Positions 1 through 64,000 of a stretch of DNA of 64,000 bases are shown one piece after another. Every line of letters begins with the position of its first letter. Positions within the stretch are counted from its first letter, which is position 1. A model generated the notes under the pieces. The model was not told the DNA's origin and ran no database searches. It worked only from the letters and a program-made list of their open reading frames with translations. The stretch lies in IMG/VR virus record IMGVR_UViG_3300031787_000001, positions 222,786-286,785 of that record; one strand, 5' to 3'. A program made the position numbers and the translations under genes.

Positions 1-741
1 CCATTGACCACTTAATTGTCCTGTTGGATAGTTACCTGAGTAGACTCTAAAATTATTTCCGTTCTGTTCGATACGACTCCACCAATTACCATTATAACCA
101 CCGGAATTTCCCGATGGTCTAAATGTCATTCTTGTTATAAAAGAACCTTCATCAGAAATTTCTACAATACCGTCATTTGAATTTCCATACAAAAAACCAT
201 ATCCATAACTAGAACCAATAACAACACCCGCATTTCTTGTTCTTAAATCTATATTTGTAACATTGGAATGTGGTGAATTTGTATACGTTGGTGATATATC
301 GAGACCAATTAAAGTATTTCCAGATATTGATGCCGTCAATGATGGATTAAATATTGTACCTATTGTTGTTGCGGTGGTTACTGTTACCGATGTAATTGAA
401 GGTGAAAAAGTTGTTTGTGGATTAATTGTTAATGTGTACCCACTTGTGGTTGATACCGTTCTGTTTGATTGTAATGTTCCATCAATATTATAAAGATTAT
501 CTACATTAGTTAAATTAGATCCATCACCATATATCGTGTTCCCACTAATGGTAGTTGCGGTAACACCACTTTGAAATAATACATCACCAGTAACTGTTCC
601 ACCACTTAATGGTAAATAATCTGTAATAACCGCTGTTGTTCCTGTCCATACACCCCAATACTCACCTGACCACTGCCATGTTGTACTAGCGAAAGTATAT
701 AAATCTCCGATAACCGGTGAATTTGGAAAATTAATTGCCAT
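1..741 (-). CDS. Tail-fibre-like virion protein (partial, runs off window start)
   Basis: Not in the ORF track. ATG at 741 gives MAINFPNSPVIGDLYTFASTTWQWSGEYW; both ends translate open in this frame. Shares the YLPLSGGTVT..V.FQSG.TATTISG.T.YG module with the 1402-aa protein. Confidence 0.8.
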   Translation of the reverse strand, partial: MAINFPNSPVIGDLYTFASTTWQWSGEYWGVWTGTTAVITDYLPLSGGTVTGDVLFQSGVTATTISGNTIYGDGSNLTNVDNLYNIDGTLQSNRTVSTTSGYTLTINPQTTFSPSITSVTVTTATTIGTIFNPSLTASISGNTLIGLDISPTYTNSPHSNVTNIDLRTRNAGVVIGSSYGYGFLYGNSNDGIVEISDEGSFITRMTFRPSGNSGGYNGNWWSRIEQNGNNFRVYSGNYPTGQLSGQW

Positions 742-775
742 TTATTATAAATATTTTTTTATTCATTTATCTTTA

Positions 776-1015
776 TTAAATTGGTTCTGTTGGTATCAAC
801 CCAGATGAATTTAAATCATCGTACAATTGAATAATTTCATTTTTATTTTGGGTCACCCATTTTCTTCTATCATCACTATAACCAAATTCCATGATCTCCG
901 CTTTAAATTCATTGTATTTGATTACAAATAAATCGGCGAAGGAATTGAAACCAATCATATAGTCAACCCCAAATTGAACTAATTTACCATATTTAATTGC
1001 CAATTCTTCAGTCAT
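776..1015 (-). CDS. Small hypothetical protein (possible fibre chaperone)
   Basis: 79-aa ORF between two fibre-like genes; function inferred from position only. Confidence 0.55.
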   Translation of the reverse strand: MTEELAIKYGKLVQFGVDYMIGFNSFADLFVIKYNEFKAEIMEFGYSDDRRKWVTQNKNEIIQLYDDLNSSGLIPTEPI

Positions 1016-1023
1016 AATTTATA

Positions 1024-4000
1024 TTAATTAAATCTTAAATTTGCTCCGATTACACTTGTTGAACCTCCGGCAAATCTTTCCATTATTATTTCAAATTTTA
1101 TATAATAAACGGGTTGACCCAAATAATTTTTAGGTACATTAACAACAACATCAGAATATTGAAGTGCATAATTTGTACTTGTTTGTGATAAGTACGTCGC
1201 TGGTGCAATTGTATTATATGGAAACTCACCGGCAGTACTTGCAAGTACCGTTCTAACACCGACATTATTTTGAACACCACCAAATTGTTCATGTGTTGTT
1301 ACTCTAAATGAATAAACATAATCTGTTGCCGTTGTGGTATGTGGTAATTTTAATGCAGTTTCTAAATCAAAAGCAACGAACATACCCCTATCAAGTAGTC
1401 CAAAATTTTGTACTCCAGTTCCACCAAAAACTTCATAATTAGGTATACCGTTAAAACCTAATTTAAAACTAACTGGAAGTGTTGATGCGAATTGAGGTAG
1501 TGTACTAGAAGCGAGAACACCATCATTGTTTATTGTAACAACTTTATTGTTTGTATCACCACTTTGTAACCCCTCAATTCTTACTGGATTTTCTGAACCA
1601 ACAATATGTAATTTATTTGTTGGTGATCTTGTTCCAATACCAATACCACCTTTACCTTCTGATAGTTGTATACTAATACCTGATGTTGATGATCCAAAAT
1701 TTATGTCACCCTCGTTTAAGGGATTAATATTTAATGGTGAACAAGAATGTATATTTGAAACATATAAATCATTAACACAATCTCCGGATATACCTATTTG
1801 ATTTACATTAATTGTATTTGCAGTTAAACCACTTAAAACTAAATAATCACCGATTGTGGTAGTACCACCTCCACCACCTCCTATTGTTGCCGGTTGTACC
1901 CATTGTGATGAATTTCCGTCATTTATCCACACATATTCAATACCATTGTTTGTGTTATACCATCTATCACCATTAACTAAAACATAACCCGTTGGTGTTG
2001 ATCCCGAAATAAAATATCTCGATGCGTTTACTAATGTGTTTCCAGTGTTACCTGTTATATCTAAATAAATTCTAAATCCACCTCCAGTATTATACCCTAA
2101 ATAAAGTATATTATATCTATTATCAAAACTACCACCAGAAATCCATTTATCATTTGTTAACCCACTATATGGTGAATAATGTAGAACACCGTTAGAGTCT
2201 ACCGTAACTATATTGTTGTCATTTGATAATTGTAGACCTTGAATTCTAACAGGATCGGTAGAACCTGTAATATGTAATAAATTTGTTGGGGATTCCGTAC
2301 CAATACCAACATTGGTACCGTCATATGTGAATCCTGTACTGCCCGATAATATACCATTATTATTGTATATTACTTGTTTATTAGAACCGACACCATAAAA
2401 TGTTTGACCACTTATAGTTGTTGCGGTGATTCCACTTTGGAATAATACGTCGTCAGTAACCGTTCCACCACTTAATGGTAAGTAGTTTCCTGATATTGTT
2501 ATATCACTTAAATTTTTATATTTTATAATACCATTATTGTCGGATGTTAATATTCTGGTTTCCGTTGTTCCACTTTGTAATCCAACGAATCTAACAGGAT
2601 CGATTGTATCTTCAACATGTAATCTGTTTAAAGGTGTTACGACACCTATACCTATTTTTCCTGTTGTTGTAGGTGAATCACTAGGACTTCCACCAGAAGT
2701 ATCAAAATTAGTATTGATACCAAATAATACACCACCAATATTAATAGAATCCGTGGTTCCATTTGGTAATGTGATAGAATTACCAATAATGATATTATTT
2801 TTTCCTATTTTACTAAACCCAAATCTAGGTGTTCCTACATTAAAACCTATTAATGTTGAATACGATGCGTTGGTTGAATCTTTACCTGCCAAATAACCAA
2901 TAAAATTTGAAAATCTAGCGTAATTAGCATTTGAACCCGCGTTAGTACCTATAAAAGTTGAACCTGACGCATACAATGCACCACTACCCGCTAAATTACC
3001 TATAAAATTTGAATCAAAACCTCTGATTTGTCTATCAAATCCAACAATTGTTTCACCGTTGATATTATATCCCGCATTATACCCTATAAAATTTGAAAAT
3101 CCTGCGTTTTTTGAATTTTGTCCCGCACCAATACCAATAAAATTTGAATTGTTTGAATTTTTTGAATCTGAACCGGCACTTTGTCCAATAAAATTACTTA
3201 GATCACTATCATTAGCCCTAATACCTGATCCATACCCTATAAATGTTGATCTACTTGCACCTGTTGTTTCTCTACCCGCAAAATCACCAAACGAAATTTG
3301 GTCAAAACTTAAAGACTGGGCATTAGGTCCTAATGCAAATGAACCTTGACCAGTACTACCAGTAATGACATATGGTTTCTCGTATGGATAAACTGTAGGT
3401 ATAACATCACTTTCGGCATACCATTTTGGGATACCTTGTAAATTTCTTCCGTCACCATAAAATGTTTGACCACTTATAGTTGTTGCGGATATTGTATTTA
3501 CCTCTAAGTAATTTAAATTAGTGTTTCCACTAACACTTAAATCACCGTTAATAGTTAATCCTGTTAGTTCATTAATAAGTACACTAAACGTAGATCCTGA
3601 ATTATCAAATATTGTAAATTTATTTGAATTGTTATATGTGAATCCAGTCACATATGTGTCACCTGTCACAGAAGATATAATATCCGATAATGATCTATAT
3701 TGAATGGTGTTACCAGTACTTAAACTTAATATTTTTGTGTCAGATGTACTTAAATTAACCGTATCTAATTGAACAGTATTTGAAAATCTACTTGTACCAT
3801 TAACATCAAATTGAAATGTGCCGGGTAAAACATTAACGCCCACTTTACCATTAAATCTCAACAAATCATTTGCGAAATCACCATATATCAATGGTGTTGA
3901 TGAAGTGGTATTTTCAATGTAAAGTAAATTTGATCCCGTTTCGTTTCTACCCGCATTAAGACCAATAAAAACATTATTACTACCAGTTATATTATTAAAA

Positions 4001-5232
4001 CCAGCATTTTTTCCGACAATTGTGTTACCATCTCCAGAAGTCGCATTTTGTCTTGTGTTGGTTCCGATATATACGTTGTTTCTACCTGTAAGTTGATTCA
4101 ATGCTGAACCATTTCCTATAAAAACATTGTCATCACCAAACGTCCCTGTTGTTGCACCAGTAAAATTAATTGCAACAGTATCACCAATTATACTATTAAA
4201 ACTACCTCTAATGAGTTTTGTTAAAGAATTATTACCAAAAACTGTATTTTTAACACCACTAGTGATTCCCGTCATTGAGGTGTTACCAACAACTAAGTTA
4301 GTTCTAACGTTAGATGTTGAAATTCTACCAGCATTTTTACCGATAAATAAATTTGCAAATTCTAATTCCGCGGGATTAGTTATAGATGATCTTATTTCAA
4401 ATAATATATTTCCCGACTCGTCTAATCCATTTAAAAATCTATCATTAATATTAGAAGTTCTTCTTAACGATAACGTATTTCCACTTAAATCAACAATCCT
4501 ATTTGACAATAGATAACCATCGACAGTATATATATTATCTATATTTGTTAAGTTAGATCCGTCACCATATAATGTTCCACCACTTATCGTTGTTGCCGAT
4601 ATTATATTAGAAAATAAAGTATTGAGATTTGTGTCTCCACTAACACTTAAATCACCATTAATGGTCAATCCTGTTAAATCGTTTATTGTAATAACAAACG
4701 AAGAATTGTTATTATCATTAATTGTAAGTGTATTATTTCCATAGGTGACTCCCGTAACAAAAATATTTGGGTCTATTGGAAGATTTTGATAAGTAGTCGC
4801 ACTTATTGTCGTTGCAATAAACCCGCCATTTAATGTGGTGTTACCCGTTATATTTAAATCACCATTAAGATCTAAATCACCATTAATTGTTAATCCTGTT
4901 AGTATGTTAAAAGATGCGGTTAATGTGTATCCCGACCTGTCGACTATTGTAAAAGTATTGTCACTATATGTAAATCCTGTGGTATAACGATCAAAATCGT
5001 ATTCAAAACCACTAACAGTTATCGTGTTACCACTATTGCTAGTTAGTGTTAAGACACCTTGACTAAATGATCCACTATTAAGATACAAATCACTTATTGG
5101 TGTACCTGACAAATATATATTCTCAGAATATATTGCATCTATAGGTCCATCAATTTTACCTATTTGAACCGTGTACCCCGAAGGTACGGTTATGGAGTCA
5201 ATTTGTGACCAATTTATCTTTTGTAATCCCAT
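1024..5232 (-). CDS. Large tail-fibre/adhesin-like virion protein
   Basis: 1402 aa, Gly/Ser/Thr/Asn-rich. Three TG(F/V)TY..N...I...LTGLTINGDL repeats, many FIG..AG beta-helix-type repeats, three GIG...P.N.LH...PVR..GLQ repeats. Confidence 0.8.
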   Translation of the reverse strand: MGLQKINWSQIDSITVPSGYTVQIGKIDGPIDAIYSENIYLSGTPISDLYLNSGSFSQGVLTLTSNSGNTITVSGFEYDFDRYTTGFTYSDNTFTIVDRSGYTLTASFNILTGLTINGDLDLNGDLNITGNTTLNGGFIATTISATTYQNLPIDPNIFVTGVTYGNNTLTINDNNNSSFVITINDLTGLTINGDLSVSGDTNLNTLFSNIISATTISGGTLYGDGSNLTNIDNIYTVDGYLLSNRIVDLSGNTLSLRRTSNINDRFLNGLDESGNILFEIRSSITNPAELEFANLFIGKNAGRISTSNVRTNLVVGNTSMTGITSGVKNTVFGNNSLTKLIRGSFNSIIGDTVAINFTGATTGTFGDDNVFIGNGSALNQLTGRNNVYIGTNTRQNATSGDGNTIVGKNAGFNNITGSNNVFIGLNAGRNETGSNLLYIENTTSSTPLIYGDFANDLLRFNGKVGVNVLPGTFQFDVNGTSRFSNTVQLDTVNLSTSDTKILSLSTGNTIQYRSLSDIISSVTGDTYVTGFTYNNSNKFTIFDNSGSTFSVLINELTGLTINGDLSVSGNTNLNYLEVNTISATTISGQTFYGDGRNLQGIPKWYAESDVIPTVYPYEKPYVITGSTGQGSFALGPNAQSLSFDQISFGDFAGRETTGASRSTFIGYGSGIRANDSDLSNFIGQSAGSDSKNSNNSNFIGIGAGQNSKNAGFSNFIGYNAGYNINGETIVGFDRQIRGFDSNFIGNLAGSGALYASGSTFIGTNAGSNANYARFSNFIGYLAGKDSTNASYSTLIGFNVGTPRFGFSKIGKNNIIIGNSITLPNGTTDSINIGGVLFGINTNFDTSGGSPSDSPTTTGKIGIGVVTPLNRLHVEDTIDPVRFVGLQSGTTETRILTSDNNGIIKYKNLSDITISGNYLPLSGGTVTDDVLFQSGITATTISGQTFYGVGSNKQVIYNNNGILSGSTGFTYDGTNVGIGTESPTNLLHITGSTDPVRIQGLQLSNDNNIVTVDSNGVLHYSPYSGLTNDKWISGGSFDNRYNILYLGYNTGGGFRIYLDITGNTGNTLVNASRYFISGSTPTGYVLVNGDRWYNTNNGIEYVWINDGNSSQWVQPATIGGGGGGTTTIGDYLVLSGLTANTINVNQIGISGDCVNDLYVSNIHSCSPLNINPLNEGDINFGSSTSGISIQLSEGKGGIGIGTRSPTNKLHIVGSENPVRIEGLQSGDTNNKVVTINNDGVLASSTLPQFASTLPVSFKLGFNGIPNYEVFGGTGVQNFGLLDRGMFVAFDLETALKLPHTTTATDYVYSFRVTTHEQFGGVQNNVGVRTVLASTAGEFPYNTIAPATYLSQTSTNYALQYSDVVVNVPKNYLGQPVYYIKFEIIMERFAGGSTSVIGANLRFN

Positions 5233-5280
5233 ATTAAAAGTAAAGTCTTTATATAAATACTTTTATATGGTTTAATTAAT

Positions 5281-5310
5281 AAAAAAAGGAGGTTAAACCT
5301 CCTTTTTTTT
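5281..5310. terminator. Intrinsic terminator, probably bidirectional
   Basis: aaaaaaaggagg-ttaaa-cctcctttttttt, directly downstream of the glutaredoxin gene. Confidence 0.8.
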
Positions 5311-5313
5311 ATT

Positions 5314-5583
5314 TTAGAAATAATTTTTTATTATTTCAACAATTTCATCTTCTGTTTTATAATTTATTGATGGTACATATATATGTCCTGTTTCAGAATT
5401 ATCAGGAGACACTAAAATTGTAGGTAAAAAATCATAATTTGTTAGTTTAACAATTTCATCCCAAACTTCTTTATTTTGTGTTACCTCAACCTCCTTATAT
5501 GATATATTAATTTCATCAAGTCTTTTTTTAAGACTTGAACAATGGTAGCACCCATCAAGAGTAAAAATAACTATTTTATCCAT
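5314..5583 (-). CDS. Glutaredoxin / NrdH-like redoxin
   Basis: IVIFTLDGCYHC active site and cis-Pro motif FLPTI. Confidence 0.85.
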   Translation of the reverse strand: MDKIVIFTLDGCYHCSSLKKRLDEINISYKEVEVTQNKEVWDEIVKLTNYDFLPTILVSPDNSETGHIYVPSINYKTEDEIVEIIKNYF

Positions 5584-5891
5584 TATTTTATTTTATCAAG
5601 AAATTCTTTATAATATGAATCAGGTCTAGCCCCATTTGATCTATCTATTAGATTTGATCCGTCATATATCATAATCGTAGGTACAGAAGTTATTCCTAAC
5701 TCAACTGTAGAATCTCTATTTTGGTCAACATCAACCTTTAAAAATTTAAACTCGGGATATTGTTTTGATAATTCATCTAATCTAGGTGTTAACATCCTGC
5801 AAGGTCCACACCAAGAAGCCGAATAACTAACCAATAATTTATTACCTTCTGATTGTAGTTGTTTAACTACGCTTGAACTTACATTTTCCAT
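5583..5891 (-). CDS. trxA: Thioredoxin
   Basis: ASWCGPC active site, KVDVD, GITSVPT. Confidence 0.92.
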   Translation of the reverse strand: MENVSSSVVKQLQSEGNKLLVSYSASWCGPCRMLTPRLDELSKQYPEFKFLKVDVDQNRDSTVELGITSVPTIMIYDGSNLIDRSNGARPDSYYKEFLDKIK

Positions 5892-5893
5892 AA

Positions 5894-6967
5894 TTAATTT
5901 CTATTAAATCCTATTTTATTTTCTTTTTGTGTTTTAAAAGTTTCAACATCAATATTATATATATCTGCTAATACCATTCCTTCATTTACTTCCACATTTT
6001 TTCCTAATTTTTTTAATAGTTTATTCGTTTCTTCGGAATTTAGGGACCCAAATTTGTGTTCCGCAATCAATCTACCTTTACGCAAAAGAGCGGGGTCGAT
6101 TTTTTCTCTTTTCATATTAAATGTGGCAATTATTTGAATACCTAAACAATCACCCAAAATACCATCTGTTAAATTTAATATGTTCGATACTCCTGCAGGT
6201 GAACCATTACCTTCCCTATCTGAAATTACACGTTCAGCGTCTTCAATTACTAATATTGAGTTTTTATGTTCCATCAAAAATGGAATTATTGATGGTTCAG
6301 ATAGAACTTCCGCCATTGACGGAGGGATAAATAAAATTTCCTTTTCTTTTATTAATTTAGTTAGAAATTTTAAATAAGATGTTTTACCTGTGCCAGGATC
6401 TCCATGTAAAAGGATTATACCTTTATCCATTTCTTTATTTAATCTTTCAACAATTACATCATGTATCTTTGCAAATTTACCACCATAATTTAATTCGAGA
6501 TCGATTTCGGTTGTTGGTAAATCATATTCCTCCAAATCCAAATGACCCATCTCACTTTTGATTAAAGAAATATTTTTCTTCTTCTTAATTCTTTCAAATT
6601 CTTTTAATTTATCGAAATTAAGTTGTTGATCTATCTCGCCATTTCTAAAGTCATATAATATTTCTAATTGGTAATATTCGTCAGCATTATTTGTTTCGTT
6701 TATCATTTTTAAAATGATACCGTTTTTTTTGTTGATGAAAATAAACGACATCACCGTTCTATTTGATTTTCCAAATGTTTGATTTCTTGTTTCAACAAGA
6801 AAACCATTTTCGATTAAATAATTTTTAAGTGAAATATCATATACTTTAGAATAGTTAGAGTACTTTGAGGGTATAACGTCAAATAACGTTATAAAAACTT
6901 GTTCTAATGGGAAATCATTACCATATACAGTATCGTATAAGGGATAATATTTGGATAATTTTGACAT
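5894..6967 (-). CDS. AAA+ ATPase
   Basis: Walker A GDPGTGKT, Walker B LVIEDAE, SRH IDPALLRKGRL. Confidence 0.9.
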   Translation of the reverse strand: MSKLSKYYPLYDTVYGNDFPLEQVFITLFDVIPSKYSNYSKVYDISLKNYLIENGFLVETRNQTFGKSNRTVMSFIFINKKNGIILKMINETNNADEYYQLEILYDFRNGEIDQQLNFDKLKEFERIKKKKNISLIKSEMGHLDLEEYDLPTTEIDLELNYGGKFAKIHDVIVERLNKEMDKGIILLHGDPGTGKTSYLKFLTKLIKEKEILFIPPSMAEVLSEPSIIPFLMEHKNSILVIEDAERVISDREGNGSPAGVSNILNLTDGILGDCLGIQIIATFNMKREKIDPALLRKGRLIAEHKFGSLNSEETNKLLKKLGKNVEVNEGMVLADIYNIDVETFKTQKENKIGFNRN

Positions 6968-6971
6968 ACTA

Positions 6972-6979
6972 CAAATGTA
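6972..6979 (-). promoter_or_regulatory. Bacteroidota-type -7 promoter box (TAnnTTTG)
   Basis: TACATTTG just upstream of the AAA gene. Same pattern at 18792-18799 (TAATTTTG, clpP) and 21184-21191 (TATTTTTG, sbcC). Confidence 0.5.
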
Positions 6980-7003
6980 ATAAAATTAATGAATAAAAAA
7001 AAA

Positions 7004-7303
7004 TTAGTTCAAACATATTTTACCAAAAGTACCGACATCCATAAATAACTTATCTTCTATAGTCTCTTCCTTAAATTCTTTTTTGGTGATATCAACTAAT
7101 TGTAATGTTTTTCTTATTAACTCAAACTGATCTTTTGTTAATATAGGTTCACCATCTTTTTCAAAATTTTTTTGTGATATCTCAGTTAGATATTTAAAAA
7201 ACATTTCCTCATCTATCTCATTTAAAAAATAGTTTCTCGCATCCAAATCTTTATTTAGATAGTTTCTAACATTTTGAACATATATTAAAACTTCAGGTGA
7301 CAT
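7004..7303 (-). CDS. Hypothetical protein
   Basis: 99-aa ORF coupled to nusG (1-nt overlap). Confidence 0.7.
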   Translation of the reverse strand: MSPEVLIYVQNVRNYLNKDLDARNYFLNEIDEEMFFKYLTEISQKNFEKDGEPILTKDQFELIRKTLQLVDITKKEFKEETIEDKLFMDVGTFGKICLN

Positions 7304-7830
7304 TAGTTTTGATTTTTTATTTGATTTACTGATAGTGTTACCGGTGTCGTTCTACCAAAAATCTTAACGTCAACATCTACTTTATCATTTTCTACCGAAG
7401 ATACTGTACCGATAAATCCACTGAATGGACCATCACAAATTGTAACACTCGATCCAATATTCACGGACATTTTTTTATTGTTTTTATGTTCTTCAAGAAG
7501 ATCATCTTTAATGATTTTTTCAACGTCACTCTTTCTCAATAATAAAGGTTTTTTATCTCCCATCATACCCATTATATTTGGTATTGATGATATTTCTTTT
7601 AATTCATCTTCATTCATTTCTTTATTGGCTTCAAAATAAAGATACCCACCATATATCACTTTTTCCCTCAAAACTTTTTTCTCTTTAACCATAACAAATT
7701 CGGTTTCAGTGGGGCAAATAAATCTTTTAATGTTCTTTATATTACCCAAAGAAATCTGCATGTTATACTGTTCGTTTAATTGTCTCTCTTTACCAGGTAA
7801 AACTTTAATTACATACCAAAATGTGTTCAT
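7303..7830 (-). CDS. nusG: Transcription elongation/antitermination factor NusG
   Basis: NGN domain (WYVIKVLPGKE...GYLYFE) plus KOW domain (VTICDGPFSGFIGTV...VKIFGRTTPV). Confidence 0.92.
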   Translation of the reverse strand: MNTFWYVIKVLPGKERQLNEQYNMQISLGNIKNIKRFICPTETEFVMVKEKKVLREKVIYGGYLYFEANKEMNEDELKEISSIPNIMGMMGDKKPLLLRKSDVEKIIKDDLLEEHKNNKKMSVNIGSSVTICDGPFSGFIGTVSSVENDKVDVDVKIFGRTTPVTLSVNQIKNQN

Positions 7831-7847
7831 ACTATATAAATATTTAG

Positions 7848-8690
7848 TTAATAGTTCATTATTAATAATTCAGTACCTTCGTTTTGTGTACCATCTTTTT
7901 TAGCTGCTGCCGCTTTTTTGAAATTTTTACTTTCCCATTTATATTGTGTTTGGGGGAACCATATGTGTAACAATTCAAATTCATAATAAGATAAAGAAAA
8001 TTTACCTTTTATTGTTTTTAGACTATTTGCCAATCTTTCGTGGTCGTTTCTATCAAAATCATGGTTTGAATAATAGTTCTCTGTTTTCCAATAGGGAGGG
8101 TCCATATAAAAATATGTTGTGGGTGAATCATATTTTTTAACAACATCTTCAAAGTCCTTGTTTTCCACAAAAGTTATTTTATCAATATGTTCCCTATATT
8201 TTGGATTTTTTAGTTTGTCCATGAATATCAATACTTTACAACGATATTTTCCCTTGTAATCGGTATAAGATGATGTCTCGGGTTTAGATCCGGAAAAAAC
8301 TTGGGTTAGAACATACACATATTTACATGCAATTTCAAATTTATTTTCTTCTGTTATCACCAGATCAGGACTAAAAACCTCTCTCTGATATTCACTAAAC
8401 ATTTGTGAATATTCCGGTGGTGTGTCCACCACACCCAACTGTTGACAGGGGTATTTGGATAATTCTTCCCAAAGTCTATCGTATTCTTTGGTACAATTAA
8501 ATAAATTGGTATTTAATCTATTAAAATCGTTATATACTACCGTTTTAAGGTTAGGGTAATCTTTTAGATCCATATTATAAAAGACCCAAAACATACCTGA
8601 AAAACCCTCTACGTATGTTTCTATGTCTTTAGGTATAAAAGGTACTATCCATTTCCCTATTCTAGCTTTTCCTCCAATGTATGAAATCAT
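7848..8690 (-). CDS. dam: DNA adenine methyltransferase (D12/Dam class)
   Basis: ISYIGGK N-terminus, YVEGFSG motif I, YND, catalytic DPPY, C-terminal ELLIMNY. Confidence 0.88.
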   Translation of the reverse strand: MISYIGGKARIGKWIVPFIPKDIETYVEGFSGMFWVFYNMDLKDYPNLKTVVYNDFNRLNTNLFNCTKEYDRLWEELSKYPCQQLGVVDTPPEYSQMFSEYQREVFSPDLVITEENKFEIACKYVYVLTQVFSGSKPETSSYTDYKGKYRCKVLIFMDKLKNPKYREHIDKITFVENKDFEDVVKKYDSPTTYFYMDPPYWKTENYYSNHDFDRNDHERLANSLKTIKGKFSLSYYEFELLHIWFPQTQYKWESKNFKKAAAAKKDGTQNEGTELLIMNY

Positions 8691-8785
8691 ATTATGTTTT
8701 TAACTTGTTTAGAATTAAAAATAGATAAAAAAAATTAAAAAACGAAATCGTTTTGAAAATTGTAGAAAAATACTTATATTATAGT

Positions 8786-8938
8786 ATGGCATGTAACGAA
8801 TGTAAAAAGAAAAAAGAAGAAAGAATAAAGAAAGAAAAGGAAATTAGATTTGTGGAAAATTGGGTAATTGTCTTTATGGTTGTTTGGACAGGACTCGCAA
8901 TTTATGGTCTGGTTTCTTTAATTTCAAAACTTTTATGA
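8786..8938 (+). CDS. Small membrane protein with N-terminal CxxC
   Basis: Likely start ATG 8786 (MACNECKKKK); one C-terminal TM helix; TACTTATA upstream. Confidence 0.6.
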   Translation: MACNECKKKKEERIKKEKEIRFVENWVIVFMVVWTGLAIYGLVSLISKLL

Positions 8939-9573
8939 AAAATGGTAAATATTTCATAGTTCTTTTTTGTAACAAAAAAAGAGTTAAAATACTTTATCGT
9001 TGTATGAAAAGAACAACAATATATGAATACTGGAGGGAATTTAGAACTCAGAAAAAACCTCCATTTATAAAGCTACGCGGTAATAAACGAAAATTAGAAT
9101 TAACTTATGAATTGGCACTAATCTTCCCAAATAATAGATGGGCAACAAAAACATATGTTAAAGATAGTTTGGGTAGAAATGTTGAGGCAAAAATTGAAAA
9201 CGATAAATTTAGAATAAAAGAAATGATCCCGTATTGGGAAGAAGAATTGATTTATGATTTTCAAAAGAAAAAAAGAATAAGATATCATCAAATGATGGAT
9301 CAAATCACACCAATAAAAGATATTGCCCAGATCTTCACTTTAAACAACAAAGTATTTGTTCAGATAGAAAATGATGTTATGATGTTTGGTAACAAAAATA
9401 TATCTGATTCCGAAAGATTATTTGAAATAATAAAAGAAGATATATTAAAAAGAAAGATAGGTAATTTTATTTTTGTAAAAGATGTGTCAACACATCAGAG
9501 AAAATTGTTGTATAATTTATTGGAATCTAAAGGATATAAACGTAGTGAATTGTTTAGACATTATTCATATTAA
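8935..9573 (+). CDS. Hypothetical basic protein
   Basis: Likely start 8935 (MKNGKYFIV), with ATGA overlap on the previous stop. Confidence 0.7.
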   Translation: MKNGKYFIVLFCNKKRVKILYRCMKRTTIYEYWREFRTQKKPPFIKLRGNKRKLELTYELALIFPNNRWATKTYVKDSLGRNVEAKIENDKFRIKEMIPYWEEELIYDFQKKKRIRYHQMMDQITPIKDIAQIFTLNNKVFVQIENDVMMFGNKNISDSERLFEIIKEDILKRKIGNFIFVKDVSTHQRKLLYNLLESKGYKRSELFRHYSY

Positions 9574-9787
9574 AAATAATATCAATCGTACCTATACTTA
9601 TTTTAAAAGTATCTTTTGGTTTATCCATTTTCTTATTATATTTTTTTTGTACTAAATCGAATATTCTTTCGAATTCTTCCTTAGATATACCAAATACTAT
9701 TGTTGAAGAATCTGTGTTAGCATTAACTTTTTCAAGTAAGTCAGATATTATTGCCAATTGATTTAAAAAATCACCTTTTTTTTCCAT
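9554..9787 (-). CDS. Hypothetical protein
   Basis: 77-aa ORF in a chain of overlapping genes. Confidence 0.65.
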   Translation of the reverse strand: MEKKGDFLNQLAIISDLLEKVNANTDSSTIVFGISKEEFERIFDLVQKKYNKKMDKPKDTFKISIGTIDIIFNMNNV

Positions 9788-9983
9788 ATCCCAATATTCT
9801 AACTATTTTTTTAAAAAATAAATATTTTTCTTTTGGTTTAGGTTGAAACATTTTTGTTTTATCGAGATTTTTAACCTCATCAATCATCTTCTCCTTGTGT
9901 TTCGCTATCTCCATATTGTCCTTCTCTATCTCCTTCTTCAACCATTCCAATCCCTGTTGTATCCTCTTGTCCATTTTCGTCAA
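9771..9983 (-). CDS. Hypothetical protein
   Basis: 70-aa ORF; the true start may be an internal Met. Confidence 0.6.
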   Translation of the reverse strand: MTKMDKRIQQGLEWLKKEIEKDNMEIAKHKEKMIDEVKNLDKTKMFQPKPKEKYLFFKKIVRILGYGKKR

Positions 9984-10335
9984 TTAATTTAATATCTTTT
10001 AATTTATCCAATGACTGATTTTGAAATAAAATTTTCAATTCATTAACTTTCTCTTCAAATAATTTTCTTTTTTCTTCCTCTTCTTTATTAACTAAAATAA
10101 TTTCATTGGCACATCCAATAACAATATCGTAACCTTCTTGTGTTGCAACTGAAAATATCGAAATGAGATTAAACTTATCATTCTTATCTTGTACTTTAAA
10201 TTTAATTGACCTATATGGTGCAATTATATGTTCATATTTCCAAGATGTTGGTAGTTTAATATCTAAACTAACACTGTTATCAACTTCTCTTAATGAGAAA
10301 AAATAAGGTTTAAGTGATTTTATAATTTCGTACAT
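9880..10335 (-). CDS. Hypothetical protein
   Basis: 151 aa with coiled-coil and acidic tail overlapping the next gene. Confidence 0.7.
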   Translation of the reverse strand: MYEIIKSLKPYFFSLREVDNSVSLDIKLPTSWKYEHIIAPYRSIKFKVQDKNDKFNLISIFSVATQEGYDIVIGCANEIILVNKEEEEKRKLFEEKVNELKILFQNQSLDKLKDIKLIDENGQEDTTGIGMVEEGDREGQYGDSETQGEDD

Positions 10336-10341
10336 ATGTTC

Positions 10342-10521
10342 TTAAATAAAGAAATAAGTTATAATATAGGAAATGGCAAAATATAAAAAAATTTGATTAT
10401 TTTTTGATATCACCAAAACAGAAGGATTCTCTTCAAATAATTTAAAGATAAATTCTATAACAAATCTTGATGTATATATTATACTCAAAATGAATAAAAA
10501 TATTTTAATTTCCGACATCAT
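10342..10521 (-). CDS. Small two-TM membrane protein
   Basis: Likely start MMSEIK at 10521; two hydrophobic helices. Confidence 0.6.
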   Translation of the reverse strand: MMSEIKIFLFILSIIYTSRFVIEFIFKLFEENPSVLVISKNNQIFLYFAISYIITYFFI

Positions 10522-10702
10522 CTTTTTTATGTTTTTTAATTTCTTCAAGTATTTCTTTTCTAAATACTTTTGTTAAATCTTTTATTTCTTGTGCATATTT
10601 TCTGGCTCTTATTGACGCACTATGATTTCCTTTTAAAAATACCTTGTTTGTATCAACAGACATTTTCTCAACTAAATCTTTTATGGCTTTTAATGTTTCC
10701 AT
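10505..10702 (-). CDS. Histone H1-like (Hc1-family) small basic protein
   Basis: KGNHSASIRARKYAQEIKDLTKVFRK resembles the KGNKAAG.RARK...E.K...KEFRK pattern of Bacteroidota Hc1-like proteins. Confidence 0.75.
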   Translation of the reverse strand: METLKAIKDLVEKMSVDTNKVFLKGNHSASIRARKYAQEIKDLTKVFRKEILEEIKKHKKDDVGN

Positions 10703-10739
10703 AATATCCTGTTTTTAATATCAATATAAGGAAAAAAAT

Positions 10740-11201
10740 TCATTTTTTCAAGTTTTGATCTAACAATCTATATATTTCTGTGACAACATCTAATTCGGAT
10801 TTATTTTTTATAAAATCCATATCAAAAAGTTTGTCAAAATATTCGTCAATTTTAATCTTTTTATTTTCTATTTTATTAAAATAAAATGCCTCTAAAAAAA
10901 AATTCCAGAAATACTCGTGACAGTTACTTCTATTTTTAAAATATATTTTTTCCTTGTTGAAGTTCTCTACAATTTTATCCCAACACCAGTTAAAGTGACC
11001 TTTAATATCTTCAGTTGTGGAAAGTACATCGGAACCTAAATAAGTATTTTCAATTATCTCATATAATGAGATAAGAAAGTCGTGAAAAAGTTCCATTTTC
11101 TCACGACTTATATTGTAGGCCCTATACCAAATTTCTATTTGATATCTGTAGTTATCTAACGGATTGAATCCATCAATAATTTCTTTTTTATTCATAATCA
11201 C
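10740..11201 (-). CDS. Hypothetical protein
   Basis: 153-aa aromatic-rich ORF. Confidence 0.7.
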   Translation of the reverse strand: MIMNKKEIIDGFNPLDNYRYQIEIWYRAYNISREKMELFHDFLISLYEIIENTYLGSDVLSTTEDIKGHFNWCWDKIVENFNKEKIYFKNRSNCHEYFWNFFLEAFYFNKIENKKIKIDEYFDKLFDMDFIKNKSELDVVTEIYRLLDQNLKK

Positions 11202-11243
11202 TATATGTTACAATATAGTGATAAATAAAAATAAAAAAAAGAA

Positions 11244-12698
11244 TTACTGTGTTTTTTTATTGTAGGAATATAATTTATTTATTTTTTTAAGTTCTTCTTC
11301 AAGTACGTTAGATAATTTATTAGTTGATTCTTTAACAAAATGAACATCTGCAGGATTTTCCCAACTGTGTCCCCAACTAACATCTTTTTTCTTTTTAATA
11401 CTTTCTTTTTTTCTTTTTGTCTTATCTACAATTTTACTTCCTGTTTTATCTTTTACGACGTTTCCGGCATCAGATGAATTACCCATTGTACTATCACCTT
11501 CTAAAGCCTTTTTAACTCTATCTTTAAAACCTTCTGTTGGTTCATAATCAAAAGTTAAATCGCTAGCGGTTTCTCCTCTTTTATCTTCTATCTTTTTTTC
11601 ATCTTCTGATGTGTTTCTAAAAGCCATTTTATCTCCTTTACCTATTGGTTTTGGAAATTCAGGATTATCGTTTCCATCAAAACTTAAATATTTTTTCAAT
11701 TTAGTTGAAAGTTCTTTAGCATAATCTTCATTTTCTTTTTTAGATCCTGATTGAGCTTTTTTAGTTACAGTGACACCAGGAATGCCGGGAATACCAGGTT
11801 GACCTTTAGCCGCTTCTGTTACCATATTACTAATTAAAGAAACTAATTCAGATTCTTTTAAACGTAATTTTTTCTTTGTGGATTCTTTCATTGAACCACA
11901 TTCGTTACATTGACCTTCTTCATTTAATTCACCGATACCACATTCAGAACAAGTTGTTTTTTCACCATCTTCCGCAATATAATCTAAAGATTTCGCCATA
12001 TCGGGTTCATAATCACGTAAACTATCATTGAATCTATCTCCAACTTTTTTACTTATGTCACGTATTTTAGAAAATAATGATATTTTTCCTTTTTTACTTT
12101 GGATATCACTAAGATCTTTATCTAGTTCTGATGTATTTTCGTCTTCGAAACCATCCATGGCTAGATCTATTTCAGATAAGTCAGTATCGTTAGGTAAATT
12201 ACCGTCTTCGGGATTTTCATCAGTTTCATTATCCAAATCCTCTTCCATGTTACATTCTTCACAAGTTTCTTCTTCTTCCATTTTTTTCCACATTTCCTCA
12301 ACGTCGTACACTTCTTCGTTTATTTTTAATTTACTTTTGTTTTGTGTTTTAGCCAATAAAATAGCCTCAGCTAAACTTTTTACTTTTGGTTTACTTTTCA
12401 TATCTTGATTTTCTTTTTCTTGTAATTCTTCACCCATTTTATCCAATTCATCTAACATATGATCATATGAATCATATTCACCTGGTTCAATAATAAATTG
12501 TTTACCTGGGTGTTCTTTTTTTAATTTATCAACAATTTCATTCGCTTCTTCTTCACTTCCACAAACTTGTACGGGTTCACCCTCACAGGTTATTTCATAA
12601 ACCTCATGTTTTCCTTCTTTAGATTCATTAATTATTCTTTTTTTAACCTCGTTAAATAAAGAACTTTCAATAAGATTATTTAAATCAATTGGTTTCAT
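11244..12698 (-). CDS. Acidic low-complexity protein, putative internal head/scaffold protein
   Basis: Likely start MKPIDL at 12698; CxEC motifs; many [ILMV]xE sites. Confidence 0.65.
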   Translation of the reverse strand: MKPIDLNNLIESSLFNEVKKRIINESKEGKHEVYEITCEGEPVQVCGSEEEANEIVDKLKKEHPGKQFIIEPGEYDSYDHMLDELDKMGEELQEKENQDMKSKPKVKSLAEAILLAKTQNKSKLKINEEVYDVEEMWKKMEEEETCEECNMEEDLDNETDENPEDGNLPNDTDLSEIDLAMDGFEDENTSELDKDLSDIQSKKGKISLFSKIRDISKKVGDRFNDSLRDYEPDMAKSLDYIAEDGEKTTCSECGIGELNEEGQCNECGSMKESTKKKLRLKESELVSLISNMVTEAAKGQPGIPGIPGVTVTKKAQSGSKKENEDYAKELSTKLKKYLSFDGNDNPEFPKPIGKGDKMAFRNTSEDEKKIEDKRGETASDLTFDYEPTEGFKDRVKKALEGDSTMGNSSDAGNVVKDKTGSKIVDKTKRKKESIKKKKDVSWGHSWENPADVHFVKESTNKLSNVLEEELKKINKLYSYNKKTQ

Positions 12699-12699
12699 A

Positions 12700-13389
12700 T
12701 CAAATAAATATCTTCTTAATCTCATTTAATACGATATTTTCCAATTCTTTCACTGGTATACCGTGTTTTTTAGATACATCATCTATTGATTCCCTCAAAA
12801 CCTCCAATGCATTTATGTCACCCTGATTACAATATGGGAATTTTTTACATTTATCCTTTATTTTTATAAAGATTCCACCTGGTCCACCCCACTTTGGGAA
12901 GTTTTTATCTTTAACCGCCCTACTTTTACCTATTGTTTCGGGTCCACCGATACTTAAAGGATTCTTTCTACCCTTGGTGGTTTTACCAAATAATGGAACA
13001 TCAAAAGCTGCCCCTGCTGATACAGAAGAGTCCAATGCTTCTGTAAATTCACCTTTTTTACCGTATTCTTTTGAATTTGGTATTGTACTTATTTTTCTTT
13101 TGATTATAGGTGAACTTAGACCTGCCTCAAATGAACCAGACGCGTCGGCGCCCATCATTTCTTTTGTTTCGATCTTTTTTAATTTAGTGTAATATTTCGG
13201 ATCTTCAGATAAATGATCCATAGCAATCTCTCTGGCCATTAATAAATCTTTAGTGTGTTCTTTTTCAACTTTTTGACCTTTTTTTAACTGATCTTTTAAG
13301 TATTCTATGGATACCTTATGTTTTTTAGATATATCAGTCAAAGACATTTTATCTGACAACCCACCTTTTAATTTATTAGTTTTTTTCAT
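12700..13389 (-). CDS. DUF5661-like domain protein, putative head-associated
   Basis: GQKVEKEHTKD...AREIAMDHLSEDPKYYTKL. Confidence 0.65.
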   Translation of the reverse strand: MKKTNKLKGGLSDKMSLTDISKKHKVSIEYLKDQLKKGQKVEKEHTKDLLMAREIAMDHLSEDPKYYTKLKKIETKEMMGADASGSFEAGLSSPIIKRKISTIPNSKEYGKKGEFTEALDSSVSAGAAFDVPLFGKTTKGRKNPLSIGGPETIGKSRAVKDKNFPKWGGPGGIFIKIKDKCKKFPYCNQGDINALEVLRESIDDVSKKHGIPVKELENIVLNEIKKIFI

Positions 13390-13390
13390 A

Positions 13391-13630
13391 TTATCTAACA
13401 GATTTTAAAGAACTTTCCCAAAACGACTTTCTCTGCCATAAGGTTTTAAATAACTCAACAACTACTTTAGTTGAGAGGTCTACGATTTTATCATCAATGT
13501 TTTTAGTTCCTAACTCTTTTTGTATTATTTTTATAACGATATTATGTGCATTTGTCGAATCTAAAAAATCTTTCATCTCCTTTTGTGCAATTTTCTGTAT
13601 TTCTTTCTTATCGTCATTAGTGAGAGCCAT
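13391..13630 (-). CDS. Hypothetical protein
   Basis: 79-aa ORF with 1-nt spacing to both neighbours. Confidence 0.7.
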   Translation of the reverse strand: MALTNDDKKEIQKIAQKEMKDFLDSTNAHNIVIKIIQKELGTKNIDDKIVDLSTKVVVELFKTLWQRKSFWESSLKSVR

Positions 13631-13631
13631 C

Positions 13632-14153
13632 TTAATTATTTTTTCTTTTTCTAATTATTTCATTCATTGTGGTTGAAAATGTCTCATTAAACTTTTCCAA
13701 CTTTGTTATGATTTCTATCACATCTGTCTCAACTTTTAACATATCTGCATTCAAATAAAGTCCATTTTCATCACCCGCAATAAATACAAAATCAATATCT
13801 TGATCCGTTACCGTACCATCCAATCTTATTTGTTCTTGTGTAATTGTTAAACCCGGATCAAATTCAACTAAATTTGAAACTTGTGATTTAAAATTATCAA
13901 TTAATCCCGATATTGAGGTCTTATCTTCTTCAGAAATTTTCATATCAATTTCATCAGAAGAAACTATTTTAACGTCAACATCATTTATAACTGTTATATC
14001 ATCCTGAGTATCGGTATTATTATCTACGGTAGGTATTTCTTGTTCATCTTCTCTTAAAATGTTACCATAAATTTTATTACTTTCATTGATTCTCCTCAAT
14101 GTGTTTAACATTTTCTTTGTCTGATCATAATTTGACATTTGTTTGTTCTGCAT
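13632..14153 (-). CDS. Hypothetical protein, putative virion/internal
   Basis: 173 aa; INES and LRED motifs near the N-terminus. Confidence 0.7.
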   Translation of the reverse strand: MQNKQMSNYDQTKKMLNTLRRINESNKIYGNILREDEQEIPTVDNNTDTQDDITVINDVDVKIVSSDEIDMKISEEDKTSISGLIDNFKSQVSNLVEFDPGLTITQEQIRLDGTVTDQDIDFVFIAGDENGLYLNADMLKVETDVIEIITKLEKFNETFSTTMNEIIRKRKNN

Positions 14154-14748
14154 TTTTAAAAAATATATTAAAGTTAAATGAAGGGTTTATATCTGTATAA
14201 ATATCTGAAAAATTCGATTTACATGTTATCCCCCTAAAATTTCGAGCATTATTAAAAAATCCTTGTGAGGGTACTATTTGTTTATTTATACCGTGATTAT
14301 CACATAGTTTTTCACATAATTCGGAAAGGACAGATAATTGATCGTCGTTATATTTGTCCCAAAAATAGTGGTTTCTCCAATTTTTAACGAACGGTTCAGA
14401 TCTATATGGGTCTCCGATCCAATTATTTAAAAACCCATTTATTGTATTTTTATTTAACCACCCAAGATTTTCAATTGCTATTTTTATTATTTTTTTATCT
14501 AATTTATCGTCTTTAAATGTTCTTGAACTATAATTTGTGTCAAAAATTTGATATACCATACCTAATTTAGAGACAACAAAATGGGGCACATCTTCATATG
14601 CCCCATTTTTACGATATCTTATTTTATTTATGAAATCATCTACTCTTCTTTTGGTATCATAAAGTAGAATTTGACTTTTTTTCGTTTTTTTTCTAATTAT
14701 ATTAATTTTCGAATTATCTAAATTTTCTACGTTGTGAATTATTAACAT
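14125..14748 (-). CDS. N-acetylmuramoyl-L-alanine amidase (Amidase_2)-like protein, catalytically degenerate
   Basis: PHFVVSKLGMVYQIF, IKIAIENLG, Y.DDQL..L.EL...L, DINPSF fit the fold, but ILLYDT replaces the usual I.LHHT. Confidence 0.65.
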   Translation of the reverse strand: MLIIHNVENLDNSKINIIRKKTKKSQILLYDTKRRVDDFINKIRYRKNGAYEDVPHFVVSKLGMVYQIFDTNYSSRTFKDDKLDKKIIKIAIENLGWLNKNTINGFLNNWIGDPYRSEPFVKNWRNHYFWDKYNDDQLSVLSELCEKLCDNHGINKQIVPSQGFFNNARNFRGITCKSNFSDIYTDINPSFNFNIFFKNAEQTNVKL

Positions 14749-15169
14749 TTCTTAACACTTTTTTTACTGTACCTCCGTTATTGTTTGGATCTTCTCCATT
14801 TTTATTTGGTCCATAACTATAATAATATGGTATATGTGTGCCCTCGTTAGTAAATTTCATATCATCAATCTTATTGTCAATAGGATTTGAATCGTTTTCT
14901 TTAATTTCAGATTGAGTAATGTCTTCTTGAATTAAGTTTTCCGTATTTTTTTCTTCTTGGATTTCCTCAACTTTATTTTCAGATAAGGTTTCTTTAACTT
15001 CTTCTTGGATTTCTTCGATTTTAGGATCAATTTCTTTTTCGTTATTTAAATTATCGTTTGTTTCATCCTGAATTTGATTATTGATAATTTCTTCTTCAAT
15101 AATTTGATCTTTTTTTTCTATCGTTTCATTATTTTCTAACTTTGTTGAATTCTCTATTTGGTTTTCTAA
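14714..15169 (-). CDS. -1 frame extension (151 aa) of the upstream membrane protein
   Basis: Stop-free frame LENQIENSTKLENN...VKKVLRNVNNSQRRKFR* begins right after the A10 run at 15170-15179; same E/N/K/I composition as the upstream ORF tail. Confidence 0.75.
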   Translation of the reverse strand, partial: LENQIENSTKLENNETIEKKDQIIEEEIINNQIQDETNDNLNNEKEIDPKIEEIQEEVKETLSENKVEEIQEEKNTENLIQEDITQSEIKENDSNPIDNKIDDMKFTNEGTHIPYYYSYGPNKNGEDPNNNGGTVKKVLRNVNNSQRRKFR

Positions 15170-16254
15170 TTTTTTTTTTCTTCCTCTTCTTCTATTAATT
15201 TAGACTGTGGTATATTTTCATTTTGAACTTGTTCTTCAATTTTTTGTTCTTCTCTATCTATAAAATTATTTTCATTTGATTCAGATTCTATTTCTTCTAC
15301 TTGATCAATATTTTTATTTTCTTGGAAAATATTTTCCTCTTTTGATTCTATAGTGGAAAATTCTTCACTTTCAGAACGTTCAGTGGGCTCTATAGTGGAA
15401 TAATTTTGTTCTTCTTTTTTTGTGCTTTGATGAATTAAATCACCATCACTAATATCTTCACGTTCATGTTCGTGCACATATTCATTATTTGAGTTATTTT
15501 TTATTTCATTTTTTAATGAATCACCTTCACTTTCATCTTTTGAATTCTTTATTCTTTTTTTATCATTTACAATTTCATTGTCTGTTTTTTCAGTTTTTTT
15601 ATTGTCGCCATCAGAATTATTTATTTTATTTTCTTTACTTTTTTTTGTTATAAATTCTTCAATTTTTTGTAGTTCTTCTTCTGTTGGTGTGTATTTTTCA
15701 CTTAATTCCTTTTCCGCTTCGATAATAGCCGCCTCCCTACTTATTTTTTCTATATCAACAACAGGTTCAAGTGTCTGTGTTTTTTTTCTATCTTCTTCAG
15801 TAAATTTAACTAACATATGAAGAAACGATAACGAAATGATGGGAAGCATACCTCCAGCAAAAAACGCCAAAAATCTTTTATGACCAACTAGATCGGTGTT
15901 ATCTACACCCATAAACTCAACCATTGGGGAGACGAGTTCTATCCAATCTTTAAAAGATTTACTATCTATATCAATAAAGGAATAGGCAAAATAAATATTA
16001 CCAATAAATTGTACTAATGTAACTAACCCGAATGGGAAATATACTTTTTTACCCATATCAGCAGAAATGGCTGCAAGTGTAGATAACGCAGCAATTTCAA
16101 TACCTATTGAAAGATATATTGCCCAACTAACCGGATTAGATATTCCGTACCATTTAGTTACGTGTGAAATTGAAACTAACGCAACTGTGAAAATTGGTAC
16201 CAAAAAGGCACCAATGATCAAAAGTTTATAATTTTTACTTATCCAATTCTTCAT
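15166..16254 (-). CDS. Multi-pass membrane protein with long acidic C-terminal tail
   Basis: About four TM helices in the first 150 aa; ends EEEEEKKN at an A10 run. Confidence 0.8.
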   Translation of the reverse strand: MKNWISKNYKLLIIGAFLVPIFTVALVSISHVTKWYGISNPVSWAIYLSIGIEIAALSTLAAISADMGKKVYFPFGLVTLVQFIGNIYFAYSFIDIDSKSFKDWIELVSPMVEFMGVDNTDLVGHKRFLAFFAGGMLPIISLSFLHMLVKFTEEDRKKTQTLEPVVDIEKISREAAIIEAEKELSEKYTPTEEELQKIEEFITKKSKENKINNSDGDNKKTEKTDNEIVNDKKRIKNSKDESEGDSLKNEIKNNSNNEYVHEHEREDISDGDLIHQSTKKEEQNYSTIEPTERSESEEFSTIESKEENIFQENKNIDQVEEIESESNENNFIDREEQKIEEQVQNENIPQSKLIEEEEEKKN

Positions 16255-16258
16255 AATA

Positions 16259-16546
16259 TTATTTTAATTTACCTTCAAGAGTTGTGATTTCCTGATCAAT
16301 TTGTGTTTGTCTATTAACGTCCAAAATTTTACGATCAGTTGATTGTATCATTCTCTTTTCAGATTTAAGACCTTCGATTTGTAATCTTAAATCCAACTCC
16401 TTTTTATTGTAAGTAGAATCTTTTAGTTCTTTCATTTCTTTTCTGATTTTACTAATCTCTCTACTATCACCACAACTTTTAAAGAATGATAATAACATAA
16501 TCACAAATACAATAATTGTAAATTTTTCTTCGATAAACTTTTTCAT
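16259..16546 (-). CDS. Putative lipoprotein / spanin-like coiled-coil protein
   Basis: Hydrophobic stretch ending SFFKSC, followed by a coiled coil. Confidence 0.55.
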   Translation of the reverse strand: MKKFIEEKFTIIVFVIMLLSFFKSCGDSREISKIRKEMKELKDSTYNKKELDLRLQIEGLKSEKRMIQSTDRKILDVNRQTQIDQEITTLEGKLK

Positions 16547-16556
16547 ATTTTTTTAT

Positions 16557-17372
16557 TTATAAATAGTTAAATAGAGAATAACTCTCATTTCTTAATTTTT
16601 TTATTGCTTTATCTCTTAGTTGTCTTATTCTTTCTTTTGTACATCCGAATTGTTCTCCCAAGTCATCCAAATTAGATTCGACACCGGTTAAACCATAATA
16701 TCTTTCGATTATTGTTTTTTCTCTATCATCTAAAACACTTAACATCAATGAAACCTTTTTTTTGATTTCTTCTTTTGTGTTTAAAGAATTTTCAGGATTA
16801 TCGGCATTTTTATTTGGTACAATATCAATTATTTGGTCGCCGTCTTCATTTATCTCACTGTTCAAACTAATACAATAAGGTATACTAACATCAATAAAGT
16901 TATCGTTATTTTTGACCAAAAACATATCTTCGTCGTGTTCTACGTTTTTTTTCTGTTTCTGTGTTTCTTGAATAACATTTGATGGAATACGTATAGTTCT
17001 TGAATTTTCATTTAACGACGCTAAAATAGATTGTTTAACCCACCAAACAGCATAAGATATGAATTTAAATCCACTTGTTGGGTCGAACCTTTCTGCTGCT
17101 TTTATTAAACCTATATTACCTTCTGAAATTAAATCAAGTAATTCCAATCCTTGATTTTGATACATTTTAGCAACGGAAATAACAAATCTAAGATTACCTA
17201 CAACCAACTCATTTAATAATTTTCCTCTTTCGTTTTTAGATAAGTTTTTGTCTTTTAAAGTTTCGAAGATTTCTTCTTGTCTTTCATGACTGATTACAGG
17301 AATCTTTTTAAGGTCTTTAATGTAGGATTGTAATTCTTCCGTGTTCGGTGCAATCGACTTTTTTAGTTGCAT
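16557..17372 (-). CDS. RNA polymerase sigma70-family (RpoD/SigA-like) factor
   Basis: NLRFVISVAK, DLISEGNIGLIKAAERFD, FKFISYAVWWVKQSI, region 4 TKERIRQL..KAIKKLR. Confidence 0.95.
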   Translation of the reverse strand: MQLKKSIAPNTEELQSYIKDLKKIPVISHERQEEIFETLKDKNLSKNERGKLLNELVVGNLRFVISVAKMYQNQGLELLDLISEGNIGLIKAAERFDPTSGFKFISYAVWWVKQSILASLNENSRTIRIPSNVIQETQKQKKNVEHDEDMFLVKNNDNFIDVSIPYCISLNSEINEDGDQIIDIVPNKNADNPENSLNTKEEIKKKVSLMLSVLDDREKTIIERYYGLTGVESNLDDLGEQFGCTKERIRQLRDKAIKKLRNESYSLFNYL

Positions 17373-17438
17373 AGTAATGGTATACGTTTTACGTTATAAA
17401 ATATAAACAAAAAAAATGAAAATGGGAAATTATTTCAG

Positions 17439-18068
17439 TTATTTTTTTAACTTAATCTTCCAATAAATTCCCGCCTGTATAGATGTGGTAAAGTTATTAT
17501 TTAACCCGATACCCAAACTATACATGTGATCTGTTTTGGTTTTCAACACTAAGGTAGGTCCAAAATAATTAAAACCAACTCTTCTATCTGCCCCGATCTG
17601 ACCACCAACATAAAGTTGAGGTTTTGGTAACTCTTTTACAATGATACTATCACGTACATGAACCTGATTTATGTTAGACTTAAAAGTCCTAGAAACAATT
17701 TTATTTTTCTGTATTGTATCAGTAATTTGAACTGTTCCCAAACTATCTTCAAGTTTAATAGTATCTTTATAAATGTATTTAGCGAAGTAATCTTTTAAAA
17801 TTTCTCCAGTATCAACATTACTAGGTACGTCAACATAAATTGGTTTTTCAACATATATTGTTTCACCTTGTTTATATATTGTCTGTGTTTTTGTTATATA
17901 CTGTGTGTCCCTTATTCTTTTAATGACCTCATACTTTTTACCATCTACTTTTATTATTTCACCGGGTTTTGGTTGAGGTTTGGGTGTACACATCTTCAAC
18001 AATAATATAACAATAATTAAAACCGCAATTAGTAATGTCTTAAAATCTAATTTTAATAAATTTCTCAT
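17439..18068 (-). CDS. Membrane-anchored/lipoprotein envelope protein (spanin-like)
   Basis: N-terminal TM followed by Cys, beta-rich D-T/S segments, C-terminal amphipathic strands ending GIYWKIKLKK. Confidence 0.55.
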   Translation of the reverse strand: MRNLLKLDFKTLLIAVLIIVILLLKMCTPKPQPKPGEIIKVDGKKYEVIKRIRDTQYITKTQTIYKQGETIYVEKPIYVDVPSNVDTGEILKDYFAKYIYKDTIKLEDSLGTVQITDTIQKNKIVSRTFKSNINQVHVRDSIIVKELPKPQLYVGGQIGADRRVGFNYFGPTLVLKTKTDHMYSLGIGLNNNFTTSIQAGIYWKIKLKK

Positions 18069-18103
18069 GTTTTTTTATAAATAAATACACAAAAATGAGA
18101 TTT

Positions 18104-18778
18104 TTACTTTTTCTTTTTGACGATTTCATCAATGATACCATACTCCAAAGCCTCTTCTGAAGACAACCACAAATCCCTTATTGTGTCAGTTTTTATCTGA
18201 TCTGCAGTCTTTCCACAATATTCCCCAAGTAATTCAAACAATTTATCATTTAATCTCTTCCATTGTTTCATGTCTATCTCAGCATCTTGAATATTACCTC
18301 TGAAACCACCACTAGATTGGTGTAACATTGTTTCGGAGTTCTCCAAAGAACCTCTTTTCCCTTTGGTTCCCGCCCCTAATAATACTGACCCCATTGATGC
18401 GGCCATTCCCGTATTAATAGTTCTAATGTCGGACTTAATATAATTCATAACATCAACCATTGATAACCCAGATTTAACACTACCACCTGGACTATCAATA
18501 TGCATGGTTATGTCATTATAATCTATACTATCCAAAAACATAAGTTGTGCTTGGACAATTGTGGACATGTGATCATTTACCTCACCAGCAACCCATATGA
18601 TACGTTCCATCATTAATCTTGAAAAGACATCCATTGCGGTAACATTCATTTGTCTTTCCTCGAGAATGTAGGGGGTTAAACTATTTTCTATTCTTTTGTT
18701 ATAGTAGTCCATTTTTAATGAACCGATACCGTGATCTTTGGCAAATAAACCGAAATTTTTTAAGTCTTTTGGTGTCAT
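18104..18778 (-). CDS. clpP: ATP-dependent Clp protease proteolytic subunit
   Basis: DVFSRLMMERII, IDSPGGSV, AASMGS (Ser), MLHQ (His), RDLWL (Asp). Confidence 0.95.
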   Translation of the reverse strand: MTPKDLKNFGLFAKDHGIGSLKMDYYNKRIENSLTPYILEERQMNVTAMDVFSRLMMERIIWVAGEVNDHMSTIVQAQLMFLDSIDYNDITMHIDSPGGSVKSGLSMVDVMNYIKSDIRTINTGMAASMGSVLLGAGTKGKRGSLENSETMLHQSSGGFRGNIQDAEIDMKQWKRLNDKLFELLGEYCGKTADQIKTDTIRDLWLSSEEALEYGIIDEIVKKKK

Positions 18779-18827
18779 ATTTTATTTTTTTCAAAATTAA
18801 GTAATAATGTCTAGTATACAAAAAATG

Positions 18828-21167
18828 TTAAGAAATTTTTGTTGTTATGTAATCTATGGAAGAAATGTTTTCATCTTTTTTAATCATAATGATGTTATCG
18901 GACCAATTTCTAATCAATGGGTTATGTGAGATAACAAATATGTGTTCAAAATAATTTTTAATCTTCTTAAAAAATTCACCAACCATTTCTAAATTATCGT
19001 CAGCAATTTTACCAAATACTTCATCCATCACAACAATATTTGGTTTAGGTAAAGACGATACCTTTGTAAGAACACTCCTAATTGCAAGTGATGATATTGT
19101 TTTTTCGTAACCAGATCCACTTGATAGAGGTTTAACGACTCTTGTTTCATTATCGATCATTAGGAATTCTAACTCGTTTTTATCGTTAATATTCAACTCC
19201 AAAGTAAAGTAACAACTATCTGACAATAACCTATGTAATTCCTGATTCAATAATGGTATCATATTTTTTATGATAACTTTTGATATACCGTTTTTACCAT
19301 ATATTGTTAAGTAAGTTTTAAAGACAGATATCAATTCTTCTTCTGATTTAATTTTTTTAATTAAATCATCATTAATTGTTATCTTCTCTTCTAAATTCTT
19401 AATGTTGTTTCCATGTCTTTCAATACTTGTGGTGATTTGTCTTATTTCACCATTAGTACTTTCGATCTGAGTTCTCAAATTAATAATTTCAGAATCTATT
19501 TTTTTATTTTCCTCAAGTTTACTTTTATTGCTTTCGTATACTTCTAATTTTTTTTCTTTTGAATCTATTTCTAATTGTTTCTGTTCACACTCTAATTCGT
19601 ATTTGGCCCTACGAAGTTTATTTTTCTCATATTCATCATACTCCGTTTTTAAATTATTAAAAACAGATTCAGATTCCTTCAACCCATTTAACTTTTCTTC
19701 TGATTTTTTAAGTTCATCTTTTAACTCATTAATCTTTTTCCTTAAATTTTCAATTTCCTCGGTATGGTCAACATCTTCAAGGGGTCTACTACATGTTGGA
19801 CATATAGTTCCTTCTTCAAATTGTTTAATTAATTTTTCATCTTTATCAATTGTACCACCATCTAATTTAATCTTAACGATTAAATCATTTATTTCTCTTT
19901 TTAATGTTTCATGTTCATCTTCAAGGTAATATTCTGATGGTTCTTTAACATTGACTTCGTCAGCAAGTTTCTGTGTGTTTTGTTTTTTTAATTTTAATTC
20001 TGAAATTTCTTTAACTAAAGTATCGGGATTTATTTTAATTAATTCTTGATCAACATCATTGTTTCTTCTTTTAAGAACCTCTTCTTTTTGATCGTCTAAT
20101 TTTTTTAATTTCTTATTAGTATTTTTAAGATCCTTTTCCAGTTTATCGATTTCGGAATTTGAAGAGTCAATTTCCTCACGATTTTTTTTATTCTTATCTT
20201 CTAAATCAACGATATTGTTTGTATTTGATATTAATTTTTTAGACCAATCATTATAAATGTTTTTACATATTTCTTCTTTATGTTTTAAACTTTCAAGACC
20301 TAAAAATTTTGTAAGTATTTGTCCTCTTGCAGTTGGTTTGGATTCAATCAACTCTTCTAAGTTGTTGCCGGTTGTTAATATTGTAGAAAGGAAGTCCTCT
20401 TCAGTACCGATTGCCGAAGTTATAATAATTTCAGTTTCTCTTCTTTGTTCACCAGATAAATTGATAATACTGCCATCCTTTTCTATTTTAGAAAATTCCA
20501 AATCATTTTTTACTGTATATTCACCTGATTTACTTTTCTTTCTTGAAACAATTCTAGAAATTATATAATCTTCTCCGTCAATAGATACGTAACCTTTAAC
20601 ATTAACTTCATCAACATCAGTGAATTTATTAAAAATTTCTATATTTGTTTTTGTTTTCGTTGTTGAATTAAAAAATAAGAACATCAATAAGTCAACTGTT
20701 GATGTGGTTTTACCACCAAAGTTTCTCGGTGTAGATTCAATAACAGTAATACCATCAAGATTGTCGAAATCAATAACATTGTCTTGTCCAAAAGATAGAA
20801 AATTTGAAAATTCCAATTTCTTTATATGCCATTTATTATACCTAACTCTGTTTTGATTTAATTTATCAATTTCACCATTAACGCGATCATCTAATCTATT
20901 TATCATCTCCCACTTAATATCTATTTTATTATCTTGAATAAAATCTTTAATTAAGTTTTTTTGATTTTGATAATCCAAAATACTGTCACTAACATCTAGT
21001 GATTTCAATTTTGTTTTTGAATTATTAGACAGTATCTTAGTTACGATCTTTACGTTTGTTGAGTTGTATTTTTTTTCAAAATACGACTTGACTCTCTTTA
21101 TTCTTTCTTGTGTTAAGTTTTCGGGTGTATCCTCCCATTCAACCTTTATAAAAGGGTTATTCATCAA
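18828..21167 (-). CDS. sbcC: SbcC/Rad50 (T4 gp46-like) ATPase with extra N-terminal domain
   Basis: NFLSFG, NFGGKTT, coiled coil with CPTC zinc hook, SGYE signature, VMDEVFG Walker B, ISHN H-loop. Confidence 0.9.
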   Translation of the reverse strand: MMNNPFIKVEWEDTPENLTQERIKRVKSYFEKKYNSTNVKIVTKILSNNSKTKLKSLDVSDSILDYQNQKNLIKDFIQDNKIDIKWEMINRLDDRVNGEIDKLNQNRVRYNKWHIKKLEFSNFLSFGQDNVIDFDNLDGITVIESTPRNFGGKTTSTVDLLMFLFFNSTTKTKTNIEIFNKFTDVDEVNVKGYVSIDGEDYIISRIVSRKKSKSGEYTVKNDLEFSKIEKDGSIINLSGEQRRETEIIITSAIGTEEDFLSTILTTGNNLEELIESKPTARGQILTKFLGLESLKHKEEICKNIYNDWSKKLISNTNNIVDLEDKNKKNREEIDSSNSEIDKLEKDLKNTNKKLKKLDDQKEEVLKRRNNDVDQELIKINPDTLVKEISELKLKKQNTQKLADEVNVKEPSEYYLEDEHETLKREINDLIVKIKLDGGTIDKDEKLIKQFEEGTICPTCSRPLEDVDHTEEIENLRKKINELKDELKKSEEKLNGLKESESVFNNLKTEYDEYEKNKLRRAKYELECEQKQLEIDSKEKKLEVYESNKSKLEENKKIDSEIINLRTQIESTNGEIRQITTSIERHGNNIKNLEEKITINDDLIKKIKSEEELISVFKTYLTIYGKNGISKVIIKNMIPLLNQELHRLLSDSCYFTLELNINDKNELEFLMIDNETRVVKPLSSGSGYEKTISSLAIRSVLTKVSSLPKPNIVVMDEVFGKIADDNLEMVGEFFKKIKNYFEHIFVISHNPLIRNWSDNIIMIKKDENISSIDYITTKIS

Positions 21168-21216
21168 TAAATTGTTATTAATTCAAAAATAGTAATATTA
21201 TAAGTCTTTCTAAAAA

Positions 21217-21729
21217 CTAGTTTTCAACAATATTTAAAACAAACTTACCATCAATCAAATCATATGTTTCCACGTCTTCCCTTCTAAAACTCATCCAATC
21301 TTCCAATAAATTAGTGTTACTTGGGACAAAACTAGTTATTAACAATTTTTTATTATCTCTTACGGTTTCGGGTCTAATTAATATAAATTGTGTAAAATCC
21401 TTATTTGTTCTGATAAATATGTTTTTTTCTGCTCTCGGATTTAGTTTACCTTTATGTTCATCCAACCAGTATTTGTGTTTTCTTATTGGTATGTTTATTG
21501 TTCTAAATCCTTGACCACTTATTAACGAATAGGAATCGTTATTCCAAAAATTATTTTCCCACTTACCATGTTCTACCTCAATCCCAAAATTAGGATCGTC
21601 GTCACATATTAAATCAATTTTATTATGTTCAGGATTTATGTGTACATTTATGTTAAATGTATCCTTCATCATTTTGATGACAAAATTTTTAACTAAACTG
21701 TCATCCAAACTTTTTTTAGTGAATCCCAT
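21217..21729 (-). CDS. Hypothetical protein, possible PD-(D/E)XK nuclease
   Basis: KIDL...FGIEVEH pattern. Confidence 0.5.
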   Translation of the reverse strand: MGFTKKSLDDSLVKNFVIKMMKDTFNINVHINPEHNKIDLICDDDPNFGIEVEHGKWENNFWNNDSYSLISGQGFRTINIPIRKHKYWLDEHKGKLNPRAEKNIFIRTNKDFTQFILIRPETVRDNKKLLITSFVPSNTNLLEDWMSFRREDVETYDLIDGKFVLNIVEN

Positions 21730-21733
21730 CTTA

Positions 21734-22045
21734 TCATTTTGGTCTATTCTCTTCGTAGTATTCTACGATTGAGTTTATAGCCCAAACGGCTCCTGCGGTA
21801 AACATACCGTCAAAAAATATTGATGGTATCCAATGAATTTCAAATAATCTGGTTGTTAGTCCACCTAAACAAAATGACAAGAAAAACCCGACCCATGTTG
21901 ATGTACATAGAGTACAACTAATTAAGTCACCAAAAAAAACAGAATTTCTTTTAATAAATTCTCTTGTAGATTCAAAAATGGATCCCCATACCAATATTGA
22001 TGTCATTCCATATGCCATAAAAATCCAAAAAATTAAATACATCAT
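21734..22045 (-). CDS. DUF1360-like membrane protein
   Basis: TM helices with LISCTLCTSTWVG (CxxC...W). Confidence 0.65.
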   Translation of the reverse strand: MMYLIFWIFMAYGMTSILVWGSIFESTREFIKRNSVFFGDLISCTLCTSTWVGFFLSFCLGGLTTRLFEIHWIPSIFFDGMFTAGAVWAINSIVEYYEENRPK

Positions 22046-22112
22046 AAATTATAATTTTTTTAATCAATAAATTATACACAAAAAAAACGATAAAAAAAAG
22101 AATATTGCCGGA

Positions 22113-22388
22113 TTATTCGTCATATAAATCTTTAACTTCTTTTTTTATTATTATTGGTTCCACACTTTTTGGTTCGGATGTTAATACTGGTTCGGATGTT
22201 AATACTGGTTTAGTAGTCAATTCTTTATTTAGATGAATTGATTTAGGTAACTCACCGTATTTAACAATTGTAAAACCTTTTTCGAAAACTTGTTTCGCGA
22301 ATTTCACCACATCATTAATATTATTCAATTTACAATATTGAATGAATTCATCATCCAATATTAACGTGTTCTTCGGTTTCATTTTCAA
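22113..22388 (-). CDS. Hypothetical protein
   Basis: 91-aa ORF containing an 18-bp tandem duplication (PVLTSE x2) at about 22171-22210. Confidence 0.6.
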   Translation of the reverse strand: MKMKPKNTLILDDEFIQYCKLNNINDVVKFAKQVFEKGFTIVKYGELPKSIHLNKELTTKPVLTSEPVLTSEPKSVEPIIIKKEVKDLYDE

Positions 22389-23169
22389 TATCTTTAATGT
22401 CTTTTATTTTAAAGTGTAGAAATGGTTGTTCATTTGGTAGATCAAAAAATTCATAATTATCTTCTTCTACATCATATACACCATACCCATGATGTTTCAC
22501 TGTTTCACCAAAATTTTGTTGTATTAAACTACCAACCATTATTGCCTTACCACCATTAGGTAATTTGAATTGTTGTCTTTTATGTATATCTCCACATAGT
22601 AATAAATCAAGATCAACAAAATTTAATCTGTCATATGCATCTTCAAATTCAAACCCCAAATCTGTTGATAACCCCTGTATTGGTCCGTGAAATAAACCAA
22701 CATAAAAATGATCCTTTTCTTTTGTGAATACAGGTCTTTGATTATGTTGATACAAAGAATATACGATCCAACTAACATTATCATCAACGTATTCACCACT
22801 ATCTTTATAATATGTAATCCATTCATTTTTTAATAATTCAACAACCGGTGATATACTATCTAATCGTTGAACGTTGTTTTCCAAGAAGTCGTGGTTGCCG
22901 GGTATAATAACAACTTTACCAAATTTAGTTAATTCATTTAAAAACCAACTCGTTAACATTAATTGTTCATTTGATATGTTAATCTTTTGATGTGCAATAT
23001 CTCCCGTGATAACTATTCTTATATCAGAAGGTCCAATATTATCATCATACCAATCAACAACTTTTTTAGCAAGTTCATCTATCAATATTTCAAATTGTCT
23101 TTTATATAGATCATGTAATTGAAATGTTCTGATATGTAAATCAGAAATATGTATAATCTTCTTTATCAT
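22351..23169 (-). CDS. sbcD: SbcD/Mre11 (T4 gp47-like) metallophosphoesterase nuclease
   Basis: DLH, GDIAH, GNHD, FHG and GDIH motifs; GSLIQQNFGE. Confidence 0.9.
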   Translation of the reverse strand: MIKKIIHISDLHIRTFQLHDLYKRQFEILIDELAKKVVDWYDDNIGPSDIRIVITGDIAHQKINISNEQLMLTSWFLNELTKFGKVVIIPGNHDFLENNVQRLDSISPVVELLKNEWITYYKDSGEYVDDNVSWIVYSLYQHNQRPVFTKEKDHFYVGLFHGPIQGLSTDLGFEFEDAYDRLNFVDLDLLLCGDIHKRQQFKLPNGGKAIMVGSLIQQNFGETVKHHGYGVYDVEEDNYEFFDLPNEQPFLHFKIKDIKDIENETEEHVNIG

Positions 23170-24023
23170 CTTTTAATATATTTTGTTAAATCCAAATCAA
23201 ATACTTTTTTATTTACATCTTGTGGTACTTTATATTCAACAAACGTACCATCATCTTTTAATAAAACAACAACACAACCAAGTAATCTTAAATTTTCATA
23301 CTTAGTTCCTTTTAACATTTTAAGGAAAAGTCTGGCATATAATGGTAATTGTAAATAATAATGACCTAACGCCGTATCGTGATAGTCTTGAAACGGTGAA
23401 TATAATTTACCCGTATAATGTTGTACTTCAAAATTTTTAGGTTGATTTGTTTTCCAATCGGTAACTACCAACCCATAATCTGTTTTATCTTTATTTAACA
23501 TTAACCAAAATTTATCTGGTTGTCCTGTGTAACCTAATTCATTGTCACCTAAAACCATTTCAGTATCTAATAGTATCGCACCTCTTTCGTTCATTAAATC
23601 TAAAAAATTCTTACCTGCCGAAATCATACTATCCCCTTTTTGAATTTGGTTTTCATCACATTCAAATATTGGTTGTCTAACTTCTTTATAGTTACCGTAT
23701 CTTTCAACAAGTTCACTTTCTAAAATATAATGAACTCTACTACCCATATTAGTGGAAGTATTACCCGCCTCTCTCCATTGTTCCTGTAATTTTTTCGCTT
23801 CAATCGGATCACCATTACACATTCTTAAAGCGGTTCCTTCGGCATCAAATGGTTTGTAGAATTTTTTAATTAATTTAGATACAGATGGAAAATTACTTTT
23901 TATTTTACCGTCAGTATCCACCATATAATAAATGTGTTTATCCTCCACAAATGTTAATTGTAGTTCTTTTTGTCTTTTTGAAATAACTTCTTTTATTTCG
24001 TCAGAAATTTGTTTTAAATCCAT
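23166..24023 (-). CDS. PD-(D/E)XK exonuclease (Cas4/RecB-like)
   Basis: PSVS, GSRVH..LE, GQPD, DWKT, YYLQL.LY. Confidence 0.8.
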   Translation of the reverse strand: MDLKQISDEIKEVISKRQKELQLTFVEDKHIYYMVDTDGKIKSNFPSVSKLIKKFYKPFDAEGTALRMCNGDPIEAKKLQEQWREAGNTSTNMGSRVHYILESELVERYGNYKEVRQPIFECDENQIQKGDSMISAGKNFLDLMNERGAILLDTEMVLGDNELGYTGQPDKFWLMLNKDKTDYGLVVTDWKTNQPKNFEVQHYTGKLYSPFQDYHDTALGHYYLQLPLYARLFLKMLKGTKYENLRLLGCVVVLLKDDGTFVEYKVPQDVNKKVFDLDLTKYIKR

Positions 24024-24024
24024 T

Positions 24025-24966
24025 TTAATCTAATTGATGTATTTTATAATCGTCTAATTTTCCTTGTAAGTCGGCAATGTCTTTGTCGCCTTCTAATTTT
24101 ATAACAAATACTTTACTAAATAATTTACCACAATTTATTCTGTGATAAAGTTTTTCTGTATCTAACCAAGCATCGGGGTCAAGTACTAAAATTATTTTTT
24201 TTGCCTTTTCATATAATAAATTAAATATTTTTTCACTCATAAATTTACCCAATAACGGAATTGAATTTGGGATAAATATACTATCAAAAACTCCTTCAAC
24301 AATATAAATCGGTTCATCCCATTTTATTAAATGTTCATTCCAAACTATCGTTTCTTTTGGAACATCGGGATTTTTATATTTCAATTTTGTTTTTGACAAA
24401 TACGAACGAGCAATAAAATAATTTAGATTTTGTTCCTCATCATATGATGGTATCAATATTCTGTTTTCATAATGACCAGTATAACAAAATCCAATGTTAT
24501 ACTTTTCAATCATTTCATCTGTTATGTTTCTTTTTTTAAGATAACCCATTGCTTGTTTATAGTGATGAGTTAATTTTAAACCAGATGAAATATTTTTAAA
24601 TGGTACGAATTCTTTTGGTAATCTTACTTTTTTATATGTTCTATTTTTAAAATCCTCAACTTCTTCTGGTTTTAACAATTGATATTTTTTCAATTGTTTT
24701 GGTGTTCCGAATTTTTTAATAAGTTTATATATTGATCCGTGTGTTTCATGGGTTTCACAACAAACCCAACATTTATAAACTGAATATTTGTAATTAACCT
24801 CTAAGTTACCTTTACCGTCACCAGAATCCAAACCTTTAACATCGTATGAACAAACAGGACAGTCAAAGGACATTTGGTATCTGTAATCATTGTGTGATCT
24901 ACATTCACCAAGAATATCTTCTAATATCTCTATTATCGGTTCGTATTGTACTTCTTGTTCGGTCAT
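24025..24966 (-). CDS. DNA primase (zinc-binding plus TOPRIM domain)
   Basis: CPVC...CWVC zinc motif, RILIP, IVEGVFD, LDPDA, KDIAD; likely start MTEQE at 24966. Confidence 0.88.
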   Translation of the reverse strand: MTEQEVQYEPIIEILEDILGECRSHNDYRYQMSFDCPVCSYDVKGLDSGDGKGNLEVNYKYSVYKCWVCCETHETHGSIYKLIKKFGTPKQLKKYQLLKPEEVEDFKNRTYKKVRLPKEFVPFKNISSGLKLTHHYKQAMGYLKKRNITDEMIEKYNIGFCYTGHYENRILIPSYDEEQNLNYFIARSYLSKTKLKYKNPDVPKETIVWNEHLIKWDEPIYIVEGVFDSIFIPNSIPLLGKFMSEKIFNLLYEKAKKIILVLDPDAWLDTEKLYHRINCGKLFSKVFVIKLEGDKDIADLQGKLDDYKIHQLD

Positions 24967-24993
24967 TGTCAAATGATAAGAAAAAAAAGTGAT

Positions 24994-25030
24994 AAAAAAA
25001 AATCCCCCGGAGACACCAACTCCGAGGGAT
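24994..25030 (-). terminator. Intrinsic terminator
   Basis: Minus strand AUCCCUCGGAG-UUGGUGU-CUCCGGGGGAU followed by a U tract. Confidence 0.75.
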
Positions 25031-25062
25031 ACCAACCAACATGTATTTCTACATGCCCCGTC
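24994..25062 (-). ncRNA. Candidate ~65-nt small RNA
   Basis: TATTTATA motif at 25065-25072, then a GC-rich stretch with a CAUGUA-GAAA-UACAUG hairpin, UUGGUUGGU linker and terminator. Confidence 0.45.
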
Positions 25063-25117
25063 TATATAAATATAGTTGAATAATTATAAAATGTAAAATT
25101 TAAGTTGCCGGATTTTT

Positions 25118-25201
25118 TTAAAAATTTAATATTGCTCTATTAACACCTATTTTCATTGTTAATTCAGTTGGATTATCTGAACTATAATCTAATTCACCCA
25201 T
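25118..25201 (-). CDS. 27-aa mini-ORF resembling a tail-tube (gp19-like) C-terminus
   Basis: MGELDYSSDNPTELTMKIGVNRAILNF*, starting 1 nt after the ruvC stop; below the ORF-track size cut-off. Confidence 0.5.
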   Translation of the reverse strand: MGELDYSSDNPTELTMKIGVNRAILNF

Positions 25202-25202
25202 A

Positions 25203-25808
25203 CTAATTTTTTTCTAATTTAATCATGTTAACATAACCAATAACAGCAGTTGCGGCATCACTCATATCAAAGTTTTCTTTCTTTAATTTGTTATTTTTAT
25301 CATATAACCACTTAACATCTGCACAAACCGCATTTACATGTTCCCAAATTACTTGTTTTTTATCAATGTCTTTTGGATAACCACCAAACAAAACATTTTT
25401 ACCTTTGTCATTTTTATTAACTAAATCAGGAAATGCAAATTTTCTTGCATTATATGTTGATATAAAGGTGGGCACAATTCCCAAAGTATCATAAACTATT
25501 TTACAAATCATTGTATTATACCTCAATAAAGTCTGAACGGTATAAATGTTATTTGAATTTAACAATGGTTCTTCGATGATTACACGAAGGATACCCATAT
25601 CTTTATAATTCTCGATATGTTTTTTGAAGGCATCCGCCTTCTTCAATAATTCCTCAAGTTTGTCTTCAGGTTGAGGTTTTATTTTTGGAGAAAAGTGTGT
25701 TAATTCCAATAATTTAGAACCAGTTAAATCAAATAACGCAAATCCAATTGTCTTTGTTGATATATCCAAACCTAATATCTTTGGACTATTCTTTAATTTT
25801 ATACTCAT
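25203..25808 (-). CDS. ruvC: RuvC-like Holliday junction resolvase
   Basis: ILGLDISTKTIG, VIIEEP and FDMSDA acidic catalytic motifs. Confidence 0.85.
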   Translation of the reverse strand: MSIKLKNSPKILGLDISTKTIGFALFDLTGSKLLELTHFSPKIKPQPEDKLEELLKKADAFKKHIENYKDMGILRVIIEEPLLNSNNIYTVQTLLRYNTMICKIVYDTLGIVPTFISTYNARKFAFPDLVNKNDKGKNVLFGGYPKDIDKKQVIWEHVNAVCADVKWLYDKNNKLKKENFDMSDAATAVIGYVNMIKLEKN

Positions 25809-25846
25809 AAAAGAATATATACGTGATATTTTTAAAAATGTAAAGT

Positions 25847-27952
25847 TTAGAAGTCTATTTTGATTGCAAAAACTTGTGTTCCTCTTCTAACAATTGGTTT
25901 CGCTGATTTAGCAACAACCAAGGCTTCTTTATTACTATCTAAAAGAGCAATCTCAGTTATCTTTTTATCTTCACCAGCAACATATGTTGGGTTCTGTGTT
26001 TCGGTAAATTGTGTACTTGGTAAGTTAACCAAAAAATTCATAACCTCAATGTCACTTGATCTAACAACTTTTATACTTCCAGGAAACGGTTGTTCATCAC
26101 CAAACTTTGGTTGCGTTGATGGTTCATGTACAATGTAACCATTACCAAAATAATTGTCTATCACATATTGTGTTCCGCTGTTATATTTTGAAAAATTAAC
26201 AATAAATGAAATGTCTCTTAAATTTACGGGGTCAAGAAAATTAACTCCGTTACCTCCCGCTTCTGTTGTAAAATCAATTTCAATCCAATCATCAGGTACG
26301 GGTCTTTGACCTGTTTTTGTTATTTGTACTAAAATTTTAAACTCAGTACCAACGAATCCATCAACAACATTTGGAAGAGTTGTTTTCATATAACTAAATG
26401 CGGTGGTATCGAATTTAACAACTAAACTTGTTGGTATTGTTGTGCCCTGTATTTTTGAATAATAATTACAAGGTAAACCATTTAAACCTTTATCTGAATT
26501 GGTAAAAGTATATGTCACCCATATTGTTTGATCTGTTGATCCTGTTAAAACTGAATTTGGTGCTGTGGTGTCACTTGGTACCAAATATAATTTTGGTGCA
26601 TCTAAAGTATATCTTCTATTGCTTCTGTAATCTAATAAAGCAACTAATTCTTGGTCATCAAAAATTATTGTTTTTTTAGTGTAAAAAACTTTACCAACTC
26701 TATTATTTTGTTCATCAAGTAAGTATCTATATGGTATATTTGAATTACCATTTAAGATTGGTGATGGTGTCGTGATTTCATAATCAACTGTATCCATATT
26801 AAATAACGCTCCAACAACATTACTTGTATTTCTATGGTAACAAATAAATGGTATAAATACTTGGAAGTATTCTAAATCAGTTAATGGTAAACCATTTTCA
26901 TCTTCTAATATTGAATCATTAACATTGTTATTGGTACTTAAATAATCATCATATTTAAAGAATCTTTCAGGATCAAATCTTATATCACCTAACTCTGAAT
27001 AATGTATAACCGCCAATACCCTTTGTTCTTCAGGTGTCACGGTTATTGATTCACCAAAAGAATTTTTGTACGATGTGGTATTATTAATGGTTTGTCCGGA
27101 TGATGTTGTGTATCCTAAAAATTGTTTTGTTGATATGTGTTGATTACTTGTGAAACCTGTTAAGTTTATGTTTGTTAAACCACTATAACCTATAGGATTC
27201 TCATTCCACACAACATTTAATGTCCACGGATCGTGTTGATCCATTGGATCAATTGGTTGTGGTAAACATATCGGTGCAACACTAGTTGATGGTGGAAATT
27301 CTATTTGACATTTATTACAAACAACTTGTGCAAAACCTGTTAAAGTTGATAAGTCTGGTGTGGGTCTATCAAGATATATTGTATTTCCACTAATACTTAA
27401 AACTTTATAAATTAAACTATTTGATTGTCCGGTTATTATTGGAACATTTGGATCGGTCCCACCAAACTGATCGAATACCAACGTAATATATTCACAAGTT
27501 TGAAATGTATCTCCAGATAAAACATCAATAGAAGAAGAACCATTAATTGTGGATATATCGATTCTATCCGTCACACACATTACCTTTGTTCCTATACAAT
27601 CAATATCATCATATTCAATATATTGTGAAACAAATCCCGCGGGACCCATCGGATTTCTTAAAATGTCAGTATATGAATTTTGAACAGGGACCCCATAGGT
27701 TGTTGTTGTTACTGTTGTGTCTATTTTGTATGGATATTTAACAACTGTTTCTTTATCGTGTGGGGCAAAAACTTTTTGAAATGGTTTTTTAAAAGTACCA
27801 TCTAAATTTGTAAATGGTGCACTATAATCATATTCGGAATCACCAATTTGGAAATATGAAATTACAAAATTTCCCTTAGCGATTGAATTTCTACCTTTTT
27901 TTGTTACTCTGGCCGATAAAAACTCAGAGTTATTTTCTGTTAAAAAGCTCAT
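25847..27952 (-). CDS. Baseplate/tail-fibre attachment structural protein
   Basis: N-terminal VTKKGR..IA......YFQIGD and C-terminal ITEIALLDSNKEALVVAK...P.....IKIDF resemble a split tail-collar/fibre-base domain. Confidence 0.65.
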   Translation of the reverse strand: MSFLTENNSEFLSARVTKKGRNSIAKGNFVISYFQIGDSEYDYSAPFTNLDGTFKKPFQKVFAPHDKETVVKYPYKIDTTVTTTTYGVPVQNSYTDILRNPMGPAGFVSQYIEYDDIDCIGTKVMCVTDRIDISTINGSSSIDVLSGDTFQTCEYITLVFDQFGGTDPNVPIITGQSNSLIYKVLSISGNTIYLDRPTPDLSTLTGFAQVVCNKCQIEFPPSTSVAPICLPQPIDPMDQHDPWTLNVVWNENPIGYSGLTNINLTGFTSNQHISTKQFLGYTTSSGQTINNTTSYKNSFGESITVTPEEQRVLAVIHYSELGDIRFDPERFFKYDDYLSTNNNVNDSILEDENGLPLTDLEYFQVFIPFICYHRNTSNVVGALFNMDTVDYEITTPSPILNGNSNIPYRYLLDEQNNRVGKVFYTKKTIIFDDQELVALLDYRSNRRYTLDAPKLYLVPSDTTAPNSVLTGSTDQTIWVTYTFTNSDKGLNGLPCNYYSKIQGTTIPTSLVVKFDTTAFSYMKTTLPNVVDGFVGTEFKILVQITKTGQRPVPDDWIEIDFTTEAGGNGVNFLDPVNLRDISFIVNFSKYNSGTQYVIDNYFGNGYIVHEPSTQPKFGDEQPFPGSIKVVRSSDIEVMNFLVNLPSTQFTETQNPTYVAGEDKKITEIALLDSNKEALVVAKSAKPIVRRGTQVFAIKIDF

Positions 27953-27979
27953 ACATTAATAAATACATTTATTTTTATT

Positions 27980-30067
27980 TTACATTCCCGTACATTGGTT
28001 TAATCCATAAATTTTGTAATTATTCGTACCAATAGTAATTATTTGTGGATTTGTTGTTAATCCAATTCCATTTACAGCCAAATTAATTACTCTTAAACTA
28101 GCAACACCGATTTCACTAACACCTGTACTATCAGTCGCCGATGTGTTTCCGGCAGGTAATAATAAACTAGGTAAGGTCGCGTTTCCACTTACAAATGTTG
28201 TACACGTCGGATCACTAAATCTTCTAATGACAAAATCGAAATCTAATAAATCTAAAGTCGTCCCCGCAATCACATTGACTGTTCCATTAATAAATCCAGA
28301 ACCATCACTTTCACCAAATGCAACAATTTCAGCGGTTATTCCGGTTGGTGTTGGTGTACTAGTTGGTGTTGGTGTACTAGTTGGTGTAGGTGTACTAGTA
28401 GGAGTTGGAGTGCTAGTCGATGTAGGTGTTGGTGTACTAGTAGGAGTTGGTGTACTAGTTGGTGTTGGTGTTACGATGGGTAGTGAACTGCAAAGTGACA
28501 AATTAAATCCTAAGTTATTTAGTGAGTTAATTATCAGATCTGCATAATATGATGGTGTTGACGCCGCCAAAGTATTTAATTCATAATTAATGTTATTTCT
28601 TCCAGATAAACCATATGTTGATCCAGTATATAGTGTTGATAAGGATGTATCACCACTAACAGCCTGAATAAATGAACCATACTCGGTACTTCCAATAACC
28701 CTAAATATGGTTGCAAAATATCTCCCAAATGGTAATTGATTTAATGTACTGGTTAAAGCAACCATATCTGTATCATACTGAGGTGTTCTGGCGGTTTCCC
28801 ATGATGAGACACCCCATTCTGCACCGTATGGACTATTTTCATCCGAAAAAACTAAATTAATAACAGTGGTTATTGATGGTGAACTACCTGTATTATTCAT
28901 CCATTGGAATATTCGTTCGTCACTAATTGATGTGATACTAACTCTTTGATCATATAAGACAGAATCATTATTAAAATAAGGTAATAAACATGGTTTTAAT
29001 ATTCCACTGTTCATATTGATTAATGGAGATAATGTTGAATTCATCGATCCGGATGAATCAAAATAAATATTTATTTCCGTATTTTCATCTATTTCTGGTA
29101 TGGTCAATTCATAAGTAAAATCACAAGGTAATGTTGTTCCTGTTACTTGAATATCACATGATGGTGGACATTCCTCAAATCTACTTGAAAAAATATCACC
29201 AACATTGGATGTGATTGCAGACCACATATACGTTGGTGGATTACTTACAGGATAATCAACATCATATGATAAAATAGAATGTAATGTACCATTACCAATA
29301 TCATCTCTTACTTCCCATCTATTATTAGATTCATTCCAAAATACATAATAATCATCACAACATATTTGATAATATGGTCTTTCATTGTAAACACCCATTG
29401 GATAATATAGTGTTGTATTATATTCTGTATCTGAACTATAACATAAATGATTAAAGCATACGGGGCATCCAATAAAAACAACCCTTACTTGAAATCCACC
29501 TTGTTTTTTTGGATCAGTTAATGTATTATTTTTTATACTACCGTCCCCATGTTCAAGAAAAATATAAACAGGTTTGTGTGTTGGACTAAAATTTTTAAAT
29601 TCATAAATAAACCCAGTAGATGGATTTGTTGTTGCCGTTGTTACAAATGTTGAAGCCGAAATTTCATATGTGAAACCTGTATATATACGATAACTATTTG
29701 GTACACCGTTAACGACAGATGAATGATTACCAAAATTTGTTGCACCTGAAACCAAATCATATATTGTAACACTACTATTAGTACAACTACCTGTGGTACT
29801 AACATCAAGATAAAAATCTACAGTATCATAACATTCATAAACCTTACTATCATTAGTATATATTGTAGTTATTGTTGATGTACCATCAACAATATCCGTT
29901 ACTTTTATAAAGTACCTCGTATCAAATTCCAAATTTGTTATAACAACAGATGATGTTAGGCTTGGAAATGCCCCAAAAAACACATATGAACTTGATGACC
30001 CTCCACTATATTCTACAATAAAGTTATGTGGTATTTGTAAATTATATAACCTAACATTTAAACCCAT
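27980..30067 (-). CDS. Modular virion protein (FN3-like, VWA-like, Pro-Thr linker)
   Basis: ITNLEFDTRYFIKV (FN3-like), IYFDSSGSM MIDAS motif with LVFSDE, TPTPTS repeat. Confidence 0.7.
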   Translation of the reverse strand: MGLNVRLYNLQIPHNFIVEYSGGSSSSYVFFGAFPSLTSSVVITNLEFDTRYFIKVTDIVDGTSTITTIYTNDSKVYECYDTVDFYLDVSTTGSCTNSSVTIYDLVSGATNFGNHSSVVNGVPNSYRIYTGFTYEISASTFVTTATTNPSTGFIYEFKNFSPTHKPVYIFLEHGDGSIKNNTLTDPKKQGGFQVRVVFIGCPVCFNHLCYSSDTEYNTTLYYPMGVYNERPYYQICCDDYYVFWNESNNRWEVRDDIGNGTLHSILSYDVDYPVSNPPTYMWSAITSNVGDIFSSRFEECPPSCDIQVTGTTLPCDFTYELTIPEIDENTEINIYFDSSGSMNSTLSPLINMNSGILKPCLLPYFNNDSVLYDQRVSITSISDERIFQWMNNTGSSPSITTVINLVFSDENSPYGAEWGVSSWETARTPQYDTDMVALTSTLNQLPFGRYFATIFRVIGSTEYGSFIQAVSGDTSLSTLYTGSTYGLSGRNNINYELNTLAASTPSYYADLIINSLNNLGFNLSLCSSLPIVTPTPTSTPTPTSTPTPTSTSTPTPTSTPTPTSTPTPTSTPTPTGITAEIVAFGESDGSGFINGTVNVIAGTTLDLLDFDFVIRRFSDPTCTTFVSGNATLPSLLLPAGNTSATDSTGVSEIGVASLRVINLAVNGIGLTTNPQIITIGTNNYKIYGLNQCTGM
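28343..28473. repeat. Pro-Thr linker tandem repeat
   Basis: Imperfect ~18-bp units encoding TPTPTS. Confidence 0.85.
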
Positions 30068-30107
30068 GATATAATAAATATAAATTGTTTATTTTTAATA
30101 ATAAAGT

Positions 30108-30773
30108 TTATGGAACCGCAGCACTTGATGTTAATCCTACTGCTTCGGCATATTTTAACCAAGTTTCAACTCCTGCAAATTTTTCATTTTGACAATCATA
30201 TATCATTCCTTTATCAAGTAATTTTAATAAAAATAATCCTCTAAAATTTTCACTTTTGGTATCCAGATAATCAAGTAAACATTTTATAGAAATATTACCT
30301 AATAATACTACACCTTTATCTAAAATCACTTTAGTGGTATTATATCCAAATTCAGAAATAATTCTATTTAATACTGTATTAAAATCTAAATATGGGCAAT
30401 CATTTACTATATTTATACAATTCTGAAATGGTGGATCTCCCGTTGCACCTAAAGAATTTAAAAGTATGTCATAAGAATTAATATTACCATAAGCACTAAT
30501 ACAACAAGTTAAACCACTTACTGGACATGTACCATCATATGTTAAACTAACCGCTTCCGCATATTTCAAAAAAGTTTCAATCGACGCAAATACTGTGGTA
30601 CCCGATAGATCACATTCATCACAACATATAGTTTGAGTATATGCTGATGTAGAAAATCCTTCATCTAATAATTCATCCCAAGTACTTAAAACATCATCAT
30701 CGGTAGGTGATGGTGAATTATCTTCACAATAATTTATCAAAAATTCAAGAATATTATATTTTCTATTACTCAT
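30108..30773 (-). CDS. Cys-rich hypothetical virion protein
   Basis: Internal repeat ET(F/W)LKYAEAV; CCDEC and TCC; related to the C-terminal part of the next gene. Confidence 0.65.
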   Translation of the reverse strand: MSNRKYNILEFLINYCEDNSPSPTDDDVLSTWDELLDEGFSTSAYTQTICCDECDLSGTTVFASIETFLKYAEAVSLTYDGTCPVSGLTCCISAYGNINSYDILLNSLGATGDPPFQNCINIVNDCPYLDFNTVLNRIISEFGYNTTKVILDKGVVLLGNISIKCLLDYLDTKSENFRGLFLLKLLDKGMIYDCQNEKFAGVETWLKYAEAVGLTSSAAVP

Positions 30774-30785
30774 ATATAATTATTT

Positions 30786-31748
30786 TTAAGGTATAATAGG
30801 GCTGGGTGGTGGTGTTGTTAAGTCTTCAATTGTTTTATTAAATCCTCCATGATCACCCATTCTATAATCACGACCATGACATAAAAAGAAAATACCACTA
30901 CTCATCCAATCTTGGATTGTATCTCCAATCGTATTAATTCCGTCATAATTATTTATGGTGTTACCGGTATAAAAATTTATTAAGTTATCTAATCCGGTTG
31001 AATTTCCGATTGTACCCACTTCAAAAATTCCAATCTCAATTAAACTACTAAATTTAGTTGGATCTAGAGTTTTTAACAATTGAATTTTTTCTTTAAATCC
31101 ATTGTTACATGAAGAATATTTGTATACCACACCATCTATTTCTTCATCAGGTGGAATTGCATTTGATATCCCGACAGTGGGAATGTAATCCAATAAATAT
31201 GTTTGTGCCGACATAGCGTAGTTTATACAACAACCTGTTAAGGCATTTATATACGTTTTATCATTTGGAACTGAAGCAGTCTCAAACATTGATAGGTACG
31301 TGTAAGTGTTACCTATATAATAAAAATCATTACATGGTGGACAAATTAGACATGATTGTGATTGACCCAAACCATTACTTAAAAATACATCGGTAAGCCA
31401 ATCTATCGGATTTGTTAAACTTGGTTCTAGTGATGGATTTTCATCTAATTCGATTATTGATTTTAATGTCAAATCAAAAATAAAATCAAATGGATTTATT
31501 GGTTGGCAATATTCAATGTCATGTGCCTTAACTTTAATTAATATATTTCCACATTCTTCACACGAAAGTTTTAGAAAATAATGTTGTAAAGTATTCGATC
31601 CGAGTACTAAATCTGTTATTTCAAAAGTATGTTCAAATGAATTTGTAACATTGGTTGCAATCAAATTAACCGTTGTACTTGATGTTAATCCGGAGTATAT
31701 ATCGAACGCTTGTCCTGTTGGTACTAAATTTATTGTTGTTTTAAACAT
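30786..31748 (-). CDS. Cys-rich hypothetical virion protein
   Basis: CLICPPC and GCCIN; similar architecture to the 221-aa neighbour. Confidence 0.65.
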   Translation of the reverse strand: MFKTTINLVPTGQAFDIYSGLTSSTTVNLIATNVTNSFEHTFEITDLVLGSNTLQHYFLKLSCEECGNILIKVKAHDIEYCQPINPFDFIFDLTLKSIIELDENPSLEPSLTNPIDWLTDVFLSNGLGQSQSCLICPPCNDFYYIGNTYTYLSMFETASVPNDKTYINALTGCCINYAMSAQTYLLDYIPTVGISNAIPPDEEIDGVVYKYSSCNNGFKEKIQLLKTLDPTKFSSLIEIGIFEVGTIGNSTGLDNLINFYTGNTINNYDGINTIGDTIQDWMSSGIFFLCHGRDYRMGDHGGFNKTIEDLTTPPPSPIIP

Positions 31749-31766
31749 ATCATATTTTTTATTTTA

Positions 31767-32714
31767 TTAACAAGTACCTCCACTGTAATTAATATTACAT
31801 GGTATACCTGTTGTATATATTTGTAAATCAGAAAATGAGAATAATGTTGTTGGCCAAGTTTTACTACATACCAATGTCTCTGATGGTGATCCAAAAGTAC
31901 CTGATGGTATAACAACATCTTGAGATGTGTCATCACAACAATCTGTTATTGTAACAATTTTTGTTGATCCTGCGTTATATATCCTGAAAGATCTACATTC
32001 ACTTGAACAATCAAAAGTGGGTATTGATGGTTGTGAATTATAAATAATCTGTGCACTTCCAGTAAGATCATAAACTCTATTATTACTTACCCATCTACCA
32101 ATTGATTGTGTTGATGTGACATAATTCGTACATAAACACAATGGATAAAATAAAGCATCACAAGGATTACTTGGGTCTCCACAAAGAACAAGTGGATTTG
32201 AATAATTCACTGGTATACCTAAAGATGATGAATTTATTAATAGTTGTTGATTATTAGATATGGCCCCTGATGGTATACATACGTTACCCTCAATAAAAAC
32301 GGCATTATTTAACCATGGTAACCCATTCCCTGTACCTAAAGATGCGGTATTAGAAAGAAGTAACCCAACTTGACCACATTCAAATGATGATGGACAATTA
32401 ACAGATGGTACAACCGGTGGTGGTGGTGTTATTGTTGGTGTACTAGTAGGTGTCGGTGTTGCCGTAGGTGTTGGTGTACTGGTGGGGGTTGGTGTTGATG
32501 TTGGTACAGGTAAATTATTGGGTATTTCTAATGTACATTGTTTTTCAATACTAGAAAAATATATAACATACGTACCAAACACATAATTACTAATATATGT
32601 GTACGGTAATACTTGTGATCCTAAATTAAAAGTACCGCCAGTATCGGGGAAAAAAGTTATTTCTCCTGTTTCCCCCTCATAATTTTGTGTTTTTATTATT
32701 ATTTCTTGTATCAT
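31767..32714 (-). CDS. Modular virion protein with Pro-Thr linker
   Basis: N-domain NY.G....ITF.PDTGGTFNLGS.V.PY shared with the 779-aa gene. Confidence 0.7.
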   Translation of the reverse strand: MIQEIIIKTQNYEGETGEITFFPDTGGTFNLGSQVLPYTYISNYVFGTYVIYFSSIEKQCTLEIPNNLPVPTSTPTPTSTPTPTATPTPTSTPTITPPPPVVPSVNCPSSFECGQVGLLLSNTASLGTGNGLPWLNNAVFIEGNVCIPSGAISNNQQLLINSSSLGIPVNYSNPLVLCGDPSNPCDALFYPLCLCTNYVTSTQSIGRWVSNNRVYDLTGSAQIIYNSQPSIPTFDCSSECRSFRIYNAGSTKIVTITDCCDDTSQDVVIPSGTFGSPSETLVCSKTWPTTLFSFSDLQIYTTGIPCNINYSGGTC

Positions 32715-32743
32715 CTTTTATTAAATACCTAAAATTATTTTTT

Positions 32744-35083
32744 TTATGGACAACTAAAAGTATTTAATATCACACCACCACTATCAACTTGTATTGCTAA
32801 TCGTGATGTTCCAGAACAAAAAGTTGTCGAATTAACAATAACTATCCAATTTCCACCACCATCAGACGGAGCGGTTAATCCCGGGTCATCATACATTATC
32901 ATACCAGCACTAAATACAGGTATGTCTCTATAAAAAGCTCTTGCACATGTTGATCCCGCAGCACAAGCCAATCCCGATGTGGAATAAGTACTCACATTTC
33001 CGGCGAACACATATGAACTTGGTGGTGTACTACTAACCGTAGGAGTTGAGGTACTAGTTGGTGTTGGTGTACTAGTAGGAGTTGGTGTACTAGTTGATGT
33101 AGGTGTTGGTGTTGCAGTAGGAGTTGGAGTACTAGTCGATGTAGGTGTTGGTGTTGCAGTAGGAGTTGGAGTACTAGTCGATGTAGGTGTTGGTGTTGGT
33201 ATTATAAATGATCCACACTGTTGTAATATACCAGATGATCCCGAATATATTACACCTATAGTGTAAGTGTCGGATGGTAATCCCGAAAAAGTGTCATGGA
33301 AATAATTCGTATTAAAAGGTGAACTATATACATCTTGATCGATAATTGTTCCTGATGAATTTAATGCACATACAATTATTTGTGTTATTGATGGATTATT
33401 TTTTACAGAATTTTCAATACCAACTTCATAACCAAACTCTGTTGAATTTATATCACTTTGTATTGTAAAAGGACAATTTAATGTATATGTTATTGGGCAA
33501 CCTGAAGTTGGGTCCACACTAAAAAATGGTGCAACATAGTCGGGATCACCAACTGTATTATTTTTAATTTCACCTGTTGGGGTATTTGTGTTTATGTCAT
33601 ATTTTTCAAGTGTGTCAACTATTACATCACCCGTGTTTTCCAATCCGGTAACCGCGTTATTGTAAAAAACAACACTACCTTCACTTCTGTCTACTATTAC
33701 TCCTCCCCAACCTACTGTGGGACCAGGACTTACTGACATTAAACTATTTGTCCCGTATTCATTTGTAACTTGTTCAATACCGGATAGATAATAATTAGGT
33801 ATCAATCTTTTTATTTCATATGTGTCTCTATCAATTTCATAAGTTTGATATATTACAGTTGCATCTCCATTCACATTATTAATTAATTGAGTTGCTATGT
33901 ATAACTTACCGCTAACGGGATCTAAATTAAAAGTATAAACACCAACATCTTTACCTTGTAATCTTTTATTAAAAATAATTGTTGTTACAATTGTTGCTCC
34001 CGTATTTGTTGAATTTGGATTTAAAACCCACATTCTTCTTCCACCAATATCACTTACATAAACTTTGTTTTTTTCTATGTCATAAAATAGATATTGCCAA
34101 TATCTACCAGATCCACCGGGAACTGAGGTAGATGATCCTGGTAATGTTATATAGGTTATAAAATTGAAATTATCATCAAAAACACCGATATTACCAACTG
34201 TACCTGAACCCGAAGTTGACGTTACCCATAAATATGTTTGAGAGATCCCTGTACCAATTTCACGTGCAGTTGGTGCCCCTCCAACAAAATAAGTGTTTAG
34301 TTGAGTATTTCTTGGTATTATTGTTTTTGGTAAAGAAGGATTTTCTCTATTTATTCTTATTAAATCACCTGTTGGTGTTATTCCTGAAAGTGAACCGCCT
34401 CTAATGTCACCATATATAAAATTTTCTGAAACGTAAAGAAAATTTCTTTCGAATATATTATCACTACCGTATGATATTTGTGTTATGGTGTTTCCGGTTG
34501 TGTCATAAATGATCATTCCTGTTATAATAGTATCAGTTGGTAACGTATTAAGTGGCGTTTGATTTGTACCTGTAAAATATATTCTCTTGTATGTTTTATC
34601 AAAAGTGCTAATATACAATGCAGGTGCTCTCAACCAACTTACATCACCAGTTGCACCAGTGATAAATGTTACATTTGATACGGATGTAGATGCTGTGGTT
34701 GGTGTAAACCAATATATATTACCCCTAAGATTGTCATCCGCGTCTGCAACCCAAACTCTATTTGTATCATCGTCATACCAAACATAAGATGGTGATGATA
34801 TACCAGATAGTGAATTAGTGATTAAAAAGTTTGCACTTTGTTCACATGTGAAATCTAAAATTCTCCAAGCAAGTTCGGGTGACGTATCTATTAAAGTTGA
34901 CGAACATGTTATACCAAAACCAGAAAAATATAAAAAATATGTACCATAGGGATACGTTGACTCATATTGATAAGGTATAACATGTGAACCTAAATTAAAT
35001 GTTCCGCCGGTATCTGGATTAAATGTTATCTCCGCAACTTGGCCATTATAATTTTCACTTGTTAATGTAACATTATATTTCAT
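32744..35083 (-). CDS. Modular virion protein (beta-propeller-like, Pro-Thr linker)
   Basis: Shared N-domain; propeller-type blades (YDDDTNRVWVAD, YDIEKNKVYVSD, LDPVSGKLYIA); PT repeat. Confidence 0.7.
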   Translation of the reverse strand: MKYNVTLTSENYNGQVAEITFNPDTGGTFNLGSHVIPYQYESTYPYGTYFLYFSGFGITCSSTLIDTSPELAWRILDFTCEQSANFLITNSLSGISSPSYVWYDDDTNRVWVADADDNLRGNIYWFTPTTASTSVSNVTFITGATGDVSWLRAPALYISTFDKTYKRIYFTGTNQTPLNTLPTDTIITGMIIYDTTGNTITQISYGSDNIFERNFLYVSENFIYGDIRGGSLSGITPTGDLIRINRENPSLPKTIIPRNTQLNTYFVGGAPTAREIGTGISQTYLWVTSTSGSGTVGNIGVFDDNFNFITYITLPGSSTSVPGGSGRYWQYLFYDIEKNKVYVSDIGGRRMWVLNPNSTNTGATIVTTIIFNKRLQGKDVGVYTFNLDPVSGKLYIATQLINNVNGDATVIYQTYEIDRDTYEIKRLIPNYYLSGIEQVTNEYGTNSLMSVSPGPTVGWGGVIVDRSEGSVVFYNNAVTGLENTGDVIVDTLEKYDINTNTPTGEIKNNTVGDPDYVAPFFSVDPTSGCPITYTLNCPFTIQSDINSTEFGYEVGIENSVKNNPSITQIIVCALNSSGTIIDQDVYSSPFNTNYFHDTFSGLPSDTYTIGVIYSGSSGILQQCGSFIIPTPTPTSTSTPTPTATPTPTSTSTPTPTATPTPTSTSTPTPTSTPTPTSTSTPTVSSTPPSSYVFAGNVSTYSTSGLACAAGSTCARAFYRDIPVFSAGMIMYDDPGLTAPSDGGGNWIVIVNSTTFCSGTSRLAIQVDSGGVILNTFSCP
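33020..33200. repeat. Pro-Thr linker tandem repeat
   Basis: Repeated gtactag/gttggtgt units, including an exact ~42-bp duplicated unit. Confidence 0.85.
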
Positions 35084-35108
35084 TATACCTAAATATATTT
35101 TTTTTAAT

Positions 35109-38100
35109 TTATGTTGTAAAGTTTAAACATATTTCATAATATGAACCGAGGTGGAACAACGGATCATCAGTTGTAAAATCAATAAACAATGTGTGTGTTG
35201 TTCCTGCCGATAAGAAATATGGTCCAGGTACAATGATATTCTGAATAACAGGACCCATTGTACATCCTTGATTCAAGTCTTGTGATGTTGCAGATGCTAA
35301 CAATGTTCCATCAAGATAGAAAGCTATGTTTTCATAACCCGTATCTTGTAATTCGGCTAAACCACTAAAACTTAAGTGTAAATAAGTATCAACCGGACCT
35401 ACTGTTATTGTTGCAGTTGCGGTACCATTTTGTGTTATATCACACGTACCACCACAGTTTAATGAATCCGCAATATTAAATCTAACACATAAATTATTTG
35501 GTGATACTACCCACTCAGCCGTTTCGCAACCCGTGACTCCTGACGTATTCTTAGTTGTTGTCCATATTAAACCAGATACAGGTAATGTTCCTGTTGGCGT
35601 AGATGTACTAGTAGGTGTTGGTGTAGATGTACTAGTAGGTGTTGGCGTACTAGTAGAAGTAGGTGTTGGTGTAGATGTACTAGTAGGTGTTGGCGTACTA
35701 GTAGGTGTTGGCGTACTAGTAGAAGTAGGTGTTGGCGTACTAGTTTCAGTTGGTGTTGGTGAAGGTGTTGGGGTTGGAGTTGCGGTAGGTGTTGGTGTGG
35801 GTGCTAATTGTAACTCAGCGGTACAACACTCTGGTATTTGTGATGCACCGTAAACCACTAATGACGGAATTGTTTGTATTAATGTTGGTGTATGTGGATA
35901 TGTTAAAGGTATATTATATATTTTACCATCCACGTTCGCAACATATAATGAACCATTATCTTGGAATATTCCATATGGTGTTGTGGCAGTTGTATTTAAA
36001 TCTGAACTTGTTTCAAATAAACCTGTATTATAATCATATTGAACTAAAAATACACCACCTAATTTTGTTATTGTTATTAAAATTTTATTATTTGTAGTAA
36101 ACATTATATCTCCGGCAATTGACTCAGTTGGTAGTAATGAAAATATTACATTTACCGTAGCCACAGAATTACTTACGTCTATTTCTATGATTTCCCACAA
36201 ACCAGATATACCATTGTATGATGATGACAATAATTTAGTATCATTTATTGCACATAATCCAGCACCAATATTTATTCCACTTGGTAAAGATACAATCCTA
36301 TTAAATGTTGTCGACCAAGGATTAGTACTTATATCCCATTCATATATAAAGGAATTATATAACCACATCTTATTTAATGTGTGAGCAATATCTGCGGAAA
36401 ATATAAATGTACCTAAATTGGTTTTAGTGTTTGAAGAATAATCATAATAATAAACATCATTAGAATCATCATTAATTAAAACACTACATTCAGGTAATAT
36501 TAGATTTGATGGTATTGAACATTCACCTACTGATGAGATTCCAGATAATGGTAATGTGGAACTCGTGTTACCAGTCCAAATGTATGTATCATTAGAAACA
36601 GGATATTCACTATTGTTACCTAAGTAACCATATATTTGACCGCCAACTGTATTTGTGAAAAGGTCATAAGTTTCCCTATGTTCCCATATAGTTGTACCAC
36701 TATTCCAAACAACATATGTAATAAAACCAGGAATAGAAAGACTAATTAACATATAATTAATTTTACCATCATAATATGTGTAAGATTGTCCACTAAAAAT
36801 AAAATTAGAACTGTTTCCGGAAGTTAAATAAAAGCATAATTCAGGTAAACAATCATTTAACTGTGAATTTACTAAACCAAATTGATCTTCAATACGAATC
36901 CAATTTTCTGTCGGTTCATTTGTTGGTGTGTCAAGGTTAACATTTAAATAACTTAAAACACCATATACAGTATCGGGTATTTTGTTTACAACATCATAAT
37001 TAGAATAGTTTTCCCATCTTGTTGTACCACTATTCCAAACAACAACACCGAATGGATAAGTCATGCCTGTTCCTGTATTTGTGTAACCTAAACTATAGTA
37101 GTACTTACCATCATGGTATCCTGCAGGGTATCTAAGATTAACATTAGATCCCATATTACCAAAAGTTTCACCAGGGTCGTATGTAAAACATACTTGTGGT
37201 GGACAATCATTTACTGTTGTAATGTACGCTCCAAGTTCAGGATTATAATCATAAACCCATTGATATTGTGAACTACTAATTGGTGTGTTTCCACTATAAT
37301 TTAAATACGAATATAATGTTCCTGATGTTCCGACATTTACGTCAAAGTTTTCCCAATTTTCCCATCTAGTTGTGCCACTGTTCCATATCAAATAATATGG
37401 GAAATTTACATCAGTAGATTTATAATAATTTCTATTGTTATACACACCAAATATTTCGTAGATATATGAAGTATATTGTGTTGTTGATGAGTATGTTCCT
37501 ATTAAACAAATGTCACTACATATTTCATCACTACAATCATCCGGTAATTGTTGTGTTGGTGGTATACAATTTCCACTAATTGAATTTATTATTTGGTAAC
37601 TTGCAGATGGTAAATCAATAATATTCCAAGAATATGATCCTTCAACGATTGGTAAATTTGGATTTTCATTATATTGGTACAATGTACCTGAATTTAATGA
37701 TGATCTATATTCCCATCTATTATTATTTATCGACCAAGAAACATAATAAACAAACGTATCGTTTTTAGGACTAAAAATATATGATGGTTTTTCATTAACG
37801 ATAACCCCCGGACTAACTGTTACAAATTCAGGGTTAGAAAACGCTTCGGCAGCAATTTCAAAACATATAGTTGGTTCGGTAAAATATTCTGTAGGGCAAT
37901 CTTCAATATCACTATAGAATTGTTGTGGACAATCTTCTATTAAATTAGAAACATGTGTTTGATATTTGTGTTGTAGTAATACTTGATGACTATCGTTACC
38001 ATTAAATATTATTAAATCTTCACCGACAGGTACATCTCTACCAGAAGTTTCAAAATTAAAATTATAATACATATTTGGTTCACAGTAATCAAGATCTACC

Positions 38101-41100
38101 GCAATAACCTCAATAGGAAAACCATCGACATTCAATAAGAAATCACCATAATTTTCATAATAATCTTTTGGATATGGACAACATGGTTCTGGTGGTGTTT
38201 CTCCGGGTAATTGTAAATGTTCAGGTATTCTCTCATCAAGGAAATAATCTGTTTTAGTTACAATACCTCCATCAACTATTTTGTTTGTATATACTCTTAA
38301 TTTTGTTGTTGGTAAAACTTCAATAACTGTTGTTGTATTATTTACTGTTCTTCCCGTTATTAAACTTTTCTTAACAGATCCAAGACATTCTATACTTTTT
38401 ACTTCATTATAATCATATTGAAAAGTAAAGGCATATCCATATAGATAAGCAAGTTTAAAATCTTGATATGAGAAATTACATGGTTTATATGTTGCGGTTA
38501 ATAAAATATCACCAACAACAACGTCCTCAACATTTGTTATTTCAATATCACCAAAATTAATATAATGTACTATTGCGTTGTAATCTATTGTACCGTTTTC
38601 TATTTGAATTATTGGAAACTGTCCAACAATTTTTAAAACTTTACTATCAGACAATAATCCATAATCATAAGATGGTTCATATTTTAATCTTGGTACGAAT
38701 ATACAGTCAATAAAATTATCACAAAATGTGACCGCTGTTTGTGAAGAAATTAATGTTTCACCACTACAAGGTAGTGAACATCCACTCATATATGTATTGA
38801 TAACAAATTGTTGATAATATTCTTTAGACTCATTATGTTCATATTTTTTCTGAAATCCGTCTATTGATATTTTTGTCTCACAATTAGCAGCATCTAAAAA
38901 ATTTAATTCTATTTTTTTACTAAGAGAAGCACCTGATATAGATATTTTACAATTATCAACTTCACCAAATTTAATTCCTGTACTTGTTGTTCCAGTTTTA
39001 CCTGTGATAAACATACAATCAGAGTGGTAATAAGTAGAAGAACCAAAACCACCTTTTTGTATACCAACATTATTTTTAAGTACAATATCTAAATCAATAA
39101 TAGGACAATAGTCTGTTTGACACTCTGTTGTATTTACATTAATATCTAAATCATTATTACATATTGGATTTATTGGTGTATATTCAGTGTCAAATCTATA
39201 TATAAAATAATCTTCAACAGAACAATCATTAAAATCATATTTTATTGATGTGAATCTAACTTTTTCTTTACCGTCAATATCGGTGAAAAATTCAAAAGTT
39301 AACTTTGGTTTATATTCCCATGTGTATGTTGAATTAGGTTGTTGTAGAAAAGGTTCGTAATTTTCATATCCCGCAGTATATCCCGTTGTAAATTTATTTA
39401 CAACATTTTCAACCAACCCAGATAATGCAACCACCCAAAGTTCTTTTATTTTATCGACATCGGGATCTACAAATTCTTTATAGTCACATATCAAAGGCAA
39501 TGCCGTTGTACCGCTATCAGGTAAAATTGTACAACCAGTCATTGGCATTGGATTAAATAATTTAGCACTGTTACTTGTATTTGTTGTCCCACTAACAAGT
39601 ACACAATAAGGGTGTCCAGAAAACACATATCCATCAATTTCTATTATTGGACAATATGTTACCCCTGTTATATTGATTAATCCTCTAAAATTTTCTTCTT
39701 CACCTAATATTGTTTCTAAATCTTCATTTATCGCATCACCAAAATTTGGGTATAAATTCTCAACTATTGTTTTTGGTTGACATCCTAAATTATATTTATA
39801 TTTTGGTCTACCAAAAAAGTTATTATCTATTAAATTACCTCCTGTCCATAATGTAGTTGCGGGAATTACTTGATCAAGTATTTGCATCCAATATGGACTC
39901 ATTCGTTGTATAAACTCATGTGAATCAATATAATTATAAGAAGTAAAACCAGTGCTAGTGAAATAAGATGTGTAAACATCCTCGAGTGCAATGTAATTTT
40001 TCTTATATCTTATAACGTGGGAATTTTTTAATTGGGAATGTAATGTCTTTTCTAAAAATTCCGCAAATGTGACACCTGTTTGTGGATATAATGTATTTGA
40101 ACCGAATGTTAATAATAAATCTCTAGATTTTCTCCAAATATCATAATCGATCGCCCTACTTGGTGATAAGTAGACTTCAATATTTTTTCTATTTAAAACA
40201 TAAGATGAATTTCCATCATAGAAACTGGCCTTAACGTTATCTATTTCAGAATCCAAACCATATCCAGTATCTAATCCTGGTAATGTTCTAAAAACGTCAA
40301 AATATTCTTCACCATAAGAATATGGTTTTGCCTTTGTTTTAATCGTTTTTGTTCTACCTGTTAAAATAGAATTTTCTTCATCAAGTATATCGGGTGTTCT
40401 ATGTTTTAAAGTCATATCATACCATCCCGAACCTTTCTGAAAAAATATATCACTTATTGGATCAAATGCTCTTCTAGGTAATCCGGTTTTTTCATCAACA
40501 GGATAACCCTCTCTATTAAATGTTGTTAATCCTTGTTCTATATTTTTTGTATAAAGATATGTTGTTGGTGAAAATAATGCTGTCGTTAAAAATTTACTTC
40601 TTTGTAAAACATCATAGATATCATTTTCGAGGTCACTAGAATTTGGCATTGATGTGACTCTGTAAATATATTCATCAATTCTTATTAAAGGTTCAGGTGC
40701 ACCCAAAAATCTTAGAAAGAAATGTATCGATGATCTAGTTCCTTTTGATTTATATAGATAGGCTAAATTAACTAATAGTCTTCTATAGAATTCATATTCG
40801 GCTTCAATTAAATTTTTACCAATACTTTGTGATGAATAGTTAGATCTACTTCTACTATACAATGCACTATCTAATGTATCTTCATCAAATAAACTAACAG
40901 TGGTCAAACCTAAATTTTCCGCTAAATTCTTAAGTAGAATATCGGGTAAATTATTTATACCATCATAACTTACATTTCTCATGTAAGCGATGTTGTCTAT
41001 ATATTTCTTTATTTTATCAAAACTTTGTCCATATAATTGAAAAACACTTTCTGCCTTTTTTTCATCAGAATCAAACTCATACAATTGGGGTGATGTTAAA

Positions 41101-42098
41101 AATCTAATAAATAAATTAGATTTATAATTATCGATTTCGTCTCCTAAATTTTTTAAACTATCTAGATACCCATCAAAATCAGAACCAATTATTTTTATAT
41201 TCCAACCATCTTTAGATAATGGCCAATTATATGCAACTTGTATTAAATTTGTATTTGTTTTATCAAAATTTTCTCTTGGCACAACAAAAAATGCAGTAAA
41301 CTTTGGATTAGTTTCTCTATTAACTAATTGTTCCTCAATTTCATCTAAACTTTTATAAAACTCCTCAACAATACCATCATTTGGTCTAACTAATATATTT
41401 TCAGTATAAGTCGTGTCGCCAGAAAACGGATTACCCTTTATTTTTAATTTAAAGTTACTTTTACTGTCTGGTTGTACAAAGTCAACTATTTCGTAAGGTT
41501 GTTCTTTGATTACTGTTACATATTTCTTAAATGAAGAATAAAAGTTTCTAATATTAGTATCACCATCAGGTAAGGTATTACTTTGTGGTCTACTTAATTT
41601 TATTTCAAACGTATTAAATAGTCTAGGTAACTCAACTTCAAAAATTGTTGTGTCTCTATCAATATCGTATGATATATTATAGGCCGTATATTGATTTGTT
41701 ACAATTAAACTGTCTTTGTCTATTAAAAAAGATGCGGGATATTTTTTAATAATATTTTTAATTGATACTTCTAATCTTCTAGATAACGACCCGAATAAAG
41801 ATTTACCAGCATCATTTTTAGCATTTCTAAATCTCAACTCTCTGTCACTTTTTTTAGTCGATGACATTAATGGAGTTGAAAATTCATTTTCTTCTTCTTT
41901 TAACGTGTCTAATGTTAAAAAATCCGAAAACGGACTTGTTCTAAAATTTTTACTGTCTTTTTCAGGAATTGCTCTATCTAAAGCAAAGTTGGTATTAGTT
42001 AATTGACTAGACCCATCGGTAATTTGCACACCGACTAAACTATCACTAAAGGTTTCTCTTCCACTTGCTGCCTGACTTGGTACTTTTCTTCTTGCCAT
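35109..42098 (-). CDS. Very large baseplate/tail structural protein
   Basis: 2329 aa. Baseplate-wedge-like LAYLYKSKGTRSSIHFFLRFLG segment, four W.....RWE-type repeats, propeller region and PT linker. Confidence 0.75.
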   Translation of the reverse strand: MARRKVPSQAASGRETFSDSLVGVQITDGSSQLTNTNFALDRAIPEKDSKNFRTSPFSDFLTLDTLKEEENEFSTPLMSSTKKSDRELRFRNAKNDAGKSLFGSLSRRLEVSIKNIIKKYPASFLIDKDSLIVTNQYTAYNISYDIDRDTTIFEVELPRLFNTFEIKLSRPQSNTLPDGDTNIRNFYSSFKKYVTVIKEQPYEIVDFVQPDSKSNFKLKIKGNPFSGDTTYTENILVRPNDGIVEEFYKSLDEIEEQLVNRETNPKFTAFFVVPRENFDKTNTNLIQVAYNWPLSKDGWNIKIIGSDFDGYLDSLKNLGDEIDNYKSNLFIRFLTSPQLYEFDSDEKKAESVFQLYGQSFDKIKKYIDNIAYMRNVSYDGINNLPDILLKNLAENLGLTTVSLFDEDTLDSALYSRSRSNYSSQSIGKNLIEAEYEFYRRLLVNLAYLYKSKGTRSSIHFFLRFLGAPEPLIRIDEYIYRVTSMPNSSDLENDIYDVLQRSKFLTTALFSPTTYLYTKNIEQGLTTFNREGYPVDEKTGLPRRAFDPISDIFFQKGSGWYDMTLKHRTPDILDEENSILTGRTKTIKTKAKPYSYGEEYFDVFRTLPGLDTGYGLDSEIDNVKASFYDGNSSYVLNRKNIEVYLSPSRAIDYDIWRKSRDLLLTFGSNTLYPQTGVTFAEFLEKTLHSQLKNSHVIRYKKNYIALEDVYTSYFTSTGFTSYNYIDSHEFIQRMSPYWMQILDQVIPATTLWTGGNLIDNNFFGRPKYKYNLGCQPKTIVENLYPNFGDAINEDLETILGEEENFRGLINITGVTYCPIIEIDGYVFSGHPYCVLVSGTTNTSNSAKLFNPMPMTGCTILPDSGTTALPLICDYKEFVDPDVDKIKELWVVALSGLVENVVNKFTTGYTAGYENYEPFLQQPNSTYTWEYKPKLTFEFFTDIDGKEKVRFTSIKYDFNDCSVEDYFIYRFDTEYTPINPICNNDLDINVNTTECQTDYCPIIDLDIVLKNNVGIQKGGFGSSTYYHSDCMFITGKTGTTSTGIKFGEVDNCKISISGASLSKKIELNFLDAANCETKISIDGFQKKYEHNESKEYYQQFVINTYMSGCSLPCSGETLISSQTAVTFCDNFIDCIFVPRLKYEPSYDYGLLSDSKVLKIVGQFPIIQIENGTIDYNAIVHYINFGDIEITNVEDVVVGDILLTATYKPCNFSYQDFKLAYLYGYAFTFQYDYNEVKSIECLGSVKKSLITGRTVNNTTTVIEVLPTTKLRVYTNKIVDGGIVTKTDYFLDERIPEHLQLPGETPPEPCCPYPKDYYENYGDFLLNVDGFPIEVIAVDLDYCEPNMYYNFNFETSGRDVPVGEDLIIFNGNDSHQVLLQHKYQTHVSNLIEDCPQQFYSDIEDCPTEYFTEPTICFEIAAEAFSNPEFVTVSPGVIVNEKPSYIFSPKNDTFVYYVSWSINNNRWEYRSSLNSGTLYQYNENPNLPIVEGSYSWNIIDLPSASYQIINSISGNCIPPTQQLPDDCSDEICSDICLIGTYSSTTQYTSYIYEIFGVYNNRNYYKSTDVNFPYYLIWNSGTTRWENWENFDVNVGTSGTLYSYLNYSGNTPISSSQYQWVYDYNPELGAYITTVNDCPPQVCFTYDPGETFGNMGSNVNLRYPAGYHDGKYYYSLGYTNTGTGMTYPFGVVVWNSGTTRWENYSNYDVVNKIPDTVYGVLSYLNVNLDTPTNEPTENWIRIEDQFGLVNSQLNDCLPELCFYLTSGNSSNFIFSGQSYTYYDGKINYMLISLSIPGFITYVVWNSGTTIWEHRETYDLFTNTVGGQIYGYLGNNSEYPVSNDTYIWTGNTSSTLPLSGISSVGECSIPSNLILPECSVLINDDSNDVYYYDYSSNTKTNLGTFIFSADIAHTLNKMWLYNSFIYEWDISTNPWSTTFNRIVSLPSGINIGAGLCAINDTKLLSSSYNGISGLWEIIEIDVSNSVATVNVIFSLLPTESIAGDIMFTTNNKILITITKLGGVFLVQYDYNTGLFETSSDLNTTATTPYGIFQDNGSLYVANVDGKIYNIPLTYPHTPTLIQTIPSLVVYGASQIPECCTAELQLAPTPTPTATPTPTPSPTPTETSTPTPTSTSTPTPTSTPTPTSTSTPTPTSTSTPTPTSTSTPTPTSTSTPTGTLPVSGLIWTTTKNTSGVTGCETAEWVVSPNNLCVRFNIADSLNCGGTCDITQNGTATATITVGPVDTYLHLSFSGLAELQDTGYENIAFYLDGTLLASATSQDLNQGCTMGPVIQNIIVPGPYFLSAGTTHTLFIDFTTDDPLFHLGSYYEICLNFTT
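35592..35803. repeat. Pro-Thr linker tandem repeat
   Basis: Repeated gtactagtaggtgttggc-type units. Confidence 0.85.
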
Positions 42099-43018
42099 TA
42101 TATATTTGTAATAGTATCAAAATCTAATGATTGGTCAATATCTGTTTTTCTTTCTCTAACCTCATACAATGTGTCATTTAGATCATCTTTAATCTCATAC
42201 AAGTTGTATTGTCTATAGATATTGTTATTATTATCGTAAATCGTATAGATACCCGGTGCAACCGCCTTAGTTTGATTACCATAAAGTGCGTGTGCTAATG
42301 TAGTTGCATCATGTTCAACCATCTCGATTTCAATTGTAGTTGGATTTAAAAAAGTATTTGTTAAAATAATTTTTTGTGATGGTTGTCCAATAAAAGGTAC
42401 CGTATTTGGTTTACTGGATGGTGCGGAGGACGGTGTAACAGTAAGAAACATTAAATTTGTCGCTTGATCAGTGTACTGATATCTTATCGCTTTTTGAGTT
42501 GTATTTGTCAAATTTGATGCAATTGGTGTACAATAAAATGATGAAGTTACGACTCTATAAAAATTTGGTATTTTAGTATTGTTATTTGTGTTGATATACT
42601 CTATTCTATACCCAACCAATCCTTGTGGTGTGAATTTATTTCTATCTTCGGTTGGAACGTTACTTATATCAATAATTAATCCTCTAACTGAAGGTAAAGA
42701 AGCCAAAATACCACAATCGGTTATTGTTGTTCTTATTTGTTTGGGTCTAATGTGTAAGGTATATATACCTAATTCGGAAAAATCACTAGAGGATAATTTT
42801 AAATTATATAAACCACCTAATATTTCAACATTTGGTGCATTATTGTCATCGGTTGTTTCATTATTATGAAAAACCGGTGTTAAAATGTCCTGAGAGGCTA
42901 ATTTTTTTAATGTAACCTCAGATGTTGTCAATCGATTTGCAACATAATGATAATATATATCAACATCTTGTGGTGATATATCCGATGGTCTAACTATACC
43001 GTATGATCCTACTGCCAT
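42098..43018 (-). CDS. Conserved-looking structural protein (baseplate block)
   Basis: 306 aa, translationally coupled to the 2329-aa gene; TATTTAT motif upstream. Confidence 0.65.
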   Translation of the reverse strand: MAVGSYGIVRPSDISPQDVDIYYHYVANRLTTSEVTLKKLASQDILTPVFHNNETTDDNNAPNVEILGGLYNLKLSSSDFSELGIYTLHIRPKQIRTTITDCGILASLPSVRGLIIDISNVPTEDRNKFTPQGLVGYRIEYINTNNNTKIPNFYRVVTSSFYCTPIASNLTNTTQKAIRYQYTDQATNLMFLTVTPSSAPSSKPNTVPFIGQPSQKIILTNTFLNPTTIEIEMVEHDATTLAHALYGNQTKAVAPGIYTIYDNNNNIYRQYNLYEIKDDLNDTLYEVRERKTDIDQSLDFDTITNI

Positions 43019-43044
43019 GTATTTTTATTTAATAAATATATTTT

Positions 43045-43968
43045 TTATTGTTTTATTACATTAAAAAATCCATTTCCATAAATTCTTAATTCACCGGTAT
43101 TGTCTACTTCAGTTAATCTTAGATTATATTCCATAACACTAAGTTTACCTCTTTCAACAAAAATATCGGAATAGATCGTCGGTTCATCAATAAACCCAAG
43201 AAAATGTTCATTCCTTGTTATTAGATTATCGAAAACTTCTTCTTTTGTGAATCCAACGGTCGTACCCGTTATCATCGTATAACCATCAGAATAATCTTTA
43301 TAAACTAAATTGTCAATAGTATATGCACTATAACTACCGATTTCATCGACCCCGCCCGTTACCCCAGTATATGAATTTGACCCATATAACCTTTTTTCAT
43401 CTATTCTACTTCCACCTATAGCAACATACTTAAATGTTGTTTGTCCAGTGTTATTTGTGTAATCTAAATCATTTAGATAATCTTGATCACCCGTTAAAAC
43501 GGTATAAGGTATAGTAAATCCACTAAAAGTACCAAGTGGATTTGGTTTTGATATGTCTTGAGGTATTTTAACTATTTTACTTAAGTTTTGTTTTGTCCAT
43601 GGACTATCTAAACTTATCGTTATGGTGTATGAACTATATCCAATAGATGGTATTGGGTAAGTTTTTGAAACGGTAGACAGTAAATTACCTGTATGTATAG
43701 GTAATGGAGAAGACGTACCATCTCCCCAATTTATAGTGAAAGTGGCTTCTTTTATATATCTAAATTTTTCAATGAATACGGTATTATATACATCAATTAC
43801 ATTAACATTTTGTGTGTAACTAAAATTACAAAATTCTTCTATTTGACTTATTTTACCATCAAAACCGACCATGATACCCATTTCATCAACCGATGAATCT
43901 AAATATATAGGTAGGTTATATGTTAACCCCGTATTTGTCCTTAATATTTCGTATTTAGTTTTTCTCAT
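43045..43968 (-). CDS. Structural protein with PKD-like segment
   Basis: FTINWGDGT motif; located in the structural operon. Confidence 0.65.
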   Translation of the reverse strand: MRKTKYEILRTNTGLTYNLPIYLDSSVDEMGIMVGFDGKISQIEEFCNFSYTQNVNVIDVYNTVFIEKFRYIKEATFTINWGDGTSSPLPIHTGNLLSTVSKTYPIPSIGYSSYTITISLDSPWTKQNLSKIVKIPQDISKPNPLGTFSGFTIPYTVLTGDQDYLNDLDYTNNTGQTTFKYVAIGGSRIDEKRLYGSNSYTGVTGGVDEIGSYSAYTIDNLVYKDYSDGYTMITGTTVGFTKEEVFDNLITRNEHFLGFIDEPTIYSDIFVERGKLSVMEYNLRLTEVDNTGELRIYGNGFFNVIKQ

Positions 43969-44790
43969 CTATGAAAATGATTGATAAAATTTAATTGGGT
44001 TATACCTGGTACCGACTCTAGCACCGGTAGATCCACTATAACTATAAACAATATATGAATAATCAGTTCTTCCAGGTGTGTCTGTTCTATTTATTTCCAA
44101 TTTATAATACATGTCTCTAGATTCGACTATTTCAGTTGTTGGTGTTAATCCACTATTTGTTAGATTTAATATTTCACCATCCTTTGCGTTATAAAATCTG
44201 GCAGACACCCAAAAAGTATTTCCGGTTATTAATGTTTCTTCGAATGCGCTATCATCTTTAAACCAAAAAAGATACATGTTTTCTTTATTCCTATAATTTG
44301 ATCCCGAAAAAACAGGAACAAATATGTTTTTTATTAGTGGTGCAAAAAAGTATCTTTCACCTAATGGTAATGTTAGATTTTTTGTAAAAACTAATTTTCT
44401 GTTACTTCTATCTGGCACATCGTTATTGGGTGTTTTGTAAAATTCTAATCTAAAAAAACTTTCAGTTGCTACTTTTAATAATTTAGCGTTTTCATCTGGT
44501 TGTATACCAACTAAATTATAATCTAATCCATTTGTATAGGTTGTTCCTGTTGTAAAATAAAAATAAAACCAAATGTCATTTTGTGTAAAATTAGTAACTC
44601 CACTTATTGGATATTCTTCATGTATATATCTAACAGTTTCATAATTATCTATTGGGTTTATAATTCTTTTTAAACTTTCTTTTTCTAATTCTTCGGCGTT
44701 CTCTTGCCACCCGAGATCTGTTTTGAAATCGTTTTCGTTATTTATTAAGATATTTTTATCACTATCGTTTCTTAATATATTCATTAACAA
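43969..44790 (-). CDS. Structural protein
   Basis: 273 aa in the baseplate operon. Confidence 0.65.
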   Translation of the reverse strand: MLMNILRNDSDKNILINNENDFKTDLGWQENAEELEKESLKRIINPIDNYETVRYIHEEYPISGVTNFTQNDIWFYFYFTTGTTYTNGLDYNLVGIQPDENAKLLKVATESFFRLEFYKTPNNDVPDRSNRKLVFTKNLTLPLGERYFFAPLIKNIFVPVFSGSNYRNKENMYLFWFKDDSAFEETLITGNTFWVSARFYNAKDGEILNLTNSGLTPTTEIVESRDMYYKLEINRTDTPGRTDYSYIVYSYSGSTGARVGTRYNPIKFYQSFS

Positions 44791-46532
44791 TCTATTTTTA
44801 GATTTTGTGTCTTTTTAACACCATCTTGTTTATTTGTATAGTCTTCCTCATTTTTTAAATAGAAATTAATATCAAATTTTAAATAATGACAATCATTTAA
44901 AAACGGAAAATTAGTTCCAAATCCATCAACATCGACATATCCGTGATCATATAGATCTCTCCATTTCCATAAATTTTCTGATTTGTCATATATTATATTT
45001 TCAGGTAATCCATAAATTTGGTCGGTATTTGATGTTTCTATATATGGTGATAATTGTCTAATTTTTACTCTATAGTGTGGTTGATAATATAACCCAACCA
45101 AATTAGTCGGTACCGCATCCATAGCGGTATCTTGTCCATGATCAAAAATATTCAAAGGTGATGTTATTTTATGGAAAGATTCGCTTATTATCCTTTCTTT
45201 TAATTCTTTTGTATTGTATTCAACAAATGCTCCCACTAAATCTGTACCTTTTGGTATTGGGTTACCTCTATTAAATGTTATACCTGAATTAATAAATGGT
45301 GTACTTGTTAAACTATTTTCAAAAGGTGAATTTGAATCATCAAAATGTTTATCTACCCAAGTATCGTGAAAATTAAATTTGTAACCGACTTTTGGTGGAT
45401 AATTAAAATATCCGTTATCGTTTCTAAAGATTATTGATACATATAATTCTGTTGGTGTGTAACCTAAATTATTTGTTATCCCACTTAATGTGTATGGTTC
45501 TTTAAAATCAAAAAGTACTGATTCCATTCTATTTTGTTCAACCAAATAGTCAATAACACCTTGGCTATTTTCAAATAATAATTTTTTTTCATCTTCAAAT
45601 ACTGGCGATTCAAACCCCATTTTATCTAAGATGTAATCTTTTAATTCAGTTAATGTTTTGTGTCTATGAACATAGTACTTTGAAGTTGTTTCAGATATAT
45701 TATTTATATCGAGACATCTCTTTATAAAGATAACGGTATCAAGCGTTAATGATGGTGGAAATTGACTTTTTAGAATGTTTAAAACATAATTTTCAGAATC
45801 ATATATTTCGTCACCAATACTATCAACATAAAAAGTTCTATTTTCTACCGGTACCGTATTATTTAATGTTGTTTCTAAAATTGTTATATATTCTCCTTGA
45901 TTTATACCATGTGTAACTGGTGACGTAAATTTATAATATTTACCATTATTAGTAACTCTAAATGGGATACCATCTTGTGCTTGAAAAGAGTAAACTGTAC
46001 CATCAGATAAACTGTAATTTATTGGATACGTTGTGTCTCCACTATAAACATATGATAAATAAAAATTCCAATTTTTATAAGGTGCGTCAGTTTGGGACAT
46101 ACCAATATGATCAAGTCCACCATCTGTCAAAGTGATATTAGGGACGAATGCACCAGGTGTTGATCCTGATATTGGTTCATTTTTTTCTCTTAAAAGATCT
46201 GTTCTTAAAAAGGCAAATTCATTATAGTTTAGATATCCTGTAAAATCACCATCCCCACCATCACCGACTAGTGCCAAATTTCTTTCAAGTGGACCATATG
46301 TTGTGTCACCAGAATAGGTATTTCTGAATATCATTTTTATTTTACCAAATATTTTATAATTTTGACATTCGTTTCTTTCTTCATTAAAAAGTCTAGCCAA
46401 ATCTAAAATAACATCTCTGTCACCTTCTCTTAATAAATTTTTAGATTCATCTAAATTTATTCTAATTGTTAGATTTTCATCGGGTGCACTTTCAAATCTT
46501 CTATCTGGTAATATGATTTTTTTCTTATTCAT
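44784..46532 (-). CDS. Structural protein
   Basis: 582 aa in the baseplate operon. Confidence 0.65.
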   Translation of the reverse strand: MNKKKIILPDRRFESAPDENLTIRINLDESKNLLREGDRDVILDLARLFNEERNECQNYKIFGKIKMIFRNTYSGDTTYGPLERNLALVGDGGDGDFTGYLNYNEFAFLRTDLLREKNEPISGSTPGAFVPNITLTDGGLDHIGMSQTDAPYKNWNFYLSYVYSGDTTYPINYSLSDGTVYSFQAQDGIPFRVTNNGKYYKFTSPVTHGINQGEYITILETTLNNTVPVENRTFYVDSIGDEIYDSENYVLNILKSQFPPSLTLDTVIFIKRCLDINNISETTSKYYVHRHKTLTELKDYILDKMGFESPVFEDEKKLLFENSQGVIDYLVEQNRMESVLFDFKEPYTLSGITNNLGYTPTELYVSIIFRNDNGYFNYPPKVGYKFNFHDTWVDKHFDDSNSPFENSLTSTPFINSGITFNRGNPIPKGTDLVGAFVEYNTKELKERIISESFHKITSPLNIFDHGQDTAMDAVPTNLVGLYYQPHYRVKIRQLSPYIETSNTDQIYGLPENIIYDKSENLWKWRDLYDHGYVDVDGFGTNFPFLNDCHYLKFDINFYLKNEEDYTNKQDGVKKTQNLKIDC

Positions 46533-47240
46533 TTATCTTTGTATATTAAATAAATAATTCATAACACATCTTATTGATGATGATGGTTGTTTTTTTATTT
46601 CACAAATTCCATTTTCAATCATTATTTTATTATATTCATAGGCCATTCCACAAGTTTCCCAACTCATTTCCTCACCATCAGTTCTTCGGTATATGTTCAT
46701 CATTTCCACTTCATCATTAAAAATACCATTCTTACTTGGTTTCATATTATCTATTGTTTTTTTACTAAACCCATTTTCTTTACATTTACAAACAACGGCT
46801 TTACCATTTAAACTGTAAGCACCATACATTGAGGCTGTTTTTATACCACCATACTTTTCAGAAACCTCAACCAATTTTCTATGTGCCATTCCAGCGAAAC
46901 ATGTTGCAAATTGCAATGTACCATTTGTATCTAATAGACTAACCAATTCATTTAATAATAAATTTAATTTTTCATCACCATCAATTTCTTTTAACTCTTT
47001 TGAGTTTATTAAATGTTTACCTCTACCATATGTATTAATGGTAACGTACTTCAATTTATTTGGATACTTTTGTTTAAATTTTTTTATATTTTCAATAACT
47101 TCGTTTACTGTTTTAACCGGACCAATTGAATAAGTGAATTTGGAAAATGTTCTAAATAAAAGTTTATCTTTTTTATCATAATCCAGATAAACAACAACAT
47201 GATTTGGTCTTCTTTTACTAAATAAATCTTTTATAAACAT
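46533..47240 (-). CDS. Tandem paralog B, DUF4347/caspase-fold-like
   Basis: YVTINTYGRG...LQFATCFAG; starts MFIKDLFSKRRPNH. Confidence 0.6.
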   Translation of the reverse strand: MFIKDLFSKRRPNHVVVYLDYDKKDKLLFRTFSKFTYSIGPVKTVNEVIENIKKFKQKYPNKLKYVTINTYGRGKHLINSKELKEIDGDEKLNLLLNELVSLLDTNGTLQFATCFAGMAHRKLVEVSEKYGGIKTASMYGAYSLNGKAVVCKCKENGFSKKTIDNMKPSKNGIFNDEVEMMNIYRRTDGEEMSWETCGMAYEYNKIMIENGICEIKKQPSSSIRCVMNYLFNIQR

Positions 47241-47956
47241 ATTATTGTGTATTAAAAAAATAATTCATTAATCCATGAATCGCTAACCATGGTTGTGTAA
47301 TATTTTCACAAATTCCATCTTCGATAGTTCTTTTATTATATTCATAAGCCATACCACAACTTTCCCAATTTATCACTTCATTATCTGTTCTTCTGTTTAT
47401 TTCGATCATTGTTTGTTCGTCTCGTTCCATACCTCTTTGACTTTGTGGTAATTTAGATATTAAATTTTGACTATAATTTTTATCTTTACATGAACACATT
47501 TTCCCATGTTTAAATAATCTAAATAAAGAAGTAAAATAATTAGCAATCGTGTCTGGTGCAACTATTTTAATTCCATCTAATTTTTGTGACATTTCAACTA
47601 ATTTCCTATTTATTGTTCCAACAAAACAAGTACCGAATAACATTGATCCGTTTTCCTTTAACATTGGTTTTAATTGTAACAATAATTCAAAAACTTTATC
47701 GTCACCTTCTTTTGTGTGTACTAAATGTTTACCTTTACCATTTGTCATTATGATTATGTAATCTAATTTATTTGTATATTTTTTTTTAAAAATATTTAGA
47801 TCGTGTATCACATCATCAATTTTCCGATATGGACCAATGGAATGTAAAAATTTAGAAAAAATTGTAAATAATCCATTATCTGTTTTATTGTTATCAATAA
47901 AAATTATCAAATGGTTTGGTCTTCTTTTACTAAATAAATCTTTTATAAACATATTA
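47203..47956. repeat. Perfect 42-bp direct repeat (47203-47244 and 47915-47956)
   Basis: tttggtcttcttttactaaataaatcttttataaacatatta occurs at both positions. Confidence 0.95.
47242..47952 (-). CDS. Tandem paralog A, DUF4347/caspase-fold-like
   Basis: YIIIMTNGKG...MLFGTCFVG; likely start 47952 (MFIKDLFSKRRPNH). Confidence 0.6.
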   Translation of the reverse strand: MFIKDLFSKRRPNHLIIFIDNNKTDNGLFTIFSKFLHSIGPYRKIDDVIHDLNIFKKKYTNKLDYIIIMTNGKGKHLVHTKEGDDKVFELLLQLKPMLKENGSMLFGTCFVGTINRKLVEMSQKLDGIKIVAPDTIANYFTSLFRLFKHGKMCSCKDKNYSQNLISKLPQSQRGMERDEQTMIEINRRTDNEVINWESCGMAYEYNKRTIEDGICENITQPWLAIHGLMNYFFNTQ

Positions 47957-50900
47957 GAAAGGTCCGTAAAATTCAATAAATTTATCAAAGGCGGTCTTAC
48001 CTTTTCTTAATCCAAAATAATAATGAAATGGTATACCAATTTCCATAGTATGTCTTTTGACACCATTCACAGTATGTTCTTTATAATTGTCATTATATTT
48101 CTTTTCACCACTACCAGCATCAATACAATCTCTTATTGGTGGTAAAACATAGGGATCAAAATAATCATCATCCAACGGATTTGCGTTTGGATCAGGATTC
48201 ATATTACCCTTCATTAATTGTATTTTTTGGTTATATATTTTACCACTATAATAACTTTGTCCTTCATCACTACCTATATTACCAGTTGTTGATTCTCCGA
48301 AACCATGTCCTATAGTATCCCACATATAATATGGAACTCTTTGGGATACGTCACCAAGCCTTGTTGGTTCATTTAAACATTTTCTAATTAGTTCACCTGC
48401 TCTTTCAAATGTAACCGTATCGGGATCATCTTCACTAAATACAAAATCAAGACCGACTGGACCTTTACCATCAAATACCGTACTGTATTGTGCTGTGTAT
48501 GGTGAAAATGATTCTTCATATTCAAATGGAAAAATTCCCGATTGTGTATTAAAATTCATTAATTGGGCGATATCACCATCTATTAGTCCGTTTGCTCTTG
48601 CATCAAATAAATCTTGTACATCTAATTTTCCCCTTTCTTTTATTTCTTTAGATTGAACAATATATTCCATTAAATCATCTAATCCTTTATATGATGTTGC
48701 ACCTATACTTCTAGATATCGAACAATTAACATCTAACTCAGGATCGGTACATATTTCATTAATCCAAGTGTTTCTTGGTCCTAAATCAATAATTGTTGTT
48801 GGGAAATTTATTTCTCTTTTGTAATTTAACCCATTAAACAAATCACCAATTAAATTCATAAAAGGTAATGGAGTACTAAAATTTGCACCATAATCAATTG
48901 CCCTAACTTGACCATAAAATCCTTTTGTTTTGTTCGCATAATCACTCGTTAAAGAAGTATTTACACCTAATTGAGTTCCAGTTGCGGGATCGTAATCATA
49001 TTGTGTTTCTGATGCCGAATAACTCGGACTATATGGTGTAGATCTATAATAGAAATGGAGGCCCGTTGCGTCTTGAACTTTATACACACATTCTTTACAA
49101 AATCTATTACTTCCTCTTTTCATAAATTGAAAGAAATATAGTGACCCTAATAACCACGAATCATTAAATGTATATGATACCACCCCTCCACACATTAGCT
49201 TATGGAATAATTTTCTTCTTCTAAAAGATTTTAACATTGTAAATGTGTTTCCTGCTAATGGTACTATACTATAAACACCATCTCTAAATTCAGAATATCC
49301 TGATAATGTACCTCTTTGTGTTAATCCTTGATCACAATAATATGGTCCCTTTTTCTTTACTTCGCCAGCATATGCACCATTCACAATACATCTTGTTGTG
49401 GCATTTCTAAATCCTCCATTCGGATCTGTTGGCCATTTGGCATAAATACTTGCAACAGCACCAACATTACATGGTACACCACTAAAGCATGGATCGGGAT
49501 GTGATTGTAAAATATTTGTTGAATAATTTCCATCCAATTGATCCCATAAACTAGTTCCGGCACCAATAGAACCATTACTAATACAACCAACATTATATGT
49601 ACTTGAATTTGTTGGGTAACAATCACCTGGTCTACAACCCATTAAAACATTTCTCGCGGCGGCATATTCTTGTAGTGGTGTTCCGCCATTATATAACGGG
49701 AAAACAAATGCCTGTAAATTCATACTACCACCACCACCATCTTCTGTCCATTTTGTGTCAATTATAAAATCGTACTTATTACAACCTTCTTCCTCAATTC
49801 CTGATGGTAGATTTGGGTCCGGTGCTGATACGTCAGAACAATCTTCCACATATATAAGTTTAGATATAGGAAAAACACAACCATGATCTTCATGTACAGA
49901 ATTTTGAATAGGTGTATCATATCTTGTGTTAGTTTCATCGGCAAGAAAACTAGCCAAAACACTATATACCCCTCCACCTACTTTCCATCTACCATATTGT
50001 CCAGAATATATTATGGGGTAATTGGTTCCACATCCAATAAAAATATATTGTGGGTCTGTACCAATAAGTGGTGTAATTTCCAATAGATATTTTCTATTCA
50101 TAATGGCACCATCAACAGTTGACCCTGTATAATTTGAAAATACGTCAATTCCCGTACCACCACATCTATTACAATATGCCGATGTTGATGATGTGGTATA
50201 AGTTACACCAGTAAATTGTGGTGGAATTGTAAATGATTGTCCTCTTTTAGCACAAAAAACAAATGTGTTACCAGATGTTCCTGTTGGAACTGTTATAGTA
50301 TTTCCTGACGCATTATTACAATCAACAAAATTATTTATTGTAAAAGCACTTAAACCTATATTTTTAAAAGTATATGCATCACAAGGATATGTGAAATATA
50401 AAGAATCATCAGCGTTGCCGGAACAATAAGCACCGGGACTTTGTTGTGTAGCCGTTACTTGTGAACCAAAACCTGGCGGTATTGTAATGGTTTGACCTTT
50501 TTTTGCACATACTTCAATTCCATTAGACGGATTTTCTTCAACAGGAAGATATATCGTTCTACTGACATCATCGCAATCTATATATGTTAAAGTACATGCA
50601 CTTGAACTATAATTTCTAAATACATACTTTCTACATATGTCGGTATTTCTTCTAATCTCATATTTTTCTTCTACAGTGAAATTTGTGGCAACAGGTGGTT
50701 TATTTTTATAATCATCGGCCGTCGGTGCCACTGGTGGAGTTTGTACAGGTGTTTCTTCATTATCTTCATTACAATCGTAACAATCAGGATACACCAATAA
50801 CTGAAGTCTAAAAATATTTGTAAATTGAAATTCCTTACCCCTTCTAAATGTTCTAGCAGCAGCATCGTTTGACACCCCACTACTTGCTATTGCTTCCGCA

Positions 50901-52555
50901 ATACCAAAAAGAGCGGCCGTCACAAATTCTTTTATAAATAAAGAAATCACGTTACCGATATATTCAATAAAATTTAATACCGTTAAAATGAAAAATTGAA
51001 ATCTATGATTTCTAACCGCATCGTTTACAGGAAAATAATTATTAACATTTTCACAATCATCTTTTTCTTGTGGCCAGTTTTCTTTAATACCAATAAAAGA
51101 TTCTCTTCTATCCTTTTTAAAAAAACTAAATGCCCTTTCTAATGCACTTGTTTTATAATATTTGTTTATAAATTCACTAACGGTGTATATTCTACCGTAT
51201 CTAAATTGGTAAAAATAGTCTTGTGGAACCCCGTAGTTATCACTAGTAATTGCGTCCACACTTGTTCCGGCAATTTCTTTTCTTGCGTCAGGAGGATAAT
51301 CATCAATATTAGTACTAAATGAATATGATCTACTATCAATTGTTGTTGGTGATCCTTGAAAACTTGTATCACCTATATGATATTCCCTAACATTTGGTAC
51401 TAAGAATTTACCCGTAAATCTATTTCTAGCACCAGTATCTTCAGTCAATGAAAAACGAAATCTATAATTACCTTGTGTGGCAATACCGATATTCTTGTCA
51501 TTTGTTTCATAATATTCACCAAACTCATTTGTGGCAATATATTTCATATTCATTGGTATTCTAAAAAAGAATACACCATTCTCATCTATTGTACTATCTA
51601 TATCAAAAAATTCAAGTATTGGTCTGTCTATATTTGGTGATCCGTCAGGATTTTTCTCATAATTTCCAGTAAATCTAATTGATTCGACATCACCTTTGAA
51701 TGTTATCAATCTACATTTTTCACCCATTTGGTTGTCAACGTTACAGTTCACCCTTAACGCATCTTTACCTGAATCGGTAAAACTACCTCCCGCAATTATT
51801 GCATACGGGTCAATTCTTACTCCTTGAGAAGATAAATCAAAATCAACTCTAGTGATTGCAATTTGACATAACTCTTGGTTGCCCCAAAAAGGATAAACCT
51901 CAATAGATTTATCATAACTAACAATTTGTGGTAAAGAATCAATATCCGACGCACTTTTATATGTGTATTTATTTACGAATTTTTCTTCAGATATACCATC
52001 GTAAATAAAATCATATGGTACTAATGATTGACATCCCGCATCAGACATATCTAGGTCAATATGTAATGTTTGGTTACCTAATGGTACCCCCCATATCATA
52101 AAATCACCCGCTTCATTTGTTTTTACGGTGTACCTATAATATTTTTCAAAAACCTCTAAAACTTCCTCTCTATTTAAGATGTCAGATTGATCAGGAAATG
52201 TACCTGTTGGTACGTGTCCTGTATGTTGTTTTCTAGCCGGTAATAGGTTATATCTATAATTTGAATCGTTTCTTTGATCTATTGATCTATAAGGATACAA
52301 CTCAGATAAAACAGGATCATTTTCATCAACATCTGATATTGGTACAAAAATAGAAACTCTGGCATTTGGGAGACCAAAACCATTATTAACCGATATTCTA
52401 CCAACAACAACACCATAATCACCACAAAATGATGAGTAAGCCTCTTGTTGTGAAAATTTTAAAGATAGTATTTCTAGTAAATCGTAGTCTTGTTTTAATT
52501 CTACGGTTATTTTTTGATCTACACCTATGTCTGTATAAATTCTATGTTTTTGCAT
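47954..52555 (-). CDS. Large baseplate-associated structural protein
   Basis: 1533 aa after gp6. N-terminal Ig/carboxypeptidase-regulatory-like segment (GRISVNNGFGLPNARVSIF, KTNEAGDFMIWGVPLG) and Cys-rich repeats. Confidence 0.7.
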   Translation of the reverse strand: MQKHRIYTDIGVDQKITVELKQDYDLLEILSLKFSQQEAYSSFCGDYGVVVGRISVNNGFGLPNARVSIFVPISDVDENDPVLSELYPYRSIDQRNDSNYRYNLLPARKQHTGHVPTGTFPDQSDILNREEVLEVFEKYYRYTVKTNEAGDFMIWGVPLGNQTLHIDLDMSDAGCQSLVPYDFIYDGISEEKFVNKYTYKSASDIDSLPQIVSYDKSIEVYPFWGNQELCQIAITRVDFDLSSQGVRIDPYAIIAGGSFTDSGKDALRVNCNVDNQMGEKCRLITFKGDVESIRFTGNYEKNPDGSPNIDRPILEFFDIDSTIDENGVFFFRIPMNMKYIATNEFGEYYETNDKNIGIATQGNYRFRFSLTEDTGARNRFTGKFLVPNVREYHIGDTSFQGSPTTIDSRSYSFSTNIDDYPPDARKEIAGTSVDAITSDNYGVPQDYFYQFRYGRIYTVSEFINKYYKTSALERAFSFFKKDRRESFIGIKENWPQEKDDCENVNNYFPVNDAVRNHRFQFFILTVLNFIEYIGNVISLFIKEFVTAALFGIAEAIASSGVSNDAAARTFRRGKEFQFTNIFRLQLLVYPDCYDCNEDNEETPVQTPPVAPTADDYKNKPPVATNFTVEEKYEIRRNTDICRKYVFRNYSSSACTLTYIDCDDVSRTIYLPVEENPSNGIEVCAKKGQTITIPPGFGSQVTATQQSPGAYCSGNADDSLYFTYPCDAYTFKNIGLSAFTINNFVDCNNASGNTITVPTGTSGNTFVFCAKRGQSFTIPPQFTGVTYTTSSTSAYCNRCGGTGIDVFSNYTGSTVDGAIMNRKYLLEITPLIGTDPQYIFIGCGTNYPIIYSGQYGRWKVGGGVYSVLASFLADETNTRYDTPIQNSVHEDHGCVFPISKLIYVEDCSDVSAPDPNLPSGIEEEGCNKYDFIIDTKWTEDGGGGSMNLQAFVFPLYNGGTPLQEYAAARNVLMGCRPGDCYPTNSSTYNVGCISNGSIGAGTSLWDQLDGNYSTNILQSHPDPCFSGVPCNVGAVASIYAKWPTDPNGGFRNATTRCIVNGAYAGEVKKKGPYYCDQGLTQRGTLSGYSEFRDGVYSIVPLAGNTFTMLKSFRRRKLFHKLMCGGVVSYTFNDSWLLGSLYFFQFMKRGSNRFCKECVYKVQDATGLHFYYRSTPYSPSYSASETQYDYDPATGTQLGVNTSLTSDYANKTKGFYGQVRAIDYGANFSTPLPFMNLIGDLFNGLNYKREINFPTTIIDLGPRNTWINEICTDPELDVNCSISRSIGATSYKGLDDLMEYIVQSKEIKERGKLDVQDLFDARANGLIDGDIAQLMNFNTQSGIFPFEYEESFSPYTAQYSTVFDGKGPVGLDFVFSEDDPDTVTFERAGELIRKCLNEPTRLGDVSQRVPYYMWDTIGHGFGESTTGNIGSDEGQSYYSGKIYNQKIQLMKGNMNPDPNANPLDDDYFDPYVLPPIRDCIDAGSGEKKYNDNYKEHTVNGVKRHTMEIGIPFHYYFGLRKGKTAFDKFIEFYGPF

Positions 52556-52612
52556 AATTCTTATAATAAATAGAAACTAGTTGATTTTCTATTAATATAA
52601 AGAAAAATGTTT

Positions 52613-54445
52613 TTAGTATGTAGTCGAACCTAATGTTTTTACCCTAACTTTTATATCTTTATTTGGGAATCTTATTTGATATATTTGATTTGCTTTCATA
52701 AAGATGGTTTTATCGGATTGTAGAATTTCCCTTGTTACATCATCTACATACGGTTGTGAAACCTCAGCAGTGGAATATTCTCCCCCTAATAAGTTAAATG
52801 CTCTAATATCAACAACATTTATTACACCGTTTACATTACCAAGTTCTTTAAATAGATCACCCAAAAATAAAGGGTCTCCCATTTTTCTACCATCTATACT
52901 AAATGAAGTAATTGTTTTATTTATTGTTTCTTTAATTACTTCTGTCTTGTTTACGTTCTTATCTATGATTAAGTCTATTTCTAAACCCAAATCTATTACT
53001 TGACCACTAACAATATCGATGTAATCATTTATCATTCTAAATTCAGATAAATAATTTAAAATATTATTTTTTAATGTATTGGAGACGATATCAATTAAAT
53101 TACCTCTATCATCATATGATAATAATTTAATTCTAACTTTATTATCTTCTTCCATAACTTCAACTTTGGCGGGTGCCCCATATGTGGATGGCATTGTTTC
53201 AATCAAAGATTTATAGTCATTTAAAGTGACCGCCCTATTTTGTGCGGCAAAATTATATGCAATTAAATTTCTTAATTCTTCTATTGTTGGTTGATCGGAA
53301 CCGCCAACAGCCGGTGTTATATTAGTTACGTTTAATGTGTTAATAACTTGATTATTAATTGTACTATTTGGACCATTAACATTGAATTCCACTTCATCAA
53401 CACTGTTTATTACATTTACACCGAGATTAGTACTTTTACCACCACCAATTCTATATTTTACAAATAATGTTGTCCCAACCTTGGGTAATGCACCTAATGA
53501 AAGATTATTTAGATAAACACCTAAATTTACTTTCATATTATTAGTCATAAAATTATCTAAATTATCTAATGGATCAACATTTCCAGACCCAAACGTTAAC
53601 GAAAAATAACCCTCTGGTGTATATTCCGTAACAAACTTGTTAGTTACATTTATATAATTTCCTGCTTTAAAATTATCTCTATCAGATACAGATGTTGGAT
53701 CGGGAACAAAAACTTTATCTTCAATTAGTGATTTAACCTCATACCATTTATTTGTTGACGTATTAAATTCACCAGAATTTGGATTGGATGAGAAACTAGT
53801 TCCTTCTTTGTGTATTACTGCAGTAACACCCAAAACATTTTGTTCGGGTAAATAAAGTTTTAAAAATGGTTTTTGATCTAACTCATTTATGACTCTTCTA
53901 AAAATTCTTGAAACACCATTAACAACTGGTTCTCTTTTAACGATTGTATATGATACTAACTGATTATTTGCATCAAAGTTTGGTATTTTCAATCTATTTG
54001 GTTCACCTCTATTATTAAACGGATTTGAAAAATCAATATCGTCAATAGTTTCAAATACCTGTCCCCCACCAGAAACTTGTGCACCCCCTTTTAAAATACC
54101 TTCATATCTTTCATCTTCTTTATCACCTCTAACTGGAACTGTTATTGAAAAATCACACAACGCAACCGAAGGTCTATTTCCAGGTATTTTTAAACCATAT
54201 GTTTTAGCAATGAAAAATAGAGATTGTCTTTGTTGTGCAAAATCCAACATTGTTTCTTGCCAAACTCTATCAATGTGAAAATGTAGGTTATCTGCAACAG
54301 CCGCATTTATATCTAATAAAACAGAATATATAGATGCGTCGTTAGTGTTCTTAATTAGATCGGGATAATAATCTTTGGTCATTCTAACCAATTCTTCTCT
54401 TAAACCAGCGAAATCCCTTGTTGCGTATGATATTTTTTTTGCCAT
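52613..54445 (-). CDS. Baseplate wedge protein (T4 gp6 / baseplate J-like)
   Basis: RDFAGLREEL, ETMLDFAQQRQS..IAKTYG, AQNRAVTLNDY. Confidence 0.85.
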   Translation of the reverse strand: MAKKISYATRDFAGLREELVRMTKDYYPDLIKNTNDASIYSVLLDINAAVADNLHFHIDRVWQETMLDFAQQRQSLFFIAKTYGLKIPGNRPSVALCDFSITVPVRGDKEDERYEGILKGGAQVSGGGQVFETIDDIDFSNPFNNRGEPNRLKIPNFDANNQLVSYTIVKREPVVNGVSRIFRRVINELDQKPFLKLYLPEQNVLGVTAVIHKEGTSFSSNPNSGEFNTSTNKWYEVKSLIEDKVFVPDPTSVSDRDNFKAGNYINVTNKFVTEYTPEGYFSLTFGSGNVDPLDNLDNFMTNNMKVNLGVYLNNLSLGALPKVGTTLFVKYRIGGGKSTNLGVNVINSVDEVEFNVNGPNSTINNQVINTLNVTNITPAVGGSDQPTIEELRNLIAYNFAAQNRAVTLNDYKSLIETMPSTYGAPAKVEVMEEDNKVRIKLLSYDDRGNLIDIVSNTLKNNILNYLSEFRMINDYIDIVSGQVIDLGLEIDLIIDKNVNKTEVIKETINKTITSFSIDGRKMGDPLFLGDLFKELGNVNGVINVVDIRAFNLLGGEYSTAEVSQPYVDDVTREILQSDKTIFMKANQIYQIRFPNKDIKVRVKTLGSTTY

Positions 54446-54446
54446 C

Positions 54447-54896
54447 TTATATGTTAATAATTATAAAGTCGGAAGACGAAAATGTACCATTATTTACAGT
54501 ATAGTCTATTTTTACTTTTGCGGTATATGGTTTTGTAGAATAATCGGAAACTCTAAATAGTCTATTGTCTTCATCCTCCATTGATGCAATTGGTCTATCA
54601 GGATCATCTTCACCAGACATTATTTTTATTGAGTTTATATCCAAATTTGGTATATATTTTCTAACACTTTCTCTAATTTCATCTTCAATTAAATTATATG
54701 CAACTATATCATTTTGATCAAAAATGTATTCATATAATCTAGTACCAAAGTCGGGTAAATAATATCTACTACCCTTCCTTGTTAATAGAAGATGTAATAA
54801 ATTTGCTCTCACCTCTTTTTCGGTAGTTTCGGTCATTCTTAAAAAATCACCTTTTCTACTATCTCTAAATGGATAATCTATACCATATGTCGCCAT
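54447..54896 (-). CDS. Baseplate wedge protein (T4 gp25-like)
   Basis: NLLHLLLTRKGSRYYLPDFGTRL; likely start MATYG at 54896. Confidence 0.88.
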   Translation of the reverse strand: MATYGIDYPFRDSRKGDFLRMTETTEKEVRANLLHLLLTRKGSRYYLPDFGTRLYEYIFDQNDIVAYNLIEDEIRESVRKYIPNLDINSIKIMSGEDDPDRPIASMEDEDNRLFRVSDYSTKPYTAKVKIDYTVNNGTFSSSDFIIINI

Positions 54897-54899
54897 GTT

Positions 54900-54907
54900 T
54901 ATAAATA
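54900..54907 (-). promoter_or_regulatory. Putative late promoter motif TATTTAT(A) on the coding strand
   Basis: Recurs shortly upstream of starts at 746-753, 5252-5259, 7835-7842, 12704-12710, 16558-16565, 18076-18083, 25065-25072, 27959-27965, 30074-30080, 43032-43038, 52566-52572, 54900-54907 and 63663-63670. Confidence 0.65.
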
Positions 54908-54933
54908 TAATGAATATTAAAATGGTAATAAAT

Positions 54934-54960
54934 AAAAAATCGCAACATATGTTGCGATTT
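54934..54960 (-). terminator. Intrinsic terminator ending the replication operon
   Basis: Perfect palindrome aaatcgcaacatatgttgcgattt followed by a U tract on minus. Confidence 0.75.
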
Positions 54961-54967
54961 AAAATTT

Positions 54968-57509
<2,542 letters not shown>

Positions 57510-57539
57510 CTCTGTTTTTAATTTATGTTTTGTTTATTA

Positions 57540-58916
57540 TTATTTTTTAACCATCTCCTGTCTCTTCAAAAAGGCTTCTTTGGCTCTATTTTGATTGTTC
57601 TGTACCTTTTGTTCTTCATGACCCAAAAGTGTATTCTGAGACTCTGTATCGATAAGTAAGAATTGATTATCGAATTTACAGTTTTGGAACACAACACCAT
57701 CTTTACCTATACGAGATTTAAGTAATGTTAATGTTGCTAAATTATGTTCCTTTTGTTCTAATGTTTTACCTATTGAAATGATAACGTGACCTATCTGAGC
57801 CTTTTTAATTGATCCACCCATTTGATCTGTTGTTACTACTTCAGATGATATCGATCCCCTATTACCTTGAGTGGCGGTCCAAATAACAATATCGAATTCT
57901 GTAGTCATGGCTTCTAAACTTCTCATTATAGAACCTTCTCCTTTCCATTCTTCCCCATTTGCAGATCTTTCAGGTGAGATACAATCAACATAATCAATAA
58001 CCAATAAATCAATATTAAAACCTTCAGATTTGAACTTTCTTATTTTAGATTTTATTTCACCTATTGTAATATTATCACTCGGTAGTTTTAATATTTTAAT
58101 TTGACCTTTGGTATTTTCATTAACCTCATTAATTTTTTCAATAACTTCTTTTTCATTATCCGGTTGATCATCAGGTGCAATACCTGTCCAAATAGTATAG
58201 TGTTTTCTTTTAATGTTATTTACATTATCTTCGAAAACTATTTGAAGAACATTGAAACCGTATATATATGCAGTGTTAGATATTTTCGTAAGTATTGTTG
58301 TTTTACCTGTACCTGTTGGTGCTAAAACAACTCCAAGTTCACCTCTACCTAAACCACCTTTCAATAAATTATCGATACCATGAATACCGGTTGGAATTGG
58401 ATGTCTATAGTCTTTTTTAAGAGCATCTTCAATGTTATCCAAAACATCTTCAACATCATCATTGGTTATACCAACTTGTAATGCCTTTTGAATGATATGT
58501 TCGATTTTTGAATATTCCTCAAAATTACCATTCTCAATAATGTTTGTTACCGTTTTTAATTCTCTTTTTAAATTCTGTTGTTTACAAAAATTAAGTGCGG
58601 TATCTTTCACATACATTATATCATCTTCGGTACTGTTTTTAATATTTTCTAATGTGTCGATATGAATTTTACCATTATCTTTATTTGTGTGTTCACCCAT
58701 TATTTTTTGGGCCAAAGTATTGTAATTAGGTATTTTACTATAAGTTCTATGTAATTCTTTTAAATTTTCCATGATATACTTAAAAGAATTATTATCAAAA
58801 TACTTACTTTCTATAACATCAATAATTGTATCTCCATATTTTTTATCTTCTATAATTGCTTTTATTAACGATTGTTGAAACGATGACCCTAGATGTCCAA
58901 AATTTTTTTCCTTCAT
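57540..58916 (-). CDS. dnaB: Replicative helicase (DnaB / T4 gp41-like)
   Basis: APTGTGKT, LLVIDYVD, WTATQGNR, LLKSRIG. Confidence 0.92.
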   Translation of the reverse strand: MKEKNFGHLGSSFQQSLIKAIIEDKKYGDTIIDVIESKYFDNNSFKYIMENLKELHRTYSKIPNYNTLAQKIMGEHTNKDNGKIHIDTLENIKNSTEDDIMYVKDTALNFCKQQNLKRELKTVTNIIENGNFEEYSKIEHIIQKALQVGITNDDVEDVLDNIEDALKKDYRHPIPTGIHGIDNLLKGGLGRGELGVVLAPTGTGKTTILTKISNTAYIYGFNVLQIVFEDNVNNIKRKHYTIWTGIAPDDQPDNEKEVIEKINEVNENTKGQIKILKLPSDNITIGEIKSKIRKFKSEGFNIDLLVIDYVDCISPERSANGEEWKGEGSIMRSLEAMTTEFDIVIWTATQGNRGSISSEVVTTDQMGGSIKKAQIGHVIISIGKTLEQKEHNLATLTLLKSRIGKDGVVFQNCKFDNQFLLIDTESQNTLLGHEEQKVQNNQNRAKEAFLKRQEMVKK

Positions 58917-58928
58917 AATAGTTTTTTA

Positions 58929-59375
58929 TTAAAGTTCGTATTGTAAATAAGTTGTTTCTGGTTGAGACATTGACAGAATTTCAGTCAAATCTGACAAAAT
59001 TACTTTTAGTCTTGGTCTAATATCAACCGTGTACCTAACCTTTGGATGATAGTAGTGAGCCGGAAACATTCTTTGAATAAATACATCGTCACCGAGCTTA
59101 ATTTGGATTAAAAAATATTCTTCTAGCTTCTCATTGATATCTTCCACATTATCGGAATTCAAAAAATAATTTTGATTTTCACATAGATAATCGGAACTTT
59201 TTATTTTTAAATCTTCAGAAATTTTATCTGAAATTTCTTTTACATAATAATGTAAATCCATTGATCTCATTGCCTTCGGATTATGATCTTTTACGTTAAA
59301 GTACCTTTGACAGATAATGTTTTTACCTAATGTCATTAAAAACTCAAATTTTGTGATTTCTTGATTGTTAGTCAT
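58929..59375 (-). CDS. Hypothetical protein (replication block)
   Basis: 148 aa between the exonuclease and helicase genes. Confidence 0.7.
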   Translation of the reverse strand: MTNNQEITKFEFLMTLGKNIICQRYFNVKDHNPKAMRSMDLHYYVKEISDKISEDLKIKSSDYLCENQNYFLNSDNVEDINEKLEEYFLIQIKLGDDVFIQRMFPAHYYHPKVRYTVDIRPRLKVILSDLTEILSMSQPETTYLQYEL

Positions 59376-60387
59376 GATTTTTGATTTTGATTATTCTTTT
59401 ATTTTTTTCTTTTCTGGTTAATCTTAGGAAAGGATTGAAAAATATTGTCCACGCATCGTCTCTTTTTGGTAATACCTGAAATAGACCATCTTCCATCATC
59501 ATTTTTATGGTATTTTTATATGATCTACCTTCAGGATCTAATGTTCCATCAATTAACGATTGTATGTCTTCTATTGCTTCTTCGGTTAAAAATGGTTGAT
59601 CTAAACTAACTACTTTGGTATTTAATTCGTAGAACTCTTCTTCTAAAATACCTTTTTTAGTTACCCCACCTAATAAGTTTAATATTGTTTTATTATTCTT
59701 ATCATTTTCAAAAAGAATATTAGTTTTTTCTCTAATTTCTTCTATTGTAACTGGTATGTGTTTGATCTCAGGAAATATAGATATTAATTTTTTAATTCCA
59801 AAATTTCTGATACCAAAAACATTATCGGACGAATCTCCACATAGTATTTTAGCGATCTTTACATTTTTAATGTGGATCTCCTCTTTCAAGTAAAGAATAG
59901 TGTCATTCTCTTTGTATAATTTACCGTGACCCGGATTGTAAATTATTGTACTATCGGAAACCAATTGAGTTAAATCTCCGTCTGAAGAATAAATAATCTT
60001 TTTTTCTTTGGGTGAATTTTGAGTATAATAAGCAATACAGTCATCAGTTTCACAAAAATCATACTGACCCTGTCTAACATATATCTCTTCAAGATATTGT
60101 TTTATTCTGTTTCTTTGATAATTGTATGAACTTATTTCCTCTTCTGATCTTAATCTAGACTTTCTGTTTTCTTTATACCCTTCGTATATACGTTTACGTT
60201 GAATTGCACCATCTTCACCATCCCAAAAAACGACTATCTTTTCTAAATTATATGTCTCAAAAGATTTTCTAAGTGTATTAAGAAAATGATAGATACCTCC
60301 AATGTGTTGACCCTTGTAGAAGTAATTTTTAACACCGTAGAAACCAATTGTAAGTAAATTGTCACCATCAACAAGTAAGGTTGACAT
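59368..60387 (-). CDS. 5'-3' exonuclease (PolA N-domain / T4 RNase H-like)
   Basis: LLVDGDNL, VFWDG, YKENR, ETDDCIA, SSDGDLTQL, GDSSDNVFGI. Confidence 0.92.
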   Translation of the reverse strand: MSTLLVDGDNLLTIGFYGVKNYFYKGQHIGGIYHFLNTLRKSFETYNLEKIVVFWDGEDGAIQRKRIYEGYKENRKSRLRSEEEISSYNYQRNRIKQYLEEIYVRQGQYDFCETDDCIAYYTQNSPKEKKIIYSSDGDLTQLVSDSTIIYNPGHGKLYKENDTILYLKEEIHIKNVKIAKILCGDSSDNVFGIRNFGIKKLISIFPEIKHIPVTIEEIREKTNILFENDKNNKTILNLLGGVTKKGILEEEFYELNTKVVSLDQPFLTEEAIEDIQSLIDGTLDPEGRSYKNTIKMMMEDGLFQVLPKRDDAWTIFFNPFLRLTRKEKNKRIIKIKNHD

Positions 60388-60417
60388 TAATGTTCATATT
60401 ATTAGTTAAAAATATTG

Positions 60418-61425
60418 TTACCCTTCAATTTCATCATCGTATTGAGAAAATGTTTCCGTCAATTTAAAATCACCTCCACCTAATTTATTAGTCCAATATG
60501 TGGAATATTTTTCCTTATATTCTTCAAGTGATTCTTTTGTGTCAGGAATGTATCCATTGTGTACCGCAATGATTTTACCATCTTTGTACCCCAAACCATT
60601 AACGTGATTTTTAAGTATTGAGATTTTTGTTCTAATTGCGTAAGAAACTTTTCTGCCATCTTTAGTTGCATCAATATGATTGATCCCCGCTTTCTTTTGA
60701 TTACCAAATAAGAATACTAATGATGACGCTAACCATAATGCTTCCCCACCTTTAGCCTTAATTTCCGGTTGACCAAATGGATTGTCGGGTAACTCAACCC
60801 ATGGTTGGTTTACAACAACTAAAGTATTGATTAATGGGTTTTCTGCGGTTGGGTAATCTTCTTTTTTAGATTTGGAAATTCTTGAATGAATACCCATACC
60901 AATTTTATCAGATAATACCGATGCGTTGTGTTGTTTACCACCTTTACCATCAAATGTCATCTTACAAGGTATTGATCCAATAGAATCCCATAGAAAACAT
61001 ATAGACCTATCAATTTCACCTTTTTCTTGTGCATCTAATACCTCATTAATAAACTCTGTTGCTTGTTCAATATAATCAAAACTATCATTAAAGATAAAAT
61101 CACCATCCCATTCACCATTACTATCTTTTTCAGCTTTTAATCCTAACTCGACAGCATGATCCCAACTCCATTTTTTTTCTGTAATAATGAATACAGGTAA
61201 GTGACCTTTCTTTTGAGCGTCTGCTGCCGTTAATACAAGTGCAGTTGTCTTAGATGAATTCGAATGTCCTAAAAACATATTAACACCACCCATAACAGGA
61301 CCGGGTAATCCGCAAGCGTTCATAAAGGCCTCACCACAATAATAGAAATTTGTTTCCTTATATTTGGTTTTTGAAGAGAATTTCTCTTTGTAATTAAATT
61401 CTTTTTTCTTTATACTTTTTGCCAT
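60418..61425 (-). CDS. uvsX: RecA/UvsX-like recombinase
   Basis: GHSNSSKTT P-loop, FIITE, LWDSIG, VVNQ, KGGEAL, KNHV. Confidence 0.85.
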   Translation of the reverse strand: MAKSIKKKEFNYKEKFSSKTKYKETNFYYCGEAFMNACGLPGPVMGGVNMFLGHSNSSKTTALVLTAADAQKKGHLPVFIITEKKWSWDHAVELGLKAEKDSNGEWDGDFIFNDSFDYIEQATEFINEVLDAQEKGEIDRSICFLWDSIGSIPCKMTFDGKGGKQHNASVLSDKIGMGIHSRISKSKKEDYPTAENPLINTLVVVNQPWVELPDNPFGQPEIKAKGGEALWLASSLVFLFGNQKKAGINHIDATKDGRKVSYAIRTKISILKNHVNGLGYKDGKIIAVHNGYIPDTKESLEEYKEKYSTYWTNKLGGGDFKLTETFSQYDDEIEG

Positions 61426-61444
61426 TTCTTAAAATTTTTTAGAT

Positions 61445-61496
61445 AAAAAAACATGGACACCTACTTGGACATTGTGTCTATGTAAGTGTCCATGTT
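61445..61496 (-). terminator. Long hairpin / intrinsic terminator between SSB and UvsX
   Basis: aacatggacac (61450-61460) pairs with gtgtccatgtt (61486-61496); U tract on minus. Confidence 0.65.
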
Positions 61497-61503
61497 CATT
61501 AAA

Positions 61504-62340
61504 TTAGAACGGTAACTCTGAATCTACATCTTCACTATCTTGAAGATCGGGAGTAGATGATTTCGATACACCGATGGTTTCTTCTGCGGTAGAATCGGAT
61601 ACCCATTTTTTACTATCAGAATCCCATCTTGGGGTCTCACCTTTTGCAACCATTTCAAGATATTCTACAGGTTTTTTAGAATAAACATCAGACCAAACCA
61701 ATTCATCATTAATCCATTCTTGAGCGATTGATTCATCACTGTGTAATGGTCCCACGTCTTCGGGGATCACAGAACTAACCGCCGTATATTCTTTACCATT
61801 ACCTGATTTTGTAAGTGACAATGTCACGATCAAGTCACGACCTTTTTGTGGATCAGTGATATCTCCCTTGTTTCTCCAAATAGGAATAATTTTGTCCAAT
61901 ACCCCCTCACCTTTTATGTTATTTTTAAATCTCCAAAATTTAACACCGTCTTGTTCGTTTTCTCTGTCAATAACTTTAACAATGTAGAATTTTTTTGACC
62001 TGTATTGTCTTGCTAATTCTTTATCAGAAGCAACACCACTCATATTTAATCCTTCAGCAACTTCATTTAATGGTGAACGATCACCATCTTGTGCTGGATC
62101 ATATAATTTAAGCCAATTACCATCAACTTGAAGTTCGTGGAACTTTACTTCAACAAATGGAGAAGAACCATCCTTTGTTGGGAGGATACGAATTCTTTTT
62201 TCTTGTGTTTTAACACCTTTAGGTAAGACAGTCGTGAAATACTTTTTCATTCTGTCTTCTTGTGATACTTTGTTTGAGTTGCCACTTGTGGCTTGTTTGT
62301 TTTTCTCGTACTGCGCAAGTACTGAATCTAATGTAGACAT
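61504..62340 (-). CDS. Single-stranded DNA-binding protein (T4 gp32-like)
   Basis: IRILP, FYIVKVIDRE..GVKFW, DITDPQKGRDL, acidic tail ending DSELPF. Confidence 0.85.
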   Translation of the reverse strand: MSTLDSVLAQYEKNKQATSGNSNKVSQEDRMKKYFTTVLPKGVKTQEKRIRILPTKDGSSPFVEVKFHELQVDGNWLKLYDPAQDGDRSPLNEVAEGLNMSGVASDKELARQYRSKKFYIVKVIDRENEQDGVKFWRFKNNIKGEGVLDKIIPIWRNKGDITDPQKGRDLIVTLSLTKSGNGKEYTAVSSVIPEDVGPLHSDESIAQEWINDELVWSDVYSKKPVEYLEMVAKGETPRWDSDSKKWVSDSTAEETIGVSKSSTPDLQDSEDVDSELPF

Positions 62341-62385
62341 GCTTTAAAATTTAAATGTTTATAAAATGATTATGATAAAATATAA

Positions 62386-62414
62386 ATAAAAAAAACCAGA
62401 TTCGGAAATCTGGT
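62386..62414 (-). terminator. Intrinsic terminator
   Basis: accagatt-cgga-aatctggt stem with a U tract on minus. Confidence 0.7.
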
Positions 62415-62441
62415 CTTAGTTTTTTTTAAAAAAAAATTATT

Positions 62442-62813
62442 TTACTCTAATGTTAACAAATATTTCATTTTTTGAACTAAACCTAATATTTCATCCCTTA
62501 AATTCAACAAATTTGTATCTTCAGGATCTATTTGTGAGGTCATTTGTTTCAATGCCTGACATATTGCTTCCGCCATTTCCATTGGTTTAGCCTCTGATAA
62601 ATTAATTAAATTTATATTTTTTGTTTCATCATCAAGTTTAAATCTACCGTATTGACCCATTGCCTGTTCAACAAATTCATCCATTAAATCATCCAATTGT
62701 TCTCTAATTTTTGCAAACGATTCGTGTCTGGCGATACTTTTAGTCTGCCAATGAAAAATCTTTAATTGTGCATGTAATCCTATAAATAAATTTATATTAG
62801 AATTTATATTCAT
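62442..62813 (-). CDS. Dps/ferritin-like four-helix protein (DUF5856-like)
   Basis: KIFHWQTKSIARHE...LDDLMDEFVE, LLNLRDEILG..KMKYLLTL. Confidence 0.78.
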   Translation of the reverse strand: MNINSNINLFIGLHAQLKIFHWQTKSIARHESFAKIREQLDDLMDEFVEQAMGQYGRFKLDDETKNINLINLSEAKPMEMAEAICQALKQMTSQIDPEDTNLLNLRDEILGLVQKMKYLLTLE

Positions 62814-63444
62814 CTTCTTGTTGATCGGGGTTAAAAGATTGTCTTATTGCATCGGTTGAATAACTTTCAACATCACTTTTTGTTAAAACATATTCATTTT
62901 TACCTGATGCCCTCATTTGATCTTGTTTATTAGCGAAAAATTGTTGTGGATTTTGATTAAATGGATACGAATCTAACGAACGCATTTCAAGTCTTTCTTG
63001 TGGAGTTTTTTCTTTCAATGTTTCCATTTTAGAATCCAATTTATTTATTCTATCCATCACCATATCCATTTGTGATAATTTTTGTTCTAAATCAGTTAAT
63101 TTAGAAAAAACATCATCCATTTTATTTATGACAGATGAATTGTCTTGTTTTCTATCTTCTAATTCTTTTTTAACACTTTTGGTCATATTAACCAAATCAG
63201 TTATATCAATTTCTTCCGTATCTGTAGTCGGAGCGGGTCCTGCAGCATCAGTTGGTGCCCCTCCCGCTGCGGAGTCTGGAGGAGGTATTGCACCGGGTGG
63301 TGGTGCACCCGCATCAGGAGGTGGGGGTGCCCCCATATCACCTGGTGGGGGAGGTGGAACGTCTTGTTCCATTATTAATTTATTTGCGTATCTATTGATA
63401 CTCCTAAAACGTTCTAATTCTTCTTGTATTGTATTTTTTGCCAT
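62797..63444 (-). CDS. Pro-rich coiled-coil protein, putative head scaffold/internal protein
   Basis: IMEQ followed by poly-Pro repeats and a coiled coil. Confidence 0.6.
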   Translation of the reverse strand: MAKNTIQEELERFRSINRYANKLIMEQDVPPPPPGDMGAPPPPDAGAPPPGAIPPPDSAAGGAPTDAAGPAPTTDTEEIDITDLVNMTKSVKKELEDRKQDNSSVINKMDDVFSKLTDLEQKLSQMDMVMDRINKLDSKMETLKEKTPQERLEMRSLDSYPFNQNPQQFFANKQDQMRASGKNEYVLTKSDVESYSTDAIRQSFNPDQQEDEYKF

Positions 63445-63448
63445 AGTA

Positions 63449-63652
63449 TTAATCTTGTAATAATTGTCTACCGTCTTCGGTAATATATTTTTTATTTATT
63501 CTTTCTACTATACCATCTTTAGATCTTATCACATAACATTCTCCTGTTTGTAAATCACACTCTTCTCTTTCCATACCATCACTAGATACATTTTTGATAG
63601 TTTTTGGATTTAAAAATTGATCCATTGTTTTGTTTAATTTTGAATTATCCAT
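63449..63652 (-). CDS. Hypothetical protein
   Basis: 67 aa with CDLQTGEC; TATTTATA upstream. Confidence 0.65.
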   Translation of the reverse strand: MDNSKLNKTMDQFLNPKTIKNVSSDGMEREECDLQTGECYVIRSKDGIVERINKKYITEDGRQLLQD

Positions 63653-63690
63653 AACTTTTTATTATAAATATTCTAAAAACTTGAATATTC

Positions 63691-63999
63691 TCAATATAGT
63701 TTAAAATAAACAATATCTCCATCAATTAGTCCCAAATCCCTCATTAGTTTATCTGACATACAAATACCGTATCCTTGTAATAATGGACCCACATGTACAG
63801 GTCCGGTTACTTTTTTAACTGTGGAATTTAAATCATATGATGGTGATACAAATACTTCTTTATTATTTTTAGGATTTATAAATTTAGCATTTGCGGTAAT
63901 AATTTTAGATCCACTAATAACATTAGGTGTTTGAAATCTAGTACCATAAAAATATGAAGTACTACTACTATCTTTTATTTCACCCCATAATAATGGTTT
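63691..63999 (-). CDS. C-terminal part of a protein entering from the right edge
   Basis: Open frame KPLLWGEIKD...LMRDLGLIDGDIVYFKLY* with TGA at 63691-63693. Confidence 0.7.
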   Translation of the reverse strand, partial: KPLLWGEIKDSSSTSYFYGTRFQTPNVISGSKIITANAKFINPKNNKEVFVSPSYDLNSTVKKVTGPVHVGPLLQGYGICMSDKLMRDLGLIDGDIVYFKLY

Positions 64000-64000
64000 T

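What the first reader, a model, noticed from the sequence alone, without database searches (positions are those of the whole stretch)
1024..52555. [S/T]-G-x-T motif saturates outer virion proteins but is absent from enzymes and core baseplate: candidate virion-wide modification (glycosylation) sequon
Seen, by manual count: about 35 [ST]GxT sites in the 1402-aa fibre; 5 each in the 273-aa (SGVT, TGTT, TGNT, SGLT, SGST), 307-aa and 582-aa proteins; many more in the 701-, 695-, 779-, 2329- and 1533-aa proteins. I found none in gp6 (610 aa), the 306-aa structural protein, NrdJ (759 aa) or SbcC (779 aa). The motif sits in non-homologous contexts, so it is not one repeated domain. Established: some phages glycosylate their virions, and the Bacteroidota host O-glycosylation sequon is D-[ST]-[AILVMT], which differs from this motif. 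Inference: the motif is a recognition sequon for a phage-encoded modifying enzyme (e.g. a glycosyltransferase) that coats exposed tail/baseplate surfaces, with the Pro-Thr linkers as further acceptors.
Basis: partly seen in the sequence, partly recalled or inferred. Interest (0 to 1): 0.85.

Follow-up and report, generated by a model that had tools for sequence, protein, structure and literature searches.

The report
Ser/Thr-Gly-x-Thr turns on tail proteins
The outer tail and baseplate proteins of an uncultured 287-kb freshwater phage really are saturated with a four-residue motif, [S/T]-G-x-T, that sits at exposed beta-turns; it is most likely a structural hairpin signature peculiar to this phage group, but a sugar-attachment site cannot be excluded because the phage carries a cluster of glycosyltransferase genes next to its fibre genes.

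Summary
The outer proteins hold 97 [ST]GxT sites against about 17 expected; the enzymes hold 2 against 3. No composition, local-composition or Markov null explains this, and the motif is directional and hydroxyl-specific: [ND]GxT, [ST]Gx[VI] and the reversed motif are not enriched. The extended form is hydrophobic-[ST]-G-x-T-hydrophobic. In a confident AlphaFold model of the 273-aa protein, all five sites have [ST]-G in a loop at a strand boundary, and two are tight hairpin tips.

The motif is clade-specific. Every one of 50 related contigs examined shows it; T4, a 484-kb relative and other fibre proteins do not.

The window holds no glycosyltransferase. However, 6-15 kb beyond its start, just downstream of the fibre genes, lies a glycan island with at least six glycosyltransferase-like genes, methyltransferases and DegT/FdtA. 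The island's gene content varies between lineages, apart from one conserved virus-specific GT-A enzyme.

That enzyme co-occurs with motif-rich fibres. But the baseplate proteins are equally motif-rich in lineages where it was not detected.

- Structural hairpin signature: about 0.45.
- Glycosylation sequon: about 0.3.

The parts
1024..5232 (-). 1402-aa tail fibre carrying 35 [ST]GxT sites
   Evidence: 35 observed against 4.4 in shuffles (z = 15) and 4.7 in local shuffles. Coupling odds ratio 18.4. Site spacing is often 11-19 residues, and many sites lie in recurring fibre sequence blocks.
25847..27952 (-). 701-aa outer protein, 6 sites
   Evidence: 6 against 0.8, p = 0.0005. No Pfam or PHROG family.
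27980..30067 (-). 695-aa outer protein with a Pro-Thr linker, 6 sites
   Evidence: 6 against 1.7, p = 0.0055. The linker matches phrog_15511. It shares a repeat of about 100 aa with the 2329-aa protein.
30108..32714 (-). Three small outer proteins (221, 320 and 315 aa), 2 sites each
   Evidence: 2 against 0.17, 0.39 and 0.70; at most weakly significant individually.
32744..35083 (-). 779-aa outer protein, 5 sites, not individually significant
   Evidence: 5 against 2.5, p = 0.10. Its N-terminal 61 aa are shared with the 315-aa protein.
35109..42098 (-). 2329-aa protein, 20 sites
   Evidence: 20 against 2.8, z = 10.5. 15 of the 20 sites are kept in the 72%-identical relative, which also has 6 gains.
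43045..43968 (-). 307-aa conserved baseplate-periphery protein with a PKD-like segment, 5 sites
   Evidence: 5 against 0.57. The family has 1006 homologues carrying 3-14 sites each. Sites at residues 149, 174 and 234 are nearly invariant and many others are patchy. The AlphaFold model is poor, pLDDT 57.5.
43969..44790 (-). 273-aa conserved baseplate-periphery protein, 5 sites mapped on a confident model
   Evidence: 5 against 0.20, z = 11. AlphaFold pLDDT 83.8, pTM 0.76. S63-G64 and S252-G253-S254 are loops of beta-hairpins. T192 and T255 are first strand residues. Sites 81 and 213 lie in coil after a strand: site 213 directly after it, site 81 three residues after it.
44784..46532 (-). 582-aa baseplate-periphery protein, 5 sites
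   Evidence: 5 against 0.38, z = 7.8. Orthologues in other lineages carry 9-16 sites.
47954..52555 (-). 1533-aa protein following gp6; its 4 sites are confined to residues 750-813
   Evidence: 4 against 1.3, p = 0.04. The sites cluster in a variable stretch, where the relative L008 gains further sites at residues 650 and 737.
42098..43018 (-). 306-aa conserved structural protein without the motif (negative case)
   Evidence: 0 sites in the window and 0-2 in twelve lineages.
52613..54445 (-). gp6-like baseplate wedge protein without the motif (negative case)
   Evidence: phrog_219 and phrog_6, baseplate wedge subunit. 0 sites in the window and 0 in the eleven lineages where the orthologue was recovered.
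46533..47988 (-). Paralogous pair of 235 and 248 aa without the motif (negative case)
   Evidence: 47% identical to each other; 0 sites each.

Best explanation
Φ-[ST]-G-x-T-Φ (Φ = hydrophobic residue) is a structural signature of tight beta-turns and hairpins. The peripheral tail proteins of this phage clade use it to an unusual degree.

In this reading, Ser or Thr caps the turn and Gly takes the positive-phi position. The following Thr is the exposed first residue of the returning strand. The flanking hydrophobic residues face the core. The same sequence pattern is the first hairpin of ubiquitin, L-T-G-K-T-I (own knowledge).

Shown here:
- The enrichment and its specificity.
- The location of sites at strand boundaries.
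- Conservation across the clade.

Inferred:
- The backbone geometry.
- That no modification is involved.

Why this clade prefers S/T over N/D at the first position is not explained.
For: - Flank preference: 64% hydrophobic residues just before the motif and 53% just after, against a 36% background. The full Φ[ST]GxTΦ form occurs 26 times against 1.7 expected.
- AlphaFold model of the 273-aa protein (pLDDT 83.8): [ST]-G is in a loop at all 5 sites. Two sites are complete hairpin loops. The final T lies in the following strand at 3 of 5 sites, as its first residue at two.
- Family-level sites in the confident part of the 307-aa model fall on a hairpin loop (residues 54-57) and on strand starts.
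- In the family alignments Gly is nearly invariant, position 1 swaps freely between S and T, and x varies freely.
- In a 50%-identical relative the same places hold other turn formers such as N-G, G-P and G-G.
- Baseplate-module orthologues (582, 273, 307, 2329 and 1533 aa) are enriched 5-25 fold in all twelve lineages examined. This holds whether or not the conserved island glycosyltransferase is detected. gp6 and 306-aa orthologues stay at 0-2.
- Codon use at the sites is diverse, so the constraint acts on the protein.
Against: - A generic hairpin motif should also appear in other beta-rich phage proteins, but the coupling odds ratio is 1.16 in T4 gp6-12/wac/gp34-37 and 0.96 in LR756508.
- Composition-matched fibre proteins of other phages in the same waters, and LamG-type receptor-binding proteins of a sister lineage, are not enriched.
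- [ND]GxT (6 against 11.9) and [ST]Gx[VI] (20 against 21.4) are not enriched, although N/D and V/I should serve a turn and a strand start at least as well.
- Sites turn over quickly: 13 gains in a 72%-identical relative, many of them in rewritten stretches.
- Sites saturate replacement fibre genes whose homology to the originals was not checked.
- A glycosyltransferase island lies next to the fibre genes.
- Only one model of good confidence was available, and no coordinates could be inspected.
Confidence: 0.45

Rival explanations
1. The motif is a sequon. A phage-encoded cytoplasmic glycosyltransferase recognises the hairpin tip [ST]-G-x-T on folded or folding virion proteins and attaches a first sugar to one of the hydroxyl residues. 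Lineage-specific glycosyltransferases and methyltransferases of the island next to the fibre genes then extend it. The result is a glycan coat on exposed tail surfaces.
For: - The coupling is strong and clade-specific: odds ratio 8.8 in the window and 4.6-16 in 46 of the 50 related loci, against about 1 in T4 and LR756508.
- Both ends of the motif require a hydroxyl residue.
- Sites are gained and lost as viral glycosylation sites are.
- Sites lie at turns at strand boundaries; side-chain exposure itself could not be inspected.
- The enzymes are not enriched.
- The island lies 6-15 kb beyond the window start. It holds a 257-aa GT-A enzyme, a TOD1-like GT, a 221-aa GT, a GT8-like protein, GT2, GT2_5+GT2, two or three methyltransferases, and DegT plus FdtA.
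- Islands at the same position but with other GT families occur in three further lineages, one with GT7-LamG fusions.
- The 257-aa protein is the only glycosyltransferase shared by three of the four islands; none was found in the part of the fourth that was read. It has a GT-A fold in the ESM Atlas (TM 0.79-0.81 to clusters in which some (23%) or all members carry GT2 or GT17) and an invariant D-x-D.
- In the fibre locus, the three lineages with this enzyme have about 2.1 sites per 100 aa and odds ratios of 7.9-12.2. The 22 lineages without it have at most 0.83 per 100 aa and odds ratios of 0.3-1.4. The label needs two changes on the tree.
- Precedent for a virus-specific four-residue sequon with Thr at +3: NTXT in the chlorovirus PBCV-1 capsid protein (PMC9614988).
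Against: - There is no direct evidence of modification.
- Baseplate-module proteins are as rich or richer in the motif in lineages where the 257-aa enzyme was not found, even with a more sensitive scan. That enzyme therefore cannot account for the clade-wide sites.
- Two fibre proteins in lineages without the enzyme are still enriched, z = 6.6-6.8.
- The fibre genes and the island are neighbours, so they may move together. Co-variation of fibre type and island is also expected if the island modifies the host receptor glycan.
- Virus glycosyltransferase clusters can also modify DNA (Pyle et al. 2024, as cited in PMC12619734).
- No known sequon has this form.
Confidence: 0.3
2. The motif is kept by some other clade-specific partner that is neither a sugar transferase nor plain fold stability. 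Examples are a shared assembly chaperone that docks on these hairpins, another modification of the hydroxyl pair, or a repeated contact surface for host polysaccharide.
For: - The clade specificity, the hydroxyl specificity and the restriction to peripheral proteins call for a clade-specific agent.
- The baseplate sites are independent of the conserved island enzyme.
Against: No candidate gene or known precedent was found. No tool result points specifically to this reading.
Confidence: 0.12
3. The enrichment is an artefact of composition, low-complexity segments, internal repeats or a DNA-level word.
For: - The fibre contains recurring sequence blocks.
- The 2329-aa protein has three copies of a W-N-S-G-T-T-x-W-E domain.
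- Ser at position 1 prefers the codon AGT, 0.60 against 0.31 overall.
Against: - Global and local shuffles and the Markov expectation all fail by 2.4-6 fold.
- Without the fibre the odds ratio is still 6.7.
- Small non-repetitive proteins of 273, 307 and 582 aa are the most enriched.
- Almost no paralogy is found between the proteins.
- Codons at all positions are diverse.
- The reversed and permuted motifs are at expectation.
Confidence: 0.02

Closest known systems
Tight beta-hairpin with a type I turn and glycine (G1) bulge, as in ubiquitin residues 8-13, L-T-G-K-T-I (own knowledge)
   Same: - The sequence pattern is the same: hydrophobic-[ST]-G-x-T-hydrophobic.
- [ST]-G lies in the loop and the final T lies in the returning strand at 3 of the 5 sites of the 273-aa model.
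   Different: - In this clade N/D cannot replace S/T, and V/I cannot replace T.
- The motif is over-used 5-25 fold in one phage clade only.
- The backbone geometry was not checked.
Virus-encoded protein glycosylation of chlorovirus PBCV-1 capsid protein Vp54 (sequon NTXT; PMC9614988)
   Same: - The virus carries its own glycosyltransferases and methyltransferases.
- The sequon is non-canonical, four residues long, with Thr three places after the acceptor.
- The target is a virion surface protein.
   Different: - In PBCV-1 the linkage is N-linked to Asn in a eukaryotic virus and is proven chemically.
- Here the acceptor would be Ser or Thr in a phage, and nothing is proven.
Mycobacteriophage virion glycosylation (Freeman et al. 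2023, as cited in PMC12619734)
   Same: Phage-encoded glycosyltransferases that decorate virion proteins.
   Different: - In mycobacteriophages the glycans sit at the C-termini of the capsid and tail-tube subunits.
- Here the sites are dispersed through tail-periphery and fibre proteins.
Bacteroidota general O-glycosylation, sequon D-[ST]-[AILVMT]
   Same: The probable host phylum: a relative was binned in a Flavobacteriaceae MAG, and the nearest cultured relatives are Flavobacterium phages.
   Different: - That sequon is at expectation in these proteins, 42 against 41.4.
- The host system acts outside the cytoplasm (own knowledge).
'Moraphages', large freshwater phages with predicted Flavobacteriia hosts (PMC12619734)
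   Same: - Genome size of 200-307 kb, freshwater origin and Bacteroidota host signal.
- Shared gene kinds: sigma factor, glutaredoxin, gp25 and a prohead protease.
- Four glycosyltransferase groups among the core orthologous groups the authors examined.

Membership tests
Beta-hairpin with type I turn and G1 bulge | Strand - short loop ending in Gly - strand, with the residue before Gly in the loop | tested here: met
   In the 273-aa model (pLDDT 83.8), [ST]-G is loop at 5 of 5 sites. Sites 63-66 and 252-255 are complete hairpins. The final T is in a strand at 3 of 5 sites.
Beta-hairpin with type I turn and G1 bulge | Gly in a left-handed (positive phi) conformation, with Ser/Thr side-chain capping of the turn | not testable with these tools
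   The tools returned only a DSSP string, not coordinates.
Beta-hairpin with type I turn and G1 bulge | Asn or Asp accepted at the capping position as readily as Ser or Thr | tested here: not met
   [ND]GxT occurs 6 times against 11.9 expected, while [ST]GxT occurs 97 times against 16.5.
Virus-encoded virion glycosylation (chlorovirus or mycobacteriophage type) | The virus encodes its own glycosyltransferases and sugar-modifying enzymes | tested here: met
   An island just outside the window holds at least six GT-like genes, methyltransferases, and DegT plus FdtA. Islands occur in three other lineages.
Virus-encoded virion glycosylation (chlorovirus or mycobacteriophage type) | Glycan chemically attached to virion proteins at the proposed sites | not testable with these tools
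   This needs mass spectrometry or glycan staining of virions or co-expressed proteins.
Virus-encoded virion glycosylation (chlorovirus or mycobacteriophage type) | Motif density follows the presence of the transferase across relatives | tested here: inconclusive
   The fibre locus follows the 257-aa GT-A enzyme: 3 of 3 lineages with it against 0 of 22 without, in pooled measures. The baseplate-module proteins do not follow it.
Bacteroidota O-glycosylation sequon D-[ST]-[AILVMT] | Enrichment of the sequon in the target proteins | tested here: not met
   42 observed against 41.4 in shuffles.
N-x-[ST] N-glycosylation sequon | Enrichment of the sequon in the target proteins | tested here: not met
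   134 observed against 148.8 in shuffles.
Single repeated domain or beta-solenoid repeat | Motif-bearing segments are homologous to one another | tested here: not met
   All-against-all BLASTP finds only three local similarities among 17 proteins. Pfam and PHROGs find no shared family. Within the fibre and the 2329-aa protein, some sites do lie in repeats.

The most novel reading that the evidence does not exclude
A large group of uncultured aquatic jumbo phages O-glycosylates the exposed hairpin tips of its tail and fibre proteins at a defined sequon, [ST]-G-x-T. The enzymes would be phage-encoded cytoplasmic glycosyltransferases. A conserved core enzyme would start the glycan, and a hypervariable island next to the fibre genes would diversify it, much as O-antigen loci do.
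Probability: 0.3. Interest if true: 0.85.

Novelty: new variant of a known kind. Interest (0 to 1): 0.58.

Why it matters
Few phages are known to glycosylate their virions, and no phage sequon has been defined. If these sites are sugar acceptors, hundreds of abundant freshwater and marine phages would carry a predictable glycan coat. Its chemistry would be set by a variable gene island. That would bear on host recognition, virion survival and grazing, and would give a portable tag for glyco-engineering.

If the sites are purely structural, the case is still instructive. It would be a very strong, lineage-specific preference for one hairpin sequence across unrelated proteins, which ordinary fold constraints do not explain. 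It would also be a warning for sequon hunting from sequence alone.

Tried and rejected
- **Composition, local composition and Markov nulls:** rejected as explanations.
- **DNA-level word:** rejected, because codons at the sites are diverse.
- **One repeated domain:** rejected by BLAST, Pfam and PHROGs.
- **Avoidance of deamidation-prone Asn-Gly:** not supported. The NG dipeptide is at 0.88 of expectation in outer proteins and 0.82 in enzymes.
- **A different motif in other clades:** none found. The top words elsewhere are linkers or known fibre repeats.
- **Solved structures:** no sequence relative for the 273- or 307-aa families, the fibre, or three island proteins. The casein kinase hits to the 307-aa profile are spurious.
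- **Fold search with the 273-aa model:** no match below E = 0.05.
- **307-aa model:** too poor to use beyond two segments.
- **GenBank phages:** they hold neither the 307-aa protein nor the island GT2.
- **Cross-matching families by longest-contig length:** failed, because the cluster records are incomplete.
- **TSP3-peptidase neighbours as motif-free orthologues of the fibre proteins:** rejected. The homology is only local, so they serve as unrelated controls.
- **Thymidylate-synthase-like gene near the island as a base hydroxymethylase:** it matches ordinary thymidylate synthase, phrog_160.
- **One look-up failed** because the ORF start differed from the called gene.

Full report
**What the window is.** It is part of a 286,785-bp viral contig (100% identity). 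GC content is 29% and nearly all genes lie on the - strand. A gp6-like wedge protein is followed by a long run of large proteins with no Pfam or PHROG family. The nearest GenBank phages share only 26-28% identity in gp6: Flavobacterium phages, a Microcystis phage and a 484-kb uncultured phage. The 307-aa protein has no match there at all. By contrast, public metagenomes hold 1006 and 616 homologues of the 307- and 273-aa proteins, on contigs up to 354 kb. One 248-kb relative is binned in a Flavobacteriaceae MAG. Size, habitat and gene kinds resemble the recently described 'moraphages'. Membership was not tested.

**The observation.**
- Pooled, the outer proteins hold 97 [ST]GxT sites in 10,246 aa against 16.5 expected (z = 20.4). 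The remaining proteins hold 2 in 8,741 aa against 3.0.
- Shuffling within blocks of 10-30 residues leaves the expectation at 16.5-18.3.
- The expectation from the [ST]G and GxT frequencies is 40.
- Among all gapped triplets, SGxT (50 against 7.5) and TGxT (47 against 9.0) rank directly after the Pro-Thr linker words.
- The motif is directional and specific. [ST]GxS occurs 20 times against 13.5, [ST]Gx[VI] 20 against 21.4, and [ND]GxT 6 against 11.9. Reversed and permuted forms occur 12-28 times.
- Of the Gly residues preceded by S/T, 44% are followed by x-T, against 8% of the others. The odds ratio is 8.8, p = 1e-28, and 6.7 without the fibre.
- Codons at the sites are diverse. The only bias is toward AGT for Ser, one mutation away from ACT for Thr, so the constraint acts on the protein.
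- BLAST finds almost no paralogy between the proteins.

**Context and structure.** The residue before the motif is hydrophobic in 64% of sites and the residue after it in 53%, against a 36% background. The full form hydrophobic-[ST]-G-x-T-hydrophobic occurs 26 times against 1.7 expected.

The 273-aa protein gave a confident model (pLDDT 83.8, pTM 0.76).
- S63-G64 is the two-residue loop of a hairpin.
- S252-G253-S254 is a three-residue hairpin loop, and T255 opens the next strand.
- T192 opens a strand after T189-G190-N191.
- Sites 81 and 213 lie in coil after a strand: site 213 directly after it, site 81 three residues after it.

The 307-aa model is poor (pLDDT 57.5). In its better parts, family-level sites fall on a hairpin loop and on strand starts. 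The pattern equals the first hairpin of ubiquitin, L-T-G-K-T-I (own knowledge). The sites are therefore turns at strand boundaries.

**Evolution within the clade.**
- In a relative with 70-80% identical orthologues, 31 of 39 sites keep the motif. Position 1 shows S/T swaps, x changes freely, and there are 13 new sites, many of them in rewritten stretches.
- In the 307-aa family, three sites are almost invariant and about fifteen more are patchy. Individual proteins carry 3-14 sites.
- Both small families stand at 10-11 times expectation.
- All 50 related baseplate loci examined are enriched, 2.1-10.4 fold.
- In a 50%-identical relative only 6 of 39 sites remain. The others hold N-G, G-G, G-P and similar turn formers. 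The fold does not require the full motif.

**Controls outside the clade.**

| Protein set | Coupling odds ratio |
|---|---|
| T4 gp6-12, wac, gp34-37 | 1.16 |
| LR756508 (484-kb uncultured phage) | 0.96 |
| Flavobacterium phage immuto | 2.4 |
| Window enzymes | 0.55 |

Fibre-like proteins of similar composition in other aquatic phages are at expectation. So are the LamG-type receptor-binding proteins of a sister lineage. No other clade shows an alternative dispersed motif. The host-type sequon D-[ST]-[AILVMT] and N-x-[ST] are at expectation.

**Glycosyltransferases.** None appears among the Pfam families reported for 44 further window ORFs. Only the first 25 of 35 matched families were listed. 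Walking off the window start, directly downstream of the fibre gene and on the same strand, the order is as follows:
1. Two more motif-rich proteins: 724 aa (14 against 3.1) and 411 aa (4 against 1.0).
2. A DUF1353 protein and a TSP3/zinc-peptidase-like protein.
3. An island containing a 257-aa protein, a TOD1/MUCI70-like GT, a 221-aa GT, a GT8-like protein, a GT2, two or three methyltransferases, DegT and FdtA (a 3-amino-3,6-dideoxyhexose route), and a two-domain GT2_5/GT2.

A strain variant replaces the fibre gene by three other genes, all motif-rich: 13 against 1.4, 8 against 0.9 and 14 against 2.0.

Three other lineages have islands at the same place with other families: GT7, GT10, GT11, GT25, HtrL, and GT7-LamG fusions. 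Among the island glycosyltransferases, only the 257-aa protein is shared by three of the four islands, at 52-62% identity; none was found in the part of the fourth that was read. It has no Pfam family. The ESM Atlas places it with GT-A glycosyltransferase models (TM 0.79-0.81), in a cluster of 1450 mostly viral members. It has an invariant D-x-D.

**Co-variation.** In the fibre locus downstream of the AAA ATPase orthologue, the results split by presence of the 257-aa enzyme.

| Lineages | Sites per 100 aa | Coupling odds ratio |
|---|---|---|
| 3 with the 257-aa enzyme | about 2.1 | 7.9-12.2 |
| 22 where it was not detected | 0-0.83 | 0.3-1.4 |

On the ATPase tree the label needs two changes, though a single origin is not excluded. 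Per protein the split is less clean. Many fibres in the other lineages are collagen-like (20-28% Gly), and two proteins there reach z = 6.6-6.8. Close orthologues of the enzyme in other contigs sit next to another motif-rich protein family, with 8-12 sites against about 0.9 expected. Distant homologues do not.

Against this, the baseplate-module orthologues (582, 273, 307, 2329 and 1533 aa) are enriched 5-25 fold in all twelve lineages checked. These include five lineages in which a more sensitive scan did not find the enzyme. The 582-aa orthologues there hold 9-16 sites, against 5-6 in the window lineage and its 72%-identical relative. The enzyme therefore cannot explain the clade-wide sites. 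Because fibre genes and island are neighbours, they may also travel together. Their co-variation could equally reflect an island that modifies the host receptor glycan.

**Judgement.** It is clade-wide across hundreds of uncultured phages and extends to replacement fibre genes.
- A purely structural hairpin signature explains the anatomy, the flanks, the conserved Gly and the independence of the baseplate sites from the island enzyme. It does not explain the clade restriction, the hydroxyl specificity or the turnover. I put it at about 0.45.
- The sequon reading explains those three points and gains real support from the island, the conserved GT-A enzyme and the fibre co-variation. It lacks any direct evidence and fails the baseplate test for the one candidate enzyme. 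I put it at about 0.3.
- Another clade-specific partner takes about 0.12.
- An artefact is excluded.

The chlorovirus NTXT sequon shows that a virus can evolve its own four-residue sequon with Thr at +3. That is a parallel, not evidence.

Noticed in passing
Outside the window: L021:6977-16137 (contig positions about 208-218 kb of the 286,785-bp record), downstream of window 1024-5232: A glycan island lies on the fibre-gene strand. It holds a 257-aa GT-A-like protein, a TOD1/MUCI70-like GT, a 221-aa GT, a GT8-like protein, GT2, SAM methyltransferases, a DegT aminotransferase, an FdtA isomerase and a GT2_5+GT2 protein. The GT8-like/GT2/DegT/FdtA core recurs in 56 viral contigs with GC content of 26-42%.
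   Followed up: yes
L018:6043-12432, compared with window 1024-5232: A strain-level variant replaces the 1402-aa fibre gene by three genes of 370, 294 and 663 aa, and the 724-aa gene by genes of 560 and 152 aa. The flanks are identical. This is a swappable receptor-binding cassette.
   Followed up: partly
L238:12173-15012: In a sister lineage two proteins fuse a GT7 glycosyltransferase domain to a LamG domain. The same domain builds the ten or more receptor-binding-like proteins encoded just upstream.
   Followed up: no
Loci L183, L186, L191, L192, L198, L212 (fibre loci of relatives): Many relatives carry collagen-like fibre proteins with 20-28% Gly, in which [ST]GxT is depleted, z down to -8.6.
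   Followed up: no
window 43045-43968: The 307-aa protein has a PKD-like signature (W-G-D-G ... H-T-Y ... Y-T-I) in the one well-modelled beta-sandwich segment, residues 45-145.
   Followed up: no
window 46533-47240 and 47242-47988: Adjacent paralogues of 235 and 248 aa are 47% identical to each other. The 235-aa one is only 44% identical to its orthologue in a relative whose neighbouring genes are 72-89% identical.
   Followed up: no
window 31767-32714 and 32744-35083: The 315- and 779-aa proteins share their first 61 residues at 52% identity and nothing else. This suggests a common attachment domain on different distal parts.
   Followed up: no
window 27980-30067 (residues 204-303) and 35109-42098 (residues 1430-1850): A domain of about 100 aa with the core V-V-W-N-S-G-T-T-R-W-E-N occurs three to four times in the 2329-aa protein and once in the 695-aa protein.
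   Followed up: no
window 27980-30067 and 32744-35083: Long Pro-Thr linkers give the strongest triplet signal in the outer proteins (PTxT 60 against 6.0). They match phrog_15511. A 50%-identical relative uses Pro-Ser linkers instead.
   Followed up: no
window, non-structural ORFs between 5314 and 25808 and between 54447 and 63444 (each family not mapped to its ORF): The replication and expression genes include a sigma-70-like factor, a NusG-like protein, a ClpP-type protease, a D12 adenine methyltransferase, a gp32-like protein, thioredoxin and two glutaredoxins. This gene set resembles that listed for 'moraphages'.
   Followed up: partly
L021:19136-20293: A thymidylate synthase of 385 aa is about 50-100 residues longer than usual, with an insertion relative to phrog_160.
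   Followed up: no
L234:11422-12861: In the 72%-identical relative, a 479-aa protein with a weak match to the Bacteroidota type IX secretion C-terminal sorting domain (Por_Secre_tail) lies between the peptidase-like gene and the glycan island.
   Followed up: no

What the first reader, a model, noticed from the sequence alone, without database searches (positions are those of the whole stretch)
14714..16254. Probable programmed -1 frameshift or transcriptional slippage at an A10 run, giving two isoforms of a membrane protein
Seen: the 362-aa ORF ends GAA AAA AAA AAT TAG, with A10 at 15170-15179. The -1 frame continues stop-free for 151 codons to 14714. It has the same acidic composition, ends in a basic tail (KKVLRNVNNSQRRKFR) and fills an otherwise empty ~420-bp gap in a genome with almost no intergenic DNA. 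Established: A9+ runs cause RNA polymerase slippage and A-AAA-AAN heptamers cause -1 ribosomal shifts; phage examples are mostly tail chaperones and capsid proteins. Inference: a ~513-aa long form and a 362-aa short form of an inner-membrane protein are made, or the run is a phase-variable switch.
Basis: partly seen in the sequence, partly recalled or inferred. Interest (0 to 1): 0.72.

Follow-up and report, generated by a model that had tools for sequence, protein, structure and literature searches.

The report
Conserved poly-A recoding site, phage membrane protein
A run of ten A's splits a membrane-protein gene of an uncultured freshwater jumbo phage into two reading frames, and the same split recurs in dozens of diverged relatives, so it is a programmed slippage site that makes a short and a long protein from one gene, not an error.

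Summary
The minus-strand ORF 16254..15166 (362 aa) ends GAA AAA AAA AAT TAG. The A10 run is at 15170-15179, and the -1 frame then stays open for 151 codons to the stop at 14716-14714 (1 of 200,000 shuffles does this).

Comparative data show it is programmed. All 33 distinct relatives with a split gene carry an A9-A11 run (A10 in 29). In each, a 0-frame stop follows within 0-4 codons, and a -1 extension of 50-150 codons is under purifying selection, has no conserved start codon and nearly always ends in a basic tail. Distant relatives (35-45% identity) show the same layout. Single-ORF relatives confirm the junction and mostly also keep an A10.

Fourteen assemblies of two lineages all read A10, so this is not an assembly error.

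The mechanism is most likely insertion of one A by the host RNA polymerase. The evidence is the conserved run length, the absence of a downstream RNA structure and the lack of Shine-Dalgarno use. A -1 ribosomal shift on A_AAA_AAA is not excluded, and no RNA read spans the run.

The protein has an N-terminal four-helix, DUF2637-like membrane domain, an acidic linker and a basic tail. The tail's coding sequence contains the start codon of the downstream amidase. This is a new member of a known kind of recoding.

The parts
15166..16254 (-). Frame-0 ORF, 362 aa: the short isoform. It comprises the membrane domain, the acidic linker and the ending ...EEEEEKKN*.
   Evidence: the identical ORF occurs in four other IMG/VR contigs
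15790..16254 (-). N-terminal membrane domain, about aa 1-155, with four long hydrophobic helices plus a short amphipathic one. It is highly conserved (mean column identity 80% across the viral loci).
   Evidence: alignment A1; AlphaFold2 model with pLDDT 91.5; DUF2637-like fold matches with TM 0.46-0.60
15181..15789 (-). Acidic, low-complexity cytoplasmic linker in frame 0. It carries conserved short motifs (YTPTEEELQKIEEF, EEFSTIE...ENIFQ).
   Evidence: dN/dS of the linker in relatives is 0.10-0.66
15170..15179 (-). A10 slippery run (T10 on the template strand): the recoding site.
   Evidence: A10 in 29, A11 in 3 and A9 in 1 of 33 distinct split genes; also in distant relatives L082-L084
15166..15168 (-). 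Frame-0 stop codon TAG, one codon after the run.
   Evidence: the 0-frame stop lies 0-4 codons after the run in every split relative, against a median of about 23 codons in the +1 frame
14714..15178 (-). The -1 frame extension: KKK + 151 codons + TAA. It forms the C-terminal part of the 513-aa long isoform.
   Evidence: purifying selection in relatives; first ATG/GTG/TTG only at codon 106; contiguous with ORF0 in in-frame relatives
14717..14764 (-). Basic C-terminal tail KKVLRNVNNSQRRKFR, conserved as K-x-[VI]-[LIS]-x-[ND]-V...RRR-x-x-R. More distant members have K[RV]L[ST]Yx[KR].
14125..14748 (-). Downstream Amidase_2 gene (207 aa, putative endolysin). Its ATG (14748-14746) lies inside the Asn-Val codons of the tail, giving a 35-nt overlap with the extension.
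16259..16546 (-). Upstream 95-aa gene with an N-terminal hydrophobic segment ending in a lipobox-like LLSFFKSC, followed by a coiled coil. Its position is conserved in relatives.

Best explanation
The A10 run is a conserved, programmed recoding site, and one gene yields two proteins with the same N-terminus.

- Standard expression stops one codon after the run. It gives the 362-aa short form: a four-helix inner-membrane domain plus an acidic cytoplasmic linker.
- In a fraction of transcripts the host multisubunit RNA polymerase, directed by a phage sigma factor, slips on the T10 template and inserts one extra A. Normal translation of those A11 mRNAs continues for 151 more codons. It gives the 513-aa long form, which carries the conserved basic tail.
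- Only ribosomes making the long form cross the start codon of the downstream amidase, which lies inside the tail's coding sequence.

Shown: the anatomy; its conservation; coding selection on the extension; the junction in natural in-frame relatives; the stability of A10 in DNA assemblies.

Inferred: that slippage happens at the RNA-polymerase step rather than on the ribosome; its efficiency (15-55% at comparable bacterial sites); and any function of the isoform ratio.

Confidence that this is programmed recoding by some mechanism is about 0.88. Confidence that the mechanism is mainly transcriptional is 0.6.
For: 1. Conservation of the layout. All 45 split loci (33 distinct genes, 43-100% aa identity to the window protein over the matched part, L005-L008 being identical; pairwise dS 0.3 to above 1.5 between related loci) have a run of 9-11 A's. 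Each has a 0-frame stop 0-4 codons later and an open -1 frame of 49-150 codons. The +1 frame closes after a median of about 23 codons.
2. Breadth. Distant relatives (35-45% identity) have G-A10-GTA[AG] and a 54-63-codon -1 extension. The family has 866 clusters at E<=1e-3 (50%-identity clusters). 38 of the best 150 representatives and 106 of the best 120 homologs end right after KK[K/N].
3. The extension is coding. dN/dS is 0.07-0.84, like the frame-0 linker. It has no conserved start codon, and none at all in L014, L045 and L049.
4. The junction exists in nature. L068 (96% identical membrane domain) has G-A11-TTAGAAG and a single 424-aa ORF reading ...EDEKKKLEAHEE.... L009, L010, L033 and L035 are also single ORFs with the same tail.
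5. Run length points to RNA polymerase. Length is held at 10 although a -1 ribosomal shift needs only 7 bases. In-frame relatives mostly also keep A10, and there a +1A slip stops within 0-3 codons at one run in four of the five in-frame lineages. Runs of 9 A/T slip efficiently in bacterial RNA polymerase, whose hybrid is 9-10 bp (PMC5009743). The tssM genes of Citrobacter rodentium (out of frame, A11, 20-25%) and Yersinia (in frame) show the same two configurations (PMC4256274).
6. No ribosomal stimulator. There is no conserved RNA structure downstream of the run (window MFE 0.0; mean z -0.6). The genome does not use Shine-Dalgarno sequences (2 of 197 ORFs).
7. Polymerase. No phage RNA polymerase was found; a sigma-70 gene sits two genes upstream.
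8. DNA is stable. A10 is seen in 6 assemblies of this phage and in 8 of another lineage.
Against: There is no direct RNA or protein evidence. The only RNA data are contigs from poly-A-selected metatranscriptomes. They cover parts of the extension (14925-15094) and of ORF0 (15364-15608), but none spans the run.

The run contains a proper in-phase A_AAA_AAA heptamer, and some relatives have A_AAA_AAG followed directly by a stop. A ribosomal -1 shift would therefore give the same product.

The host and its polymerase are unknown, and slippage rates are extrapolated from Proteobacteria and Thermus.

Lysine codons are 80% AAA in these genes, so part of the run's purity is compositional.
Confidence: 0.6

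Rival explanations
1. Programmed -1 ribosomal frameshifting. Ribosomes slip back one base on the in-phase A_AAA_AAA heptamer (A_AAA_AAG in some relatives) just before the 0-frame stop. The mRNA is unchanged and the same 513-aa product results.
For: An X_XXY_YYZ heptamer is present in the 0 frame in every split member, whatever the phase of the run. The required direction is always -1. The nearby 0-frame stop resembles the dnaX layout described in PMC5009743. L014, L050 and L082-L084 have A_AAA_AAG followed immediately by a stop.
Against: No stimulator is conserved. The 60 nt downstream in the window fold to 0.0 kcal/mol and the mean z over 30 relatives is -0.6. The genome does not use Shine-Dalgarno pairing. 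Seven bases would suffice for this mechanism, yet the run is held at 9-11 (A10 in 29 of 33). It is also kept at 10 in in-frame relatives. Ribosome sliding on poly-A gave little product at A9 or A10 and became robust at A11 in E. coli (PMC4363877).
Confidence: 0.25
2. DNA-level phase variation. The run changes between A10 and A11 during phage replication, so a population holds 'short-only' and 'long-only' genomes. The isoforms would come from different genomes rather than from one template.
For: A close relative (L068, 96% identical membrane domain) has A11 at the same site and phase and is in frame. Split members vary between A9, A10 and A11. The split or in-frame state changed at least 4 times on the family tree.
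Against: Consensus length is constant within lineages: 6 of 6 assemblies of this phage and 8 of 8 of the L020 lineage read A10. Split members with A11 or A9 still need the -1 frame. Most in-frame relatives differ by indels in the flanks, not in the run. The split state persists across synonymous saturation, which a freely toggling switch would not predict.
Confidence: 0.07
3. Artefact or decay. Either the true sequence is A11 and the assembly is wrong, or the gene is a frameshifted pseudogene.
For: Homopolymers are error-prone, and one relative does read A11 in frame.
Against: Independent assemblies from different samples agree on A10. In-frame relatives assembled in the same way also read A10, so there is no systematic under-call. 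Thirty-three distinct genes are broken at the same kind of site and always in the same direction. The extension is under purifying selection.
Confidence: 0.03
4. Two separate genes: the 362-aa membrane protein and an independently initiated downstream ORF.
For: Gene callers sometimes call a small ORF in the gap, for example a 51-aa gene in L083 and the 48-aa ORF 14714..14860 here.
Against: In the window the first ATG/GTG/TTG of the open frame is at codon 106 of 154. Start positions are not conserved, and three relatives have none. The whole 151 codons are open and under selection. Relatives encode the two parts as one ORF.
Confidence: 0.02

Closest known systems
tssM of the type VI secretion systems of Citrobacter rodentium (tssM1) and Yersinia pseudotuberculosis (tssM3); transcriptional frameshifting at a poly-A run (Gueguen et al. 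2014, PMC4256274)
   Same: Both are inner-membrane proteins with a poly-A run (A11 in tssM1) a few bases before a premature stop. Extra A's in the mRNA give a full-length form beside a truncated one. One relative is out of frame (slippage makes the long form) and another is in frame (slippage makes the short form), the same two configurations seen in this phage family.
   Different: The proteins are unrelated and the setting differs: a phage gene next to an amidase rather than a secretion machine. In tssM the slippery site is rare among homologs. Here it is the majority state of a large clade and reaches distant relatives. Slippage is demonstrated experimentally for tssM and not here.
Shigella flexneri spa13 (also mxiE, mxiA, spa33); transcriptional slippage in type III secretion genes (reviewed in PMC5009743)
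   Same: Slippage adds a C-terminal extension (112 aa in Spa13). The end of the extension's coding sequence overlaps the start of the next gene (spa32), whose expression depends on the slippage. Here the extension's last 35 nt contain the amidase start codon.
   Different: The proteins are unrelated. Coupling to the downstream gene is only inferred here from the overlap. The run composition and length in spa13 were not compared.
dnaX of Thermus thermophilus (slippage at a 9-base A/T run) and of E. coli (-1 shift at A_AAA_AAG)
   Same: Two N-terminally identical products are set by a lysine-codon A-run, with stops close by in the alternative frame. In the in-frame phage relatives, slippage would truncate the protein as in Thermus. 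The reversed arrangement, where the long form needs the shift and a 0-frame stop follows the site directly, is also noted for some bacterial dnaX genes.
   Different: E. coli dnaX uses an upstream Shine-Dalgarno-like element and a downstream hairpin. Neither is present here. The protein and its function are different.
Phage tail-assembly chaperone G/GT-type -1 frameshift
   Same: It is a phage gene in which a minority of products carries a C-terminal extension encoded in the -1 frame, and it is conserved across many phages.
   Different: G/GT uses a heptamer of the G_GGA_AAG kind and a ribosomal shift, and it lies upstream of the tape-measure gene. This gene encodes a membrane protein next to an amidase and has a 10-base homopolymer.
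DUF2637 (PF10935) membrane proteins of actinobacterial plasmids and phages
   Same: The predicted four-helix membrane fold is similar. Ten of the 30 best AlphaFold-DB cluster matches are DUF2637 proteins with TM 0.33-0.60. Many of these carry a cytoplasmic C-terminal region with a DNA-binding-like domain. Many phage relatives here have a TacA1/ribbon-helix-helix-like stretch in the linker.
   Different: There is no Pfam match even at E<=1. Sequence identity in the structural matches is 9-17% and the Foldseek E-values are only 0.008-0.17. The function of DUF2637 is itself unknown.

Membership tests
Transcriptional-slippage recoding sites (Thermus dnaX, Shigella mxiE/spa13, Citrobacter tssM1) | Homopolymeric A or T run of about 9 or more bases inside the coding sequence | tested here: met
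   A10 at 15170-15179. The run is 9-11 bases in all 33 distinct split relatives.
Transcriptional-slippage recoding sites (Thermus dnaX, Shigella mxiE/spa13, Citrobacter tssM1) | Inserting one or a few bases in the run joins two long open frames, and the arrangement is conserved in relatives | tested here: met
   +1A joins 359 codons to 154 codons. The same holds in 45 loci and in distant relatives.
Transcriptional-slippage recoding sites (Thermus dnaX, Shigella mxiE/spa13, Citrobacter tssM1) | The mRNA population is heterogeneous in run length while the DNA is not | tested here: inconclusive
   DNA is uniformly A10. No RNA contig spans the run, and only contigs, not reads, were available for the RNA runs.
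Transcriptional-slippage recoding sites (Thermus dnaX, Shigella mxiE/spa13, Citrobacter tssM1) | Both protein products are detected | not testable with these tools
   No proteomic data are available. This needs a western blot or mass spectrometry.
-1 programmed ribosomal frameshift cassettes | X_XXY_YYZ heptamer in the 0 frame | tested here: met
   GA A_AAA_AAA AT: the A_AAA_AAA heptamer is in phase. It is present in all split relatives.
-1 programmed ribosomal frameshift cassettes | Stimulatory element: a downstream hairpin or pseudoknot, or an upstream Shine-Dalgarno-like sequence at fixed spacing | tested here: not met
   The downstream 60 nt fold to MFE 0.0 in the window, and the mean z is -0.6 over 30 relatives with no shared structure. 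The genome lacks Shine-Dalgarno use. GAGG-like upstream strings follow from Glu/Asp codons and have no fixed spacing.
Phase-variable contingency loci (DNA repeat-length switching) | Repeat length differs among genomes of the same lineage or within a population, toggling the frame | tested here: not met
   At consensus level, 6 of 6 and 8 of 8 assemblies in two lineages read A10. One sister lineage reads A11 in frame. Within-population variation could not be tested because no raw reads of this phage were found.
DUF2637 (PF10935) | Match to the Pfam model above its gathering score | tested here: not met
   No Pfam hit at E<=1 for the window protein. None at E<=0.1 for 10 distant relatives.
DUF2637 (PF10935) | Same four-helix membrane fold | tested here: inconclusive
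   The model has pLDDT 91.5. Matches to DUF2637 clusters have TM 0.33-0.60 and E 0.019-0.17. The Atlas feature score is 0.74, which is a lead only.
Holins (phage lysis-timing membrane proteins) | Membrane protein with at least one transmembrane segment and a charged C-terminus, encoded next to the endolysin | tested here: met
   Four hydrophobic helices and a basic tail. An Amidase_2 gene without a signal or transmembrane segment lies immediately downstream and overlaps. This holds in nearly all of the viral loci of both clades that reach that far; L047 is an exception.
Holins (phage lysis-timing membrane proteins) | Small size (usually under 150-220 aa), and membrane permeabilisation or lysis timing shown | not testable with these tools
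   The size (362/513 aa with a 350-aa acidic region) is atypical. There is no match to a PHROG lysis family. Function needs expression and lysis assays.

The most novel reading that the evidence does not exclude
The slippage rate at A10 may work as a built-in lysis timer. The short and long isoforms would act as a holin/antiholin-like pair that differ at the cytoplasmic C-terminus rather than at the N-terminus, as classical dual-start holins do. Only the slipped (long-form) reading would carry ribosomes over the amidase start codon embedded in the tail. Endolysin translation would then be coupled to the same stochastic polymerase event. Lineages would tune the ratio by switching between out-of-frame and in-frame configurations while keeping the A10.
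Probability: 0.15. Interest if true: 0.8.

Novelty: new member of a known kind. Interest (0 to 1): 0.6.

Why it matters
Gene callers split or truncate this gene in thousands of metagenomic phage contigs, so its conserved C-terminal tail goes unannotated.

The family offers a natural evolutionary series for studying poly-A slippage. The same A10 occurs in out-of-frame and in-frame settings, with A9 and A11 variants. This would show how slippage sets isoform ratios in phages whose hosts apparently do not use Shine-Dalgarno pairing (probably Bacteroidota), where recoding signals are hardly studied.

It extends conserved phage recoding beyond tail chaperones and capsid proteins to a membrane protein next to the endolysin. 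It also suggests a testable link between polymerase slippage and the expression of lysis genes.

Tried and rejected
- Nucleotide search of the GenBank phage collection found nothing. A protein search found one distant uncultured 462-kb phage, LR756500.1. Its homolog is a plain 306-aa ORF with no run and no amidase neighbour. No cultured relative and no host could therefore be named.
- Read evidence. The only raw-read run (X21) held no reads of this phage. The RNA runs are kept as contigs and none spans the run. The short pieces touching 15162-15204 are 90%-level matches that continue into unrelated sequence, so I ignored them. The single metagenome pattern scan found only one 286,787-bp contig, probably the source record.
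- Pfam, PHROGs and NCBIfam gave no family for either part of the protein. PDB fold search gave nothing.
- Internal initiation helped by the A-rich tract was considered, because initiation regions in this genome are A-rich at -14 to -10. I rejected it because no start codon follows the run in the -1 frame.
- No terminator-like site lies in the 417-nt gap, and promoter-like sites occur no more often than in shuffles.
- A nucleotide alignment of the window against its in-frame sister L009 was too diverged to place individual indels. Only the net length difference of the flanks could be read.
- The statistical weight of 'pure A' lysine codons alone is modest, since 80% of Lys codons are AAA. The argument therefore rests on the whole layout, not on codon purity.
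Full report
**Where the window lies.** The window is bases 222786-286785 of a 286,785-bp IMG/VR virus record. The record is linear, estimated 86% complete and 30% GC. Runs that hold this sequence are lake and freshwater metagenomes. No tRNA gene is in the window. No RNA-polymerase gene was found in the record, although the single-subunit family search had no positive control. A sigma-70 family gene lies at 16557-17372. Only 2 of 197 long ORFs have a Shine-Dalgarno-like core upstream. G is depleted and A enriched at -14 to -10. From general knowledge this is the pattern of Bacteroidota and their phages, but the host is an inference.

**Check of the observation.** On the minus strand the ORF 16254..15166 (362 aa) ends GAA GAA AAA AAA AAT TAG, with A10 at 15170-15179.
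- The frame one base upstream reads KKK, then 151 sense codons and a TAA at 14716-14714. It ends GGTVKKVLRNVNNSQRRKFR.
- The other two frames of that stretch hold 9 and 27 stops. One of 200,000 shuffles stays open.
- The extension is as acidic as the frame-0 linker (D+E 0.25 against 0.29), and its last 20 residues are basic.
- The run itself is not unusual in this genome: 6 runs of 10 are seen, against about 10.6 runs of 10 or more expected. It is, however, the only 10-run that clearly lies inside coding sequence and the only run joining two long frames. The other five sit where no long frame spans them.

**Relatives.** A scan of viral contigs returned 63 loci.
- Four carry the identical gene with A10. 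With the window's own record, a Logan contig of run X1 (1582 nt, depth 15, no differences) and a JGI contig, every assembly of this phage reads A10.
- Of 48 distinct genes, 33 are split, plus L040, which is cut by a contig end. Each split gene has a run of A's (A10 in 29, A11 in 3, A9 in 1), a 0-frame stop 0-4 codons after it, and an open -1 frame of 49-150 codons. The +1 frame closes after a median of about 23 codons.
- All but one of the extensions (L047) end in a tail of the form K-x-[VI]-x-x-[ND]-V-x-N-[ST]-x-R-R-x-x-R.
- They have no conserved start codon. In the window the first is at codon 106, and three relatives have none.
- In eleven groups of related loci, dN/dS of the extension read in the -1 frame is 0.07-0.84. 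The frame-0 linker gives 0.10-0.66 and the membrane domain 0.02-0.07, while dS runs from 0.3 to above 1.5.
- A profile search of 1.84 billion representatives found 866 clusters at E<=1e-3, and a word-indexed search found 4254 proteins. 106 of the best 120 homologs and 38 of the best 150 representatives stop right after KK[K/N].
- Three representatives only 35-45% identical to the window protein were fetched. All have G-A10-GTA[A/G] followed by a 54-63-codon -1 frame ending ...IKDxxLSxIKxFKK.

The layout is therefore old, widespread and always in the same direction. This excludes assembly error, random decay and a separate downstream gene.

**In-frame relatives.** Some members are single ORFs with the same tail: L009 (521 aa), L010 (406), L033 (514), L035 (464) and the deep clade L053-L064 (about 313 aa).
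- These also carry A10 runs in the linker; L009 and L010 carry two each. In four of the five in-frame lineages, an extra A at one of the runs would stop translation within 0-3 codons. L035 is the exception, at 12 and 25 codons.
- On a tree of the membrane domain the split/in-frame state changes at least four times. The window's sister, L009, is in frame.
- L009 differs from the window by indels in the flanks, not in the run.
- L068 is 96% identical in the membrane domain. It has A11 at the same site and phase and encodes one 424-aa protein reading ...EDEKKKLEAHEE... This is the junction predicted for the window's long form...EEEEEKKKLENQIE....
- Within lineages the consensus run length does not vary: 6 of 6 assemblies of this phage and 8 of 8 of the L020 lineage read A10.

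**Mechanism.** Three processes could yield the long form: one extra A added by RNA polymerase, a -1 ribosomal shift on A_AAA_AAA, or ribosome sliding on poly-A.
- Bacterial RNA polymerase slips efficiently on runs of 9 A or T, and its RNA-DNA hybrid is 9-10 bp (PMC5009743). Measured rates at comparable sites are 15-55% (PMC4256274).
- The run here is held at 9-11 although a ribosomal shift needs only seven bases. It is kept in in-frame relatives too, where it would produce a truncated form. This is the pair of configurations described for tssM in Citrobacter and Yersinia.
- No RNA structure is conserved downstream. The window's 60 nt fold to 0.0 kcal/mol. Shine-Dalgarno stimulation is implausible in this genome.
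- Ribosome sliding in E. coli gave little product at A9 or A10 and was robust at A11 (PMC4363877).

I therefore favour transcriptional slippage (0.6) over a ribosomal -1 shift (0.25). Both may contribute. No RNA contig spans the run, so this is not settled.

**What the protein is.**
- Residues 1-155 are highly conserved. They are modelled with pLDDT 91.5 as four long helices plus a short amphipathic one.
- The positive-inside rule places both termini, and hence the linker and tail, in the cytoplasm (inference).
- The best AlphaFold-DB matches are DUF2637 proteins at TM 0.33-0.60 with weak E-values. No Pfam, PHROG or NCBIfam model matches, and nothing is solved in the PDB.
- The linker is acidic, variable in length and studded with conserved short motifs. 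In many relatives it matches the TacA1 ribbon-helix-helix family PF08681.
- The next gene is an Amidase_2 protein without a transmembrane segment. In the main clade its ATG lies inside the invariant [N/D]-V codons of the tail, giving a 32-38 nt overlap. In the deep clade the overlap is ATGCTTGA.
- The preceding gene encodes a 92-95-aa protein with a lipobox-like LLSFFK[S/G]C and a coiled coil. Its stop overlaps the membrane gene's start in L053.
- A 209-aa protein with LLLKMC followed by a proline-rich stretch lies two genes further upstream.

This neighbourhood resembles a lysis cassette. That makes a holin-like or lysis-regulating role the best guess for function, but it rests on synteny alone, and the protein's size is atypical for holins.

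**Comparison with known systems.** The closest analogues are the tssM genes (an inner-membrane protein, a poly-A run before a stop, two length variants, both configurations in nature), Shigella spa13 and dnaX. [quoted passage not shown] The mechanism is thus of a known kind. New here are the gene family, its breadth and conservation in uncultured large freshwater phages, and the position next to the amidase. Full-text searches found no description of recoding in a holin-like phage membrane protein and no functional work on DUF2637.

**Verdict.** Programmed recoding is very likely (about 0.88), and the polymerase step is the more likely mechanism. This is a new member of a known kind, of moderate to high interest.

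Noticed in passing
window 14714-14748 (minus strand); L009-L065 equivalents: The amidase start codon ATG (14748-14746) lies inside the conserved Asn-Val codons of the membrane protein's tail. The result is 32-38 nt of dual coding in the main clade (35 nt here). In the deep clade the overlap is only 8 nt (ATGCTTGA). Only long-form translation crosses the amidase start, which suggests translational coupling as in Shigella spa13/spa32.
   Followed up: partly
window 16259-16546 and 17439-18068 (minus strand); L053 3726-4004: The 95-aa gene just upstream has a lipobox-like LLSFFKSC (LLSFFKGC in L053) followed by a coiled coil. The 209-aa gene further upstream has LLLKMC followed by the proline-rich TPKPQPKPGE. 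With the amidase these look like a lysis cassette (spanin-like parts), interrupted by a phage sigma-70 gene at 16557-17372.
   Followed up: partly
linker of relatives, e.g. L012 about 4570-4680; window about 15640-15700: Many homologs carry a stretch RLRLSEEDLKxLExxLLNPPxPNExLKxAA that matches Pfam PF08681 (TacA1 antitoxin, ribbon-helix-helix). The window protein keeps only a short version (YTPTEEELQKIEEF). This suggests a membrane-anchored protein with a DNA- or protein-binding module.
   Followed up: no
window about 15300-15400 and relatives: The motif pair (E/N)FSTIE(P/S)...ENIFQ is repeated twice and conserved across the family inside an otherwise fast-evolving acidic linker. Other motifs (DFDGFVPEPFATPEEV, ELGLYDEPFDNP, LYWExDDxNPNQVIYDLENNKTIIP) occur in subsets of relatives. 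They look like short linear binding motifs.
   Followed up: no
window 14578-14609 (minus strand): A 14-pair inverted repeat (AAAATGGGGCATATGAAGATGTGCCCCATTTT) lies inside the amidase ORF and was flagged as terminator-like. It spans the conserved NG.YEDVPHF codons.
   Followed up: no
whole genome G000; window 24994-25002 and 47779-47787: Several 9-base A/T runs lie inside long open frames elsewhere in the genome (G000 positions 51323, 63897, 138908, 198992, 247779, 270564). These could be further slippage-prone sites. The five other 10-base runs sit where no long open frame spans them, one directly ahead of a 427-codon ORF. That fits the A-rich translation-initiation regions of this genome, which lacks Shine-Dalgarno use.
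   Followed up: partly
L047 4941-5166: One split relative (A11) has a -1 extension of 74 codons that lacks the basic tail, and no amidase follows it. It may be a degenerate or rearranged copy.
   Followed up: no
L009 4794 and 5353; L010 4767 and 5046; L022 4629; L042 4640: Some relatives carry a second A9-A10 run earlier in the linker, at about aa 210-265. There a +1A slip would stop translation within 0-3 codons, so more than two isoforms may be made.
   Followed up: partly

What the first reader, a model, noticed from the sequence alone, without database searches (positions are those of the whole stretch)
25118..25201. 27-aa mini-gene resembling the C-terminal strand of a tail-tube protein, sitting in the nuclease operon
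Seen: TAG-T-ATG coupling after ruvC gives MGELDYSSDNPTELTMKIGVNRAILNF*. Established (from recall): gp19-like tail-tube proteins of large myoviruses end in roughly FG(E/D)LDYSS.....I...L..D.AIL.(F/Y). The frame is closed just upstream, so this is not the tail of a longer gene. Inference: either a captured remnant, or a functional peptide mimic, such as a tube-assembly modulator or a decoy for defence systems that sense tail proteins.
Basis: partly seen in the sequence, partly recalled or inferred. Interest (0 to 1): 0.6.

Follow-up and report, generated by a model that had tools for sequence, protein, structure and literature searches.

The report
Stray tail-tube gene fragment after RuvC
A 27-codon open frame just after a phage's RuvC-like nuclease gene is truly a copy of the last 27 codons of a tail-tube gene from another phage lineage, but only this one phage species has it, so it is most likely a recombination scar and not a working gene.

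Summary
The ORF is real: window 25118-25201, minus strand, MGELDYSSDNPTELTMKIGVNRAILNF, in TAG-T-ATG spacing after a RuvC-like gene. Its frame is closed four codons upstream.

The likeness to tail-tube (gp19, PF06841) C-termini is statistically real.
- A profile of 94 diverse tube proteins finds it at E 4.6e-5 among all 10,504 six-frame segments of the 287-kb genome.
- hhalign gives 95.9% probability, with all 27 residues laid on the last 27 of the tube.
- None of 2 million shuffles reaches its score.

It is not a copy of this phage's own tube gene (8/27 residues, 36/84 bases). The closest proteins found share 13-14 of 27 residues. No donor was found.

The segment is lineage-specific. In the nearest relative (RuvC 90% identical), 12 bases replace window 25119-25216. 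All 26 other related loci also lack it. The six other contigs that carry it are 99.95-100% identical, so selection cannot be measured.

It lies upstream of the RuvC terminator, and one RNA-library contig covers it.

Best reading: a captured piece of a foreign tube gene, left by illegitimate recombination. A functional tube mimic is not excluded, but nothing supports it. Interest is modest.

The parts
25118..25201 (-). 27-codon ORF plus TAA stop, homologous to the last 27 residues of gp19-family tail-tube proteins. In the fold these are a conserved loop followed by the final beta-hairpin.
   Evidence: sequence; statistics; single phage hit, on a tube gene's end; AF2 model of the own tube: residues 136-147 loop, 148-154 and 157-161 strands.
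25119..25216 (-). Lineage-specific segment of 98 bases. The nearest relative has 12 bases (TCACAGGGTAAA on the coding strand) in its place. It covers RuvC's last four codons and stop plus the whole mini-ORF. The 5' junction cannot be placed more exactly because RuvC tails vary among relatives.
   Evidence: blastn break against L006; alignment A1; one lake DNA run holds both forms; joint 25118/25217 with ATTTACCCTGTG between.
25203..25808 (-). RuvC-like Holliday-junction resolvase gene, 201 aa. Its stop TAG is one base from the mini-ORF's ATG.
   Evidence: phrog_159 E 3e-6, phrog_827 E 7e-4; 32 related loci, 50-100% identical.
25207..25213 (-). Run of seven A in the RuvC codons GAA AAA AAT, just before the stop. 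It gives the mini-ORF an A-rich leader. Loss of one A, or a +1 slip, would join RuvC to the peptide's frame (speculative).
   Evidence: sequence; this genome's starts lack Shine-Dalgarno motifs and are A-rich at -13 to -10.
24993..25030 (-). Intrinsic terminator: 11-pair GC-rich hairpin followed by T9, 88 bases downstream of the mini-ORF's stop. The mini-ORF therefore lies inside the RuvC transcript.
   Evidence: scan; stem kept through compensatory changes in 10 relatives.
25031..25074 (-). Conserved spacer elements shared with relatives that lack the insert: TATATTTATAT box, hairpin CATGTAGAAATACATG, and TTGGTTGGT.
24025..24966 (-). DNA primase gene, the next gene downstream. The order RuvC then primase is kept in relatives.
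   Evidence: PF08275; phrog_47 E 8e-40.

Best explanation
The mini-ORF is a piece of about 86-98 bases from the 3' end of a gp19-family tail-tube gene, stop codon included. The gene belonged to a different phage lineage. The piece was patched in at the very end of the RuvC-like gene by illegitimate, probably microhomology-mediated, recombination or template switching in the recent ancestry of this one freshwater jumbo-phage species.

Shown:
- It is homologous to tube C-termini.
- It does not come from the resident tube gene.
- It is present only in this species.
- It lies between RuvC and the RuvC terminator.

Inferred:
- Gain rather than loss, from its position on the RuvC tree.
- Foreign origin, because no copy exists in the genome.
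- The ATG came with the piece or arose by one change. Met occurs at this position in a few natural tube proteins, for example Mel-JY01.
- The TAG-T-ATG spacing is a by-product of the junction.
- The piece is carried passively in the RuvC transcript's 3' tail. Any 27-residue product (a loop plus a beta-hairpin torn out of a beta-sandwich) would be unfolded and have no role.
For: Homology.
Not the own tube gene: 8/27 residues, 36/84 bases, and no DNA match anywhere in the genome.
Lineage-specific:
- Absent from the 27 loci whose RuvC is 50-90% identical. Present only in the five with 100% identical RuvC.
- The carrier contigs are 99.95-100% identical over up to 12.6 kb.
- The window is sister to L006, which lacks it (support 94/96), inside a starred clade that lacks it.
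- L006's 128-kb contig has the full tube gene but no fragment.
- One lake sample holds both forms.
Junction: both forms end in T, a run of A, then TCCGGCAA, and RuvC tails are variable there.
The fragment scores at the median of real tube C-termini, as expected of a piece taken fairly recently from a working gene.
Against: - The frame is open, starts with ATG, has this genome's A-rich start context and sits in a transcribed stretch. A random fragment would have all of these only a few times in a hundred.
- No decay is visible, which purifying selection would also explain.
- No donor was found, so 'foreign' rests on exclusion.
- With only one species carrying it, neutrality is not shown either.
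Confidence: 0.66

Rival explanations
1. A working micro-protein that mimics the tube's C-terminal loop and hairpin. It might act as a decoy for a host defence that senses tail-tube protein. It might cap the strand-pairing edge of tube subunits, modulating the phage's own tube assembly or poisoning that of a co-infecting competitor from whose lineage it came.
For: - Intact ORF with ATG, translationally coupled spacing, and an A-rich leader typical of this genome's starts.
- Inside the RuvC transcript, with an RNA-library contig over it.
- Its family score shows no decay.
- Defences triggered by tail-tube proteins exist: DSR2 (PMC10981675, PMC11087589).
Against: - Found in one species only, and absent from the nearest relative and all others.
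- No sequence variation from which to test selection.
- It is 27 residues cut from the core of a beta-sandwich, so unlikely to fold alone.
- DSR2 senses a siphophage tube of another family.
- No binding test was run.
Confidence: 0.15
2. The last relic of a second, ancestral tube-like gene that once lay between RuvC and primase. On this view it was lost completely in all other lineages, rather than gained in this one.
For: The structural gene block lies just upstream of RuvC in the window. The fragment's base composition (24% GC) matches this genome.
Against: It would need several independent, clean losses, because the carrier is nested beside L006 inside a clade that lacks it. More distant relatives show RuvC followed directly by the same spacer and primase. 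No relative shows any intermediate.
Confidence: 0.09
3. A C-terminal extension of RuvC. A +1 slip, or loss of one A on the A7 run (GAA AAA AAT TAG), would read ..LEK-ISMGELD..NF and append 29 residues to a fraction of RuvC molecules.
For: The A7 run lies just before the stop, and the mini-ORF's frame is open from within that run.
Against: A-runs are commonplace in a 28% GC genome. There is no stimulatory structure nearby. No length variants of the run appear in any contig. Relatives have no such extension. There is no rationale for a tube hairpin on a resolvase.
Confidence: 0.04
4. A chance resemblance, for example to a helix-turn-helix: the peptide's NPTELTMKIGVNRAIL resembles the Fis HTH.
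For: phmmer against PDB sequences gives only Fis residues 67-88, at E 0.84. Pfam and PHROGs scans of the bare peptide give nothing.
Against: The tube likeness is significant by four methods, and it is co-terminal and full-length. The Fis match is not significant.
Confidence: 0.02

Closest known systems
gp19-family tail-tube proteins of contractile-tailed phages (Pfam PF06841; T4 gp19, PDB 5iv5/5w5f; Microcystis phage Mel-JY01 tail tube)
   Same: The 27 residues align without gaps onto the family's last 27 positions and carry its hallmark G-E-L-D-Y-S-S-D loop and A-I-L-x-F/Y ending. The peptide's score equals that of a typical member's own C-terminus.
   Different: It has only about one sixth of the roughly 160-residue domain and no beta-sandwich core. 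It is not next to a sheath gene. This genome's real tube and sheath genes lie about 52 kb away across the record's ends.
Gene fragments and short foreign patches left at gene boundaries by illegitimate recombination in mosaic phage genomes (general knowledge of phage mosaicism; not checked in a paper here)
   Same: A short piece of an unrelated gene sits exactly at a gene end. It is present in one lineage and absent in collinear relatives, and flanking synteny is untouched.
   Different: The piece kept an open frame with a start codon and the donor's stop, in coupling distance to the upstream gene. Most such scars do not look like a gene.
Phage structural-protein pieces that act on host defences: the T4 Gol peptide of the major capsid protein, which activates Lit protease (own knowledge), and tail-tube protein as the trigger of DSR2, with DSAD1 as the phage inhibitor (PMC10981675, PMC11087589, PMC11263360)
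   Same: These show that a short stretch of a virion protein, or a tube protein, can be what a defence system recognises. A free-standing mimic could therefore matter in principle.
   Different: Gol is not a separate gene. DSR2 recognises a siphophage tube of another fold family, and DSAD1 is a full-size protein unrelated to tubes. Nothing here links the peptide to any defence.

Membership tests
gp19 tail-tube family (PF06841) | Significant sequence match to the family profile | tested here: met
   Met for the C-terminal 27-30 positions only: HMM of 94 representatives E 4.6e-5 genome-wide; hhalign 95.9%; the genome search E 3.1e-5. Pfam's own HMM gives no hit on the bare peptide.
gp19 tail-tube family (PF06841) | Complete domain of about 150-170 residues forming the beta-sandwich that builds hexameric rings | tested here: not met
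   Only 27 residues. The frame is closed four codons upstream. In the AF2 model of the own tube they correspond to a loop plus the last hairpin.
gp19 tail-tube family (PF06841) | Gene placed beside the tail-sheath gene in the tail module | tested here: not met
   It lies after RuvC and before primase. The true tube (G000 about 13.7-14.2 kb) is next to the 948-residue sheath gene.
Recombination-derived gene fragment (remnant) | Homologous to part of a known gene, with the rest of that gene missing | tested here: met
   no upstream tube-like sequence in any frame.
Recombination-derived gene fragment (remnant) | Sits in an indel that collinear close relatives lack | tested here: met
   98 bases against 12 bases in L006. 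Absent in 27 loci. Gain inferred on the RuvC tree.
Recombination-derived gene fragment (remnant) | No purifying selection on the piece | tested here: inconclusive
   All carriers are 99.95-100% identical, and no variant falls inside the ORF in the metagenome contigs. dN/dS cannot be computed.
Functional phage micro-protein or anti-defence decoy | Conserved as an ORF across diverged phages | tested here: not met
   Pattern scans of IMG/VR and of JGI metagenomes find the motif only in the same phage. Relatives lack it.
Functional phage micro-protein or anti-defence decoy | Translated, and binds a defined partner | not testable with these tools
   One RNA-library contig covers it, but that shows neither strand nor translation. 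The peptide is below the 30-residue floor of the complex predictor, so no job was sent.

The most novel reading that the evidence does not exclude
A phage has domesticated the C-terminal loop and hairpin of a rival lineage's tail-tube protein as a free-standing 27-residue peptide, co-translated with RuvC. The peptide either blocks ring or stack formation of the rival's tube during co-infection, or soaks up a host sensor that recognises tube proteins.
Probability: 0.08. Interest if true: 0.8.

Novelty: new member of a known kind. Interest (0 to 1): 0.3.

Why it matters
As a scar, it is a clean, datable example of how jumbo phages in lakes exchange very short pieces of DNA. It carries one sixth of a structural gene, stop codon included, from another lineage, dropped at the end of a recombination gene while the neighbouring genes stayed collinear. 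It also shows that a peptide-length ORF can be assigned to a family with confidence when the profile is built from diverse relatives and the test is co-terminal. If the peptide proved to be made and active, it would be a new kind of structural-protein mimic, but nothing yet points that way.

Tried and rejected
- Pfam and PHROGs scans of the bare peptide: no hits. The peptide is too short for HMMER's filters.
- phmmer against PDB sequences: only the Fis helix-turn-helix at E 0.84. Rejected as chance.
- DNA and protein searches of the neighbourhood against 50,697 deposited phage genomes: no match. This phage has no sequenced close relative there.
- Own-genome source: tblastn gives only a weak E 1.3 hit on the own tube's end, and blastn-short finds nothing. 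It is not a recent internal duplication.
- Donor hunt: degenerate patterns for GELDYSSDNP in IMG/VR, and for FGELDYSSDNP and DNPTELTM in JGI metagenomes, found only the same phage or unrelated genes (a DEAD-box helicase, DapF). Three contigs in that list labelled human-gut metagenome (L048, L052, L061) were left unread.
- The closest tube representatives, P0238 and P0171, were traced to short Logan contigs. Their 3' ends are 47/84 and 54/84 bases identical, so they are not donors.
- Raw-read run X21: nothing laid.
- Rfam: no family reaches threshold in 24800-25400.
- No complex prediction was sent. The peptide is under 30 residues and I do not claim binding.
- The search for homologous proteins was not run on the peptide. 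Gene callers rarely-codon ORFs, so a blank would say nothing.

Full report
**What is there**

On the minus strand an ATG at 25201 opens 27 codons, MGELDYSSDNPTELTMKIGVNRAILNF, ending in TAA at 25120-25118. The upstream gene (25203-25808, 201 aa) matches RuvC-like resolvase families (phrog_159 E 3e-6). It ends in TAG one base before the ATG. In the mini-ORF's frame a TAG lies four codons upstream (..*KKISMGEL..).

Downstream come several elements, in order:
- a conserved spacer;
- an 11-pair GC-rich hairpin with a T9 tail (25030-25002);
- a primase gene (24025-24966; phrog_47 E 8e-40);
- then an exonuclease and an SbcD-like phosphoesterase.

The window is the last 64 kb of a 286,785-base IMG/VR virus record with about 29% GC. 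It has no relative among deposited phage genomes at the DNA level.

**Is the likeness to tail tubes real?**

The genome's own tube gene lies far away, at about 13.7-14.2 kb of the record. It encodes 162 residues (PF06841; T4 gp19 is the best solved match) and sits beside a 948-residue sheath gene. Its last 27 residues, FGSLDYKQDEIASIDCGLRPDRCILVY, align co-terminally with the peptide but share only 8 of 27. I then tested the likeness in five ways.

1. **Close-homologue profile.** I built a position matrix from the last 27 residues of 95 distinct close homologues. The peptide scores 23.1 bits without gaps.
   - That is the best of all 155,005 27-mers in the six-frame translation apart from the tube itself.
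   - It is far ahead among the 4,534 27-mers that end at a stop, where the next scores 8.7.
   - None of 2,000,000 shuffles of the peptide reaches it.
2. **Broad family HMM.** An exhaustive profile search collected 150 diverse representatives. An HMM of the 94 full-length ones finds the mini-ORF's stop-to-stop segment at 22.2 bits, E 4.6e-5, among all 10,504 six-frame segments of the genome. HMM positions 136-165 align to the end of the segment.
3. **hhalign** of the peptide against that alignment gives 95.9% probability and E 6e-9, with 27 of 27 columns on the last 27 residues.
4. **The genome search** with the same alignment reports the fragment at E 3.1e-5 in a contig of the same phage.
5. 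**A blind tblastn** of the peptide against 2.3 billion bases of phage genomes returns a single hit: the last 27 codons of the Microcystis phage Mel-JY01 tail-tube gene. That phage is also the closest deposited relative of this genome's own tube.

The homology is therefore established. The only rival resemblance, to the Fis helix-turn-helix, is not significant (E 0.84).

**Where did it come from?**

It did not come from the resident tube gene:
- 8 of 27 residues and 36 of 84 bases are identical;
- no other DNA match exists in the genome.

Against the diverse representatives it shares 13-14 of 27 residues with the best (P0171, P0238) and at most 54 of 84 bases. Its score against the family HMM is at the median of real tube C-termini (47th of 93). 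It therefore looks like an undecayed end of a working tube gene from another branch of the family. Degenerate-pattern scans of IMG/VR and of JGI metagenomes found the motif only in this same phage, so the donor is unknown.

Met at the first position is unusual but natural. Mel-JY01 reads MGDMDWSTDN there, and 3 of the representatives have Met at that position counted from the C-terminus.

**Who has it?**

A scan with RuvC gave 32 related loci.
- The mini-ORF is present only in the five with 100% identical RuvC. These, and a sixth metagenome contig (L069), are 99.95-100% identical to the window over up to 12.6 kb, so they are the same phage.
- In L006 (RuvC 90%, DNA about 80-84% identical) the alignment breaks exactly at 25119-25216. 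Ninety-eight bases in the window stand against 12 in L006, with collinear flanks.
- All other loci go from the RuvC stop straight into the shared spacer and primase. No six-frame segment of any of them matches the tube profile.
- On a RuvC tree the window pairs with L006 (support 94/96) inside a well-supported clade that lacks the piece, so a single gain is the economical reading.
- L006's 128-kb contig holds its full tube gene and no fragment.
- In one lake metagenome both forms occur side by side: a contig identical to the window, and a roughly 80%-identical contig that skips 25119-25216 with the 12 bases between.
- No variant lies inside the mini-ORF in any contig, so selection cannot be measured.

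**Could it be expressed?**

Gene starts in this genome have no Shine-Dalgarno motif. They are G-poor and A-rich at -13 to -10, a pattern I know from Bacteroidota-type initiation. The mini-ORF has seven A at -12 to -6, so its context is compatible with a start. It lies 88 bases upstream of the terminator, and so inside the RuvC transcript.

A 245-base contig from a metatranscriptome library (25022-25266, identical) covers it. However, contigs show neither strand nor ends, and DNA carry-over is possible. All of this is what a passive insertion into a 3' tail would also show.

**What would the peptide be?**

An AlphaFold2 model of the own tube (pLDDT 94.8) places the homologous residues as a 12-residue loop (136-147) and the final beta-hairpin (148-154, 157-161) of the sandwich. 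Cut out of that core, 27 residues are unlikely to fold alone. A role by strand pairing with tube subunits, or as a decoy, is conceivable but untested.

**Verdict**

The best explanation is a captured fragment of a foreign tube gene left by illegitimate recombination at the end of RuvC, in one phage species (confidence about 0.66). On this reading the ORF-like look (the ATG, the donor's own stop, the coupling distance) is a by-product.

The rivals are:
- a functional mimic (0.15);
- the last relic of an ancestral gene, lost elsewhere (0.09);
- a slip-dependent extension of RuvC at the A7 run (0.04);
- chance (0.02).

Interest is modest (0.3). The case is a tidy example of a known process, with a small chance of something new.

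**Limits**

- Three pattern-scan contigs labelled human-gut metagenome were left unread.
- No other genetic code was used.

Noticed in passing
window 24993-25074 (minus strand); also L006-L019 downstream of RuvC: The RuvC-to-primase spacer is a conserved structured element. It has a TATATTTA box, a hairpin (CATGTAGAAATACATG here), TTGGTTGGT, and then a GC-rich hairpin with a GGTGGTGT loop and a T9 tail. In 10 relatives, 14 of 22 predicted pairs keep pairing through changes on both sides. It occurs once in the genome and matches no Rfam family above threshold. It could be more than a terminator, for example a leader or small RNA ahead of primase.
   Followed up: partly
whole genome G000 (197 long ORFs): Gene starts lack Shine-Dalgarno motifs (GGAG in 1%) and are A-rich at -13 to -10. 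The phage occurs in lake and freshwater metagenomes from 17 studies. Its tube's nearest deposited relatives are a Microcystis phage and Flavobacterium phages. Together these hint at a freshwater Bacteroidota-like host, which remains unproven.
   Followed up: partly
window 25847-27952 (minus): The 701-residue protein just upstream of RuvC has no Pfam or PHROGs hit and no tblastn match in 50,697 phage genomes, although it is conserved in the related loci (collinear blastn).
   Followed up: no
window 27980-30067 (minus): A 695-residue protein carries a long Thr-Pro-Ser repeat linker (TPTPTSTPTPTS...) that matches only PHROGs of unknown function (phrog_15511 E 2e-9). The opposite strand shows a spurious 134-codon GV-repeat ORF (28143-28547).
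   Followed up: no
G000:C1 about 70.3-70.7 kb (outside the window): A 134-residue frame weakly matches the N-terminal part (positions 9-44) of the tube family HMM at E 0.09. It may be a distant tube-like paralogue, such as a tube initiator or terminator.
   Followed up: no
window 25207-25213 (minus): An A7 run lies just before the RuvC stop. Loss of one A, or a +1 slip, would fuse RuvC to the mini-ORF's frame (..LEK-ISMGELD..). No length variant was seen in any contig.
   Followed up: partly
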